A DNA stretch of 64,000 nucleotides from Leucoraja erinacea (lineage: Eukaryota), in NCBI RefSeq assembly GCF_028641065.1, contig NC_073396.1, positions 10,044,001 through 10,108,000 of the forward strand, written 5' to 3'. The translations under genes and the position numbers were made by a program. Numbering within the stretch: the stretch's first letter is position 1; each line of letters opens with the position of its first letter. This document shows, piece after piece, positions 1 to 64,000 of this stretch. The notes below the pieces were generated by a model that saw only the letters and a program-made list of their open reading frames with translations, was not told the origin of the DNA and did not search any database.

Positions 1-85
1 CTGCGCCACTGTGTCGGCTCGTGGTTTTCTTATAACCAATGTGGCTTCATATAGCTGAAGGTTAATTTCTCTTGTCATTACATAC

Positions 86-261
86 TGTTTGCCAACACAA
101 TGGTGCTTTTGTTACTGTGTTCTGCTTTTCCATGGATTTCAGCACATCTTCGTTTTCTTTCTGCATGGCCTGGAAAACCACTGACGCAGATACATCTGGA
201 TCCTTCACATAGCATGTATTCCTTCTTGCTGCAGAAAGTACCCTCTCATGGCACTCTTGAT
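86..261 (-). CDS. KATNIP: KATNIP exon, (N)QECHERVLSAARRNTCYVKDPDVSASVVFQAMQKENE...
   Basis: Resembles human ERPLSATRK...ASAVLQAIQVEN; ttttttcag| ... |gtatgt; phase 1 to 0. The gene continues beyond the window start. Confidence 0.88.
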
Positions 262-658
262 CTGAAAAAAACCCACTTGATTATTAAATAAACTAATAAT
301 ATGTTTTTAAGGTCCAATATCAATAATGTAATTATTGAGTTATGCAAAGGAATGTAAAGTCTCGAAACAGGAGGATCCAGGTTTTCAAAGAGGGCTCTGA
401 TAAATATGTGTAGAGTAAATGTGTTTAGCCTAGTCTGACATTTTATCAATCATGTTATTTAGAAGACATTGGAAAATATGAATTTGAAATCTAAATGCTG
501 TGGCATATATGCACCTTCAATTTATTTTGCGAAAAAAAAAATCAACATGATTCCATATTCTAAGTTTATACTGTTATACACGCTTATAAGACAGCAGGGT
601 GACACTTCTAAAGATAAAATGCTCTGTTTGTATCGCCCTACATCAAAATGAACCTTAC

Positions 659-802
659 TTGAAATCAGGTTTGCTTGTCGGTTAGAAGCAGGAGTTGCAG
701 TACGATCAAATGATTTACTTTTCACTAGAAGAGGTTTCATAGGAATGTAGGATGAGACATCATCTTTTCTTGCCACTGCTAGAAGTTGTTCTTTGCGTTT
801 GC
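659..802 (-). CDS. KATNIP: KATNIP exon, (S)KRKEQLLAVARKDDVSSYIPMKPLLVKSK...
   Basis: Resembles human HKRERNLSAKRKDNAEVFVPTKP; cag| ... |gtaagg; phase 1 to 1. Confidence 0.88.
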
Positions 803-1631
803 CTGTAGATAGATGCATTGATGAATAATTTGTTATTTACGGATTTATCTTACCTTGTTATTAGATAGATCAGGAGTTTAATTAATTCTATTCTCGCCTA
901 AAATTCTTACCTGAAAGAAAACACAATGTAAATTGTCCCTATAGTAGAGGATAGTGCTAGAGTAGGGGGATCATTGTTCAGCACAGATTCAGTGGGCTGA
1001 AGGGCCTAGTTCTGTTCTGTATCTCTAAACTAAACACCCTTTCTGAACTTCCATCCACAGTTAGTACTCTGCATTTTTTTTCCTCTTCATCCTAATTGCC
1101 CTGATACTGCCAAATTATTTTGAACACCACCTTTGAGGATAACTATCCCATAATATATGCTGTAACTGATTTATGTTAGATCCAATAATATCATGTGTTA
1201 TACAAATTATATTCGAAAGTACAAGAAATGTCCATTTGGAGATTTGGCATGTTGCTAACTAAACTACTGAACTTCTACAAAGTTCATTATCAATGACTGC
1301 ATTTTATTAGTCACACTTTATAGAACTACGATGCAAAATGAATCTTACCACCTTGTCCTTCCCTAAAAACTCAGTTGTTTTTTTTGTGGTGTTTCAAGAA
1401 ATATCACAAAACAGTTATATTTCAGTCATGTTGTTTAAAATACACACACTTGTTACTAAAACACATCACATTATTTTGCATTCCATATATCGTCAGTATT
1501 TAAAAATTGCCAAAGGTATTAATCCAAAACATTATTATCAATCATGCTGTGTATAAAAACAATACATGTACATTTAGAATTCTCGTAATGGCAGAATAAA
1601 ACAATAGGTTTATCAAATCTTATAAACTTAC

Positions 1632-1778
1632 TTTTCGTATTAGGACCAAAATCAAGGACAATCAGATCACCAGGGCGTAGTTTTGCCTCGGGGTTTTTCT
1701 GGAAAAATTCTTTATTAAGCTGCATATCTTTCAAAGTCTCGGTTGGCTCTGGAGTTTCAATCTGCTCCAAAATGTCAT
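1632..1778 (-). CDS. KATNIP: KATNIP exon segment b, (D)DILEQIETPEPTE...KLRPGDLIVLDFGPNTK
   Basis: Resembles human EDILSEPEPE and PGPDTLVVLEFNPASKS. The 3' donor is A|gtaagt; the 5' boundary is a putative ctctgcactcacag| acceptor. Confidence 0.75.
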
Positions 1779-1881
1779 CTGTGAGTGCAGAGTGACTGTC
1801 CGTTTAGCAGCCTCACAGATCCCAGTGGTAGGAAGCTGTTTAGGGCCTCTGGTCCGTTCTTTTAAGCTCGATATCTCTTGC

Positions 1882-2023
1882 CTGTCGCTCGTTTTCCAGG
1901 TGGAGTTTGATCTTCTTCGCATTGTCCTTGGCCATCCTGCGAATTGGAGTTCTCATTGGCATTGCTTTTCTCCTCCTCATTGAGCTGGAGATCATCAGAC
2001 TGCTGCAGGCTTTTTCTCAATAG
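1882..2023 (-). CDS. KATNIP: KATNIP exon segment a, LLRKSLQQSDDLQLNEEEK...
   Basis: tag| acceptor, and the start resembles human ELRRSLELSVNLQ. This frame hits TAA at 1864-1862 unless spliced at the GC donor CAG|gcaaga (1881). Confidence 0.6.
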
Positions 2024-2070
2024 CTAATACAACAGGTGATCATAAATAAAGAACTAACAAATACAAGAGA

Positions 2071-2720
2071 AAGTAAGCAGTTAAGATGATGATCATTTGT
2101 GTCTTTCACGCTTACAAAAGACTTCAGTCCAATGTTACAGAGTTGATTAACAACTAAAATGTGGATGGACAACAAAATCAGAATTTCCCAAACTCCATGG
2201 TCATCGATATCTCTTTGATCAAGAGACTGGATTTAGTTTTTAGCTTTTTAGGCGCGTGGAAAACGAGGGTAGGGAGGCGCCAATAATCCTCTCTGCCTAC
2301 CCCAGAGCCTTCCTGTCCGAGCAGTTGCAGGTGCGACACGTATTGATGCGTACGTTACAGACTCCACCGTGCCCCTGTAGAAAGTCCACTCAGGAAGTGC
2401 AGTCGCTATCCCGTTTCACGGTCCCAGTGGTGTTCCTGGACCAGGTGAGGTTGTCCGTTATCTGCACACCGAGGAACTTTATGCTCTCCACTCTCTCCAC
2501 TGCAGTGCCACTAATGTTGAGCGGTGTATGCTCTGGCTGCGCCCTCCTGAAGTAAGCCGTTAAGATGACGATCATTGTGTCTTTCATGCTTACAAAAGAC
2601 TTCAGTCCAATGTTACAGAGTTGATTAACAACTAAAATGTGGATGGACAACAAAATCAGAATTTCCCAAACTCCATGGTCATATAATTTTCACTGGATTT
2701 AGTTTAGTTTAGGCGCGTAA
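2071..2720. repeat. ~130-bp direct duplication flanking a Rex1/Babar RT fragment
   Basis: 2071-2204 is nearly identical to 2550-2682. Between them, 2256-2550 (minus) encodes HTPLNISGTAVERVESIKFLGVQITDNLTWS followed by deletion-riddled RT sequence. Confidence 0.8.
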
Positions 2721-4477
2721 ACAGACCTACCGGGTCCATGCCGACCAACGTTCCCCGCACACTAACACTATCCTACACACACTACGGACAATTTACAATC
2801 TTACCAAGCCAAATTACCCTACAAACCTTTGGAGATCTAATGTAAAATGAGGTATTATATAGCACAGATTTTATAATTATAAAATAGGAACACAGATCCA
2901 CATGCGCAATTTGTATAATGATAATATATTAAAACGGTCATGCACACCTTAATATCTTGCATGTTTAGCAGTATTTTTTCATTGCCAGCATCACAGCATG
3001 TTTCAGACGTCCTTAATGGCTTTATGAAGGAAGACTCTGATAACGTACAAGAATTGCTTCTGTGTCTGGAAGAATTATTAGCAAGATTCTGCAAGGAATT
3101 TAGAAAAAGAAAATTTGCAGAGAAAAATTACATCTTGAAGCACAGGCAAACATTTGGTTCTGACCCAAACTGTGACCTAACCATGTCCTCCAAAGAAGCT
3201 GCCTGACCTGTTGAGTCACTCCAGCATGGTGTTTTTTTTTTGTTGCAAACCAGCATCTGCAGTTCTTTGTATACTGTGGACGGTTCGATTGCAATCATGT
3301 ACAGCCTTTCCGCTGACTGGTTAGCACGCAACAAAAGCTTTTCACTGGACCTCGGTACACGTGACAATAAACTAAATCATACCAAATCAAATCAAATATT
3401 TTTAATAAAACATTTAAAAATCACATTCCACGTTATCGAGCAGCATCTATTGTTGCCCAGCTCAACACTCTGGAATTATTGTAGCCCCATGTAATAGATT
3501 TCTGAAATTCTTGAACCACTTCATATTCTTGTAAATCCTATTTCAACTTCAACCTCTAACCAAGTACTTTTGTCAAAATTTCCACCAGGTTTGTGTGCAC
3601 TTGTATTTTACATGTCTATTGTGCCTAAGGACATACTTTTATTTTGAAAGTGCTATCTAAATCCAGGTTTGTATGGGATACATATCATTCTTAGATTATA
3701 AAGATATTTCTTCCTGCTAAAAAAGTAATTCTCCTGCAGTGCCTCTGTGAAGAGCTTGCAACCAGATAAATTAATTGAACGTTAGCAACAACTTTTGAGA
3801 TTCACGAATTTAGCCAATCTTAAATGAGATTGACTAAACTTAAACTTAATCAAAGGTTTGCCACACCAGAGAAGAAATAAGGGAAAATATGTATCTATTC
3901 AAATGGATGTTGAAAGCAATCATAGCCTCAGAATTTTTCTTAGGAAGGGATGAGAAGCATTTAGTCTACACTGTGAATTACCACAGAACTGTGGAGGCCG
4001 TCAATATTATAAGGCCAGAATAGAACATTAATAGTCAGGGGTTTGGGGAAAATGGGAATAGGGTTGTATTAGAATTGATTGAAGAAGCTTGATGGGCCGA
4101 ATGGCCTAATTTGTAATTTTGTGAGGATACAAATCAAAAACATTTGATTTGTCAAGACATTTTTGGAAATTTCATATAATCCTTAAAGTTTTTTGTAAGT
4201 TAAACTGTGATCGATTTATGGAAGGAAACATTTGCAAGAATTAAAATAAATTTTTCGCATTGGCTAGACTGTGGTAACATTATATATTATAATCCAGAAT
4301 TAACATTATTCATTTTAAAATGGGAATCTGTTGTTTTAAATTGGGAGAAGCTCATACAAACATTAAAGATCGCAAGAATTAAAATAAATTCGCCTGTTGG
4401 CCAAACATAACATTTAAGCTCGCAAGATACAACTTGTGTTGTGCGTTTTGTTTTGACAAAAAGAAAACATGAGTTAC

Positions 4478-4606
4478 CTGAGAGCAATTACACATTTCCT
4501 GTGGCTCCATATTAACACTTTCATAAACTTCAAAATCATTAGAGTAATCCACAGGTGAACCAAGGTGTAGCTGTGGACCTTTCTCTGTTTTAATATGGAC
4601 CGAAGA
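4478..4606 (-). CDS. KATNIP: KATNIP exon, SSVHIKTEKGPQLHLGSPVDYSNDFEVYESVNMEPQEMCNCSQ
   Basis: Matches human SVQIRTEAGPRLHIEPPVDYSDDFE; cag| ... CAG|gtaact; phase 0 to 0. Confidence 0.92.
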
Positions 4607-5471
4607 CTGTAACAAAATGCCAGTTATATAGATCAGAACAGGTAAATATTCTGACATTAAACTAGAACACCACACAATTTATTCTTCTGCTTACAATTTA
4701 GAATTTGATTGATTTTATGTGATTCAATCCACACTGTATTTCTATCAGGGCTCAAATATTTGCTTATATAATACTTTCTATATAGAAACATATACATTTG
4801 TTGATAAAAGTCCACACTGAAATCTATAACAACAAGAACTGAATAATGACAGAAATATTTCGATTAATTTTCACATTTTTAAATCATAAAGTGAAAATAG
4901 TAGTAAAAAAGTAAATTATTAAGTTGATTAAAGCGAATTCCAAGCTAACAAAATCCAACTTTGAAGTTATGTTATAGTTACTATATCCAGATCATACACT
5001 CTGCAAATGGGAATGTCGTTTTTAATAGCCGTCAATGATTCTACTGTCAGTCAAGATGAGACATCAGACAATAAATCTGTAATATACTGAAATCACAGAG
5101 GCAACCTCTCTCAAAAGTGTCATTAAACTGAGAAATACCCAAGAGATTTAACTCTCTAAAAACACTTAATATTACACTTGGTATTGCAGTAGTGTAGTTC
5201 AGAGACTGCCTCGACTGTGGGTTGGAGAGGGGGAGGTCACACAGCTGTCATTCATGTTCAGAACAAAAAATGACACAGACTTTAATATGCGGGAACTTTT
5301 ATAAAGGCCTGTCTGATTGTAACAAAGAATATTTAGTTTACTTTAGAGACACAGCAATGGAAACAGGCACTTCAGCACATCGAGTCCATACTGACCACCG
5401 ACAATTGTTCACACTAATTGCATTTTATATAACTAGTGTATTCTACAATGGTTTACTCCAATTGACTGTAC

Positions 5472-5581
5472 CTGCACCCAGCCTTTTCGCTGAACTTTGT
5501 CTGGAGCAGTTTGGGTTCTACGTTTTAGAGATTCTAATTCTTGTAGCTCTTCGGTATTGAACGGTGATCTTGAAGCAGAAT
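5472..5581 (-). CDS. KATNIP: KATNIP exon, (D)SASRSPFNTEELQELESLKRRTQTAPDKVQRKGWVQ
   Basis: Matches human RTAPSKVQRRGWHQ; tag| ... CAG|gtacag; phase 1 to 0. Confidence 0.92.
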
Positions 5582-5819
5582 CTAAAATTAATTTTGAATA
5601 CAAAAATTTTAATGGATAAATTAAATGTGAACACAGCTTATTGATTCACCTGATAACGTTTAAAACCAGTGAAATTCGTGGGTGGTAACTTCTTAAAGAT
5701 TTACATTTTAACATATTAGGTCCCATCCCATCCTCACCACAAGGTGCATTTGAATCATATAATTCCCGACCTTACAGCTGACTAGAAGGACTCAAGAAGA
5801 TGGCTCATGACCATTTTCG

Positions 5820-6135
5820 CACTGGCCACATGGGATGGGTTTGAGTCCCGGGGCCGTCGAGGGCAAAGGGAGACCCAGAGTGGAGGGCCATTGGGAACAA
5901 AAGGGCCCGGCGTGGGGGGACGGACGTCATGTACAATGGGAGATCGGGCCCAGAGGGCCGTGTCGAAAGGGGGGGGGGGGGAGGGGGTATGGGAAAGACC
6001 ACTGGGGCCAAATATGGGGTACTTTGTAACCTTTTCGGCACCCTTTACAGACACTTTGTATGCCTATGTATGCAAAACAAAGCATCTCACTGTGACTTGT
6101 CACATGTGACAGTAAAAGTATCCAATCTAATCTAA
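5820..6135 (+). mobile_element. G-rich non-autonomous retroposon with LINE-type tail; related copies at 22464-22770 (-) and 32625-32870 (-)
   Basis: Shared 3' end gggtactttgtaac...cactgtgacttgtcacatgtgaca(g/a)taaagta followed by a microsatellite tail. Confidence 0.6.
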
Positions 6136-7228
6136 ATGGCAGCCTAACTGGTGACACCCACAAAGAAATGAATAAACAAAGAAGAATTGAGATCGTGGGT
6201 GGGCAGGTCATATAGCCTGCTCCTATCCGTAACAACTTTCAGCTACCTACAGTTAAGCTCTCTTTACTCAATTATTGCACATTCATCGTCCTCTTCCCCA
6301 AAACATACTGGATTCCCTGTTCATATCTGGATCCACTAGTGACTGCTGAAACAACAGATACACTTCCATTGACTAATGCATGGAGTGTAAACACCATACA
6401 GTCAAGTTGGGTTGGCAAGGTCAATTTTATGTTCTTCATGATTTGTGTTCTGCTATCTTTCAGATGAGCTTTAATTTGAGCTCCCACCTGCTCTCTAAGA
6501 TGGATGTAAAAAAGATCCCTTCACGCCTTCTTGAAAGCAAGCATATTATTCCTGAAGCCTGGATCAATATTTATCCCACAATCATTAAAATCCAATTATT
6601 AGATCATTAATACATTAGTCTCTATGGACGTTTGTTGTGTGCAGATTGATTACTGACCGTGTTTCTTGCACTGCAACAGTGATTACTTTTCAACAAGCTC
6701 TTACAATAAAGCATTTTAAGATTATGAAATCCACTTTCAAATTCAAGTCTTTCTTCCTTGAATACAAAAGACCTTTGTAATTGCCTTCAGACTAAAGCCT
6801 CGACAAAATAAATGTGTCCTACCCTAAAAAGATCAGAAGACTGTAGATAAAACAACTTACTTTATTTCCTAAGCAAAGTAGCTACCAGGAATCAGTGAAG
6901 CAACAACGAAAAAGATAAAACTGAAAGATAGAGCATTTGAAAGGAAACTACTTCATATCAATAGACAATAGACAATAGGTGCAGGAGTAGGCCATTCAGT
7001 CCTTCGAGCCAGCATCGCCATTCACTGTGAACATGGCTGATCATCCACAATCAGTACCCCGTTCCTGCCTTCTCCCCATACCCCTCGACTCCGCTATTGT
7101 TAAGAGCTCAACCAGGTAATGATGGATCCCAGCACTGTCCAAAGTTCCCAGTGTCAGGCTATCTGAACCCTCCTGTCTCACAGGGAGGAACTATATTTGA
7201 GGTTTCCCAAACCTACCGTGTCAGAACC

Positions 7229-7537
7229 TTTAGACTTTAAAGACACAGCGCGGAAACAGGCCCTACGGCCCACCAAGTCCGCGCCGTCCAGCGATCATCC
7301 CGCACACTAGCACTGTCGTACACACACTAGGGGCAATTTACAATCTTTGCTGAAGCCAATTAACCTACACCCTGTATGTCTTTGGAGTGTGGGAGAAAAC
7401 CGGAGCACCCGGAGAAAACCCACAAAGGTCACGGGGAGAATGTACAAACTCTGTACCGACAGCACCCGTAATCCAGATCGAGCCCGGCTATCTGGCGCTG
7501 AGGCAGCAATTCTACCACTGTGTTACCGTGCTGTCCC
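7229..7537 (-). mobile_element. tRNA-derived V-core SINE with CR1-type tail
   Basis: tRNA-like head, core GGGTTTTCTCCGGGTGCTCCGGTTT, tail gggcctgtttccgcgctgt. Confidence 0.85.
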
Positions 7538-7803
7538 TAACCTGAAAGATCACGACCAAGCAACCGAAGATAGACACAAAAAGCTGGAGTAACTCAGTGT
7601 TCTAGTATCCTAGTGAATGTGCCAGGTACAAAAAAAATGAACAAAGTAAAAGTTCCATAAAGAAAGTTTTAAAAATTGCGATAGATATCAAAAAGGCACA
7701 AAATATTTTTTTGCAATCCCATTGAGAAAGAATGTGAGCAATCAAGAGCAACGTGGCCTAGCACAAAAATGGATGATGTGATGTTAGAAATGAAAATGTA
7801 TAT

Positions 7804-8080
7804 GGGGCAGCACAGTAGCACAGTTGTAGAGTTGCTGCCTTACGGTGCCAGAGACCTGGGTTCGATCCTGACTACGACTGCTGTCTATATGGAGTTTGTA
7901 CTTTCTCCCTGGTTTCTCCGAGTGCTCTGGTTTCCTCCCACACTCCAAAGATGTACAGGTTTGTAGGGTCATTGGCTTTGGAAAACATTGTGAATTGCCC
8001 CTAGTGTGTAGGATAGTGCTAGTGTATGGAATTGATCGCTGGTCGGCATAGACCCGGTGGGCTGAAGGGCCTCTAAAGTC
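7804..8080 (+). mobile_element. tRNA-derived V-core SINE
   Basis: Head with A/B-box-like gggttcgatcc, V-core and CR1-type tail; inverted relative to the 7229-7537 copy. Confidence 0.85.
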
Positions 8081-8589
8081 TGTAGTCTTAAGTAAAACAA
8101 GCAAACGACTGATGTACTGAATGATTACTCAGTGTTGATATTTACAGAACAGGACAACAATGCTATTAAGGGCATCTCCAGGAAACCAGTATTGATTCAG
8201 GGAAAAAGAACAGCAACAATGTGTGGAAGCAAACTACAGTGAAGAGAATAATGGGAAAAAGTGCGACCAATGCTCAGGATAAGGATTTTTTTCAACATAA
8301 CATATAAAGGAAGTAGGTGAGAACAAAGTGCAACATAATCACTTATAATCACAATCTATTACAGAGGCTGGAAATCATAAATAAAAGAGAAAACATTGGA
8401 AAGATTCAGGTTACAGTTTCAAGTGCATGACCTTTCATGAATCTGATAAGAATCTGTCTCTCAACTTTTATAGTTTCTGAAAGTTTTCACAATTTGAGAA
8501 TTGTTCCTTTAGGTTTAAGAAAAGCAGCAAGTTACAGACCAGTTAGCCACACGTCGCTTGTCAATAGTTAAAGATAGAGGAACTAAAAC

Positions 8590-9260
8590 ATTTAAGTTGA
8601 TCAGAGCAAGATAAAAGCGAGTAGATATGGGGAAAAAAATCAAATTGCTGCAGTAACTCTGCAGATCAGACAGCATATGGGAAATAGATTTAATTGGTGA
8701 CAAAGTGTGAGGTCATCAATTCTGGACCTAAAAAGACTAAAAGCAGTGGGGATCCAAAGAAAATTTGTGGTCGATGGAGATAAATAAAAAAACGTTGAGG
8801 GTACATACATAGCAGGTTGAATGCTGGCTCTTGCAGGTTATCTGGAATACGCGAGGAAAGTCATTATGCAACAGTTATACAAAGCCTTTGCGAGACTAGA
8901 GTACTGCAAGCAGGAGCTGACACAATATATAAAGAAGGATATATTGGCCTTAGAGGGAGGTTGTTGGGATGATGCTGGAGGCTGAACCACAAGATTATAA
9001 AAATATAATTGTGTTCAACGGAGTTAAGGGAAAATTGATTGAAGTTTTTATATTAAGAAAAACGCATTGTTTTTTACTGGTTGAGAGTCCAGGACAATGG
9101 AATTTACTTTAAACGCTCGTGCCTGTCTTTCAGATTCTAGGAAACATTCATAGACAAATATTTCTCACTCCTTTTCACAAACTTCAACTAAGTCGAGGTC
9201 AACTGGCAAACGTAAACTTCTGACCGAAAGCCTTCTGATAACTGATGATAATAATGGATA
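8590..9260 (+). mobile_element. Old CR1 LINE ORF2 3' relic
   Basis: Degraded CR1 RT C-terminal motifs (aaagtgtgaggtcatc, aaggatatattggccttagagg). Confidence 0.5.
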
Positions 9261-9378
9261 AGATACAGAGTCAGGCGCACAGAGGTTTGTGGAAAATAAG
9301 CCACAATGAATAACAGAAAATGGCACAAGATTTTGAGCCAAATTCCTATTTGCTTCTTCCTTAAATGTAATTACTCAC

Positions 9379-9527
9379 CAGCAGTCCATACCGCTCTTGA
9401 AGTTGCCTCTAATCTTGGTTGTCGCTTTAATTCAGAGTTGGCACCATTTATATAGATGGAAAACCCTTGCTCCAAACACTCCAGTTGGATCTGTTTGGAA
9501 TCTTTTGCCTTCAACCTTTTCAATAAT
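9379..9527 (-). CDS. KATNIP: KATNIP exon, LLKRLKAKDSKQIQLECLEQGFSIYINGANSELKRQPRLEATSRAVWTA
   Basis: Matches human ILKHLKSKDPVQLRLEHLEQGFSVYVNGANSELK; cag| ... |gtgagt; phase 2 to 1. Confidence 0.95.
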
Positions 9528-9759
9528 CTGAGTATAAAATAACAACATAAAAGGATTGCAAATGCTTTAAATCCAAAACTAAAATGAAAATTGCTGGAAA
9601 CACTTTGTTACGGCATGATAATACATAAATGAAGGAATGTAAAATGTTGTGAAATGTAAGGACAAAGGTATGACCCTACCTGTTTGCACCACTAGAAATA
9701 AAACGTCACAGGTCAAAGACATGTTGGAGAAATAGGTGGTTCTGATACGCAGAGAAACG

Positions 9760-10470
9760 AGTGAATTAAAATTATAAAACTCGACTTGGAGCCCAGAAAG
9801 CTCCAACATGTCCAGAGGTGAGGAGTTGCTTCCCAAATTAACATTAGCTTTGTTGTAACGATTTAGCAGCACACAGGCATATAGGTCAGGATGGAATTGG
9901 GATATAGAATTAAAGTGACAGGCAACAGGGAAGTCCAAGATGTTTGTGTTCAGAACACGTCCTGACTATGGGTGCTGCCTGCACGGAGTTTGTACTTTCC
10001 CCCAGTGACCGCATGCGTTTTTCCCGGCTGCTCCAGTTTCCTCCCACACTCCAAAGACGTACAGGTTTGTAGGTTAATTTGGCTTCAGTAAAAATTGGAA
10101 ATTGTCCATAGTGTGTAGGATAGTGCTAGTGTGCAGAGGTCGCTGGTCGGTGTGGGCTCGTTAAGAAGGAAGGAGGTGAAAGGACAGGTGGCGCCTCACC
10201 TGTAGTTACTTGGGAAAGTGCCACTCAGCGTCAATTGAGTGGGATGGAATAGGAGAACGGGATGTCACGGGTGAAACAGTCCCCTTGAAATACAACCAGG
10301 GAGAAATACAACCAGGAGAAAATCTGTCTGGTGTTGAAATCTAGAAGTTAGTGGAACTTAAACGATGATCTGATGGAGGTGGAATGCATAGTCCAGGGAT
10401 CTCCATCCTTGTTCTGTTCAGGAGGAGAAGGGGGGAGAGCAGAAATGGGCTAATACATGCGGCCAACTAC
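9760..10470 (-). mobile_element. Penelope-like element relic (GIY-YIG C-terminus) with an inserted SINE piece at ~9960-10160
   Basis: The peptide DFPVACHFNS...GLQVEFYNF is typical of the PLE endonuclease end; PLE linker-like sequence lies at 10190-10470. Confidence 0.6.
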
Positions 10471-12000
10471 AATGGGAGTAGTCAGCAAGAAAAATTGGGT
10501 AGCTTTTACATCACAAGTGCCAATCAGTTCCCACGTTGCTGCAAACTGTGTGTGTGCACATTTGAAGTGGCAGCACATTGAAAAAGACAGTGAAATAGTG
10601 GCATATGCGACGTGTGATTAGGAAGAGTCAAAGTGTGTGACATCAATTAATGGGCAATGCTGTTTTGATCTTAGCACTGCAATTAATGTGGCTAACGTCA
10701 GTGGATCCTGGATATAGGTACAAAACAATATAAAGTAACAATGGAAAAATTAAGTACAGAGTCAGTCATCATTTTACGGCAATGTAAACACTAACAGAGT
10801 CAGAGCATCTCACGGAAAGTATTGCTTGTTTCTACAGAAGGTTCCAATGGATAAACATTGTAAAATAATAATGGGAAGGGCAAGAACACAACATTCATAT
10901 TGACTCCTACAACTAGCTTTTGAGGGAACGTGTATATTCTGCTTACTGATAGGAAACTCATATGGAATTTAAACAGCAAATTTGAGCTGCATGATCCTCT
11001 TTCTTTCTGGATATTCAGGAACTCCATGGCAGGCTAGAACGTATAGGTCCATGGGTAGCAGCTAAAAAAAGTATCCCAATGGAAATGGACAAACAGGAAA
11101 AAGATTAAACTAATCTGTTCCCAGGCCTGCAACACAAACTGACAAGTTTTAATTCAGCAAGCTCTGGAAAGCTAGTCCCTATGCGAACAACACTGAACAG
11201 ATTGCAGATGTTCAGTAAATCCTATGTAATTATCCAAGCTAAAACACTCAACTTTAACAGTGGGGAGAAAATAATTGATTTCAATAACAAGGGTCAAAGT
11301 AGAAATAGAAGTGAAAGCCACAGGTGACATGACTATTGCTCACAGCTTTGCAGCACCATCTTTATAAGATGTGAAAAACAGTTAAAAAAATGCAATAGAA
11401 ATAAAAAGTAATTTGGTAATTTAGTCAATGCTTATATACTGGCAATAATCTTTAAAATGTAAATATATTAGACATTTAATGATTAACCAACGAGCATAAC
11501 TTTTTTAATTTTTGCCCTCCTCGCCAATTAATTTCTCTATGTAGATGGGGCATGTTGGCCGGCGTGGACTATTTGGGCCAAAGGACCTGTTTCGTAAATA
11601 AGCCGCTGCAATTCCTTGTTTCTACACCAACATCTATGTTTACTTTGCAATAATGCGAAACAATTAAAATATTGCAATGCAAGTACAATAGATAATTTAT
11701 TCATACATGCAGAATTTGGAAATGTGTTTATATAAATCAAAGAGAATCTCTAAATAAGACACATTTCTAGTCAACATAGCCAAATGTCAACAGTACGATA
11801 AGCTGAAAAAGACTATTGCGAAGAGATTTATTTCAGAAAATGCTGCAGATATAATTCAATAATAACAGTACTTATGATACACAGACATATTACCAACTCC
11901 ACCACTAAAATTTGGCTAGTCTTTTTCAAGAGCCTAGCAAATTAACTTTAACATTTGTACATCACGGAATGTACATCAGGATAAAAAGCATGAATATTAC

Positions 12001-12092
12001 CTGTTCCTGTATTGAAGTAGTATCAGGTGCTGATCATGTTTTTCATCAAAGTTCATTAAAGTATTTTGGTCAGGTTGATTTTCAGAAAATAC
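12001..12092 (-). CDS. KATNIP: KATNIP exon, VFSENQPDQNTLMNFDEKHDQHLILLQYRN(R)
   Basis: Matches the recalled human KIAA0556 motif DFDEKHDEYLILLQQRNR; tag| ... |gtaata; phase 0 to 2. Confidence 0.92.
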
Positions 12093-12429
12093 CTAAATAA
12101 TAAATAAAACTTTATTGTGCAACAGATTCACAACATTTTTTCCATTCTTCAAAAAATGGTTCAAGTTCTTTGACATATTTACTTAAAGAATGCTGGAAAT
12201 ATTTTACCAGTCAGGCAACATCTCCGAAGAAAGGAACAGAGTTAATATAAATGTGTACGTACAGATATACAAAATTAGGAGTTGATCACTTAGGCTCTTG
12301 AGCTAGCTTTACCTTAAGAGCCAGTCATGCAGCATTTACCCTTCTGCCCAATGCGTCCATGCATCCAAGAACCAGTTCCATTTGACTGTTTAGCCCATTT
12401 CCCTCAAACCTTTTCGATCCATATAGCTA

Positions 12430-12980
12430 AGCTCGGATAGTAGGGTGCAGAGAGGTGATCTTAGAGGTATATAAAATCATGAGGGGCATAGATAATATGA
12501 ACTGTCAACAGTTATTGTTTTCCCCTAGGGTAGGGGAGTCTAATAACTAGCAGACCTACATTTAAGATGAGAGGGAAAGCTTTGCACACAGAAGGTGGTG
12601 GTATGTGGAATGAGCTGCCAGAGGTAGTGGTAGAAACAGGTACATAGAAACATAGAAATTAGGTGCAGTAGTAGGCCATTCGGCCCTTCGAGCCTGCACC
12701 GCCATTCAATATGATCATGCCTGATCATCCAACTCAGTATCCCGTACCTGCCTTTTCTCCATACCCTCTGATCCCTTTAGTCACAAGGGCCACATCTAAC
12801 TCCCCCTTAAATATAGCTTAATTACAATTACAATATTTAAAAAACATTTAGATAGGTACATGGAAAGAAAAGATTTAGTAGGATGTCGGTCAAACACAAG
12901 CAAGTGAGACTAGCTCAAGTAGGCAATTTGGTCAGCAGTTGGTCCAAAGGACATGTATCCCTGCTTTATGACTCCATGGC
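12430..12980 (+). mobile_element. CR1 3' fragment with a nested minus-strand CR1 tail at ~12645-12815
   Basis: RGDL.EVYKIMRG-coding sequence and the gaatggcctact tail family. Confidence 0.7.
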
Positions 12981-13344
12981 TCTAAATTGTGCAGAACATA
13001 TATTTTTTAAATTTCATTGACCCCATGTATAAGAATTGCTGGTATTCTTCTAGAATCTGGACTATCCACAGCGTACCAATTCTCACAACTCTCTCGCTCA
13101 CATTTGCATCCATAAAGATTATAATCTATCATTCTGGTTTCTCCATTTTAATTTAATCTTTTCTGATTCACCTTTATCCTACTGAGATGATTTACGTTTA
13201 CATGGCATGAGGTTTACGCACTATTCTGGTTGACAGAGACCTTGACATTGTCCATCCCATTATCCACATTTTTACCTCTCACTTCTGCTTATGAAAACTC
13301 TTTTGTTTTTTCATCTTCCCATGTCCTAACTCCATTCCCAGGTT

Positions 13345-14225
13345 AAGTAAGTAAGTAAGTTTTATTTATATAGCACGTTTTAAGTCAACTCGCATTGACA
13401 CCAAAGTGCTTTACATAAATTAAATAATAAGTTCCATTACAAACCATAAAAAAAAAGGTTAAAAAAAAAAAATGAATAAAATGGACACAACACATTATAG
13501 AGTTCAACACAAACGTCCCCCCCACAGCAGAATCAAAACTTTCCACTGCGGAAAGGCACCAGAAAGTTAAGTTCTCTTCCTCTGTGAAACACCCGAGGTC
13601 GGGACCCATTTGTGGCCTTGCAGCCAGTCCGATGATTTTCAGGACCCTCTTGCCGTGAAGATGGAACTTCGGCGTCGGGTGAAACATTCCTCAGCGGCTT
13701 GGAAAAGTCTGGAGCGGCTGCCACCTCCCCGGAGACCTGGGCACTCGTAGCCCTCAGGCCGCACCGGTTGGAACTCCGACCCCGGCAAACTCGAACCCTG
13801 GCTCTGCGGTGCTCCAAATCCAGCGCCGCCCGCGGCCGGATGCCCGCAGCCCCAGCTCCGCGATGTTTGGATCGACGGCCACAGCGCTCCGGAGCTTACC
13901 GCACGGCGACCCGGTAAGGCATCGCCCACTCCGTGTTGGTATCCCAGCGCTGCGCCACCGCCGCCGAAGCTGTAGTCCCGGCCGGTCCCGACAGGAAACG
14001 CCGCTCCATTCTCGATGGTAGGCCGCGAGGACGGGGCGAAGAAGCAGCTTGGAGGGATGCGGCCTCTCCGACCAGGTAGGTGACTAAGAAATAAAGTTTC
14101 CCCCTTCCCCACCCCCACATAGAAGACCTCCGCTAACATTTTTTAACAGGACTTAAAATAAAACGAAATAAAAAAAGGTGTAGAGACGGACTGCGGGCAG
14201 GCTGCCATTCACAGACGGTGCCATT
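13345..14225 (-). mobile_element. GC-rich non-autonomous retroposon with L2-type tail
   Basis: GGCACC..ATGGCAGCC head, T-rich stretch plus G-run, CpG-rich body, tail gtaaagcactttgg...gtgctatataaataaa(ctta)n. Confidence 0.75.
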
Positions 14226-14940
14226 CACAGACACTCCCGCACATCCGCCACCCTTAACGTGAAAGGATATCACACACCCTTTTATTTTTTTTTGTAGAAA
14301 CAGCAATTTATTTTGGTTACTTTCAGTATGGTGCATTCCACCGTTGCTGCCCTCTCCCCTCCACACCTGGGAAATCAAACCCAGCTAGAAGTTCGTTTTG
14401 CTAACTACCTCTTTATTCCCTTCTGTAACATTTCCCATTTTGCTTTCCACCATCACCAGTTTGTCATTTAATCTTATCTGCCCTCCACATAAAAACAGAC
14501 CTTCCTCTTTGTTCGCTCCCTGCTTCTGTTCATCGTTACATAGTATTAAGTCTCAGGTTTCTTCTAGACTTTATGAAACTCATCAACATGAAATGTTAAC
14601 TCTGTTTCTCCTGTGCACAGACATTCCCTGACTTGCTGAGTGATACCAACGTTCTCTATTTTGTACTGAAGGAAATATATTGGAGCCGCTTACACATTAC
14701 GGCTTTGGTAATCACGGCAGCTGTAAGAGACAGAAAGAAATAGAAACGTAAACTATTCACATCACCAGTTATAGGGAATTTAAACAGGCAGATGGAAAGA
14801 TATGCAAACCAACATTCAAATGTTCGCGAACCTCAGGATGGGTAGAAAATAAGCATGTTTTCCAAGTATGCCATTTTTTGCTTGTCCGAATTCCAATTTG
14901 TTATGAAATTAACTCAGATATTGAAGTATACAAGTTCAGT

Positions 14941-15035
14941 CTGAAGAAGGGTCTCGAGCCGAAACGTCACCTATTCCTTTGCTCTAGAGATGCTGCCTGA
15001 CCCACTGAGTTACTCTGGCATTTCGTGTCTATCTT
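14941..15035 (+). mobile_element. Penelope-derived pseudo-LTR repeat with hammerhead core
   Basis: CTGAAGA-AGGGTCTCGAGCC-GAAAC-GTC followed by the family body gagatgctgcctgacccactgagttact. Confidence 0.7.
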
Positions 15036-15253
15036 ATTGAAGTATAGACCTTTATTTAGTCTCCTGCTTTAATCGTAACTGAGATTATATTTTTGGAGAA
15101 CAAGCTTATTTGACAGGTTTAAAGCCACAATAACATGAGTTGAAGGGGGTAGCAGCAAGGAAATGTTATGGCAGTGAAATAAATAAAATTCCACATCTTT
15201 AAAATTGTTACAAAATTAAATGAACATCTACTTCCTTTAGAGTTTGTTCCTAC

Positions 15254-15321
15254 CTCATCCCATTCCTCTGATCTCCCTTTGTGTGTTTTCACTTGGCCAA
15301 TATGTCCCCTTGAACAGTGCC
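15254..15321 (-). CDS. KATNIP: KATNIP candidate exon 2, (R)HCSRGHIGQVKTHKGRSEEWDE
   Basis: tttctttccaaag| ... GAG|gtagga; 68 nt, phase 1 in and phase 0 out, bridging exons 1 and 3. The peptide is poorly conserved, so the call rests on splice signals and phase. Confidence 0.6.
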
Positions 15322-15597
15322 CTTTGGAAAGAAATCAATGTGGCATTAGAGATATGGATTTGTGAGATAGAAAATGCCAATGAGTTTATTATTCACTAAA
15401 AACATGCAAGATAAAAATGATCAGCTAATGACATTATAAAGATTGACGATTTGCTCAACACAAATTGATAGATTCATAGATTAAATGAAGTTAAATAATT
15501 TTTACAGGTCTCCCATTTCAAAAACTCTTTTGCTCCTTCTAATGTTTGCAAATGCAAATAATGCAAGATTGTCCTGTTCAATCAATATTCATCAAGC

Positions 15598-15865
15598 TTA
15601 GTTTAGTTTGGAGACACAGCATGGAAACTGGCCCACGCCAACCAACAATCATCCATAACTCTAACCTACACAGTAGGGACAATTTACAAAGCCAATTAAC
15701 CTACAAACCTCTATGTCTGCGGAGTGAGGGAGAAAATCGAACACTTGCAGGAAATCCATATGGTCACAGGGAAAACGTGCAAACTCCATACAGACAGCAC
15801 CCATAGTCAAGATCAAACCTCAAGTCTCTGGTGCTGTAAAGCAGTAAATCTACTGCTGTGCTGCC
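15598..15865 (-). mobile_element. tRNA-derived V-core SINE (diverged)
   Basis: Family head, core and (aaact)n tail. Confidence 0.7.
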
Positions 15866-15917
15866 CGCAAAAGATGCCTACTTGCAAAAGATATATAATC
15901 AGGACTATCAGCCTGGT

Positions 15918-16232
15918 TAGAAGGGTCTCGACCCGAAACATCACCCATTCATTCTGTCCAGTGATACTGCCTGTCCCCCATGTGTAGGAAAGAACTGCAA
16001 ATGCTGGTTTAAATCGAAAATAAGACACAAAATGCTGGAATAACTCTGCGGGACAGGCAGCATCTCTGGAGAGAAGAAATGGGTGACTTTTCGGGTCGAG
16101 ACCCTTCTTCAGACTGATGTCAGGGGAGTGGGCGGGACAGAGATAGAATGTAGTCGGAGACAATAAGACTGGTAGGAGAACTGGGAAGGGGAGGGGATGG
16201 AGAGAGGGAAAGCAAGGGCTATTTGAAGTTCG
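15918..16232 (-). mobile_element. Penelope 3' end: ORF stop, pseudo-LTR with hammerhead motif, and an inverted partial copy
   Basis: Minus strand reads AAC TTC AAA TAG, a pyrimidine tract, then CTGAAGAAGGGTCTCGACCCGAAAAGTC (16112-16085); the inverted copy is at 15918-15978. Confidence 0.7.
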
Positions 16233-16432
16233 CCAAGAAAACATCACAAGATTGAGGTTGAAAATGTGAGCTTTTGTGATGAGGGAAACAACATTATGGG
16301 GATTGGGATCGGTGGTCCTTGTCACTGACAGGAAATGAATCCAAAAGATCAGCTAGTGGTTGCATCAGAGAGGTTTTGAGTTCTCTAGTTCAATGTAGGA
16401 GCAGTAGCACTGACTGGATTCGTTAGATTAAA

Positions 16433-16737
16433 GAGCGGCACAGTGGTGCAGTTGAAAGAGCTGCTTCCTCACAGTGCCCCGGTTCCAGAGACCCAGGTTC
16501 GATCCTAACCTCAGGTGCTGTTTGTGTGAATTTTGCACGTTCTCCCTATGACCACGTGGGATTCCTCCAGATGCTCTGGTTACTTCCCACATCCAAAGAT
16601 GTGTGGGTTTGTTAATTGGTCTGTGTGACTTGCCCCTAGTGTGCAAGGAGTGGATGGGAAAGTGGGATAACATACAACTAGCGTGAATGGTTGGATGTGG
16701 ACTCAGTGGGCTAAAGGGCCTCTTGCCATGCTGTATA
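16433..16737 (+). mobile_element. tRNA-derived V-core SINE
   Basis: gcggcacagtggtgcag head, V-core and CR1 tail. Confidence 0.8.
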
Positions 16738-17274
16738 AACTGAAGTAAATAAATGCAATAGCTGAAAAAAAGCAGGGCAGAAAATGGGTATCCTGCTATT
16801 GCGATTCATATCTCAAATCCCCAAAGTCGTACAAAGGCACAAGTCAAAAGAATGATGGAATAATCTCAACTTGCCTGGATAAGTGGAGCTCCAGTGACAC
16901 ATTAGAGCTTTAGAAACTATCCCGAACATAGCACTGCATTTGATTCTTACCCTATCCATCAAAACAAACAATCACGCCCGCCACAAGGGAACCACAGCTA
17001 TATGGTGTATTATTTACAAATGATTGCAGTTATTAATCAAGGACACTCGGACAGTCTTCCACCATTTAGAAGGGAATGGGCAAGGCACTTGGGAATACCA
17101 AAATCTGCAAGCACCATTCCCAATCATCTTAAGAATACTTTGCAATGTTGTGAGCAATGCTGACTCTGTCTGCAAAGAAAAAAAGTTTAAACAAGAGTAA
17201 AAACATTCTCTCCATAGATGTTTCAGTATCTTCAGCATCCGCTTTATTTCACACTTCTAGCATCAATGATAAAC

Positions 17275-19080
17275 AAAGTCAAGAGTGCAACCAAAGACAC
17301 AATCTTTAGAGGATCCAAGTTACTGAGGTTAGTGTAGCAGTGTTTGCTGGGAAGAAGCTGTTCTTGAACCTGGTGGTCACAGTATTCAAGCTTTTGTACA
17401 TTCTTCCCAATCGTAGCGATTAAATGACAGCATGGTGATATTTATTAGTTGCTTTTTTGAGGCAGCAGCTGCTATATATCCCTCTGAAGGGAGGCGGGTG
17501 GTGGGAGGTCAGCATCTACGATAGATTGAGCAATGTCTACCATTCTCTGTAGTCTCCTTCCTTTTTTGTGTGTTTGATTTACCCAACTAGGCTGTGAAGC
17601 AATCAGCATGTTCAAAGATAGAAACATAAAGCTGGAGTCAGATTCAGATTCAGATTCAGATTCAACTCAGCGGGTAAGACAGCATCTCTGGAGAAAAGGA
17701 ATATGTGACGTTTCATACGTCTATCTCTCATACACCTGTAGATGTTCGATAGAATATTCACAAACATATTGAATCTCCTCAATCTTCTAAGGAAGTAGAG
17801 ATGTTTCTTTGTGATTGCATTGATGTGCTGGGCCCAGGACAGATCTTCAGAGATATGCACTTAGGAACTTGAAGCTGTTGACTCTCTCTACCACTGTCCT
17901 ATCCATAAAAACAAATGTAGATTCCGGGCTTTAGCTTCCTGAAGTCAACAATCAGTGCCTTGGTCTTACTGACATTGTCAGCAAGATTATTGTTCTATAC
18001 CAATCAGATTTTCAATCTTTTTCCTGTACTCCAGCTCATCATTATTCATTATTCGTCCAACAATGGTGGTATCATGGGCAAATTTAGAGATGGCATTGGA
18101 GCTGTGTCCAGCTGCACAGTCACAGTTATAGAGAGAGTGGAGCAGAGAGAGAGCGCAGAGCCTTGAAGTGCTCCTGTGTTGAAAGTTATCAAGGAGAAAA
18201 TATTGTTGTTCATTCGTATTGATTATGGTGTGCCAATGAGGAAGTCGAGGATGCATAGGGACAAGCTGAGACCCAGTTCTGTGAGTTTGACGACAAGTTT
18301 AGAGGAGATGAGGGCGTTGAATGCCGAGTTGTAGTCGGTGAACAACAATCTGACATAGGTGGCCTTATTGTCTAGGTAATTTAGTGCAGAATGGAAAGCC
18401 AGCGAGAGAGTATCCCCTGTTATCTCTTAAGCCAGTGGGCAAATTGCAGTGAGTCCAGGTCCTTACCAAGCCAGGAGTTGATATTCATCATAACCAGCTT
18501 CTCTTGAAACTTCACTCACTGCAGATGTTAATGTTACTGTTCTATAGTCAGTGATATGCCAACTTATTTTTCTTGGGTACCGGTATTATGGATGCCGTCT
18601 CAAAGCAGGAGGGAGGTCAAAGACTTCAGTGATGAGAGGTTGAAATTGTCTGAAAAAGTCAGGCTAGTCAGTTCATGCAGGTTTTAAGAACATGACCAGG
18701 AATCGTTGCCGTGCGTCGGGGCTGAATGCTTCCCAAGTGTTCATGAAGGATCTTCACAATAAGCCTCAGTGACTGAGATTGCAGCATCGCTGGGGATTAT
18801 GTCGCGTGGGAGGCAACGACTAGGTACTTGGATATTCTCCTTTTTGAAGTAAGCTTTAAAAGCATTGAGTTTGCCCGAGAGTGATGCCTCACTATCACTT
18901 GAGCTACCACTTGGTTCTGCCTTGTACGAAGTTTCGGCATGCAAGCACTGCCACAGTTGCTAAATGCCCAACTCATCCTCCAGTTTAGACTGAAAGTACC
19001 TCTTTGCTTTTCTGATGGTCTTGTCAAGGTCGTACCTGGTCTTCCTATAGGACCCTGCATCACCAAGACCTGATCTTCAA
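17275..19080 (-). mobile_element. Rex1/Babar-type LINE ORF2 relic (~1.8 kb, frameshifted)
   Basis: Peptides HISEDLSWAQHINAITKK..LYFLRRLRRF, LYNCDCAAGHSSNAISKFAHDTTIVG and a DYNSAFN-like motif. Confidence 0.85.
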
Positions 19081-19304
19081 TAGATTACAGACCTCCTGAC
19101 ACCATCAGGTTCAGGAACAGCTGCTACAATCAGGTTTTCGATTCAACCTTGTTTTCTACAACATTCTCCAGGTCCCTTCCATTTACCGTGCCTGTTCTCC
19201 AACCCTCCACTACCAATCACTGACTCCTTCCACTGTCTTTTGTGTATTCAATTGGCAACTGGATCATATGTGATCTAAAGTTCCCAACTTGTCAACTCGC
19301 AAAG

Positions 19305-19567
19305 AGGAAGGGGGAGAGAGCGAGAGAGAGGCGAGTGTGGGGAGAGAGGGATAGGGGGGGGGGGGGGGGGGGGGGGGGAAGAGCGAGAGGGAGGAGCAAG
19401 GGGGGGGAGGGAGCGGGGGGGGGAGAGAGGGGGGGGGAGAGAGGGGGGGGGGGGAGAGAGGGGGGGGGGAGAGAGGGGGGGAGAAGAGAGGGGGGGGGAG
19501 AGAGAGAGGAGGAGGGGGGGGGAGAGAGAGGGGGGGGGGGAGAGAGAGAGGGGGGGAGAGGGGGGGG
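19305..19567 (+). repeat. Polypurine (G/GA)n low-complexity tract in KATNIP intron 1
   Basis: About 260 nt made almost entirely of G and A, with long G runs. Confidence 0.9.
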
Positions 19568-19915
19568 TCGTGCCTGCAGGACACCGATACGTGAAGCAGC
19601 CCCCCCGCCCATGTCCCACTCACGCTCCATGCCGCCGGTCGGGCGCGGGCTCCCCTAGCCTCGGGCCGCCGCCTCCAACTTCCGGCCGCGCTGCCGGTTG
19701 CGCCGGTAACGGGGGCGGGGAGGAGTGGCCATCAGAGCGCGCTTCCGGTCAGAGCAAACCAATCGCGCCGCACCTTCGCTGCCTGGCAACCGGGTAGGGC
19801 GGCCTAGTCTGCAGGGGTCTCCGCGCTCCGGCCCTCGGGCTCCAGTCACCGAGCCCCCAGGCTTCCCTGTGCCCCGGGGGCGTCTCCTGCAGCCGACTTT
19901 GAAGACGCGGAAGGT
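19565..19915. promoter_or_regulatory. CpG-island promoter of KATNIP, probably bidirectional, with RFX X-box, ETS, GC-box and CCAAT motifs
   Basis: CpG-dense. GTTGCGCCGGTAAC at 19697-19710 and GCTGCCTGGCAAC at 19778-19790 are X-box-like; CTTCCGG at ~19679 and ~19742; GGGGCGGGG at 19712-19720; CCAAT at 19759-19763. Confidence 0.8.
19624..19630 (-). CDS. KATNIP: KATNIP coding exon 1 (ATG GAG C)
   Basis: Minus strand reads ggcggcATGGAGC|gtgagt: strong Kozak context and a consensus donor inside a CpG island. Its phase-1 end fits the next exon. Confidence 0.8.
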
Positions 19916-20279
19916 ACAAACCAAAGATACTAGAGGATCTAGTTCAGTAAATGTGATGAAAATGTCTCAAAAAAAGGCTTTAACCTCTAGTATCTTTGGT
20001 ACAAACCCTGGTTGCTGGAGTAACTCAAAGCGGGTCAGGCAACAGCAGCAGCAGCAGCAGCATTATTATCATCATCCCTGAAGAACACGGACATTGCGTG
20101 CTATTTTCGTGATATTTATTTTAGTTGTTTATCTTTTAATATTTTACCTTGTATGTATCGTTAGCTTTTAGAAATGTTTGAATGCTGCACTGGCTGGCTG
20201 ACATTTTTAAATTTCGTTGTACATGGTTCATGTTACAATGACAATAAAGAAACTATTCTATTCTATATATACAAGTGCC

Positions 20280-20810
20280 ATCTGTAGGATGGAACCTCAG
20301 ATGCTGGTTTACACCGATGATAGATACAGGAGGATGCTGGAGTAACTCAGCGGGACAGGCAGCATCTCTGGAGAGAAGGAATGGGCCCAAAACGTCACCC
20401 ATTCCTTCTCTCCAGAGATGCTGCCTGTCCCGCTGAGTTACTCCAGCATTTTGTGTCCATCTTCTGCCAAATCCCATTCTGGGGTACACAAAAAAGCTGG
20501 AGAAACTCAGCGGGGTGCAGCAGCATCTATGGAGCGAAGGAAATAGGCAACGTTTCAGGCCGAAACCCTTCTTCAGACCATAGATTCATTCAGATCATTA
20601 CCCTTCCTTCGCTCCCTAGATGCTGCTGCACCCGCTAAGTTTCTCCAGCTTTTTTTGTGTACCTTCGATTTTCCAGCATCTGCAGTTCCTTCTTAAATCC
20701 CATTCTGAGTATAGGCGCCTTTTTATATAGTGGAGAATCTGAAGAAGGGACCTGCCCATCCATATTCCTGCTGCAGAGACGCTGCCCGACCCGCTGAGTC
20801 TCTCCAGCCC
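20280..20810. repeat. Cluster of inverted Penelope pseudo-LTR repeats
   Basis: Alternating-orientation copies of gagatgctgcctgtcccgctgagttactccagca; hammerhead core on minus at 20576-20549. Confidence 0.8.
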
Positions 20811-23029
20811 TCCTTGTCCTTTTTTCCGAGTTATATTAAGGATTATGTAAACTCAGGTGAAGAAACCAAACAACATCCCCCAGCACTGAAGATGCAACGA
20901 GGAAAGAAACCTGTAACACCTTCGGTTAGATATATGTTATGCTAACTTATTTAAATTATTTCTGGGATCTTCTTTCCCTGTTTTTTGTTTATGTAAGGCT
21001 ATGGCAAATCATACCAACATTCCCAAAGACTGGATTTCGTTTGGATCAAGACAGCACATATTTGTCTTATTAATTAAACAAAACGTTTCAGTGTCCTTAG
21101 AGCAGGAAACCAAGGAAATCTTAATATTTTACACATTGAGCCAGGGCACAAGTTATCCCTTTACAGTATAAACACAAAGCAAATCAAGGGTTATGTGGAG
21201 ATGACAGGAGAATGAGGTTGTGGCGGAAAGATAGATTAGCCATGATTTAATGGTGGAGTATTCTCGATGGCCTACTTCTATGACTTACGAAATGATAAAT
21301 CGAATTTAATGTCACATCAAATCACATCATATCTTCCTAAATTACTACAGAGAAAATAAAAAATCAGAGGTAGGTTCACTGTTCAAATTAAATGAACATT
21401 TTTTCCACTTGCTTTTCAATTCTCTTCATCTCTTCCTGACTTATTTTGCTAAAACCTTTTTTTGAGACATTTTCACCACCTTTACTGAACTAGATCCTCA
21501 CCAAAACCGTTCTCATTTCATGCACAACTGAGAGACCAGACTCACAGCAAAGACTCCAAGACTTCCAGACACACTTCCAGGTCTTTTCTCTTATAACCCT
21601 TCCATTGAGACAGAAAGGACTCCAAGGTCGTGACTGGGAGTTTGATCCGCTGCCTATTCAGCTTGGAGCTGCCATTCACTCAGCACCCTGAACACGTGGA
21701 TGAGTCGAAGGAGGGGATCCCACAAGCTGCTCCCAAGCTCACACTCGATCTCGACACCTCCATCTTCTGCCAGGGGTTTGTTCAGCTGAACAAACGGCAT
21801 CCTAAACCCCTCCGCCGGGCGCATCCGCCGCTCACGGTGTAGCGGGCAAACAGGCGTGCGGATCAAGAATCTTATCACACTGGTATTCAAACACTTAAAT
21901 AGGAGCGGCATAGGACAATATACTTGCAAACGGGATTAGTGCAGATGAACAAAAAGATGAATGTGATGGGCAGGAGGGCCTGTTTGTAGCTGTACAACGC
22001 TCTGACTATATGCAGCATACCAGAAGTAAACAGAAGACCTACTGTTGAGACTAAAGACGATACTCTGGTCCAAACAAAGAGGGTTTCTTTTACCGCTTCT
22101 AAATGCAATCTGAGCCTCTCTTAAATGAAATGAATTGTGACCACCGCAAACAGTACAAGTCTGTTTTCTGCAAACTTTTCCATGAAACTACACGCCAGCT
22201 TCGCAAAGGCAAAGATGTCTGCAGCATCTTTAACAATTTGTGCAGGATGCATGACACTCTCGGACTATTTGGAAAACGTAGCATTCTCAGCGGTTTGTCT
22301 GCAATGTCACCAAAAGGTTAAAAAACATTTATGATTGATCTTTGTGTCCAGACCACTTGTTATTGTTAGAATAGGTTTCGCATTTGTGGAACAATTTTGA
22401 AAGAAAATAGATTAATAATGCCCTCAAAGAATTTAAATCACCTTTAGTTGTGTAGAAACTTTGGAATGGAATGGGATACTTTATTGTCACATGTGACAAG
22501 GCACAGTGAAATTCTTTGCTTGCATGCCCTAGGTATGCAAATAGTCGCCCATAAAGGGCGTTTACAGTACCCGTGCGCCAGGTCGGCCTTTGTTCTTCCC
22601 CATCCCCCCTCGCTCACGGCAGTCCCCCCCACGCCTTGTCCTCCATTGTCCATTGTTCTTTCCCCTCCCTCCTGGTGGTCCCCCATGCCATGTCCTCATC
22701 GTTCATTGTTCTTCCCCCTCCCTCACGGCAGTTCCCCACGCTGACAAAGTTACAAAGTACCCCCGCCAGCTCCTCCTTTGTTCTCTCCCCCCAACTCCCA
22801 TTCCCCACCAAAGAACCAGCCTCCACCGCCGAGGCAGAGAATTCCACAGACTCACAACTCTCTGTGTGAAAAAGTGTTTCCTCATCTCCGTTCCAAATGG
22901 CTTACCCCTTATTCTTAAGATGTATAAGATATATTGTTGAATGTATAAAGTTGGTATCTCATGAGTAAGCATGTAAAGGACAGTGGTTATCTAATGAACA
23001 GCTTCTCTTTCATCTCCCCTCTCTATTTC

Positions 23030-23378
23030 ATCTACACTCCCCAATACTGCACATAAGGGGCAATTTATAGAAGTCAATTAATCTACTAGTCCACGCAAAA
23101 GATCATAAAGTGCTGAATTAACTCAAGGGGTCAGGTAGCATCTCTAGATTACATGAACCCAGATAATGCTTTGGGTTGGGACCCTTCTTCAGACTAACAT
23201 CTGCAGCTTGATATTTCTTCCAATACACATATCATTGTAACGTGGGAGAAGAGCGGAGAACCTCGGGGAAATCCAGGCAATCACAAGGAGAACGTGCAGA
23301 CTCCACACAGACCGCACTGGAAGTCAGAACTGAACTGAAGACTGGAGCTAGGAGGCAGCAGCTCTACTAGCTGCACTG
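23030..23378 (-). mobile_element. Diverged tRNA-SINE with a nested Penelope-derived repeat at ~23100-23215
   Basis: SINE head and core split by a gacccttcttcagac-containing repeat. Confidence 0.6.
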
Positions 23379-23489
23379 GTTTGTTGTTCCCTGTTGCCTT
23401 GATTAGTTGGGGCTTGGATGGCTCATAGTTTGCGTGTTTTACTGATGCAGCTAATAGTCACATTGAATAGAATGTCTGCTAAACATATT

Positions 23490-24025
23490 CATTGTACAGT
23501 AAAGAGCATATTGATGGGTTGCATCATGGCCTGGTTTGGCAACTCAAACGCCCAGGAACAAAGAAGATTGCAAAAAGTGGTGAACAGTACGGGCACTGAC
23601 CTCCCCACCATGCTTCACAAACACAGCCAGCATCATCAGAGACGCACACCATCCTGGCCAGACTCACGCCACCCTGACCATGCCCTCATTTCACCCCTGC
23701 CATCATGAAGAAGGTATAGGAGCCTGAAAATTAATGTTCAGGTTCAGGAGCAGCTTCTTCCCTACAATTACCAAACTATTAAACACTACAACCTTCACTT
23801 AGGCTCTGAACTACATAGACATGGTGACATTGTTGTTGACTTTGCACTACTATTGTCTATTTATTTGTCTGCTTGTTTATTTTTATATATATACTGAACT
23901 TTTTGTATTGGTTATTATGGGTTTTACAGAATAATGTGTTTAACATGTCTGTTGTGCTGCTACAAGTAAAAATGTTATTGTTCTGTTTCAGGACATATTA
24001 CAATAAAAAACTCTTGACTCGTGAC
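23490..24025 (+). mobile_element. Rex1/Babar LINE 3' relic
   Basis: CTVKSILMGCIMAWFGNSNAQEQRRLQKVV peptide; tail acaataaa...cttgact. Confidence 0.8.
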
Positions 24026-24844
24026 TTTGCACTTAGCCAGAGGTGACAAGTCTTCAAAAATAGTAGGGAAGCCACTACATCAAACTAGTAAAGGTGCCGT
24101 GAGTGGGATGAAAATATGCAATGAACATTTATCCACTTGAGCCCATCAATGTTTCAGGTAGATTATGGCTTATCTCTACTCACCCATAATCTTTAATACT
24201 CTTGCCACACAAAAATCTATAAAGTTTAGATTTGACATTTTGAATTGGGTTAGTTTCAGGAGCTTATTTGAGGAAGAGCTTCAGATTTCCATTATCTCTT
24301 GCATGAATAGTTGCAAGGGGCGTCACACCTGACCAAGCTTGATCTTATTTTATGCTACCTTCTATCAGGTCATGCAATATCATTCTATCTATCCTACCTT
24401 TGTTTAATCATCTTAAATATTTCTATTATATTAGCTCACAGCTTTATACACTCAGGCAGGAAATCTAAGCCACTTTCTGAAATTACAAAAACATTTTTGT
24501 AAAAAAAACATTTTGTAATTTAACCCTTTAAGGCTCCTTATCACCAGGGAATCAGTATATCTTCCACTCTAAAGTTATCCCATTCAGGTTATGTGTACTC
24601 ACACCTACTTTTCGTCCCATTTAAATGATACTATTTTTTTTAAAACCTTGGTTCTTTTGAAAGGATGGATAAAGACAGCGAAAGCAAAGACAAAGAGGAT
24701 AACACACTTTCCCTCTTGAGGAAGACTACAGAATCATGGGACACGCAGAAGCGCCCTGTATTTATAGAATAATTCAGGATGAAGCTGACAAGCTAATGGA
24801 AATGTTGAATCGTCTTAAAGAGCCTAATATACATTTGGACTTTT

Positions 24845-25076
24845 CTTCTTGCGAATGAAACATAAACCAAAGGAATAGTTAGATCTCAAGCCGGGTGTTG
24901 AGCAGCCAGGTTGTTGTCTCTGCATCAATGTCTGCCAGGCCCTGAGCTCCATTTGGTGGGTGGTAGAGCGAGCACCCAGAGATGACATGGTTGGCTGTCT
25001 GCCGTTCTGCTCCGCATTCAAAGGCTGGGCTCTGGCAGAGTCCCCAACTCCACATGCTGGCATTGAAACGCCCACT
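24845..25076 (-). mobile_element. 5'-truncated Vingi/Ingi-like LINE with TSD
   Basis: C-terminal peptide GRFNASMWSWGLCQSPAFECGAERQTANHVISGCSLY...WLLNTRLEI* (zinc-knuckle region); tail cgcaagaag; TSD TTTGGACTTTT at 24834-24844 and 25077-25087. Confidence 0.75.
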
Positions 25077-25144
25077 TTTGGACTTTTGATACACTGTGAT
25101 TCATTGCAGCTGTCGCACCGTTGAACAATAAGCTCATTATTGTG

Positions 25145-25735
25145 GAGACACAAGGAACTGCAGATATTGGAATCTTGAATAGAACACAAAATGCTGGAGT
25201 AACTCAGTGGGTCAGGCAGCGTCTGTGGAGGAGATGGGCAGACGACGTTTCAGGCTGGGACTTTACAATGTCTGGCTACTCCCTCCACATATGCTGGGTG
25301 CAAGGAGGAACTGCAGATGCAGGTTTAAACCGAAGATCGACACAAAAAGCTGGCGTAACTGAGGCATCTTTGGAGAGAAGGAATAGGTGACATTTCGGAT
25401 CAGCATCTCTGGAGAACAGGACCTTCTTCAGACTGAGTCAGGGGAAAGGGAAACGAGAGAAAATGACGGTGATATATATTTAGTTATAGAACAAATGAAT
25501 TAAACATTTTGCATATCTTTCATTTATTTGTTCCATATCTCTCTACATCACCGTCCATGTCTCTCATTTCCCTTTACCTTGACTCTCAGTCTGAAGAAGG
25601 GTCTCGATCCAAAACACCACCTATTCCCTTTCCCCAGAGATACCACCTGACCCACTGTGTAACTCAAGATTTTTGTGTCTACCCTCCACAGATGGTGCCT
25701 GAACCACTGAGTTGCTCCAGCACTTTGTGTTGTGC
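25145..25735. repeat. Palindromic cluster of Penelope pseudo-LTR repeats
   Basis: Head-to-head copies: 25420-25500 is the inverse of 25520-25600, and both contain CTGAAGAAGG. Confidence 0.75.
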
Positions 25736-28129
25736 TCCCTGTTGTAACTGATGTGCTGCCATTTTTCAATAGATGGCACCCTTGGTTCAAAAGAGTGCTA
25801 TAACCTGTGTTCGCGTCCTTTAAATAAACATTCACCAACGAAAAAGGTTGTTCTGTTTCAATAAACTGCGCTTCTACTTAATCTTATAAAAGCTTTTAAT
25901 AACTGACTTTCTGAAGCAATATTATTTCCAAATTTCCCTACTGATCAATTTTAACTCTTGAAAACTGAATAACTTTAGCCAGTGGAGAGCTATCAGTTGT
26001 TTGATATAAAAAGATACCTAAGTAGAATTAAATACTTATAGTATTTTAATGGAGCCATTAATCTATTCATTTTAAGCAGGCAAGCACCTTTATTAAATCT
26101 GGAATAATTCTTAGCATCAGAATTGGATTTCATTTATTTTTAGACTGATAAAACATCACTGCGTTCAACACCAAATAGGCTCCAGTAAAAAAGATTGCAC
26201 AATTGATCAAAAGAGATTTGCAACAACATTTGGTGTGAATTACATCTATAAATAAAATGTTATAACAAGACCTAAGCTGATCCAAACCAGGCTTTATTGA
26301 ATACACAGTTGTCCAGCAATCACAGAAGGGCTTGCAGCCTTAAATTCCCCATGGCAACCAGATTGCAGCATCAATAATTATACTGACACTAACATAACTA
26401 CACTCATACAAACTGTTAATCATACAAGTCGTTACTCCACCCATACCTCCAAACACATCATTTTCCCCACTCCACCCCTCTCCTTAACTCACCATCAATA
26501 TATAATAAACCCTCATTATAATGGACCATGGGGGGGGGGGGGAGAGGGGGGGTTGGTGTACGTTATTGCCGATTGTCCGCTATACCTGGGTAAGGGAGGT
26601 AAATATTAACTAGTTTAACCAAGAAGAAATGCGGTGCTGGAGGGAGGGGTTAAACCAGTAGGAATTCACAGGCTCCTGGTCCCACACGTGGTGCGTCAGG
26701 AATGGGCCCGGTACTTACGCCAGCTTCATGCTGCCCAATCTCTCCGCTCCCATGACCGGAAGCTCCCGCCACATGGCACCAGCTTGTTGAGCAACCTGGA
26801 GGAAGTGGGGGACGGTGCAAAGGGAGCCTGGCATACCATATGGCGTTACCATACGAACAAGGCAAGTGTTGCCAGGTTGATGCAGGTGCAGTGTCGCAAA
26901 AGCTGCCACTGCATCCTACATACCGGGGCCTCGCTTTGTTTCAGCCGCGGCAAACCCATGCCCAATGCAACACTCTTCAAGAGGGTTTTACTGCTCATTC
27001 TCGCCCCGCCGCCAGTTCCACTGCCCGCCAACCGCCACCATGAGTGGACGCCCCTGTCCGCTAAAAAAAACAAAATCCATTTTAAAATGGTCTGTAATAC
27101 CAATTGTAGGCTCTATTACCCCTCCATCCCCACATGAACTTTAAGCCTTTCAGAAGTAAGATGATAAAACGTTTTCTGAAAGTTTGTCGTCTTTTCCATT
27201 CAGGCTAGGAAGTAGGAGGGAAACCTGCATGGGAAGGCATTCCTTGTGAGTTCAGCTTCTCTGCAAACATGTGCAGTGGGGACATCAAGGACCAAAGCAC
27301 CTCACGAGCAGAGGCCGTAAGGACACTGCACGGTAAGAATCCCGGTACAACACTTCACATGCCCTGGTTTGTCCTAACAAAATGCAAGATAGTCCAAAAG
27401 TCTCCAATTAAGTAGATAATAGGAATGTCACAAAATTTTGAGATTTAAAAATCAAGCCTGTAATTTATCCCATCAGATAAAGCATAAAAATAACTTTAAT
27501 TTGATACCTAATTCACTTTCATATCCTCAGTATTATAAAATTCACAATAGTCCCAGCCTGTGAATTGATTTGAGGGCCTCAGCCTGGTGGTCTCATCCCG
27601 AAACGTCACCTATACATATTCTCCATGGATGCCGCCCGACCCGCTGAATTATTCCAACATTTTGTGTCTATCCGTCACAATGGTTCCCGCGGGTATCTTG
27701 TCACCAGTACAAAACAATAACTCTGAATTATTTTGGAGTGTATTAGTGCTTTTAGCTTTGCAATCATTTCATCAAATGAGATGTCTGTTGCATTATATGT
27801 TTCCAATCAATTTGCAAATATAAGAACACATATTTATTTTTTTAATTCACAGCGACAACAATTTGTTCTTTAATATTGTTGCCCACAGCCTCCACAATAT
27901 CATTAACCTTGAAGAGAACGTCCAAATGCTCCCAGTAAATATTAATTGCCTCTTATTAATTGCCTCTTATACATTATAATAGACTATTGCTTCTGTCAAA
28001 CTTTTCGCTATATACCATTTCATCTTGAGCACATTTCTGTAATGTGCTTATATTATTTTAGCTTCAGAAAGCTTCTAAGGCAGATAATTGAGATTGTGGA
28101 TGATCTGTTCTCCCTCTTTAAGTTCTTTA

Positions 28130-28455
28130 AGCACATATGTGACCGTTGTGGCTATTGTGGGAACTGCGATCTCTTCCCCAGTCAGAGCAACAAGTGCCTA
28201 ATAAGGCAGGTGAATGCACAGGGTATGAGATGGTGTGCTCCCTCTGTCATGTATGTCAGGCTTTTTGGTCCCAGAGCACAGACTTGAGGTTCGAAACACC
28301 ATCCTGAATGCTCTTTTTCCATTTTGAGTTGTCCTGTCAGAATTAATGAGGAATGTTGCATTTTTACAAAGGTTTTGAGCATGTCCTTGAATCTTACCTT
28401 TTGTCTACGTGGTAATCTCTTCCCATGGCAGAGTTTAGAATTCAGCTGGTTTTCA
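28130..28455 (-). mobile_element. RTE-type LINE 3' relic
   Basis: KLCHGKRLPRRQKVRFKDMLK-like peptide with a downstream zinc-finger remnant. Confidence 0.6.
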
Positions 28456-28679
28456 GAGTCTAGATCCTAAACTAGTCCGCCCAGAGATGTTGCCACCATT
28501 CTGTTTAGAAATGTTGTTGCAAATTTGTAAGAATCAGCCATTCTTATTTATACTGCCTGGGAATTCTACACATTCTATAAACACTATCGGAGTAATGTCC
28601 GTTTTTTCTGATTGGGGTTAGAACTGAGTATTGCTTACTCCCTTACTTACACACAGAGCATCAAGAAGAACTAAATGGT

Positions 28680-28978
28680 GTTTAGTTTAGAAATACAGCA
28701 TGGAAACAGACCCTTCGACCCTCAGCAACCATAGATCACCTGTTCACACTAGTTCTATATTATCTCACTTTCTTATCCACTCGCTACACACAATGGGCAA
28801 TTTTACAGATCTTATTTAAGCTACAAACTCACAAGTCTTTGGGATATGGGAGGAATCCGGAGAACCCAGTGGAAACCCATGAGGTCACGGGGAGAACGTG
28901 CAAACTCCACTCTGACAACACCCGAGGTCAGGATCAAACCCGGGTCTCTGGCATTGTGGGATAGCAGCTCTACCAGCA
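28680..28978 (-). mobile_element. tRNA-derived V-core SINE
   Basis: Family head, core and tail. Confidence 0.8.
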
Positions 28979-31454
28979 AACTGTTAACAATGAAAGTCTG
29001 CAAATAACAATAATATATGAGAGCTGCAAATATATGAAGCTGCAGATAACAACATTATGAGGGAGAACCACGATCTCTTAATGTAATATCTACCTATGCT
29101 TAGCCTTTAGTTTTCCTTTGCAGCTAAAAGCCAGTTTATAGGACCTGCAGGAAAGATGGGGAAAGTGACAAAGGAGGAGTAATAGACATTGATTGAAACA
29201 TAGGAAATAGGTTCAGGAGTAGGCCATACGGCCTTTCGAGCCGAATGTTTGTGATTTTTCACAGAGACGGGGAAAGCCAGAATCATTGTGATTTAAAGAT
29301 TAAATCAAATTATTCATAAATGTGGATATGAGGTAAACTGGCATTGAAGACGAGGAGCAGAATAAAGAAATGTAAAGCATTTTCTGGTCGGCACTTTCCC
29401 CGAGTCCCTGTGCCACTGTGAATTGATAGAATGTATAAATGCAACAAATCTGATAATGACATAGCAAAGCAAAATTCCTCAAATGAAGGATTTAAACTTT
29501 CATACAGATTGGAATAATCAAACTGGATTATGTATAAAAGATAATGAATTTTTAATATTTCCCTTGAAGAATATATTTTAGAGAATCCGAAGAAATATTC
29601 TATATTTAAGTTGGTAAATAGATAAATGAGGTTAACAGTATAATGATGAAAGAATATTAATTTAATGGGAATTAAAGTACGATTGAACTCAATGTACATT
29701 TTAAAAGGAGGATTTCAAAACTGTTCTGAAGATTCTTGTTTTGGTAAGGTTGACTTTCATGTTTCAAAACATAAACTCGTACACCATAAACTGGGCAAAC
29801 CTATGAACGGATCAATTGACAGTAAAGCTGTGATGTTTAAACCAAGTTACACCAGAGTTCTAGTTGCTGGAAGATGAACTATCGATGTATGTGGAGATAA
29901 GGGACATCATAAATCTGAAAGATGAAGAATAAAGAGGACCAAGCCTTTTACAAATCCTGGTAACCAATACAAGGAGCTGTAAAATCAATTGACGAAATGG
30001 CCCCAGCCAGAATCTTGGTGATTTAATATTTCACCTAATAATTACCAAAGCGCTATTTCTCAGAACCACACATCAATATATATATTTGATAAGTGACTAG
30101 ATTTTCTACTGAGCCATAGCCAACACCTAAGGCACAGGTATCCACCCTTCACATTCTTCTTGTTATTCAAACTGTTTCTGAATATAACTTGTAGGAAGGA
30201 ACTTCCCTACTCAATTGTCATTTAATATATATATCTATATATATATTTTACTGACTTCAGTGAACATTCCATAGTAGTAGTAAGAGTGAAAGATAGTGTT
30301 CGAAGTGCTACCTTGTGAATGGAATATTAATCAAGCTCTGTATGCCTACTCAAATATATTTTTTAAACATGTCCTTATAGAGCAGGAAAGTTATCTTTGC
30401 CAGCAATTATGTCTCAATCACATGAATAAATCAATTAATTTGTAACATTTAAGAAAGAACTGGAGATGCTGGAAAAATCGAAGGTAGACAAAAATGCTGG
30501 AGAAACTCAGCGAGTGAGGCAGCATTTATGGAGCGAAGGAAATAGGTGAAGTTTTGTAACATTCACCTGAATGAATTCTTGCAAAGTACTAATTTTCCAC
30601 TCCACCCTCTGATATGATGAACAAGACATTGCTATGTAGATGGACAGGAAAAAATTAGAGATGTCCTGAGGAACTGAAAGGCATGAAATGATTGTAAATT
30701 ATCTTTATACTTTTAAAACTCTGATCTTGGATGTGGATGTCCCAAAACATAATCTATCCATATTCCCTAGAGATGTTGTCTGACCTGCTGAGTTACTTCA
30801 ATACTTTGTGTCTCTCTTTGTAAGTCAGCGTCTGTATTTCCTTGTTTCTACATTTCCGACATTGTTGGTGCTCTCTCCGATCAGCTGATGTTATGCAGTC
30901 AAGTATTATTCCTCTGTCCCTATACCTGCGCAGTTGTGAATGAAATGTTGGTCATAATTTAGATGACTTCCGCTTGCTCTTACAGCTTGTGTTGACTTAG
31001 TTTACATGCATTGTGCATCCTCAATAACAATTTGGAGGCATCTAAAAGGAAACTAGAATCTGATTCTTGCAACAGCAATAAATTGATATTGCAGCTATGT
31101 CCACTTTTCTGGATGGGTCTATATTTGCATTGAATGTGAATGAACAATTGTAGAGTCAATGTTTATTGTCTATTGATTATTTGAAATGAGAAAAACAAGT
31201 GAATTTAATCTCAGTTCAATTACAAAATCCACAGGAAGAATCCACAATTGTTACTGAGGTTGTTCGACAGGGTAGCAATAGACTAGAGATTTTTGGGGAG
31301 CAAGATTACTGATATACTAAGAAAGTTTTCAGCCTCAAAATGTTGCGGTGAATTATGAGGACCACTTTACAGGGAACACTTACGGTGAGCAACTACCGGT
31401 CACAGGTAGGTGAGCCCACTCTAATATGCAACCTAATGTAGTCAAGTAGGGTAA

Positions 31455-34005
31455 AATAATCCAGAAGATTAAGATGCATGGGATTCACAGTGACTTGGTC
31501 CTATGGATTCAGAATTTGTTTAGTCATAGAGTGATGCAGCATGGAAACAGGCCCTTCAGCCCAACGCCCACACTGCCCAACATGTCATAGCTACACTAGT
31601 CCCACCTGCCTGCGTTTGGTCCATATCCCTTCAAACCTGTTCTATCTATTACTTGTCTAACTGTTTCGTAAACGTTGGGATAGTCGCAGCCTCAACTACC
31701 TCTGCTGGCAGCTTGTTCCATACACCCACCACCATTTGTCTGGAAAAAGTTACCTCTCAGATTCCTGCTAATTTTCCCCTTCACCTTAAACCTATGCCTT
31801 CTGGTGCTCGATTCACCTACTCTGGGCAAGAGACTCTGTGCATCTACCCAATCTATCCCTCTCATGATTTTATACACCTCTATAAGATCACCCCTCATCC
31901 TCCTGCATTCCAGGGAATAGTGTTCCAGCCAACTCAACCTCTTCCTATAGCTCAGATACTCTAGTCCTGCCAACATCCTCATATCTACTCGCAGAAGATA
32001 GATGGTTGTGGTGGAAAGCCATTATTCAGGCTGGAGATTTGTGACTAGTTGAGTTCAGCAGGAATTTGTGCTGTGCTGGTTATTTGTGATGTCTATAAAT
32101 GACTTGCACATTAACTAACTTGGGTTAGTTAGGTAGTAAGTTTGCAGATGACACCAAATATCTGGAGTTGTGGGCAGTGAGGAACGTGTCAAGTGTGAAG
32201 GAAATGTAGATGCTAGTTTACACCGAAGATAGACACAAAATGCTGGAGTAACTCAGTGGAACAGGCAGCGTCTCTGGAGCGAAGGAATGGTGTGGAATCA
32301 CCACAGAGATGAATGCTGTGGTGGATGTTTATGTTACATGTTGTGTCCTGTTTATCCATTTTATTATTTTGTTAACCCATCTTTATGCTTTGTATGGAAC
32401 TGATTTTTAAATTATGTAAAGCACTTTGGGGTCAATGAAAATTGACTATAAATGTGCTATATAAATAAACTTATTATTTTTATTATTATTATTATTATTA
32501 TAATGGGTAACATTTTGGGTCTGAAGAAGGGTCTCGACCTGAAGCGTCACCCATTCCTTGTCTCCAGAGATGCTGCCTGACCTGCTGAGTTTCTCCAGCA
32601 TTTTGTTTCTACCTCTGAGGTATGATTGAATTGAGTTGAATTGAATACTTTATTATCACATGTGACAAGTTACAATTAAATTATTTGCTAGCTTACCCAA
32701 GGTATGCAAATACTCACCACATAAAGGGTGCTGACAAAGCTACAGAGTATCCCACGCCATGTCCTCCATTGTTCCCCCCCTCGCCTCATGGTGGTTCCCA
32801 CATGCCGGGTCCACCTTTGTTCTTCCCCCCCCTTCCATCCCCCACGCCGGGTTCTCCTTTGTCAAAGTACATAAAGGGATATCAACTACAGAAGTGGGCA
32901 GAGAAATGGCAGATGGAGTATAATCCGACCAGGTATGCGGTGTTGCGCTTTGTGAGGTCAAATATAACGGGAAAGTATATGGTTGATGACAAGACACTTA
33001 ACAGCATTGATAAGCAGAGGGACCCTGTGGTCCAGGTCTATAACTCCCTGTAAGTGGCAATACAAGTAGATAGAGTGGCAAAGAAAATGTACGGTATATT
33101 TGCTTTCAATGGTCTGGGCACTGAGTGTACGAGTCAAGCAGTAGGTCACAGTGGTGCAGCGGCAGAGTTGCAGCCTTACAGCGAATGCAGCGCCCGAGAC
33201 CCGGGTTCGATCCCGACTACGGGTGCTGTCTGTAAGGAGTTAGTATGTTCTCCCCGTGACCTGTGTGGGTTTTCTCAGAGATCTTCGGTTTCCTCCCACA
33301 CTCTAAAGACGTACAGGTTTGGAGGTTAATTGGCTTGGTAAATATAAAAATTGGAAAGTGTTAATGTGTGGGGATCGCTGGTCGGTGTGGACCCGGTGGG
33401 CCGAAGGGCCTGTTTCCGCTCTGTATCTCTAAACTAAACTAAAGTCATAATGCGGCTCTCTGGTTGTGCTGCATTTGGAGTATTATATGCAGTTCTTGTC
33501 GCCCCATTACAGGAAGGATGTGTGGGCTTTGAGGTGGGTGCAGAATGCCGCTTGGATTGGGAGTAATTACTTACAAGGGGAGGATGGACAAATTTGGATT
33601 GTTTTCTCTAGAACACTGGATGTTGAGGGGACACCTAATAGAAGTATATACAATTATGAGAGGTATTATGAGGGTATAAAGTCAGACCCTTTTCCCCAGG
33701 GTGGAAATGTCAAAGACAAGAGAGTATAGCGTTCAGGTCAGAGGGTCAAAGTTTAAAGATATGTGTGGTGTTTTGTTTTACACAGAAGGTTGTGGACATG
33801 TTGAGTGCTCTGTCGGGGCTGGTGGAGGCCGATGCGATGGTGGCATTCGGAGGCTTTGAGATAGGCATATCGATATGCATGGGATGGAGGGACATGGATC
33901 AACTGCAGGCAGATCAGATTAGTTTACCTTGGCATTATGTTCAGCACTAACATTGCGGGCTGAAGAGCCTGTTCCTGCGCTGTGCTGTTCTAGGTTCTAT
34001 GTTCT
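31455..34005 (+). mobile_element. CR1 ORF2 relic fragmented by several nested insertions
   Basis: KFADDTK at ~32140, QKWAEKWQMEYN at ~32890 and the 3' tail at ~33960. Inserts: inverted CR1 31525-31980, Penelope repeat 32200-32610, L2-tailed piece 32290-32500, G-rich element 32625-32870, SINE 33143-33442. Confidence 0.8.
33143..33442 (+). mobile_element. Young tRNA-derived V-core SINE
   Basis: Near-consensus head ccgggttcgatcccgact and tail gggccgaagggcctgtttccgctctgtatctct(aaact)n. Confidence 0.9.
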
Positions 34006-35884
34006 ATAAGTAAAATACTTTAAAAGATTCAATCAATCTTCCAACCTGAGACGTCGCCGATCGTGTTCTCCAGGGATGCTGCCTGCTCTGCTGAGTTACT
34101 CTAGCACTTTGTGTCTTAAAACAAGCGTATAACTATTAATTGATATAAACCCATCTGAAGCACAACCATAGTCCTACCTCTGCCTGCGCTTGTAAATTAG
34201 TGGTTGATTTCATTAGTTACTATTCCTGGGTCAATGAATCGTCACCTCAGGGAAATTTCTTCATTCTCTTCAATGTTCAGTTATTATCATCCGAAGGTGT
34301 CTTGATGGAGCTAGTTCTTAACTGTTTTAGGCTTAATAACATACTTAACAGTAGACAAATGAATTTTCAAGCAACATCATTGTTATTAGCATTTCTAAGA
34401 GATGACTGAACAGGCTCACATTTTCTGGTGAAATAACCTTCAGCTGTCGTCCTTATTTGGGATTCTTGTTAACAGATTGAGCACAAGCAGAGCTGACAAT
34501 CCAAGCATTGCAGGCCCTGATTAAAACACTACTTTGAAGAATTAACCATGAATCTGTCAACGAAGGCACAAGGAACTGCAGATGCTGGAGTCTTGAGAAG
34601 AACACAGTGTGCTGGAGTAACTTAACAGGTCAGGCAGCGAAGATAGACACAAAAAGTTGTGGTAACTCAGCGAGAAGAGAAGGAATGGGTGATGTTTTGG
34701 GTGGAGACCCTTCTATCTGTGAACGGAATGGATGGGCGCTGTTCCACGTTGGGACCACTCTATGACTCAGTTAAACATGTCTATATTTCATTCCTTATTC
34801 TAGAAAAAATTGCCTTCTATTTTCCATTCTGATTAATGTTAAAGTTCTTTAGGTCACCCAAGGGGCGCGCAAATCACATGCTTTAATTTGCAGAGCAGAC
34901 GACCAAAGAGCACTAATTTGGTGACTGCATCTAGTGGTGCATCATCAGTGTTTCGAGAGGATCAACTGTTGGTTCGCAGTAAAGATTCTTTGCTGAGCTA
35001 CTTTATAAGATCACCAACTATTTTCACTTTCATTACTGATTAATCTTTACAGAAACTTGATCAGAAATACGGAATACAGATCAGACAACATCTGTGCTAA
35101 GAACAAAAGCATTAACATTATATGTCAATGACTTTTCATCAGCTCTGCATCTTAGTTCTGATGAAAGATCAATGGCCAAGAATATTAACTCTATTTCTCC
35201 AGAGATGTGGCCTAATCTCATTGGTGACCCTCAGACTATCTTTGATCAGACTTTACTGGCTTTACCTTGCATCAAACGTTATTCCCTTATCATGTATCTA
35301 TACACTGTGAATAGTCGATTGTTATCATGTATTCTCTTTCCGCTGACTGGTTAGCATGCAACAAAACCTTTTCACTGTACCTCAATACAAATGACAATAA
35401 ACTAAACTGAACTGAACTGATCTGCTGATTTATTCCAGCATTTTCTGTTTTCTTCACTACACATTTCTAGTATCCACTGCATATTTTTTTCTCCTTAGGT
35501 AGTATATGGTTCTTCAAAGCTTCTTTAGAGCTTATAAATCTCACAGAAAAAGATGTACCAGGGGTTTAAGGAATTTACGATGGCTTCAAGTCCTTTGCGA
35601 CAACTAGTTAGTCACAAACACAAGTAATCATTTATCTTGAAGACTAGGGAGAATCTTTCAAATGATGAAAGGGAAATTGGTAAGATCACATTCTCTTGAT
35701 TGTGATAGCAACGGCAGAGATCAAAGAGAATGAAAGGATACGTAATAATTGTTAATAATATCCAACATAGAGAGGGTAAAACTTCCCTTGGTGTCATTCT
35801 TCTGCGTTTCTTTGCTTGTCTCTGTCCTCCTGTGCATCGTTTAGAATAGAATTTCTGATCTACATGCATATGTAAAATATATAG

Positions 35885-36620
35885 TCATAGTCATATACAG
35901 CATGGAAGTCGACCCAACTTGCACACACCGACCAACATGCCCCTCTACACTAGTTCCACCAGCCTGCGTCTGGCCCATATCCCTCCAAATCTGTCCTATC
36001 CATGTACCTGTCTAATTGTTTCTTAAACACTGCCTCGGCTACATCCACTGGCAGCTCGTTCCATACATCCACCACCCTTTGTGTGAAAAAGTTATCCCTC
36101 AGATTCAAATTTATCTTTCGCCCTTCGCCGTAAACCTATGGCCTCTGGTTCTCCTACTCTGTGGCGAAAGGCTCTATTTCTCTCATGATTTTACACACCT
36201 CTATAACATCAACCTCATTCTCCTGCACTCCAAGGAGTCCCAGCCTGCTCAATCTCTCCCTATAGCTCAGACCTTCGAGTCCTGGCAACATCCTCGTGAA
36301 TCTTTTCTTTACCCGTTCCAACTTGACAACATGGGAGTTGGAAGTGGGAGAGATAACTGAGGGACATTTATATATTGGATTATCTATGGGCTGTGGACAA
36401 TTTACTCCAATTGTGAGCATTGCCATCTTTCATTTCTATTCTTGTAGATTCTGCCTGTTTCTCTGTGTTAACGCTGTCTCTTTTTTTCCTACCACATCCA
36501 TGCGATCTCTAATTAGACTAGCTACGTGACTCCTTTCTCTTTTGCCATCATTTCCACTGTATATCCTGAAACATTTTAGGTCAATTCTGTTTTTTGTTAA
36601 TCCTAAAACAAAATAATTTT
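35885..36620 (-). mobile_element. CR1 3' fragment (35885-36330) adjoining an older CR1 endonuclease relic
   Basis: LERVKKRFTRMLPGLEGLSYRERLSRLGL peptide; degraded CFR...KR..GV..LIRD motif at ~36500-36580. Confidence 0.7.
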
Positions 36621-36981
36621 AATCGAAAATGTTTTAGTTAATTCTACCGTATTTACTCCTCACTGTGAATTATCTCCTGTTCCCTTCATTTTGCAAGCAG
36701 TACACATCACTTTACACTTCTATTTGTATTTATTAGTTGTTCCAGTCTCTTTATTTGTCCGTTATTTTTGCTTATGTTCTATTAATCTTTCTGTTTCCTG
36801 ATAACTAGCATTATTTTTATTCTTTAGCTTCACTCTCCTCTCATACTTTTTTATCTTCAGTGTTGTATTGCTTTCACTATCTTATTAATTTAAAATCTTA
36901 TCTTGTTTCCTTTATATCCTTTCCGCCGCAATGCTGGTTCATTTTGGATGAGGCCATTTCAGGGTGCAAATTTTTTTTCAA

Positions 36982-37737
36982 TTCAGAATCAGAATCAGAA
37001 TCACACTTTATTCGCCAAGTATGTTTTGCAACATACGAGGAATTTCATTGGCCAGGTCAGTCATACAATTAAAAGCAACAGATCACACGAAAACACATTT
37101 TAACATGAACATCCACCACAGTGACTCCTACACATTCCTCACTGTGATGGAAGGCGAAATAAAGTTCAAGTCATTCCCTTAGTTCTTCCTCGGTCATGGG
37201 CCTCGAGCCCCCGTTGACGGGATGGTCTTGACTCCCGTAGCCAGCGGCGTTCGGGCCTTCTGCGTCGAGGCAACAGCTCCCGCATCAGGGGGATGTTAGC
37301 TCCCTCGCGTCGGGCGATTGAACCTCGCGTCGGGGCTGGTCAAACCTTCCACAACGTTGGAGCATCCCGACTAGCCTCTCCCGACTACGAGCTTGATGGT
37401 AAAGTCTGCGTTGGCTACGGAGGGAGCGATCCCCGGCAAGGAATCAGCTCTGATGTTAAGTCCGCACCCCGTAATAGGGCTCAAAGTCAGTCCGAGGAGG
37501 CTTCCAGCTCCATCGATGGAAGGCCGCAGAGTGCCCGGAGAATTTGATCCGAAAATGAATCACATCCCCAGCAAGGTAAGAACTTGAAAAAAAGTTTCCC
37601 CCCGATCCCCTCCCCCCTCCCCCCACATAAAACAAACCAAAGAACATTAAAACAAACTTTTAACACACTATAAATTAACAAGAAGAATGAAAAAACGAAC
37701 AGACTGCCGGCAGAGCAGCCATCACCCCGGCGCCCCT
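36982..37737 (-). mobile_element. GC-rich non-autonomous retroposon with Rex1-type tail
   Basis: GGGCGCC..ATGGCTGC head, T-rich stretch plus G-run, CpG-rich body, tail gaaattcctcgtatgttgcaaaacatacttggcgaataaa(gattct)n. Confidence 0.75.
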
Positions 37738-37809
37738 GATTCCAGTAAATCAAACCACTACATCCGACACAACACTTGCAATCATGCATTCCCGTCATGC
37801 CTATCCCTC

Positions 37810-38150
37810 GTACCCCAGCTACTCCCTCTTCTCCCCTCTCGCATCGGGCAAAAGGTATAGAAGTGTGAACACGCACACCTCCAGATTCTGGGACAGTTTC
37901 TTCCTAGTTATTATCAGGCAACTGAATCATCCTACCACAACTAGAGAGCAGTGGTAGAGTCCTGAACTACTATCTACCTCATTGGTGACCCTTGGACTAA
38001 CTTTAATCGGTCTTTACTGGCTTTACACCTTGCGCTAAACGTGATTCACTTGTCATTTAACTATACACTGTAAATGGCTCGATTGTAATCATGTATTGTC
38101 TTTCAGCTGACATGTTAGCAGGCAACAAAACCTTTTCACTGTACCTCAAT
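37810..38150 (+). mobile_element. Rex1-type LINE 3' end and UTR; related pieces at 3268-3390, 35215-35420 and 40175-40390
   Basis: SGKRYRSV.THTSRFWDSFF..IIRQLN followed by the shared UTR ...gctgac..gttagca.gcaacaaaa..ttttcactgtacctc. Confidence 0.7.
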
Positions 38151-39889
38151 ACGGGCTGCTCGGTGGCACAACAGTAGAGTTGCTGACAACAGCTGACAGT
38201 TGTTTGCTTGTTTATTACAGTATCTGTTGAGTACTGTATTTACAAACCTGTTGTGCTGCTGCTGTTGCAAATAAGAATTTCATTGTTCTGCTCCGGTGCA
38301 CATAACACTAGAACACTCTTGATACTCAGCTTCGGGCGGCACGGTGGTGCAGTGGTAGAGTTGCTACCTTATAGCTCCAGAGACCCAGGTTCAATTCTGA
38401 CTACGGGTGCTTGTCTGTACGGTGTTTGTACATTCTCACTGTGACTGCGCGTGTTTTCTCTGAGTGCTCCGGTTTTGCACAACGGGTCTGCATTTAGTCT
38501 AGTTACATTATAAAAAACAACTGTTTTCCAAAGATGAGCAGAGATGACGTATGGCAAAGCTTTCTTATGCTCTGAACAATTATGATTTAGAATCCAAAGC
38601 CTGATAAAGTGGAGATATGAATTCTGTTGTTTCCTTCAAAAGGAAAGTGAATAGATACTTGAGAGAGAAAACCAATTTGGAGGAATATGTGGACAATGCA
38701 GATAGGTGGACTAATTCAATTGGTCTCGGAAAGAGATGCCTTTCCGCACATTACAGAAAGAACGTGAAAAGATTTTCTGAGTCCTGGTTGCCGTGTATTG
38801 TTGGGAGTTAAGTGAGAGAGTGGGTGGGGTAGGTGGGGGTATTTCATGCACCACCAATGTTCATCAACCAGAACTCAGATATAGTTTCCGCACATTTCTT
38901 CTATGCTGTGTATTATTTTCTGATTTATCTACTTAGTTCTCCTGAAACAACCTTCCACAAGTCAATGAAGTTTTGTTTTCATTTCCTTTTCTGATTTAGT
39001 GCTGTTATTTCTGATACACAGACTGAAAAAACAACATTAACTTACGCAGCATGCTGCATATTTTGTATGGATGTCATTTTCAAGGAAGTTACTCTGAATT
39101 CCCATAAAACAGCTGGACTTTAGGCAAGATACAGTGAAGCAAACTATTGATGAAGAAGGAACATTCTGCATGAATTACCACTTTGAAGGTGTAACTAATG
39201 TTATAGCCTCAATGTAGTTCTAACGTAGTTATCAAAGTGACTTCCTTGGATTAAAGGACTCAAAATGCTAGAGTAACTCGGCAGGTCGGGCAACATCTCT
39301 GGAGAACATGGATAGGCAATGTTTCAGGTCGAGACCCTTCTTCATACTCAGGATCCGACTTAGGGTCTCGACCCGAAAAGTCACCTATCCATGTTCTCCA
39401 GACATGCTGCCAGACCTGCCGAATAACTTTGTGTCCTTTTGTTTACTAACCAGCATCTGCAGTTCCTTGTTTCATCCTTGGATTAAATGTGCTAATTGGG
39501 ATAATGGCCATGGCAGGGCATTGAATCATTTGGAGGAGGTATAGAGATTTACTGGAATGAATGTGTAAGAAAAAACAGCAGGTGCTGGTTTAAATCGAAG
39601 GTAGACACAAAATGCTGGAGTAACTCAGCAAGTAAGGCAGCATCTCTGGAGCGAAGGAATGGGCGACGTTTTGGGTGGAGACCCTTGGTGTTGTCTCCTT
39701 CGCCCATTCCTGCTTTCCAGAGATGTTGTCTCACCTGCTGAGTTACTCCTGCATTTTGTGTTTACTGGAATGAAGATAGATTGTGAAATGTTTCAACAGT
39801 GAACATAAGTCTTAAATTCAAACTTGGAAACTGCTTGTGCGGAAGGGACCTTTGTGTCGCTGGATAAAGGGAAGGGAAGATGTGTGGTT

Positions 39890-40172
39890 CAGCTAGTTCA
39901 GAGATACAGTGCGGAAACAGGCCCTTCGGCCTACTGAGTCCGCGCTGACCAGCAATCCCCGCACACTTACACTATCCTACACACACTAGGGACAATTTAC
40001 AATTTTACCAAAACCGATTAAACTACCAACCTGTACGTCTTTGGAGTGTGGGAGGAAACTGGAGCACCCAGAGAAAACCCACACAGGTCACAGGGAGAAA
40101 GTACAAACTCCTTACATACAGCACCTGTAGTCAGCATCGAACACGGGTGTCTGGCTCTGTAAGGCAGCAACC
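39890..40172 (-). mobile_element. tRNA-derived V-core SINE inserted in a Penelope relic (~39790-40545)
   Basis: Near-consensus SINE; the flanks show PLE linker-like sequence. Confidence 0.8.
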
Positions 40173-40547
40173 CATTTCAGTTTAGTTTATTGACACGTGT
40201 TCCGAGGTATAGTGTAAAGCTTTTCTTACGTGCCAACCAGTTAGTGGAAAGACAATGCATGATTACTATTGAGCCATTCACAGTGTATAGATACACGATA
40301 AGGGAATAACGTTTAGTGCAAGGTAAAGGCAGCAAAGTTCGATCATCGATAGTCCAAAGGTCACCAATGAAGTAGATGGTAGTTCAGGACTCCATCATTG
40401 CTGCATTATCCCGCCCCTCAGTAGTTGCATGGGAAAGTGTCATTGGAAGGAGAAAAGTTGGTGGAGATGGAAGGGCAGATAAAAAAAAGTCACTCAGGGA
40501 ACAATTCCTTTGAAATTCCAAAAATGGACAAGGAAGGAGAAGCGCAT

Positions 40548-41434
40548 TAGGTAGGCTCAAAAATGTGTCCAGAAATCAATTTTCGTGACCCATGTCTCGG
40601 AACTACATGAAATTTTGCACAGATTTAGGTAAAATATAAATGATAAGGAAGTCATAACTCGTCAGTGCCAAAAGTTGCCCTTCTGGATCACCATGGTGTT
40701 GCCCTGCACACCGCCTGGGCCGCCTTCAGCACCCCCATAGTGCCAAGCTCTGTCAGTCTGCCCGCCCGCTCGCTCGCTGCAACACCGGCCTACCGACAGC
40801 CCGTCCGACCACTCGCAGCACCCATCAGCCATCTGACCATTCGCAGCATCCACCGGCTGACCGACCATTCTCACCACCCACCGGCGGCCCGGCCACTCTC
40901 ACCACCCACTGGCGGCCCGACAGCCCGACCAATCCTCCACTGCATCCATCGGCCTTCCGACAAGCCCGACCGACAGACCGACTGACTGCATGACCGCCTG
41001 ACCCTAACTCTAACCTTAATCCTAATCCTAACCCTAACCCTAGCTCTACATTTGTTATTTATCATTTTTATTTAACAGTTCACGTCATAACTTTATAAAG
41101 ATAAATCAATTGAAAAACAAAATTATCAACAAGGTGAGCATTACCTTTATTTCTTGGAAACCTTGTTATTGTTTTGTTGTGATTAGGAGGCAGCCATGAT
41201 CCCAGGATCCTCGCTGCCTAGCGACCATAAAACAAAGCGTGTGATTGGTCAATTTGCGTCCGACCTCAATGTCAAAAGTGCATTGATTGGACAATTACTA
41301 CTCGGAAAATTGGAAATTTTTCTCATATTTTAAAAAAATGTGCAGGTTTTGGTCTTGACGAGTTTCAGGTATGATTTATATAATATTTTTACACAATATG
41401 TTAAGCATTCAAGTAGTTCCGTGAGTTGGATCAC
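40548..41434. mobile_element. Non-autonomous DNA element with ~95-bp imperfect inverted repeats and an internal telomere-like tract
   Basis: 40585-40680 is an imperfect inverse of 41340-41434 (cggaactac..tgaa, aactcgtca..ccaaaa); degenerate (CCCTAA)n at 41002-41047. Confidence 0.55.
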
Positions 41435-42947
41435 TACTTACTGCAAATGGTGGCTTGGGAGCTTTGGTTTAGTTGAAAGGCACTACATACTGCAAATGGT
41501 GGCTTGGGAGCTTTGGCTTGAAGTTGAAAGGCACTACTTACTGCAAATGGTGGCTTGGGTGTTTTGCTTGAAGTTGAAAGGCACTTCTTACTGCAAATGG
41601 TAGCTTGGGTGTTTGGCTTGAAGTTGAAAGGCACTACTTACTGCAAATGGTGGCGGGTGCTTTGGCTTGAAGTTTTAAAAAATCACCATTCTCTCTGCTG
41701 CCCCTGCTGGAGGGAGGGACTATAAAACCAGGAAGTGGTGTGCCTCACCCAGTCTCTGGAAGATGGATGAAGCCAAGGGTCATGTCTCTCTGAGCTCTGA
41801 ATAACACTGCAAATGGTGGCATGAAGTTGAAAGGCACTACTTACTGCAAATGGTGGCTTGGGTGCTTGAAGTTGAAAGTCACTACTTTCTGCAAATGGGT
41901 GGCTTGGGTGCTTTGCTTGAAGTTGAAAGGCACTACTTACTGCAAATGGTGGCTTGGGTGCTTTGGCTTGAAGTTGAAAGTCACTACTTTCTGCAAATGG
42001 TGGCTTGGGTGCTTTGCTTGAAGTTGAAAGGCACTACTGCAAATGCACTTACTTCCTGTTTGCACTGTATATTGATTTATGTTAAAACGCTACCACTTAC
42101 GGGTGTGATTTTTGGCCATCTTACTCAGTCCCCCCTCCGCTGAGCAGGTGCAGAGAATTCTTCCCATCAATGAAAAACAAAAGCGTTATTAGTGTTTAAA
42201 AAATGTTGTTAATCTCATCTGTTAATCACGCCATGAAAGCCACATCTTTTCCGTTGGGAGGGGGAGGGGTTATAAAACCCGGAAGTGTGGGTGTGGCTCA
42301 GTCTCTGCATGATGGGGGAGGGAGAGGTCATGACTCTGTCTGAGCTGTGAATCAACTGAACACACTGAATGTCTACTGAACTGTGAGTTTGGTGTTTTGT
42401 GTGGTTTTATGGTGGTTTCACCCTGCATGAAATGGTATGAAGCTGCATTTGAATTTGGTGGCCTTGGACCCTGCTTGAAGTGGAATGAAACTGCACTTGA
42501 ATTTGGCGGCCTTGCATCCTGCTTGAAGTGGTATGAAACTGCACTGAATTTGGTGGCCTTGCACCCTGCTGAAAGTGGTATGAAACTGCACTTGAATTTG
42601 GTGGCCTTGGATCCAGCTTGAAGTGGTATGAAACTGCACTTGAATTCGGTGGCCTTGCACCCTGCTTGAAGTGGTAGGAACATGGATTTGAATTTGATGG
42701 CCTTGCACCCTGCTTGAAATGGAATTTCAAGGAATAGTCATGAGTCAACTGCCAGCCCACCAGCAGTGAGTGAGCTCCCAGCAGATCAGGCTTGAGGGAC
42801 TGAGCTGCCACCCAAGAACCCATACCAGCACTCCAGAAAGCCCCCCACTGGCCACCAATATTGGAATTGGTGGAGAGGTGGAATATTGCGTCGGGGGACC
42901 AGCCCTCCCGTGAGAACATGGGACCCAACGGGTCCCACTTAGTCTAG
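41432..42947 (+). mobile_element. Helitron-like non-autonomous element carrying minisatellites
   Basis: 3' end hairpin TGGGACCC-aac-GGGTCCCA (42919-42937), then CTAG (42944-42947) followed by T. ~50-bp arrays at 41432-41672 and 41806-42040; 48-bp array at 42421-42722. Confidence 0.7.
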
Positions 42948-43614
42948 TAATCTCATTAAAGGTATTGAAAATTGTGAAGAATTGAATTGACATCCATTGA
43001 ATGTGAAGGTTCATACTCTTCAGCCCTGCAGAGTCCTGCCCTTCCACTAATGTACTTGCTATTATTTTATACGCAAAATACTGTCAGTAACGTCTAGGGC
43101 CAAAATTGACTAAATATTTTAGTTGTTTCAAAATCGCTCCTATTTTCTTAAAATATAACAAGAAAAGCACTTTGTCTAAGGATCCATGGTCTTGGTATAA
43201 ATCTTGGTACAAGAGGCAAACATTCCAATAGATATTCACTTCTCGTTACATTTTAATTTATGAGATTATTCCAAAGGTGTTTTCAATTAACCAAATTTTC
43301 TGGGCGAAGCTGTGGGAGCCGATTTAAACAGTAGCATCTCCCTTTAGTTCATTGAACAAGGTGAATTATGGGAGACTCAACACTTCCATTTCCCCATCCC
43401 CCCTCTTCCCACCGATCATCCTAAAGGAGAGAAGCTTGTGACCCTGCAGTGATTAAAAGACCAGATTCTTTACTGGTGTAAATCAATTCCAAGAGATAAA
43501 AACACGTTTAAGTGCTTTTCAGGGGACAGAATTGAAGTTATGTTTGAAATATGTCCTCTGTTAATTAGATGTAACTAAGACCTTAACCTGCTCCCCTAAT
43601 TAATTTAAACGACA

Positions 43615-44040
43615 TAAGAACATAAGAACACAAGAAACAGGAAGCAGAGTAGACCATCCAGCACTTTGAGACTGCTCCACCATTTTTGGCTGGTCTTATA
43701 CCTCCATGCCAGTTTTTAGCACCATCGCCAATTCCCTTCCTTCCCTTAATCTCCTAAATCCATTGATGTGCTTTTGAATGAACACATTACTGACCCTTCG
43801 CAGACTGCAGGGGTGGTGGATTTCATAAGTTTATAAGTAATAGGAGCAGAATTCAATCATGGCCGATCTACCTTTCCCTCTCAATCCCATTCTCCTGCCT
43901 TCATACCCTGACACTTATACTAATCAAGAATCTATCTATCTCTGCCTTTGGAATATCCATTGACTTGGCCTCCATAGCCATCTGTGGCAACGAATTCTAC
44001 AAATTCACCACCCTCTGACTAAAGAAATTCCTCATCTCCA
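43615..44040 (-). mobile_element. CR1 3' tail fragments (two nested copies)
   Basis: cataagaacataaga and taggagcagaatt..catggccgatcta tails. Confidence 0.65.
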
Positions 44041-47000
44041 GTTCCTTCTTACACATTAGGTGAGACCAGGTTCGTCCAAAAGTGTTGGAGGAGCTCAGAA
44101 GGTCAGGCAACATCTGAGGAGAGAAATGGGCAGGTGATGTTTCAGGCATGTTTAGAAGTACACGAGGAATAGCTAGGGACTAACATGGGATAAACCAGAA
44201 TACAATCAAGGGTCTGATAAGCTCATTGTAGATGTGGCAAACATGACCAGGCACTGAGGTACTTGAGGGGGATACAGGCTTTTTCGGCAGACAGACTATT
44301 GATACAGTATATGTATTTCCATCAATTTAATTACTCTCTGTGGCTAGAGTGAGCAAGGAACAGATGATGTCTAGACTTCGATATGAGATTGTGATTGGTA
44401 TCAAAACCACACAGCCACTGATGCCTGTGGAAGGACCTCCAGCAATTACTGCGGATAGATTTTAAAACTGCAACAACAAAGAATTATTCAGGCCTCCATT
44501 GCTCCAGTCATCATACTGAGAATCAAGAACTTGTATAATGAAGCAGGTTTGATAACTTCCTATTAATTTTAAAGACCAGCAAATCGGACGATTGAAGATT
44601 AATTCCCCAGCTGCCACTTTCAGTCAATCAAAGCCATGGTGACAAATCTATGTCCTGTTCACCCACAGTAAGATAAGCTCCTTGGGGGTGTATTTTTTTT
44701 TTTAAAGGTAAAGTCGTTTAAAATATTATTATTAAAAGCATATTTTAATAAATCACAGATCATCCTGACAAATTAAAAGGTTTCTACTTTTACAGTTTTA
44801 TGAATTTGTTTTGGAATGCCTTCTGCAATGATATACTGTGATTTGGATTGCAAATAAGCTGAAATAATCAGCATTCTGCTCAGTCCACAGTGTTTGAAGT
44901 TGGCAGTGATGGTGCATTGGGTTAGTTTCTGGTTTTCATCTCTGCTGTTTGAGTTTGCATCCAGCTGTGATGCTTATGATAGACATTTTATAGAACATCA
45001 TCTGACCCAAATTCGATAAACTATTTGTTTGCTCAATTGCATTAACCACACAATTCAATATTCAGCCAGCTGGACTAAGTCGCATCACAATCCAGCCGCC
45101 TTTGTTCGCTGAAGTCAATATCTTTTCTGTTTTCAATGAGAACGATATTTTCGTGTACTTTTGATATTTTTGTTTTTTTGGAAAACACCATTTGTCAGAA
45201 TGAAATCATTTTACACAGATGCCACAGATGCTAATACACACAATTTATATGCAGGACAAGTATACGGGATTGCAATGAATTTGTCATTCTGATATTAACA
45301 TGACCTTCATTTAAACCTCATTAGAAATTCTGCAAACGGCAATTATTTGGATTTAACAAAAGTGCAAGTTCGCAATACAGTTATAATTTTAAGATGTATT
45401 TCAAATGAAACGTTGGTTTTGATAAGCTTATACTTCTTTTGCCATTCTGTTCCGAGACTGTGTGATTCTGTGAATGCTGCGAAATTGGATTACGTGCTGC
45501 CACATTTATGTGAGCTCTGTGATCTAATTTCAATGAAGCACCAAAAGTAATCAAAAACCAGGGAATGTGCAGGTTGTGTAACATATGCGATTTTGATGCC
45601 GGGTGCTCTATGCGTATGATGCGTAAACATTATGGATTCTAGATAGTGGCAATCTGTTTCGCATTGCCACCTCTAAGGGGCTTGGTTGTGAACAGCCCGG
45701 CACTACTCATATAATGTAGGCTTTCACAGTGACTTAAAAGGGAATTGCCTCAGAAGATTCCAAGTAACCCAACTTAGGTGAGACCATTTTAGGTATCTTC
45801 AATCAACCCAAAAGAGGCAGTCCAATAAATATTCACAAGATTAATGGCCAGGCCAACCAAGGAGGCACAGTATTGCCTCTCCTTTCTTACGGGAACTGAT
45901 GAAATTTGGCATACTGGAGGCTGGCTGGACTATGGTACCTTCCTTAACTTTGGTGCCCTGTGGGGTTATGTTGTGCCGTGGACTTCTGTGTTTGTGCTTT
46001 TTTTAAATATTTATTTATTTATTATTTATTTTTATGTTACATGACTGTAAGGAAAACGCATTTCGTTGTCTCTTATGAGATAATGACAATAAATTGAATA
46101 CAATACGATACAATACAATACAAAGACTGAATGTGCAAGGACCTGGTGTACAAGGGCAGAGCATGCAATTATTGGGCATGCGAGGACTGCATACACAGGA
46201 TGGAGTGTGCAAGAGTGTGTAAGGGCCTGTTGTGCAAGGGCAGTGTGTAAGGGCTTGATGCACGTGTATTTGGTGTATGAGCGCCAGGCATATAAGGGCC
46301 AGGGGTGCAAAGGCAGAACGTACACGGACTGAACGTGCAAGGACAGAGTGAGCAGGGACTGTTCAGAGAGGGACGCCTATGGGATTACTGCAGCACAGAG
46401 TAAATGAGCAGTAGTTCGTGAACAACATATTCACTGGCTTGCTGGAAACAATCTAATGTGCTTTGTAGTCACAACCAAATTCTCGGAATACATCTCAAAA
46501 AAGGTATGATTATCTGTATAACACCTTAACGCAAATATGGTTTTACTATGAAACGCCAACTTGACTGCGTTCATGGCTGGTTTGCCTGTGAGTCTCTGAT
46601 TTCAGAGCTCGATTTAGTGGCTGAGCAGAAACTTACACTAAAATTGCAATTGTAATCCAGTGGTAATGCCCTTCAATAGAACATAAAGCCCAATCTTCCT
46701 GGTGACTCGAATATTTCCACTACTAATGCCATTGAAATTGCCATTGAAAGACTGATCATAATCATAATCGTGATTTATTGGCCAAATAATATGTTTTGCA
46801 ACATAGGAGGAATTTGGTTTGCCATACAGTCATATTAGATACAGATTAGCTCACCGTTAACCTCTGTGTCATTCATTGAACGAGCTGTATGAGGGAAGCC
46901 AGCAACAGTAGCAAACGCAACAGTCACGGCTTTTCAAAGGATTTGCCTCTATAGAACTGTTTCAAAATGTATCAAAGAAGCAAATGGAGACATAAATCCA

Positions 47001-48092
47001 GTTTTATTTATCAGTCAATAAGTGTAAGGATTTGTTGGTGATTCCTCAACCCTGGGGTCCCACATTGAGCTGAATATTATGGGTAGACTGCTCAGATGGT
47101 GATTGTCCACCTTCTATGTGTGTGTTAAAATGGGTCTCAGAAGGATTGCAAACTATTCTCTTCTTCTTTCAGGCCAAATGCTATTGAAAAAAACCCAATC
47201 AATTGAAAGTTTCTGAGACAAAATTTGCAACAGCCAGTTTTGGTATTGAAATAATTATTGACCCAGTGGCCAATATTCCTCCAGTTACGCGATTCTTCCA
47301 TGCTTTATAGATTTTCTCAAAACGACACCTAAATATCCACTCTGTTCATTTCGATTGTCAGAGTGCAACCATCATTCATTCAGTCTAACAACACCATGAT
47401 TCACAAATCTGTTGGTGATATCATTATTCTTCCAGCTAATTTGATTCAGTGACTCAAGTACACAACATCTGAATTACTGTCAATAAAACCTGTGATTGCA
47501 TATTTCTCCTACATTAGAATCTCGGCCCCACGGCTAAATGATAGTGAACGATTGAGCCTGGTAGATAACCCCGAGTAAACAAATCTATTCCAACTCTGCA
47601 TGGTTTCACATTTCAATGCATGAACAGCAGCAATAAAGCAACCTTTGATGCGCGCCCCTGTTTCTGAGCACAGTAAGACAACATTAGACTGTGTGATAAA
47701 ACAACATGAAATGCTGGAGTAACTCAGCAGGTCAGGCAGCATCTCTGGAGAACTTGTTTTGGTGATGTGTTTTGGGAGATGTTTTGGGTTGGGATCTTTC
47801 TTCAGACTGTGATGATGTTTTGGGGCAGAATCCTTCCTCAGTCCCGACCTGAAACGTCACTTATCCATGTTCCCCAGGGATGCTGGCTGATCCACAGCTT
47901 TACTGTAGCACTTCATGTCCTTTTGTGTAAACCAGCATCTGTATTTCTACGTTTCTACATGTGGACTGTGTGACAGAGAAAAATATTCATTTTGTTTCTT
48001 TTTAATGGATCCAGGAGGTGTGAATCTATGGAATTTCCAGAGTAGAAACGAAAATGCAGAGGTAAGATTTTCCAGACATATAGCTGAACAAA

Positions 48093-48400
48093 AGTGGCAC
48101 AGCTGATAGAGTTGCTGCCTCACAGAGCCAGAAACCTGCTTTTAATCCTGACCTTGGGTGTTATCTGGTGGAGTTTGCACTTTCTCCTGGTGAACGCAAT
48201 GATTTCCTCCATGTGCTCCACTTTTCTCCCACATTCCAAAGACGTGAGGGTTTGAAGGTTAATTGGCCTCTGTAAATTTGCCCTGAGTGTGTAGGGAGTG
48301 GATGCGAATGTGGGATAACATAGAACTAGTGTAATTGGGTGATCAATGGTTGGAGCAGACTCGGTGGACCAAACAGCCTGTTTCCACGCTGTATCTTTCA
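48093..48400 (+). mobile_element. tRNA-derived V-core SINE
   Basis: Family head, core and tail. Confidence 0.75.
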
Positions 48401-49127
48401 ATCAATCACTTCAATCATATGCAAGCTGTCTTAACGTCAACGAATTAAAAAAAAAAATCTTTCCTGATTCAAAGCGGCAACAATCAGGAACTTTAATTCA
48501 TGGGGATCTGTCATCAGGAGGAAAAAAATGATATTTTCAGTTAGAAAGGGCACCACTTAATGTGAGGCAAGGACTATGCCTTGGAGAATTGGATGATAGA
48601 ATTGTAGGTTAAATTTAAAAAAATGAAGGTTCATATAAGGATAGCCATTAATTCCAATCAAAACCATTGACTAAAATAGCGAATGAATGTTAAAAATCTA
48701 CAGATGCTTGAAAACTGAACGAAAAATAAAATATGACTCTCGTAAGTCAGGCAGCAACTGGGAATGCAAACAGTGCTTTCATTACAGGTCAAAGACCATT
48801 GTCATAAAGTAACAAGTTAGTTCATGGTAAACAGTGTGTGAAATGGAAAGGATTTTCAGTTTAAAAGTGATGGAGCACCTGTACTCAACACGAGATTAGG
48901 GAAAGTAACATAATGTTAAATTTAATGGTACTTTAAATTTTCGACATGGATGAAGAATTTATAATAAGGTTGGCAATTTAGTGATACAAATGGGAATAAA
49001 TGAGTTTGATCGACAAGATGTTACAGGGACACAGTTGCATAGTGACATTGGTCGGAAAAATATATTCTTGGAGACTTGCTATTTAGGAAGAACAAACACA
49101 ATTTTAAAGAAAATGAATAAGAGGAGT

Positions 49128-49870
49128 AGTCAAGTCAAGTCAAGTTTATTTGTCACATACACATACGAGATGTGCAGTGAAATGAAAGTGGCAATGCTCG
49201 CGGACTTTTGTGCAAAAGACAAACAACAAAACAACCAAACAAATTATAAACACAATCATAACACACATATTCTTTTACATAATAAATAATAGAAGGAAAA
49301 ACGTTCTGTAGAGTTAGTCCCTGGTGAGATAGGCGTTTACAGTCCGAATTGCCTCTGGGAAGAAACTCCTTCTCAACCTCTCCGTTCTCACTGCATGGCA
49401 ACGGAGGCGTTTGCCTGACCGTAGCGGCTGGAACAGTCCGTTGCAGGGGTGGAAGAGGTCTCCCATGATTTTGTTTGCTCTGGAGTTGCACCTCCTGTTG
49501 TATAGTTCCTGCAGGGGGGTGAGTGAAGTTCCCATAGTGCGTTCGGCTGAACGCACTACTCTCTGCAGAGCCTTCTTGTCCTTGGCAGAGCAATTCCCAA
49601 ACCAGATGGTAATGTTCCCGGACAAGATGCTTTCCACCGCCGTTGCGTAGAAGCACTGTAGGATCCTCGGAGACACTCTGAATTTCCTCAATTGCCTGAG
49701 GTGGTAAAGGCGCTGCCTTGCCTTACTCACCAGTGCTGAGGCGTGTGATGACCATGTCATATACTCAGAGATGTGGACTCCCAGATATTTAAAACAGTTC
49801 ACCCTACCCACAGGATCCCCATTTATACTCAATGGAGTGTACGTCCTCGGATGATGTGCCCTCCTAAAGT
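49128..49870 (-). mobile_element. Young 5'-truncated Rex1/Babar LINE with an open RT C-terminus
   Basis: Uninterrupted DFRRAHHPRTYTPLSINGDPV...FKYLGVHISEYMTWS...SGKRLRC...RSFFPEAIRTVN* frame, 3'UTR and (cttga)n tail. Confidence 0.9.
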
Positions 49871-50133
49871 CGAGGAGATGCGCTGTGATGGATGTTTGTG
49901 TAAATTGTGTTGTGTCTTGGTTCTTTCTTGTGTGTATGACTGCAGAAACAACATTTCGTTTGAACCTCAATGGGGTTCAAATGGCAAATAAATTGTATTG
50001 TATTGTTGTATTGTATACAGATCAAACTTCAAACTGGTAAGTTCTTGTTTAATCTTACTATTATGTGGGAATAAGTGAAAAACAATATAGGTTTGGAAGA
50101 TAAGGCAGATAAATCATGATTTAGTTTTGTTTT

Positions 50134-50438
50134 TTTAGTTTAGAGATACAGCGAGGAAACGAGCCCTTCAGCCCATCGAGTCCACACCAACCAGCAATCC
50201 CTGCACATTAACACTACCTTACATACACTAGGGAAAATTTACATTTATGCCAAGCCAAATAACCTACAAACCTTCTCGTATTTGGAGTATGGGAGGAAAC
50301 CGAAGACCTCGGAGAAAACCCACGCAGGTCACGGGGAGAACGTGCAAACTACATACAGGCAAGCACTCGTAGTCAGGATCGAACCTGGGTTTCTGGCTGT
50401 TTAAGGCGGTAGCACTACTGCTACGCCACCATGCTGCC
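50134..50438 (-). mobile_element. tRNA-derived V-core SINE
   Basis: Family head, core and tail. Confidence 0.85.
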
Positions 50439-51149
50439 TGATGGGTGATTATAAAATTAAACATGTGCAAAACACTGGAATATCCTTGTGCTGTGAAATA
50501 TCCTTCTGGTTACTGCTGTAGCAAACGTAGTCTTGGCACTACCTATTTTCTCAGGTAGTATCACTCCAGTCCTGTTTTGCCAGTGCCTTCTTTTATTTTC
50601 ATATCTTTCTTATCCTTTTTCGTGGCTCCTTGCAGTATTGCTTTTGGGAGGTTGTTGCACTTCACTGACCATTGCGTGTTTTTATTCTGTTGAGGCCAAG
50701 AAAGGCTTTGGATTCCTGGCTCTTGAGTTCATAGTCCATTGCATGTCTTCCCTGGCCTTCTATTTCAAGACAGGAGAATCTCAGAATCATGTAAGAACAG
50801 TTCAAAAGTCTTCGGAGGCTTCAATCCCAGCTTTGAGACTGGATGTTTCACTGTTACACTTAACGGTCAATATAACAAATGGGCCTCAACCTGTAACATC
50901 ACCTACCCCTTTTCTCCAGAGATGCTGCCTGACCCACTGAGTTCCTCCAGCTTTTTGTGTCTATCTTATGAGTTTTTGACAGTCCGATTGTAATGGTAAT
51001 ACTCATATCCTTGCACTTCTAAATTCTTATTATTTTGGGCCAGCTCCCATTGTGATGTGAGTCTTTCCTTCAATGGTAGATGTTTTGTCTGAGAAGATAA
51101 TGAAGACCAGGTATTTGAAGCTGTTCATTTCTTTAAGCTTCCACCAGTC

Positions 51150-51742
51150 AGAGTATTGAGAATAGAGGTCATGTTACTGTTATATAAGACATTGGTGAGG
51201 TCATATTTAGAGTATTGTGTTCAGCTTTGGGCACCATGCTATAAAAAGATGCTGTCAGGTTGGAAAGGGTGCAGAGAAGATTTATAAGGATGTTGCCAGG
51301 ACTCGAGGGGTTGATTTATAAGGAGAAGTTGAGCAGACTAGGACTCTCGGAGCACAGGAGGAAGGGAAGGGTGATCTTAAAGAGGTGTACTGTTAAAGAG
51401 GTGTATAGCATCATAAGAGGAACAGATCGGGTAAATACATAGGGTTTCTTGCCCAGAGTAGGGGAGTCAAGAACCAGAGGACATAGGTTTAAGGTGAGGG
51501 GGGAAAGATTTAATAGGAACCTGAGTGGTAACTTTTTTTATACAAAGGGTGGTGGGTGTATGGAACGATTGGCCGGAGGTGTAGTGAGGCAGGTACTATT
51601 GCAACATTTAAGAAACATTTAAACAGGCCTATGGATAGGACAGGTTTAGAGGGATTTGAGCCAAACATAGGCAGGTGGGACTAGTGTAGATGGGACATGT
51701 TAGGCCGAAAGGCCTGTTTACATGCACTATGATGACTCTATG
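51150..51742 (+). mobile_element. CR1 LINE 3' fragment
   Basis: LERVQRRFIRMLPGLEGL.YKEKLSRLGL peptide and SRTRGHRFKV coding sequence. Confidence 0.85.
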
Positions 51743-52461
51743 AGCTTCAATTCACTGTATAATTTGCATTTATTTTGATGTTAATTACAATTTTGCTTTT
51801 AAAGAGTTAATCTCAGTGCCGTGCATTCTTTTTCCTGTACACCTAAAGCTTCAATATTGTCTCTTGCACCAGCTGTGTGGTTATGTTCCATAATGGGAAC
51901 ATAACCACAGTATAGTCAGTATATTCCTCATTCATATAGGGCAGTAAGTAATTTTAGTGGTCCTTTCTCGAATGACAAATCCTCTCATGTTATGCTATTA
52001 TATTGGAATAAAAGAACTTGGTTCAATTCTATTCTCAGTTGGCTTTTGAGCTGAAACATAAATTAAATTAAAATTTGTAGAATTTCACATTTCATTTTCC
52101 TTGGAGCATTAGTGTTCAGTGCATTGGGCCCCATCCTTGTAATTACATCTATTGATTATCTATTATCCACTGAGATCGGTCTTTCGTTCAATATCTAATT
52201 TCAGGACATTATCTTCAGACATACTGGTGCCTCCTTTTTACTCTATTAATATGTTGATATTACATAGGAGTTGTAGTCAAACACAGCTTGGATGCACAGC
52301 CAATGGAACCACTGTCTAAACTGACAGATCTGCCATTAGGCACACAAAATGGTCCCTTGTTGGGTTTCAGGAAACGATTACCAGCATGATATAATCTAAG
52401 ATAGAGGCAAAATGCAGGAATGTCTCTGGTCAGGCAGCATCTTTGGAGAATAGGAATCGGT

Positions 52462-52489
52462 GACGTTTCTGGTCGAAACCCTTCTTCAG
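52462..52489 (-). ncRNA. Minimal hammerhead ribozyme core within a Penelope-derived repeat
   Basis: CTGAAGA-AGGGTTTCGACCA-GAAAC-GTC on the minus strand. Confidence 0.55.
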
Positions 52490-52593
52490 ACTATATCTGA
52501 TATAATCAAATTCAGATATAATCTGAGTCTGTTCTTCATAACATTATAACTTGGCTTAAATTTTCATTACTAAAACTGACCAGAGAGCATTCT

Positions 52594-52891
52594 GGCAGCA
52601 CGGTGGCACAGCAAAGAGTTGCAGCACCAGAGACCCGGATTCGATCCTGACTACGGGTACTAGTCTGTACTAAGTTTGTACGTTCTCCCCCTGACCGCAT
52701 GGGTTTTCCCCGGGTGCTCTAGTTTCCTTCCAAACTCTAAAGACGTAGAGGTTTGTAGGTTAATTGGCTTTGTAAATTGTAAATTGTCCTTCATGGGTAG
52801 GGTAGTGCCAGTGTACTGGGAACGTTGGTCGGCGTGGGCTCGGTGGGCTGAAGGGCCTGTTTCCACGCTGTATCTCTAAACTAAACTAAAC
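52594..52891 (+). mobile_element. tRNA-derived V-core SINE
   Basis: Near-consensus copy with (aaact)n tail. Confidence 0.9.
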
Positions 52892-55641
52892 ATCTAGACA
52901 GGTACATGGATAGGATAGGTTTAGAGGGATATGGAGCAAACAAGTTGTAATATGGTCCCTAGTGTGTGTAGCTTAGTATACGGGTTATTGATGGTTGGCA
53001 CGGGCTTGCTGGAGGACCTGTTTCTGTGCTGTATCTCTATTGTCTAAAGTCTATAGATATTTCAGAATAAAAAAAGTAAAATGATCCTGTTCTTTTGAGT
53101 TCACATTACCATCAATGGCAGTTTTATGGTTAAGGTTCATCTTATAATTTACTGTCTATTTCTATGTGTTTCTGTTGCCTGCTTTGAGAAACTTACTTTT
53201 GTTGTGAATTCATTAATCCACATGAAGATAAATAATAAAAGGCATTGAGATCTACATTAAATATGGAATGCAATCCTCCAGCAAAAGCATAAAATAGATA
53301 TTCATGTGGGTGATTTAAATTCTTTATCTCTAAACTCGATTAACTACCTAATCTGAAAATGTGATTTCCTTTTAAAACCTAGATTTCATAACAATCACTA
53401 ATATTGATTCATTCCTAACCAAAGATCAACATAAATCATACAGGAAACTTCCAGCGGGTCAGGCAGCATCTCTGGAGAAATGTATGAAGAAAGGTTTCGA
53501 CCCAAAACCTCATCTACTCCTTTTCTCGAGAGATGCTACCTGACCCGCTGAGTTACTCAAGCATTTTGTGTCTATCTTCAGTGTAAACCAGAGTCTGCAG
53601 TTCCTTCCTCCACAGGGAAATTCCAGCAATTCTTTCCTTTGCCAAAAGCGCTGTAAGTATTAAAAGAAAAATCTAGAGTCAAATTCGACTCTGACTACGG
53701 GTGCTGTCTGTACGGAGTTTGTACGTTCTCCCTGTGACCACGTGGGTTTTCTCCGGGTGCTCAGGTTTCCTCCCACATTCCAATGGCATCCAATTGGCTT
53801 CTGAAAGTTGCCCCTAGAATGTAGAATGCAAAAATGGGATGACATAGAACCAGTGTGACTGGGTGGTCGATGGTCGGCTTTGACTCGTTGTTGGTTAAAA
53901 TCGCTGCGTTTGGCTTTCTTCATTATTTTTTTTCATGGTTTGCACACAACGCTCCACCTGCCCGTTGCTCTGTGGATATATGGGACTTGAGGTGACATGC
54001 GTTGAAGGGCTTGTTTCCATGCTGTATCTCTAAATATAAATATATCCCCAAACTAAACATTATCAGGGCAATGTGAGCAGGGAAATGTTTTGAGAATAGC
54101 AGGTTCGAGAAAGAGGGTAAAGTAACCATCATTTGACAAAATAAATGCTTAATGGATAGACACGGAACTTATTTTAAGATGGATTAAGAGTCAATTATTC
54201 ATTACAACAAGTGATAAAATAATGTGTTTCTAAAGAGGACTATTAAATTGTTTAATTCACTTCACGGAATCGTATGAGTAGCCTCCCAATTTTCTACGGA
54301 TGTTAACTCACTTCAGGATAATGAGTTAATTTGATGTTTGAAATTTATTCATTGAAGCAAAATAAAATCCTTTGGTACACAAATATTACAAAATAACATA
54401 CATCCAAGCATCAGCAATTTGCCTCTAAGTAGTCATTTGGCCTCATGCATTTCTCTGAAACACTGCTTGAACTGTATCTTTCATTTATCAGCTTGGTTTC
54501 ATTGTTTATTTTTGTATTGAGAAATGCAATTATGGATTTAAAATGATATCTGCTTTTAAATTTAATTTCACCCCAAATAAATTTGTTTTCAAGACAAAGA
54601 TTTTCATTTAAACCATAAGAGACATTTTGGACATATTTGTTATTTAATCTGGATTGAATGATTAAGATGTCTTTACCGATCAATCAAAATAAGTATGTTC
54701 AATGTATTTCATGGTCCTTTATGATTATAGATGGAGTCTATTCGGCCTATTGAGTGCATACTGGCTCACAGAATAATTCTATGCCACGTTAAATTTCCCT
54801 GTTACTTTTCCCATCAATTCTCTCCAGATTCATCCAACCACATACACTAGGGGCAATTTACATTGGCCAATCAACCTACCACCTACACGACTTTGGGAAG
54901 GGAACTGGGAAACTGGAGGTAAGTGGGAGGGGGAGAGGAGAGGTGGAGAGTTCTATCTAAAAAATATTAACATCGAAAAAAAAGTTGTTTTAAAAAATCA
55001 AAATGATAAAATCAATCGAGAACACAGACAACTTACAAACAATTATAGAATTAAACTGCACGCAGAGGAGATATGTTTATCATGCCAACGTGTTCTGCAT
55101 TGACATTGTAGGCCAACTTGGTCTCATCTGTGGCTCCCAGAGTTAGAACGTTTGGACTGATGATGATCACAATATGGAAGCAATACAACGGTCTTTCTTT
55201 CCCTGTCAAATCTGTGGTTTAGAAGCCCATAGGGATCACTAGGATCTTGGACCATCCATCAGTTCTGATCTACTGCTTCATGCACATAATGGCGAGGACT
55301 CTCATCGCAATGGGTACTTGCTGTTCGATGTTGTGTGATGTCTGATGGGGGAGTGAGCTGAGAGATTCAGAGGGTTGTATCTGTCAGTTTATGCTGGAAT
55401 CTAGTTTTTCACAATGCCCAGAGGTTTAGGACTTGATTTAGTTTCATGGCTGAATGGCGATGTGAACCGAAATCCACAGAGAACACAATTCGGGACAAAC
55501 TGCTGTATTTGTTTCTATATTTATCTTCCTCTTTGGCTTGGGCAGCCAGTAGGGAGTAAGGATTATTGCCTCTGCTCTGTTTTGTTTGTTGCAAGGTAGC
55601 TGTTGGGACTGATGTGGAGCCGACAAACTCTGCCACAGATG

Positions 55642-55955
55642 AGGCACGGTGGCGCAATGGTTGGGTTACTGCCTTACAGCGCCAGAGAACCGGGTTTGAT
55701 CCTGCCTATGGGTGCTGTCTGTACAGAGTTTGTACCTTCGCCCCGTGACCGCGAGGGCTTTCCCCGAGTGCTCTGGTTTCCTCCCACACTCCAAAGACGT
55801 ACAGGTTTGTAGGTTAATTGGCTATGGTAAAGATTGTAAAATGTCCCTACTGTGTATAGGAAAGTATTAGTGTACGGGGATCGCTGGTTGCCGCGGACTC
55901 AGTGGGGCCGAAGGGCCTGTTTCCACGTTGTATCTCTAAATACTAAACTAAACTA
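55642..55955 (+). mobile_element. tRNA-derived V-core SINE
   Basis: Near-consensus copy. Confidence 0.9.
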
Positions 55956-56324
55956 AGCAGTCCTCTGTCACTGCTGACATTCTTGCGATCTCTCACTCAG
56001 ACGATGACTTGAACTAATAGGCATCAGTAAAACTATAAACACAAGGAACTGTAAACACAAAGAAGGGTCCTGATCTGAAATATTGCCTGCCCATTCCCTC
56101 CAGAGATGCTGCCTGATTTGTTGAGTTCCTTCAGCACTTTGTGTTGTATATAACAGATGCCAGTGCCTGGGTGGTGTTACCATTAGATTTTGTGTTTGTT
56201 CTTTTTTTATGAAACAAGGTGTTGGTTACATAAGGAGGTGCTCCAAGCATTTGGTGAAGAAGTGCTTTCCAGTGGAGTTAGCTCCCCCTACACCTTCATT
56301 GCTAATGTCACATATTCAGGGAAT

Positions 56325-56941
56325 TTAGTTTAGTTTTAGTTTAGTTTAGTTTAATTTAGAGATACAGTGTGGAAACAGGCTCTTCAGCCCACCGATTCCG
56401 CACCGACCAGCAAGTTCTATCCTAGACACTTGGGACAATTTACAGAAGCGAATGAACCTACAAACTGGCATGACTTTGGAAGGAGGAAACCGGAGCACCC
56501 AGAGAAAACCCACGTGGTCACAGGGAGATCATACAAACTCCATTCAGGCAGCACCCGTAGTCGGAATCGAACCTGGATCTCTGGCACTGTAAAAGCCCCG
56601 TCCCACTGTACGAGTTCATTCAAGAGTTCTCCTGAGCTTGCCCTGATTCGAACTCGGAGATTTACGGTAATGGACGCTCGTCGGTACTCGGGGCTCTTGT
56701 GGACATTTTTCAACATGTTGAAAAATCTTCACGCGTCTTCCCGAGCTTACCACGTTTCACGAGTACCTGCCGTTAGCGTTACGAGACGCTAAGAGACGTC
56801 CCCGGGCACCGACGTACCCGCTACGTACATTCTACGTGCTTCCACGAGTTTGATTTTTTTTTTTAAACTCGGGAGAGCTCTTGAATTAACTCGTACAGTA
56901 GGACAGGGCTTTAAGGCAGCATCTCTACTGCTGTGTCACCC
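56325..56941 (-). mobile_element. tRNA-SINE split by a MITE
   Basis: The SINE sequence ctggcactgtaa|ggcagca is rejoined when 56593-56914 is removed. Confidence 0.8.
56593..56911. mobile_element. PIF/Harbinger-type MITE (319 bp)
   Basis: ~44-bp TIRs starting AAGCCC(C/T)GTCC with 5 mismatches; 3-bp TAA TSD at 56590-56592 and 56912-56914; central 22-bp perfect palindrome at 56705-56726. Confidence 0.85.
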
Positions 56942-56949
56942 TTGGCCTT

Positions 56950-57780
56950 TTATTGGGCGGCGGATATTAAGGCGGCGCGACTCTCGTCAGCAGCGGCCTC
57001 TGCAGCCCGTCTGCGTTTTTATTATTTTTTGTCTATGTTTTTATGTAGTTTTTGTTATTTTTTTGTTGGGGGGTGTGTGGGGGGGGGGGGGGGGTGGGGT
57101 AGGGAGGGGGTAACTTTTAATCTCTCCCTGCACTGGAGACCCGACTTTTTCTTTGTCGGGTCTCCGTTGTCGTTGGGGCTGCAACGAGGAGCGGCCTCCA
57201 ACAGGAGAAGACCGGGGGCTCTGGTGCCGACGACTCACCTCACCGTTGCGGAGCTGGCCGAGTCCGGAGCGGGTGGAGCGGTGGTGGAGCGCTGCTGCTG
57301 CTGCGGCCTGACCTCCGGAGATTCGGAGGCTGCAACTGCGGGTCTAGTGGACCGCGGCACCGGGAGCCCGCGGGTCACTGGAGGAAGACTTCTCCCGCCC
57401 GAGTTGCGGGATCGAAGAGCTCCTGGAGCGGGGCCTTACAGCACCGCCCCGCGCGGCTTGGAATGGCTGCGGGACTCTGCGAGCGCACGCCGGGGGCTCC
57501 AACACCAAGACCCGGTGTGCGACCTTGCACCACCCGGCGTGGCTTTAATGGCCGCGGGACAATCACCATCGCCAGCCGGGGGCTTTGACTTTGACTCGGG
57601 GGGGGGAGTGCAGTGGAGAGATAAGTTTTTTTTGGCCTTCCATCACAGCAATGTGATGGATGTTTATGTAAATTATGTTGTGTCTTGGGTCTATTTGTTT
57701 GTAATGTATGGCTGCAGAAACGTCATTTCGTTTGGACCTCAAGGGGTCCAAATGACAAATAAATTGAATCTTGAATCTTA
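56950..57780 (+). mobile_element. GC-rich non-autonomous retroposon with a Rex/Babar-type hairpin tail
   Basis: T-rich stretch plus G-run, CpG-rich body, gccttccatcacag core, tail catttcgtttggacctcaaggggtccaaatgacaaataaa(ttgaatc)n. Confidence 0.75.
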
Positions 57781-58559
57781 TTGTCCGAACAGCATGGTAA
57801 ATTACTTGCCATAACCAGCACCGCCAGCCGGTACTATGGGAGGGGAATATAAATGTCCAAAAAGCATTTACTTGTCAGTGATCATCTAAGTGGCAAGGAA
57901 TTCACACCATAGTAAATATAACAGCAAACTCCAGAATCATCTTGTCCAAATTACCACATCTTATTTCATTAGGTAAGGATTCACAATAACATAAATAAAT
58001 AAGCTTTCACTGTAATTCTGAATATTATTTCATTATTCACAACATGACTTGCATAAGTTGTGATTATAAGTAATATTATCTGACATTCTACACAGCTACA
58101 CAAATGTGTGTATTAATTAAGGGGATGAGTGACATTTGCAATTCAGTTATTGAAGTCTAAAATTCTATTGAATACACCTCACACAATGGTAAATCAGATA
58201 GGTGCATGCATATTTTGTATGTTTCATTTGGCTCTCCTCTCTCCATCAGTGAAATCCAGCTACAGATCCCTCTGTTTTGTGGGTGAATGGCCTGAATTGA
58301 ATCTCTTTGAAGATTATTTACTCGGAGTGCTTTCCACATTGCCGCAGCGGCAATTAATTTTATTGCTTGTCTCCCACAACTGTTTTGTTGATTTACTGCC
58401 TGAGATGGTGTTTCGTTTTGGAGCTTAGTATCTGAAATATCAATGACCGTCCCATGGGACAAGTTTCCGGCTCGAGTCTTTGATGAAGGCATTAGCAGAA
58501 GAGGACTTTGTTAAAGTAGATTGGACTGAATGTAGCTGGCCATAGGTCCATGGTTGCCC

Positions 58560-59030
58560 TTGTTGCATGAGCTATCAACACTAATAACCTTTTCAATGGG
58601 AATGCAAGCTGGAGCTCCTCGATTCCATCATTTTTTAGCTCTTCCAAGAATCTCCAGGTAACTGATGAGGCAACTGTGGCCTTTTGAATTACTCCTGAAA
58701 AGAAAAGTGGTAATTTATTTGAACACAGAGAATTATGTGCCTGGCTTCTGTTTGACACAAAATGCAAATTGTTGCAAGTCACCAAGACAGTTGTCATATA
58801 CTTTAAATCACGAGGCGGCCATTTATACCCAATCCTATTTCATACCAAGGCTATTACTCCCATGTGTAATCCTATTAAACTGGAGGCATAACAATGTCCG
58901 TGCTTTCACAAATGCACCAAAACGAAGAGACCATTGGCATTCTGAAACAGCGTTTCCACACTTAGAATGATTCAGAGGCAGCGACACGATTCTAGACTGG
59001 AGAGATGTTTCATATAGTTGTCGAAGGAAT
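58560..59030 (+). pseudogene. Decayed Harbinger (HARBI1-like) DDE transposase
   Basis: ETIGILKQRF at 58927-58956 and QIVASHQDSCH at ~58766 resemble the family motifs ERTIG.LK.RF and V.A..PGS.HD; many disruptions. Confidence 0.55.
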
Positions 59031-60115
59031 CCTTCACAGCATAGTAACTGAAAGAGAGAGTGTAGGAACGAACTGCAGATGCTGGTTTACACCAATGATA
59101 GACAAAAAATGCCAGAGTAACTCAGCAGGACAAGCAGCATCTCTGGAGAGAAGGAATGGGTGATATTCGGGTCAAGACTCTTATTCAGACCGAATCATTT
59201 CAGACCTGAAACGTCACCCATTACTTCTCTCCAGAGATGCTGCCTGTCCCGCTGAGTTACTCCAGCTTTGTGTGTCTATCTTCTGGTTCAGTCGCACTGA
59301 TCAAGGAAGCACATCAATGTGTGGAAAGGAACTGTAGATGCTGGTTTGTACCAAAGATAAACACAAAATGCTGGAGTAACTCAGCAGGTCAGGCAGCATC
59401 TCTGTACACTAGTGCTGTACTACACATGAGGGACAATTTACAGAAGCCAATTAACCTACAAAGCTGCATGTCTTTGGAATGTGGGAGGATACCGGAGCAC
59501 CCGGGGGAAACCCACGTGGTTTAAGGCGAGGGGGGGAAATTTCTTAGGAATCTGAGGGTCAACATTTTTACACAAAGGGTGGTAGGTATATGGAACGAGC
59601 TGCCAGGGGAGATAGTTCAAACAGGTACTATCACAACGTTTAAAAAACATTTGGAAGGGACATGAATAAGATGTTTTGAAGGATATGGAGCAAATGCAAG
59701 CAGGTGGGTCTAGTGTAGATGGGACATGTGGGTTGGCATGGGCAAGTTGGGCTGAAGGGCCTAGTTCCATGCTGTATAACTCTGTGACTATTATATGCTT
59801 CTTTCACAAATAACAAGAATTCCAGCACCACAGCAATTTCCAATAGGAATAGCATCCCATCCACCAGAACCCACTACCTTCCATCACCAAGTCAATTTTG
59901 AATCAAATTAGTTAGCTTCACCTTCTGGACCAGCCCACCATGTTTGGTACCTTATGAAATATTTTCCTAAGGTCCATATTGACGGGGGTCCACTGCCCCA
60001 CCTTCTTCGATCTTCATGGTAATCTCCTTAAAAACCTCAATCAAATTAGTGAAGAAAGATTTTCCCTGTATAATGCCATGCTGGCTAACTCTGATCATCT
60101 CCTATCTTGCTAAAT

Positions 60116-60165
60116 GGGGTCAAGGAAAGAGCGTTCACGTTGTGGCTATGTTTCCACCAATCTTT
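60116..60165 (+). ncRNA. Minimal CPEB3/HDV-like ribozyme motif (degenerate)
   Basis: P1 GGGGUC/GGCUAU, P2 AAAGA/UCUUU, P3 GCG/UGU, L3 UUCACGU, J1/4 GU, J4/2 C-CAA. Confidence 0.6.
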
Positions 60166-60272
60166 ATACCTCCATCCACAAGAAGCACAAAAAACGACAA
60201 GACAGACACCATTGTGTGTTCAGCTCTGGCTGAACAACTTCTAATCTTGTTTGTGGACTCGATAAGAAGAAG
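60116..60272 (+). mobile_element. Short non-autonomous retroposon (Vingi-type tail) starting with an HDV-like ribozyme fold
   Basis: TSD ATCTTGC(T/C)AAAT at 60104-60115 and 60273-60284; tail tggactcgataagaagaag; inserted in an old CR1 fragment. Confidence 0.75.
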
Positions 60273-60409
60273 ATCTTGCCAAATGTATATAAATCCTATC
60301 CCTTTAGATCTCCAATAATAGCATGTAAGGGTGATGGGCCTGTAATAACATGGCTCGCCCCTTCTTAAACAAAAGAACAAAAATTCCTAAATGAAAGAAT
60401 GGATCGACC

Positions 60410-60830
60410 TGGCTTATAGTCACTGGAATTTAGCAGGATGAGAGGGAATATTATAGAAATATATAAAATTCTTAAGGGATTGGACAGGCTAGATGCAGGA
60501 AAAATATTCCTGATGTTGGGGAGTCCAGAACCAGAGGTCACAGTTTAAGAATAAGGGGTAGGCCATTTAGCCTGAGATGAGGAAAAACATTTTCACCCAG
60601 AGTTGTGAATCTGTGGAATTCTCTGCCACAGAAGGCAGTGGAGGCCAATTCACTGGATGTTTTCAAGAGAGAGTTAGATATAGCTCTTAGGGCTAACGGA
60701 ATCAAGGGGTATGGGGAGAAAGCAGGAACAGGGTACTGATTTTGGATGATCAGCCATGATCATATTGAATGGCAGTATTGGCTCGAAGGGCTGAATGGCC
60801 TACTCCTCCACCTATTTTCTATGTTTCTAA
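60410..60830 (+). mobile_element. Young CR1 3' fragment
   Basis: Encodes ESRTRGHSLRIRG..FTQ.VVNLWNSLPQ; tail tatgtttcta. Confidence 0.9.
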
Positions 60831-61539
60831 CAACATGAATAACCTCTAGTCTTCTGGCTCCTCATCAGTAACAAACAAAGTTGCAGATATCTATCTCCAC
60901 AGGGGCTCCAATAATCTCCTTGGTAATCTAGGACAGACTTCATCCGAACCTGGAGACTTATCCATTATTATGCATTCCATAGTCTTTGACTACTGATTAA
61001 CGATGAATTACATACATGCCAGTTCAAAGCTTTTATTTTGTGTTCTATAAACTTTAGGTGCATTCAATTGGAAGAGAGATGATGTTTTTGCTTTAATATT
61101 AGTTTCAACACAAAGCAGAGGTTGAATGGGGAAGACAAGCTAATTATCTTCACCATGTTTTGGTGACATTTAGAAAAGGTCAAAGAAAAATCCCCATACC
61201 TATAAAATATACCGGTCTTGTAGCTCAATCACATAACACAGTGTTTTTTTAAGCATCTTTCAATTGAAAATTGATTTTTATTTTTTCCCCCTCACAGAAC
61301 AATATAACAATGTTTCTCATCATTTTCAAAATTCCACAGGGCAATGTTGATATGTTGCGCCCCTTGTACTAGTTACCTCTTGTACTAGTTACCCCTTGTA
61401 CTAGTTGCCCCTTGTGGATGCACGGAATGACATTGCTCCCCCCTCCATTGCGTTTTTTCAAGCATTGTGTGAGGAAGCAGACTGAAATATCAAAAGGGAC
61501 CATTAATGAGTGACAATAAACCAGAAACAATTTTTTCAA

Positions 61540-61935
61540 AAGGTGCAGGAGTAGGCCATTCGGCCCTTCGAGCCAGCATCGCCTTTCAATATGATCATGT
61601 CTGATCATCCAAAATCAGTACCCCGTTCCTGCGTTCTCCCCATATCCCTTGATTCCGTTAGCCCTAAGAACTAAATCTAACTCTCTTTTGAAAACGTCCA
61701 GTGAATTGGCCTCCACTGCCTTCTGTGGCAGAGAATTCCACAGATTCACAACTCTCTGGGTGAAAAAGTTTTTCGTCATCTCGGTCCTAAATGGCTTACC
61801 CCTTATTCTTAAACTGTGACCTCTGGTTCTGGACTCCCCCAACATCGGGAACATTTTTCCTGCATCTAGCAAGTCCAATCTGTTAAGAATCGTATATGTT
61901 TCTATAAGATCCAGAATTTTATATGTTTCTATATG
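61540..61935 (-). mobile_element. Young CR1 3' fragment, inverted relative to 60410-60830
   Basis: ORF 61615-61941 encodes GESRTRGHSLRIRGKPFRTEMTKNFFTQRVVNLWNSLPQKAVEA. Confidence 0.9.
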
Positions 61936-62334
61936 TCGCATGATTGCAGGCCAGAACTACAGCAGGAACTACAGGCCAGGAAGTGATTGGGAAACGGTTA
62001 CCCCCTTACCCTACCTACCTCCCCCACATAAAAATACTAAGAAATACTAAAAAACATACTTTTAAACAGACTAAAAATAAAAAAAGATGGAAAAACAAAC
62101 AGAATGTAGGCAGAGGCTGCCATCATGCGGCGCCCAACTTGGATTTGGTGCTATAATTCTGGAGCAACGCTATGACTGTACGCTATGTTCTATGACTGTA
62201 CGCTACGGGTTGTGTTTATGGCTCATGAAGATAAGGGTTCCTTTGTATTTCCTGACACCATCTCCAGAGCAATTATAACCCTAGAATCTTTGGCAACTGT
62301 AAAGCTTTAGTATCCAGTAATATTCACTGGATTC

Positions 62335-62592
62335 TCGGCTTCGATCCGGTTTCGATCATGTCAACGGGTGTTGTTTGTATGTTATCCCTGTGACCTGTGT
62401 GCGATTTCTCCAGCTGCTCAGGTTTCCTCGCACACTCCAAAAATTCACAGGTTTGTAAGTGAATTGGCTTCGGTAAAGTTGTAAATTGTCCCCAGTGTGT
62501 GGGATAATGCTAGTGTACAGGGTGAGCGCTGGTCGGCTCGGGTTCGGTGGGCTGAAGGATCTGTATCCACACTGTATCTCAAGTCTAAAGTC
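62335..62592 (+). mobile_element. tRNA-derived V-core SINE (diverged)
   Basis: Family core and tail. Confidence 0.7.
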
Positions 62593-62897
62593 ACGTACAG
62601 CTCAGCAAATTAACAACCAGCCCTGCGTAGTGCAAGACTGAGCCAATGTTTAAGTATGAGTGGATAATTAGCATGTAACATCCTGAAATCTGCCATCATA
62701 CTCCTCACAACTTATTAAAGATTTTTTATCCTCTTCAGACTTCAAAATTATGCCCTGCAGACCTCGTCATTATTACATATTGTGCTTGCAGTTTATAATC
62801 TGATCACCATTCCCCTCTACTCTCTGATTTTTCTCCCTTTGCTAATTTAATATCCATGCTGCCCACAACCCTTTTATGCCATTAGTTGTAATGTTCT

Positions 62898-63081
62898 TTT
62901 TCTTCTTCTTTTCGTGTCCATCTTGTTACAAATGTTGACCTCTCTGTCATCGTCCATCCTGAAAAAGACGCAAGCTTCCGACAAGTCATCACTTGTCGCA
63001 GTAGATGATGGTGGTCGCAGAATTAGTCCAGGATACTTCCAGTTCCCAGCCCCACAACGTGGACGCTTTTGTTATGGGGCT
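62898..63081 (-). mobile_element. Short non-autonomous retroposon (Vingi-type tail) starting with an HDV-like ribozyme fold
   Basis: TSD GTT(G/A)TAATGTTCT at 62885-62897 and 63082-63094; tail tggacacgaaaagaagaag. Confidence 0.8.
63017..63081 (-). ncRNA. CPEB3/HDV-like ribozyme motif
   Basis: AGCCCC-AUAA-CAAAA-GCG-UCCACGU-UGU-GGGGCU-GG-[P4]-C-UAA-UUCUGC; candidate catalytic C at 63026. Confidence 0.7.
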
Positions 63082-63229
63082 GTTATAATGTTCTAACATG
63101 TTTATTTACTAATACTTTATTAAAGCTTTCCGTAATATATGTTACATGTTGCTCTCTGAAATACTTCATAAGAACACGATCAACTTAGTTAAATGCGATT
63201 TGCTGTTACAGAAATCAATACCATCATCT

Positions 63230-63355
63230 CTGAAGAAGGGCCTCAACCCGAAACGTCATCCAATCCTTCTCTCCAGAGATGCTGCCTGTCCCGCTAAGTT
63301 ACTCCAGCTTTTTGTGTCTATCTTCGGTTTAAACCAGCATCTGCAGTTTCATCTA
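63230..63355 (+). mobile_element. Penelope-derived pseudo-LTR repeat with an intact hammerhead core
   Basis: CTGAAGA-AGGGCCTCAACCC-GAAAC-GTC at 63230-63257, followed by the family body. Confidence 0.7.
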
Positions 63356-64000
63356 ACGCACTATCATCTCTTAATTCCTGTTCAAGTGACAATTAATTTT
63401 GTCCCAATTATGGTCTCAAGAACTCACCCCACCCCTGACCTTAGCTCAGTTTACTTTTCTTCCAATTATTGAACAGGGTGTAACACTTCTCAACCGTTAG
63501 CAGCCTGGAGTTCTTCCTCCCTTGGGAATACCGAATGATCGTGGCACATCCTCCTGTATTTTTGTCCTCTCTTGATTTTGGCTCATCCTCAGTAACGTAG
63601 GATGTATCAATGGTTCAAACGTTTACTGGTTCAATGGTACTTTATTTATCACGTGTACAATGAAATTCATTTTTGTAACAGTTCAGTACAAATATCACTA
63701 TATCTAAGCATTTAGATACAGTACCTTAGATAAGCATCTCAGATACAGTACAAATATGTTTCGTGGTAGTGGTACATTAAGACAGTACACACCGTCGCCA
63801 GTTTGGCACCATTTTCAAGTCCCAGTCGTTGTAAGTGCAGAGTTTGCAAGTCCTGCGAGTGACTTTTCTATGTACTATATAACCGTTTAAAAACCTCAGA
63901 TTCATTTAGATTTGGACAGGTGATATTTCGAGTCGAGACCCTACTTCAGGTCTACCTAAAGCAAGACTAACCTTTCCCTGTTGAAATCTCATCCATTGTG

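Follow-up and report, generated by a model that had tools for sequence, protein, structure and literature searches.

The DNA stretch of 64,000 nucleotides analysed here (the window) contains many copies of a short repeat with the motif of a minimal hammerhead ribozyme, which raises the question whether this repeat is a small family of its own that spreads cleavage sites through introns or a part of a larger mobile element. Profile searches find 43 family matches in the window, spanning positions 3156 to 63949, one of them an overlap artefact. Fourteen copies differ from the motif by at most 6 substitutions, in agreement with the original prediction of more than a dozen, and the seven copies named there are in place (25590 being 25591; Table 1). 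All seven had been described as best preserved; the copies at 63230 and 20576 satisfy the strict descriptor and the one at 14941 a looser one, as do 3 of the 43 window matches in all, but the copies at 16112, 25591, 32521, and 52489 each have a broken core or pair position. The strict descriptor matches 62 times in a sample of 1.464 Mb versus 0 times in each of two shuffles, which extrapolates to about 90,000 strict motifs per genome, and sampling puts the whole family at an estimated 1.0 million copies, or 4.3% of the genome. The skate repeat is thus far more abundant than the minimal hammerheads of other metazoan Penelope-like elements (PLEs), of which about 4,000 are known in coelacanth and 9,000 in Xenopus, although the descriptors employed there differ from ours (Cervera and de la Pena, 2014; PMC4209133). 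In a search of Rfam covariance models, none of the 20 matches with E values up to 5 was to a hammerhead family. The miRNA-type Rfam matches correspond to inverted pairs of the repeat.

Table 1. Repeat copies and candidate gene features in the window.
Position	Strand	Feature	Remarks
9768..10222	-	Degenerate GIY-YIG endonuclease relic	Two pieces, another repeat between them
12001..12092	-	Candidate KATNIP exon 3	Peptide motif match
14933..15034	+	Short copy, hammerhead and short tail	Intact core (C3 at 14941) with a single mismatch in stem II; flanks 14919-14932 and 15035-15048 form a 14-bp duplication
15985..16230	-	Classic 5'-truncated PLE copy, subfamily A	C3 at 16112; C15.2 mutated, ACGT palindrome lost; order: last four codons of endonuclease ORF, pyrimidine-rich UTR, hammerhead, full tail
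19624..19630	-	Candidate end of first coding exon of KATNIP	Within CpG island; ATG and 4 further nt, followed by a GT donor
20285..20466		Two subfamily A tails, head to head	Neither arm with intact core
20475..20694		Head-to-head pair, young subfamily B	Strict descriptor matched by minus arm (C3 at 20576); plus arm begins at about +30
25586..25685	+	Copy with upstream UTR of a further subfamily	Mutations in G12 and in the palindrome
32519..32622	+	Short copy	Start at -2, AT-rich flank; A15.1 mutated
39253..39469		Degenerate head-to-head pair	
52383..52492	-	Short copy	Start at -3; G10.1-C11.1 pair lost, all core boxes kept
59063..59288		Degenerate head-to-head pair	
63230..63359	+	Short copy, hammerhead and long tail	Matches strict descriptor; flanks 63220-63229 and 63360-63369 form a 10-bp duplication

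The repeat unit of about 130 bases is the terminal repeat, consisting of minimal hammerhead and tail, of autonomous PLEs of Neptune type. The hammerhead-tail segment occurs at both ends of an ORF for reverse transcriptase (RT) and GIY-YIG endonuclease, i.e., after its stop and before its start, and in 5' copies the ORF starts 163 nt after C3. One locus (L083), to which copies of the young subfamily B are 93-98% identical, holds an open frame of 838 amino acids with Pfam matches to RVT_1 (E 5e-6) and GIY-YIG (E 9e-4), both below the curated cut-offs, the motifs YIDD and YIGET, and a CX4CxxC linker before the endonuclease that fits the CX2-5CxxC linker of Neptune/Nematis. Placement of the elements with the Neptune type is suggested by domain order, linker, and tandem, tail, and duplication features. 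Neptune-clade EN+ PLEs likewise combine RT, a Zn-finger-like linker, and GIY-YIG, and display partial tandems, inverted 5' copies, an optional tail, and duplications near 10 bp (Arkhipova et al., 2013, PMC3846280; Craig et al., 2021, PMC8557442); the optional tail of 30-40 bp, the head-to-head copies, and the target-site duplication of PLEs are all found in the skate family. In contrast to that clade, the skate ORF has a long proline-rich N-terminal part, and skate insertions are mostly a discrete unit of 100-130 bp that begins at the hammerhead edge. Among 23 ORF-start loci with a hammerhead, 13 are partial tandems in which ORF end and UTR precede it, and 6 also begin at the 5' edge of the ribozyme. 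Within the window, one degenerate GIY-YIG relic was found instead of the several announced. It is weak (9959-9768, protein E 0.039; also 10222-10166; DNA E 1e-4 and 2.5e-5) and was seen by unmasked tblastn only, the masked run giving none; Pfam detects nothing in the decayed 297-amino-acid frame P0001. The copy at 16112 does follow an ORF end (NFK*), as had been noticed, of which merely the last four codons are present, and at other loci this end is part of the GIY-YIG domain. A long upstream match of the same copy in the profile search was rejected because the copy belonged to the training set.

The Penelope-like origin and the minimal type I anatomy of the hammerhead are borne out. All four subfamily modes possess the CUGANGA, GAAA, and UH boxes, the unpaired base after A9, the G10.1-C11.1 pair, and a palindromic helix III. 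The same type I core in the pLTR, with its extra unpaired base after A9, G10.1-C11.1 pair, and palindromic positions 15.2-16.2, characterizes the PLE hammerheads of Cervera and de la Pena (2014; PMC4209133), which also occur mostly as solitary copies from truncated elements and as opposite-strand pairs. Unlike in these, where helix I has 4-5 bp, its mode in the skate is 2 bp (35 of 62 strict matches, 4 bp in one), as in a variant of D. virilis, and helix II has 4 bp. The core is kept better than the tail: none of 13 core columns differs among the four modes versus 17 of 60 tail columns, and non-CpG core columns diverge by 0.060 compared with 0.088 in the tail (p 0.003). The proposal that variants of stem II keep their pairing holds insofar as the change between U-A and U-G is real; it is one-sided, with covariation not above shuffles. 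Across 21 related copies 89.7% of helix cells are paired, changes again being one-sided and without excess over shuffles, and the predicted folds of five single copies do not surpass those of shuffles (z -0.9 to 0.43).

The original prediction went further and saw a non-autonomous, retrozyme-like family, self-cleaving as dimers, that has placed working cut sites in introns. This is highly unlikely. It can point to the invariance and the lower divergence of the core, to the full motif retained by 47 of 398 matches overall (3 of 43 in the window), and to single-cell reads (orientation uncalibrated) that lie antisense to the motif 2-6 times as often as sense. However, core CpGs decay at 22-33%, much like tail CpGs at 20-25% and as expected of neutral sequence, inserts neither begin nor end at the cut site, and the predicted active dimer lies 13-21 kcal/mol above the best rival folds. 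Only one same-strand pair within 5 kb exists among 53 strict motifs in 1.464 Mb, and no subfamily is short-only, as every one of five clusters mixes short and UTR- or ORF-linked copies at similar divergence. Non-LTR retrozymes also have a type I hammerhead derived from pLTRs and are known as dispersed monomers, but they consist of tandem units each with a hammerhead (bioRxiv 10.64898/2026.07.22.740005); in the skate sample intact motifs in tandem are almost lacking, and no separate short lineage was found. In ten genes (630 kb, 251 copies), solo copies are sense in 80 and antisense in 75 cases and intact ones in 16 and 11, although two control repeats are also without bias, so that in this genome the test may lack sensitivity. 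Among the best 15 of 126 joints in RNA data no unit-length back-joint indicated circular or monomer RNA, the poly(A) and single-cell libraries being ill suited for this purpose. In four RNA runs no pile-up of read starts or ends was seen at the family, and a million passively transcribed copies would hide one.

The same idea had been attached to a particular gene, with the copy at 16112 in sense orientation in intron 1 of KATNIP. A position of KATNIP on the minus strand is supported by DUF4457 exons 12-27 kb to the left of the window and by candidate exons within it, which puts the copy in sense orientation. The candidate first coding exon is presumed from the human exon structure, and the candidate exon 3 was located with peptide motifs. 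Since exon 2 was not located, apart from one weak candidate, the intron that holds the copy is either 1 or 2. As for the gene to the right of the CpG island, a search for the GTF3C1 family gave a match elsewhere on the contig. Among the splice joints listed for the four RNA runs over window positions 2001-22000, none belonged to KATNIP, and these runs did not calibrate the single-cell strand. Given the absence of strand bias, the neutral CpG decay, a helix I of 2 bp, the near lack of tandem pairs, and the broken palindrome of the KATNIP-sense copy, cleavage of introns by these copies is unsupported.

The ends of the insertions are more informative about how the copies arose. Short copies mostly start at the 5' edge of the ribozyme and not at the predicted cut site: 204 of 414 starts of solo copies fall at -7 to 0 versus 11 at +25 to +32, and most starts lie 1-6 nt before the first core nucleotide, with junctions scattered from 0 to -9. 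An HDV-type repeat in the same window provides a contrast, as it begins at its own predicted cut site. At the 3' side, 215 of 642 ends map to +90 to +104, 230 to +119 to +127, and 3 to +23 to +31, the two tail ends being about 28 nt apart, i.e., an optional tail. Target-site duplications of at least 10 bp (10-17 bp) flank 19 of 90 copies and 0 of 90 controls, and pairs are head-to-head in 228 and tail-to-tail in 14 cases. The upstream flanks of anchored solo copies are unique in 128 of 197, and the other 69 extend smoothly for 34 to more than 400 nt. In 130 short copies the upstream base is retained in 75% at -1, 72% at -2, 61% at -3, 39% at -4, and 38% at -5, and then at background level. It is unlikely that this edge marks a stop or fold-back of reverse transcription, be it at a palindrome centred on -1 or at the edge of a protein-bound RNA fold. 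Such a palindrome is visible, and at several head-to-head junctions it is perfect; palindromes have also been described where pLTRs are inverted and have been read as self-priming (PMC3846280), and a cap-G signature is absent from the junctions. Yet the majority of copies that have this edge are solo insertions whose flanks are unique and which carry duplications, the modal retention drops between -3 and -4, within the palindrome arm, and the 69 extended copies run past the site unhindered. We also give very little credence to the edge being a splice acceptor (a pyrimidine tract, then CAG) and short copies deriving from spliced RNA, as might be thought from the Penelope of D. virilis, whose intron ends at helix I. 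Every upstream UTR group is rich in pyrimidines and most have CAG just before -1, but one has CGG, short copies share no common exon sequence upstream, and duplications adjoin the edge within a few bases.

The ribozyme edge also fits Inr, MTE, and DPE consensi at exact spacing, from which we infer that reverse transcription was primed internally and ran to the start of the transcript. A subfamily A copy scores 6/6, 9/12, and 5/6, a combination found at 1 of 1,094,914 background positions, and subfamily B 6/6, 8/12, and 5/6, found at 8, although several MTE and DPE matches are dictated by the hammerhead core and thresholds were chosen after the sequence was seen. Most copies, we think, are probably start-of-transcript reverse transcripts that were inserted by the RT/endonuclease of the element and are now decaying without function. 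RNA polymerase II would start at the A three bases before C3, inside the Inr, and RT would prime within the tail, as an Anolis element does in vitro. Priming in the 5' copy would run off at the RNA end after 100-130 nt and yield a short copy, run-off with snap-back would yield the pairs in head-to-head orientation, and ordinary 5'-truncated copies would come from priming in the 3' copy. The hammerhead would be constrained in master elements only; its cutting would need a partner copy and probably a protein, and would not shape the inserted DNA. The Anolis element PAc (Poseidon) was shown in vitro to use internal priming on an uncleaved RNA template (Frangieh et al., 2024; PMC11167929), and it resembles the skate family in its two RT start sites defining the tail, the lack of RNA-seq ends at the cut site, and a protein-assisted ribozyme, but belongs to another clade, and its ORF starts in stem II. 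Against a transcription start at the edge, read starts do not pile up in the four RNA runs, the junctions are scattered, G is not in excess at -4 (13%), as copying of a cap might leave, and the 13 partial tandems among ORF-start loci need read-through or a template jump. The Penelope of D. virilis, which starts about 120 nt upstream of its hammerhead and has an intron ending at helix I, counts against it as well.

A further step, which we regard as possible though rather doubtful, is that the hammerhead is dual-coded, i.e., an RNA polymerase II core promoter as DNA and a latent ribozyme as RNA. The Inr would lie just before the core, the MTE over stem II and GAAA, and the DPE over the cut site, and priming of RT 100-130 nt downstream would give strong-stop-like products that are integrated as stubs. 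A precedent is Pr77/L1TcRz of Trypanosoma L1Tc, a short 5' segment reported to serve as a promoter at the DNA level and as a ribozyme at the RNA level, but the ribozyme there is of HDV type, its cut makes the 5' end, and the retroelement class is another (PMC3383444). If the skate hammerhead were dual-coded, about 4% of the genome would be a million promoter-plus-primer stubs, each potentially launching more copies, and both the abundance of solitary PLE hammerheads and the conservation of their cores despite weak cleavage would be explained.

The family is a further member of the known class of PLE hammerheads, and the overlap of promoter and ribozyme is the new, testable point. Our literature searches returned nothing relevant on such an overlap or on this family in skates or sharks, although it may already be listed in Repbase, in Dfam, or in the supplementary data of PMC4209133 or the bioRxiv preprint. 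The locus carries a very abundant repeat of a known class, whose intronic copies look inert. The literature asks what PLE hammerheads are for, given that they cleave weakly and cleavage is not needed in vitro, and the promoter reading, if true, would provide a testable answer. Subfamily B and several hundred thousand insertion junctions in the wider family are material for mapping the replication cycle of PLEs.

The hammerhead motif originally noted at seven positions of the window was confirmed at each of them, and seven further copies lie within six substitutions of it. A profile search finds 43 matches in the window to a repeat of about 130 bp headed by this motif. In repeat coordinates C3 is 0 and the predicted cut falls after +27. 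A strict descriptor, which demands the two core boxes, stem II, a palindrome in helix III, and UH, has 62 matches in 1.464 Mb (window plus fetched DNA) versus none in two shuffles, nearly all in the hammerhead-repeat family; among the window copies only 63230 and 20576 pass. Helix I typically has 2 bp in these matches, and the hammerhead is of the minimal type, at its short-helix-I extreme. Rfam holds no hammerhead model matching the window motif. Sampling 78 stretches of 10 kb at round coordinates (780 kb) gave 355 matches, i.e., 455 per Mb, or about 1.0 million copies in the genome (bootstrap 0.83–1.18 million) covering 4.3% of bases. One report gives about 4,000 minimal motifs for coelacanth and about 9,000 for Xenopus (PMC4209133).

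The repeat is the terminally redundant segment of an autonomous Penelope-like element (PLE). When the 2.19-Gb genome was searched with the copy at 16112, 30 loci were fetched from the best 40 of 3,409 candidates, and in these the DNA upstream of the hammerhead is the terminal part of a GIY-YIG ORF, cut off at many differing points. A protein search gave 128,014 first-look candidates. At locus L083, RT motifs, a CX4CxxC linker, and an endonuclease lie together in one open frame of 838 aa, the same domain layout as described for Neptune-type PLEs (PMC8557442). The predicted Penelope-like origin is thereby borne out, and by all structural features tested the element belongs to the EN+ PLEs. Judging from repeat families and genome size, the host would be a cartilaginous fish, likely a skate. 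PLEs are listed for all vertebrate lineages (PMC4350176). The autonomous elements form at least two subfamilies, A and the young B, with a mutual identity of 76–80%. Hammerhead and tail also occur 5' of the ORF, with the ATG at +163; since the same segment precedes the ORF start and follows its end, it is redundant at both termini. The 30 loci picked by ORF start comprise 13 partial tandems, 3 with a partial UTR, 6 that open with the hammerhead edge and have unique DNA before it, 1 behind another short copy, and 7 beginning inside the tail. In L117 and L128 (about 350–1450), proline-rich repeats near the N-terminus of the subfamily B ORF are encoded by C-rich minisatellite arrays that are long and variable. 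Our literature search found no paper on this family, which supplements and repeat libraries outside that search may cover.

Among 642 matches, 3' ends concentrate at +90 to +104 (215) and +119 to +127 (230), with 3 at +23 to +31, and neighbors are head-to-head in 228 cases versus tail-to-tail in 14. The two end clusters fit the optional tail of PLEs, which in Anolis PAc is described as bounded by two internal RT start sites (PMC11167929). Profile starts of 414 solo copies peak at −7 to 0 (204, versus 11 at +25 to +32), partly due to subfamilies with differing UTRs, and upstream homology was therefore tested. Among the 197 anchored solo copies, upstream homology continues in 69, over a smooth range from 34 to more than 400 nt, and is absent from 128. 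In 130 short copies, element bases are retained at −1, −2, and −3 in 75, 72, and 61%, then at −4 and −5 in 39 and 38%, and 19 of 90 well-scoring short copies carry 10–17-bp duplications versus 0 of 90 controls. Edge-base retention and duplications together indicate separate insertions starting at the front edge of the ribozyme. As each of the five clusters holds both short and extended members, with similar divergence for the two, short copies are by-products of every autonomous subfamily. The non-autonomous, retrozyme-like family originally proposed finds no support in these mixed clusters or in the same-strand neighbors within 5 kb, of which there is only one pair among 53 strict motifs. As a non-LTR retrozyme, in the sense of a preprint (bioRxiv 10.64898/2026.07.22.740005), the repeat failed the tandem and independent-lineage tests. 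At L043:5058-5200, three head-to-tail 42-bp hammerhead units occur, the first two with broken cores, possibly the seed of a retrozyme-like array.

Modes of four subfamilies differ in no core column but in 17 of 60 tail columns, and non-CpG divergence is 0.060 in the core versus 0.088 in the tail, a difference partly owed to A-richness and to the core having served as anchor; this conservation fits constraint on master elements. G12, C15.2, G16.2, and C11.1 differ in 22–33% of 200 copies, a rate like that of tail CpGs, so the core decays after insertion; the full motif is kept in 47 of 398 matches. Covariation in the helices did not exceed that in shuffles. Dimer cleavage of PLE hammerheads is covered in a review (PMC6765202); here, predicted energies for the active dimer are −7.3, +0.5, and +0.7 kcal/mol, whereas the best two-strand folds come to −28.8, −12.3, and −12.6. 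For both subfamily A and subfamily B, +28 to +38 (the 3' strand of helix I and next bases) is predicted to pair back onto core and stem II, and this off-fold would need remodelling before cleavage.

The suggestion that introns have been seeded with potential cleavage sites was not supported. In nine spectrin-repeat genes plus KATNIP (630 kb) no strand bias appears (solo copies 80 sense versus 75 antisense; full motifs 16 versus 11), the core decays after insertion, and the 16112 copy has no helix III palindrome. That copy is in sense orientation in KATNIP, as predicted, within intron 1 or 2. Pointing toward cleavage, single-cell reads that map antisense to the hammerhead outnumber sense reads about 2–6-fold (L110:104-235; window 16088, 20557, and 20659), read orientation being uncalibrated. 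The DUF4457 exons of KATNIP are encoded on the minus strand to the left of the window, and sites near 19630, 12050, 9470, and 5490, found via motifs, are candidates for its upstream exons.

What sets the front edge is likely transcription. With the A at −3 set as +1, consensi from PMC4581360, and post hoc thresholds, a subfamily A copy fits the Inr at 6/6, the MTE at 9/12, and the DPE at 5/6 positions with the spacing that these motifs require, and subfamily B copies at 6, 8, and 5, levels reached 1 and 8 times, respectively, in 1,094,914 background positions, although the match is partly forced by the ribozyme core. Transcription would start at this A, and RT run-off at the RNA end would give the short-copy edge. 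Internal promoters are described in PLEs (PMC2377424; PMC3846280). It is conceivable, if short of probable, that the hammerhead sequence doubles as a Pol II core promoter in DNA and a latent ribozyme in RNA, run-off products integrating as stubs. A caveat to this start site is the spread of duplication junctions between 0 and −9, with twelve of them no further out than −2; another is the start in Drosophila virilis Penelope, which is further upstream. Also, short copies lack a G excess at −4, which favors the main rival, in which folding back or stalling at a palindrome centered on −1 would set the 5' edge, a reading we consider unlikely. RNA runs of related organisms cover the repeat on both strands at depths in the thousands with no pile-up of read starts or ends on it, by which a start or cut is neither confirmed nor excluded. 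Promoter–ribozyme overlap has a precedent in another element (PMC3383444), and our literature search found no paper on such an overlap in PLEs.

Other repeats of the window
Feature	Window coordinates	Strand	Remarks
HDV-type repeat, ~190 bp	63080-62890	−	second repeat family; relatives L264-L272 elsewhere in the genome
Two minisatellites	41416-42023; 42368-42776		units ~50 and 48 bp
Further very abundant repeat	7371-7500; 28726-28975; 55658-55960; others		
LINE 3' ends	60599-60816; 61538-61755		e.g., 218-bp inverted pair

The very abundant repeat resembles the HE1-type SINE of cartilaginous fish. The repeat of about 190 bp, with 1,421 first-look candidates in the genome, has as its exact start the first G of an HDV-type ribozyme, one that is closely similar to the CPEB3 ribozyme of mammals (Rfam RF00622, with 27.9 bits for the window copy and 26.9–38.7 bits in eight of nine relatives, two above the gathering score of 35). 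Our paper search returned nothing on it; it is possibly a SINE-like element and mobile relative of the CPEB3 ribozyme. Unlike the hammerhead repeat, it shows how cleavage-defined ends look.

Follow-up and report, generated by a model that had tools for sequence, protein, structure and literature searches.

The mechanism behind scars of the kind considered here is already known from flies, and P-like elements of vertebrates are known from zebrafish. The end motif of the P superfamily is CANRG, and YARNG is another end motif. The Drosophila P transposase makes a 17-nt staggered cut and gives 8-bp duplications, and long staggered cutting is described as a distinguishing feature of this enzyme (PMC7776569). 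Excision of a P element leaves chromosome ends with 17-nt 3' overhangs (PMC2895639). In Table 2 of that paper all junctions of the insertion class (12/12) keep 13–17 nt of both ends and carry fillers of 1–49 nt inside the 8-bp duplication, and the templates of the larger insertions almost always lie in flanking sequence. The flies that gave these junctions were Rad51 and polymerase-theta mutants, the wild type giving mostly partial gap repair products (PMC2895639). The P target is a 14-bp palindrome, ATRGTCCGGACWAT (PMC2577343), and ~100 bp or more at each end is required for movement (PMC1562414).

Zebrafish Pdre2 has 8-bp duplications and ends that start with CA (bioRxiv 10.1101/2024.03.22.586318). 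Excision by zfTHAP9 leads to larger flanking deletions; the available text of this preprint describes no natural scars, and no mapping of the cut positions of the vertebrate THAP9 enzyme was found in it. P end sequences were also looked for in PMC3698922, the available text of which gives none. No natural P-type scars in a vertebrate genome were found in the literature as judged by titles and the starts of abstracts; most subscription papers were outside this search, so the family described here may already be catalogued.

When a hAT element is excised, the flanks are left with hairpins and the end comes away whole (PMC5499845). Gap filling that captures DNA between TIR ends in animals is mostly local and guided by microhomology, and the gaps concerned are internal, with a median of 4.6% of the element removed (PMC8277862). 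Cryptons are described as having no terminal inverted repeats and as carrying direct repeats of 4–6 bp; for the animal Cryptons, the available text of these sources reports that no terminal repeats were found (PMC3212892, PMC13465315, PMC8969392, PMC5753468).

The locus examined is an insert of 85 bp in a 64-kb window, the term window meaning the whole stretch of DNA that was analysed. Arms at 19921-19936 and 19984-19999 and copies of TACAAA at 19915-19920 and 20000-20005, all pointed out in the initial annotation, check against the letters of the window, and the arms are perfect complements. The full inverted repeat is 17 bp long and perfect (19920-19936/19984-20000). The full direct repeat is 10 bp long (19913-19922/19998-20007), at a spacing of 85. 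Because the direct and inverted repeats overlap, the window alone cannot pick the register; four fit equally well, with duplication and arm lengths of 10/14, 8/15, 6/16 and 4/17. The 16-bp arms and 6-bp core first proposed are a valid register (6/16), as one of these four, and fall short of the full extent of both repeats.

The geometry is real and far beyond chance. Two tests each found one site in the 64-kb window and none in 30/30 windows shuffled locally: (a) an 8-bp repeat with a 10-bp arm and at most 1 mismatch, and (b) an 8-bp repeat with a perfect arm of 15. A hairpin with exactly this arm is expected by chance ~0.002 times per 2.6 Gb, an assumed genome size. The DNA fold of the insert consists of just the expected stem (z -4.0). 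Elsewhere in the 64 kb the arm has no match with fewer than 3 mismatches; one look-alike with 3 mismatches and three with 4 have no clear meaning. The single 3-mismatch look-alike lies at 62276-62293 on the minus strand, and no partner was seen.

In the 8/15 register an 8-bp duplication, GTACAAAC, surrounds a 77-bp piece with 15-bp inverted ends that start with CA. The left copy of this putative target-site duplication occupies 19914..19921 (+) and the right copy 19999..20006 (+). The left transposon-end stub would be 19922..19938 (+), comprising 15 nt that form a perfect inverted repeat with the right stub and 1–2 nt (A, T) that are common to other copies; the right stub would be the 15 nt at 19984..19998 (-), the perfect reverse complement of 19922-19936. 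The element termini would read CAAAG...CTTTG, i.e., CA...TG. The duplication matches the P target consensus GTCCGGAC at 5/8 positions and the hobo target GTNCGNAC at 5/6 specified positions, and by this measure fits hobo at least as well as P. The CA start and the duplication target both fit hAT as well, and the CA...TG termini do not discriminate P from hAT.

Four of the 24 listed runs of public sequence data were compared with 19575-20284 at 85% likeness, namely three DNA runs, one each from organisms A, C and D and represented by contigs, and an oligo-dT RNA run of organism A. The insert is present at the identical site in all three organisms (3/3), in D on a single contig over 19575-20093 and in A and C on overlapping contigs. 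The insert is therefore old and fixed. The empty allele suggested as a check on the original proposal was not seen: no contig or read skips the 85 nt in any of the four runs (4/4), with the reservation that contigs show presence, not absence.

The interior of the insert is a copy of nearby DNA. The filler at 19933..19984 (+) corresponds to a template 1.5 kb downstream at 21448..21499 (-), which carries no arms and is the only other match in the window. Of the 50 letters at 19933-19982, 47 are identical to 21499-21450 read on the minus strand (E 4e-17), and the match starts inside the left arm (GAGG, 19933-19936). Filler and left stub overlap by 5–6 nt of microhomology, or by 11 nt when a snap-back step is counted, and the first 11 letters common to filler and template are found at just two places in the 64-kb window. 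At two positions the contigs carry the G of the template: 19952 in all three organisms (A, C, D), and 19983 in C only; therefore the copy was once nearer its template than the window shows.

Each of the three DNA runs has one further depth component that covers the interior only (27.8, 42.7 and 16.2). Together with the listed contigs this component accounts for the depth of the 19959-19982 bin to within 1.4, and it would represent the template locus. Since the interior is matched by just one further contig per DNA run in the three runs, the unit of 77–85 bp has not been multiplied. A mobile MITE of the whole 77–85 bp was also considered and is ruled out, the interior not being multiplied.

The arms, by contrast with this single interior, recur. 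Two further contigs of organism C carry both arms, joined through different interior letters: one has the 13 letters GATATACTATACT between 19937 and 19984 (depth 49.1), the other the 8 letters ACTAACTG between 19938 and 19985 (depth 37.6). The depths are similar to those of single-copy contigs (34.4, 42.7). The shorter side of the second joint is listed as 21, and joints with a side of fewer than 30 letters can arise from repeats. No variant letter is listed in 19909-19951 or 19984-20002, i.e., within the arms. Counted from CA at 19922 and TG at 19998, the end lengths kept are 17+15 nt at the present locus, 16+15 nt in the 13-letter contig and 17+14 nt in the 8-letter contig. All six ends seen, with presumed outer starts for the organism-C copies, thus keep just 14–17 nt, a range to be read with the proviso that stubs of at least 31 nt would break contigs and escape notice. 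Both short fillers are largely made of arm pieces. Arm-piece tests gave P values of 0.0017 (full 4-mer cover) and 0.05 for the first filler, and 0.16 and 0.008 (7-nt arm substring) for the second.

The right limits of the two other organism-C copies lie at ~20001 and ~20005 by depth arithmetic, not letters, with no excess in 20007-20030; by the same arithmetic ~3 and ~7 letters of the right duplication are apparently shared. The ~7 shared letters of the one copy may reflect ascertainment, in that similar flanks align more easily, or a fixed core. The two copies seem to have different flanks and to stop short of the outer CC at 20006-20007. These contigs support the conclusion that the arms belong to a family with differing interiors.

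Some further signs in the same runs are weaker. A contig of organism A (run X1 record 2) is identical to window positions 19922-20000 and has 65 unlike letters left of 19922; it may be a rearranged allele or a paralogue, and its start at 19922 is exactly 30 letters from a variant site, which makes a graph effect possible. A contig of organism C (run X5 record 10) matches 19876-19936, that is, the left flank and the 15-nt arm, followed by 20 unlike letters, and may show, at a related site, either a different scar or an end of the parent. On the left arm, depth past 19934 that is left unexplained amounts to 134, 2,373 and 1,478 letter-depth in A, C and D, respectively, so this excess varies more than 10-fold between runs. 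The arm-gap-arm pattern (gap 4-34) was found in no metagenome contig, a search that is uninformative for a vertebrate repeat.

These results bear on the original explanation of the site, a tiny non-autonomous element that leaves as a circle and relies on a tyrosine recombinase to enter GG-N6-CC sites. Tyrosine-recombinase sites consist of inverted arms around a 6–8-bp spacer, and the 6/16 register is geometrically valid in these terms; as in a Crypton (PMC3212892, PMC13465315), there is in one register a short direct repeat at both ends. Arm copies with variable interiors had been predicted, and the two organism-C contigs with both arms and different fillers bear this out, one of the two apparently sharing most of the core. 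The predicted GG-N6-CC flanks are another matter: both copies end, on the depth arithmetic, before the outer CC, and the organism-A contig begins matching at 19922, not 19921. Recombinase integration predicts neither a locally copied interior nor arm-derived fillers, and an interior that is a one-off local copy in a unit that was not multiplied does not describe a mobile element. The likeness to Cryptons does not hold up either. The available text on Cryptons describes elements that encode a recombinase and are without terminal inverted repeats (PMC3212892, PMC13465315), whereas the insert has perfect 15–17-bp inverted ends and a 10-bp direct repeat, with no recombinase in the window and no conserved outer CC found. 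The linked recombinase reading frame that had been anticipated was not encountered, no Pfam match to one being found among 302/308 frames of at least 60 aa and 129/305 non-repetitive frames of 40–59 aa in the window. An ordinary DDE-type duplication, named at the outset as an observation that would count against a recombinase, is compatible with the locus, as an 8-bp duplication does fit. Finally, the failure to find the 85 bp missing from any contig or read in the four runs gives the model no empty site. The recombinase model is very improbable. Because a P-type target is palindromic, a G and a C would stand outside the core, hence the loxP-like look of the site.

We favour, with moderate confidence, the interpretation of the insert as a dead, fixed excision scar of a cut-and-paste transposon of the P-superfamily type, with a templated filler. 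An element with ends starting CAAAG would have entered a GC-rich repeat, with a duplication of 8 bp. Its excision, if it took the course known for Drosophila P, would have been by a long staggered cut, so that ~17 nt of either end stayed on the chromosome as 3' overhangs. The gap was then closed by synthesis, a step that can be traced in the letters of the insert: the left end is microhomologous to a site 1.5 kb off, from which ~45 nt were copied and joined to the 15-nt right stub. In a putative snap-back, base 17 of the left end would pair with base 13 and add CTAGT, exactly the next five letters, and the product would create an 11-nt match to the template. The likely repair route is end joining of the polymerase-theta type. 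On this interpretation the other copies of the family are scars too, each with its own filler. As for the 77-bp remnant, it can probably no longer move; because P elements need ~100 bp or more per end to move, remnants of 39–77 bp are probably dead.

The traits of a P scar found here are the 8-bp duplication (in one of four registers), the retention of at most ~17 nt per end, the templated filler and the CA...TG termini. The observations on which this interpretation draws are the geometry, the local template, the microhomology, the fixation in three organisms and the recurrence of the arms with other fillers; what we infer is the register, the superfamily to which the parent belonged, a staggered cut and the enzyme responsible for repair. 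No parent element or transposase was seen in the 64-kb window.

The resemblance is closest to the P{wa} junctions of Drosophila (PMC2895639), which have an 8-bp duplication, end stubs of 13–17 nt, templated filler, CA...TG termini and GT....AC target edges. Unlike those junctions, the insert is natural and fixed, lies in a vertebrate-type genome and has another end sequence; its filler comes from 1.5 kb away, whereas the fillers of the Drosophila junctions come from the flanks of the break. The P ends start with CATGA in Drosophila and CATAC in zebrafish, as compared with CAAAG here. With zebrafish Pdre and zfTHAP9 (bioRxiv 10.1101/2024.03.22.586318) the locus shares the features of a vertebrate P-like family, 8-bp duplications and short ends starting with CA, but the Pdre end sequence, CATACCTGTCAAC, differs from the ends of the insert.

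An unlikely alternative is that a hAT-like element, or another DDE element with an 8-bp duplication, was cut down by abortive gap repair or by internal deletion with local filler, to give a minimal Pack-TIR. The short stubs would then mark where repair stopped, not a long staggered cut. The start of the arm resembles hobo-type ends. As in hobo and other hAT elements (PMC3276498, PMC5499845), there is an 8-bp duplication with a target of the GTN..NAC type, and it is in this reading that the match to 5/6 specified positions of the hobo target (PMC3276498) counts. Capture of local DNA between TIR ends, guided by microhomology, has precedents in animals (PMC8277862). Single-copy Pack-TIRs hold nearby DNA, mostly from within 5 kb, between transposon ends with microhomology at the breakpoint, and the insert likewise has a single-copy filler from 1.5 kb away with 5–11 nt of microhomology. 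Pack-TIRs, however, retain most of the element body, and the gaps described in PMC8277862 are internal and small, unlike the insert, which retains stubs of 15–17 nt only; this is as in an excision-triggered scenario that the same paper rates as minor. Direct hAT excision leaves no terminal-repeat stubs (PMC5499845), whereas the insert keeps both. Retention of both ends excludes a direct hAT footprint, not a derivative of gap repair. In such a derivative both stubs, freed with the whole end, would need re-synthesis that halted at 14–17 nt in 6/6 ends.

The insert has repeats directly at both flanks. On the left, 19868..19913 (+) is a piece of a high-copy GC-rich repeat, recognised by contig depth and loose ends, that would be the insertion site of the element. 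Summed contig depth on 19863-19910 is 3,455–7,166, versus ~10 just upstream (two runs), and the loose ends of the repeat lie before 19868 and behind 19904/19908. The loose-end consensus behind 19908 resembles, by eye, both flanks of the insert; therefore the element had inserted into a copy of the repeat. About a dozen RNA reads fall on 19868-19908, the part of this repeat that is embedded in a CpG-island-like stretch.

The single-copy stretch left of the scar (19575..19867, no strand assigned) is CpG-island-like and a putative promoter. Over 19575-19912 the GC content is 0.72 and CpG o/e is 0.9, and the interval holds CCAAT, ETS, GC-box and X-box half-site motifs. RNA run X23, a single library of which ~5 in 100 reads were read and 397 aligned, has no reads on 19575-19862, ~1 on the interior and no joint. 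Of the proposed position at a promoter edge, the CpG-island-like flank stands; 19868-19908 proves to be high-copy repeat, and the one RNA run, too little to rule a promoter out, puts no reads upstream of it. The duplicated splice donor proposed with it did not gain support, the GT following AAG at 19914 and TTG at 19999 and no joint appearing in the one RNA run.

The right flank of the scar, 20013..20044 (+), belongs, on motif matches, to an abundant repeat that carries hammerhead-like cores and is present here as a fragment. The 14-nt core of this repeat has 32 matches with at most 2 mismatches in the window, and several motifs of the form CTGA-N-GA...GAAA are present. The repeat is probably Penelope-like, judging from its motifs and the available text of PMC11167929 and PMC8557442. 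Minimal hammerhead-like cores in the abundant repeat were noted at 14941 (+), 63230 (+), 52489 (-), 20576 (-) and 25431 (-), all below the Rfam gathering score; Rfam gave no hits at gathering score over the whole window. At 20334-20449 and 20490-20655 lie an inverted repeat with perfect 52-bp arms around a 12-nt spacer and Penelope-like copies nested in inverted orientation.

The right junction, 19991-20007, is identical in 17/17 letters to a Penelope-like copy at 59359-59343 (E 0.002). If the insert is a P-type scar, this match has no other explanation than coincidence. It speaks for a patchwork that arose without any DNA transposon, through template switching while the adjoining Penelope-like repeat was inserted or repaired, as do the membership of the right flank in the same repeat and the presence of several inverted structures within 1 kb, such structures being frequent in Penelope-like insertions. 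The inner 7 letters of the arm, however, are absent from the Penelope-like repeat copies inspected, and exact copies of the two arms are present on other contigs, where flanks and fillers differ; a one-off event (~0.002 expected per genome) cannot account for this. With the arms on other contigs, a one-off patchwork is in our judgement highly improbable.

Farther along, agreement with the window ends at 20093 in the contigs of all three organisms (A, C and D), which go on with 41–54 unlike letters. This point directly precedes a very high-copy LINE-like 3' tail at 20095-20266, and the piece 20093-20266 may be absent or different in the sequenced individuals of A, C and D. A CAG run lies at 20043-20063, and the organism-A contig is 3 letters longer over 19971-20093, possibly by one extra unit. 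Among 431 reading frames of the window, Pfam found no host gene, recombinase or transposase and gave three weak hits below the cut-off besides ALKBH8_N; these frames comprise 302/308 of at least 60 aa (all but six G-rich ones) and 129/305 non-repetitive ones of 40–59 aa, repeat-masked frames entering only from 60 aa upward. The ALKBH8_N frames are at 49317-49976 (-), with E 8e-12 and above the cut-off, and at 17615-17860 (-), with E 8e-4; both are presumably LINE ends. Exon-like frames without Pfam hits at 522-4678 (-) and a second GC-rich stretch at 13500-14140 suggest a minus-strand gene.

Overall, the feature picked out by the initial annotation is real, and the enzyme class assigned to it was most likely wrong. 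No function was demonstrated for the insert. Where a transposon leaves its scar in a palindromic target, the result looks like a loxP-type site, and caution is called for with sites of this appearance. There is about an even chance that a family of natural, fixed scars here records a vertebrate transposase of the P/THAP9 type cutting its ends in the germ line with a stagger of ~17 nt, the breaks having been mended by templated end joining that reached over more than 1 kb. If so, one could read from these scars how an element that is perhaps no longer active cut its ends and which target motif it used, together with its repair spectrum and age. A hard edge near 17 nt across a set of natural scars would amount to direct evidence from the genome that a mobile vertebrate element shared the chemistry of Drosophila P, and the set of scars would also serve as a fossil record of germ-line end joining.
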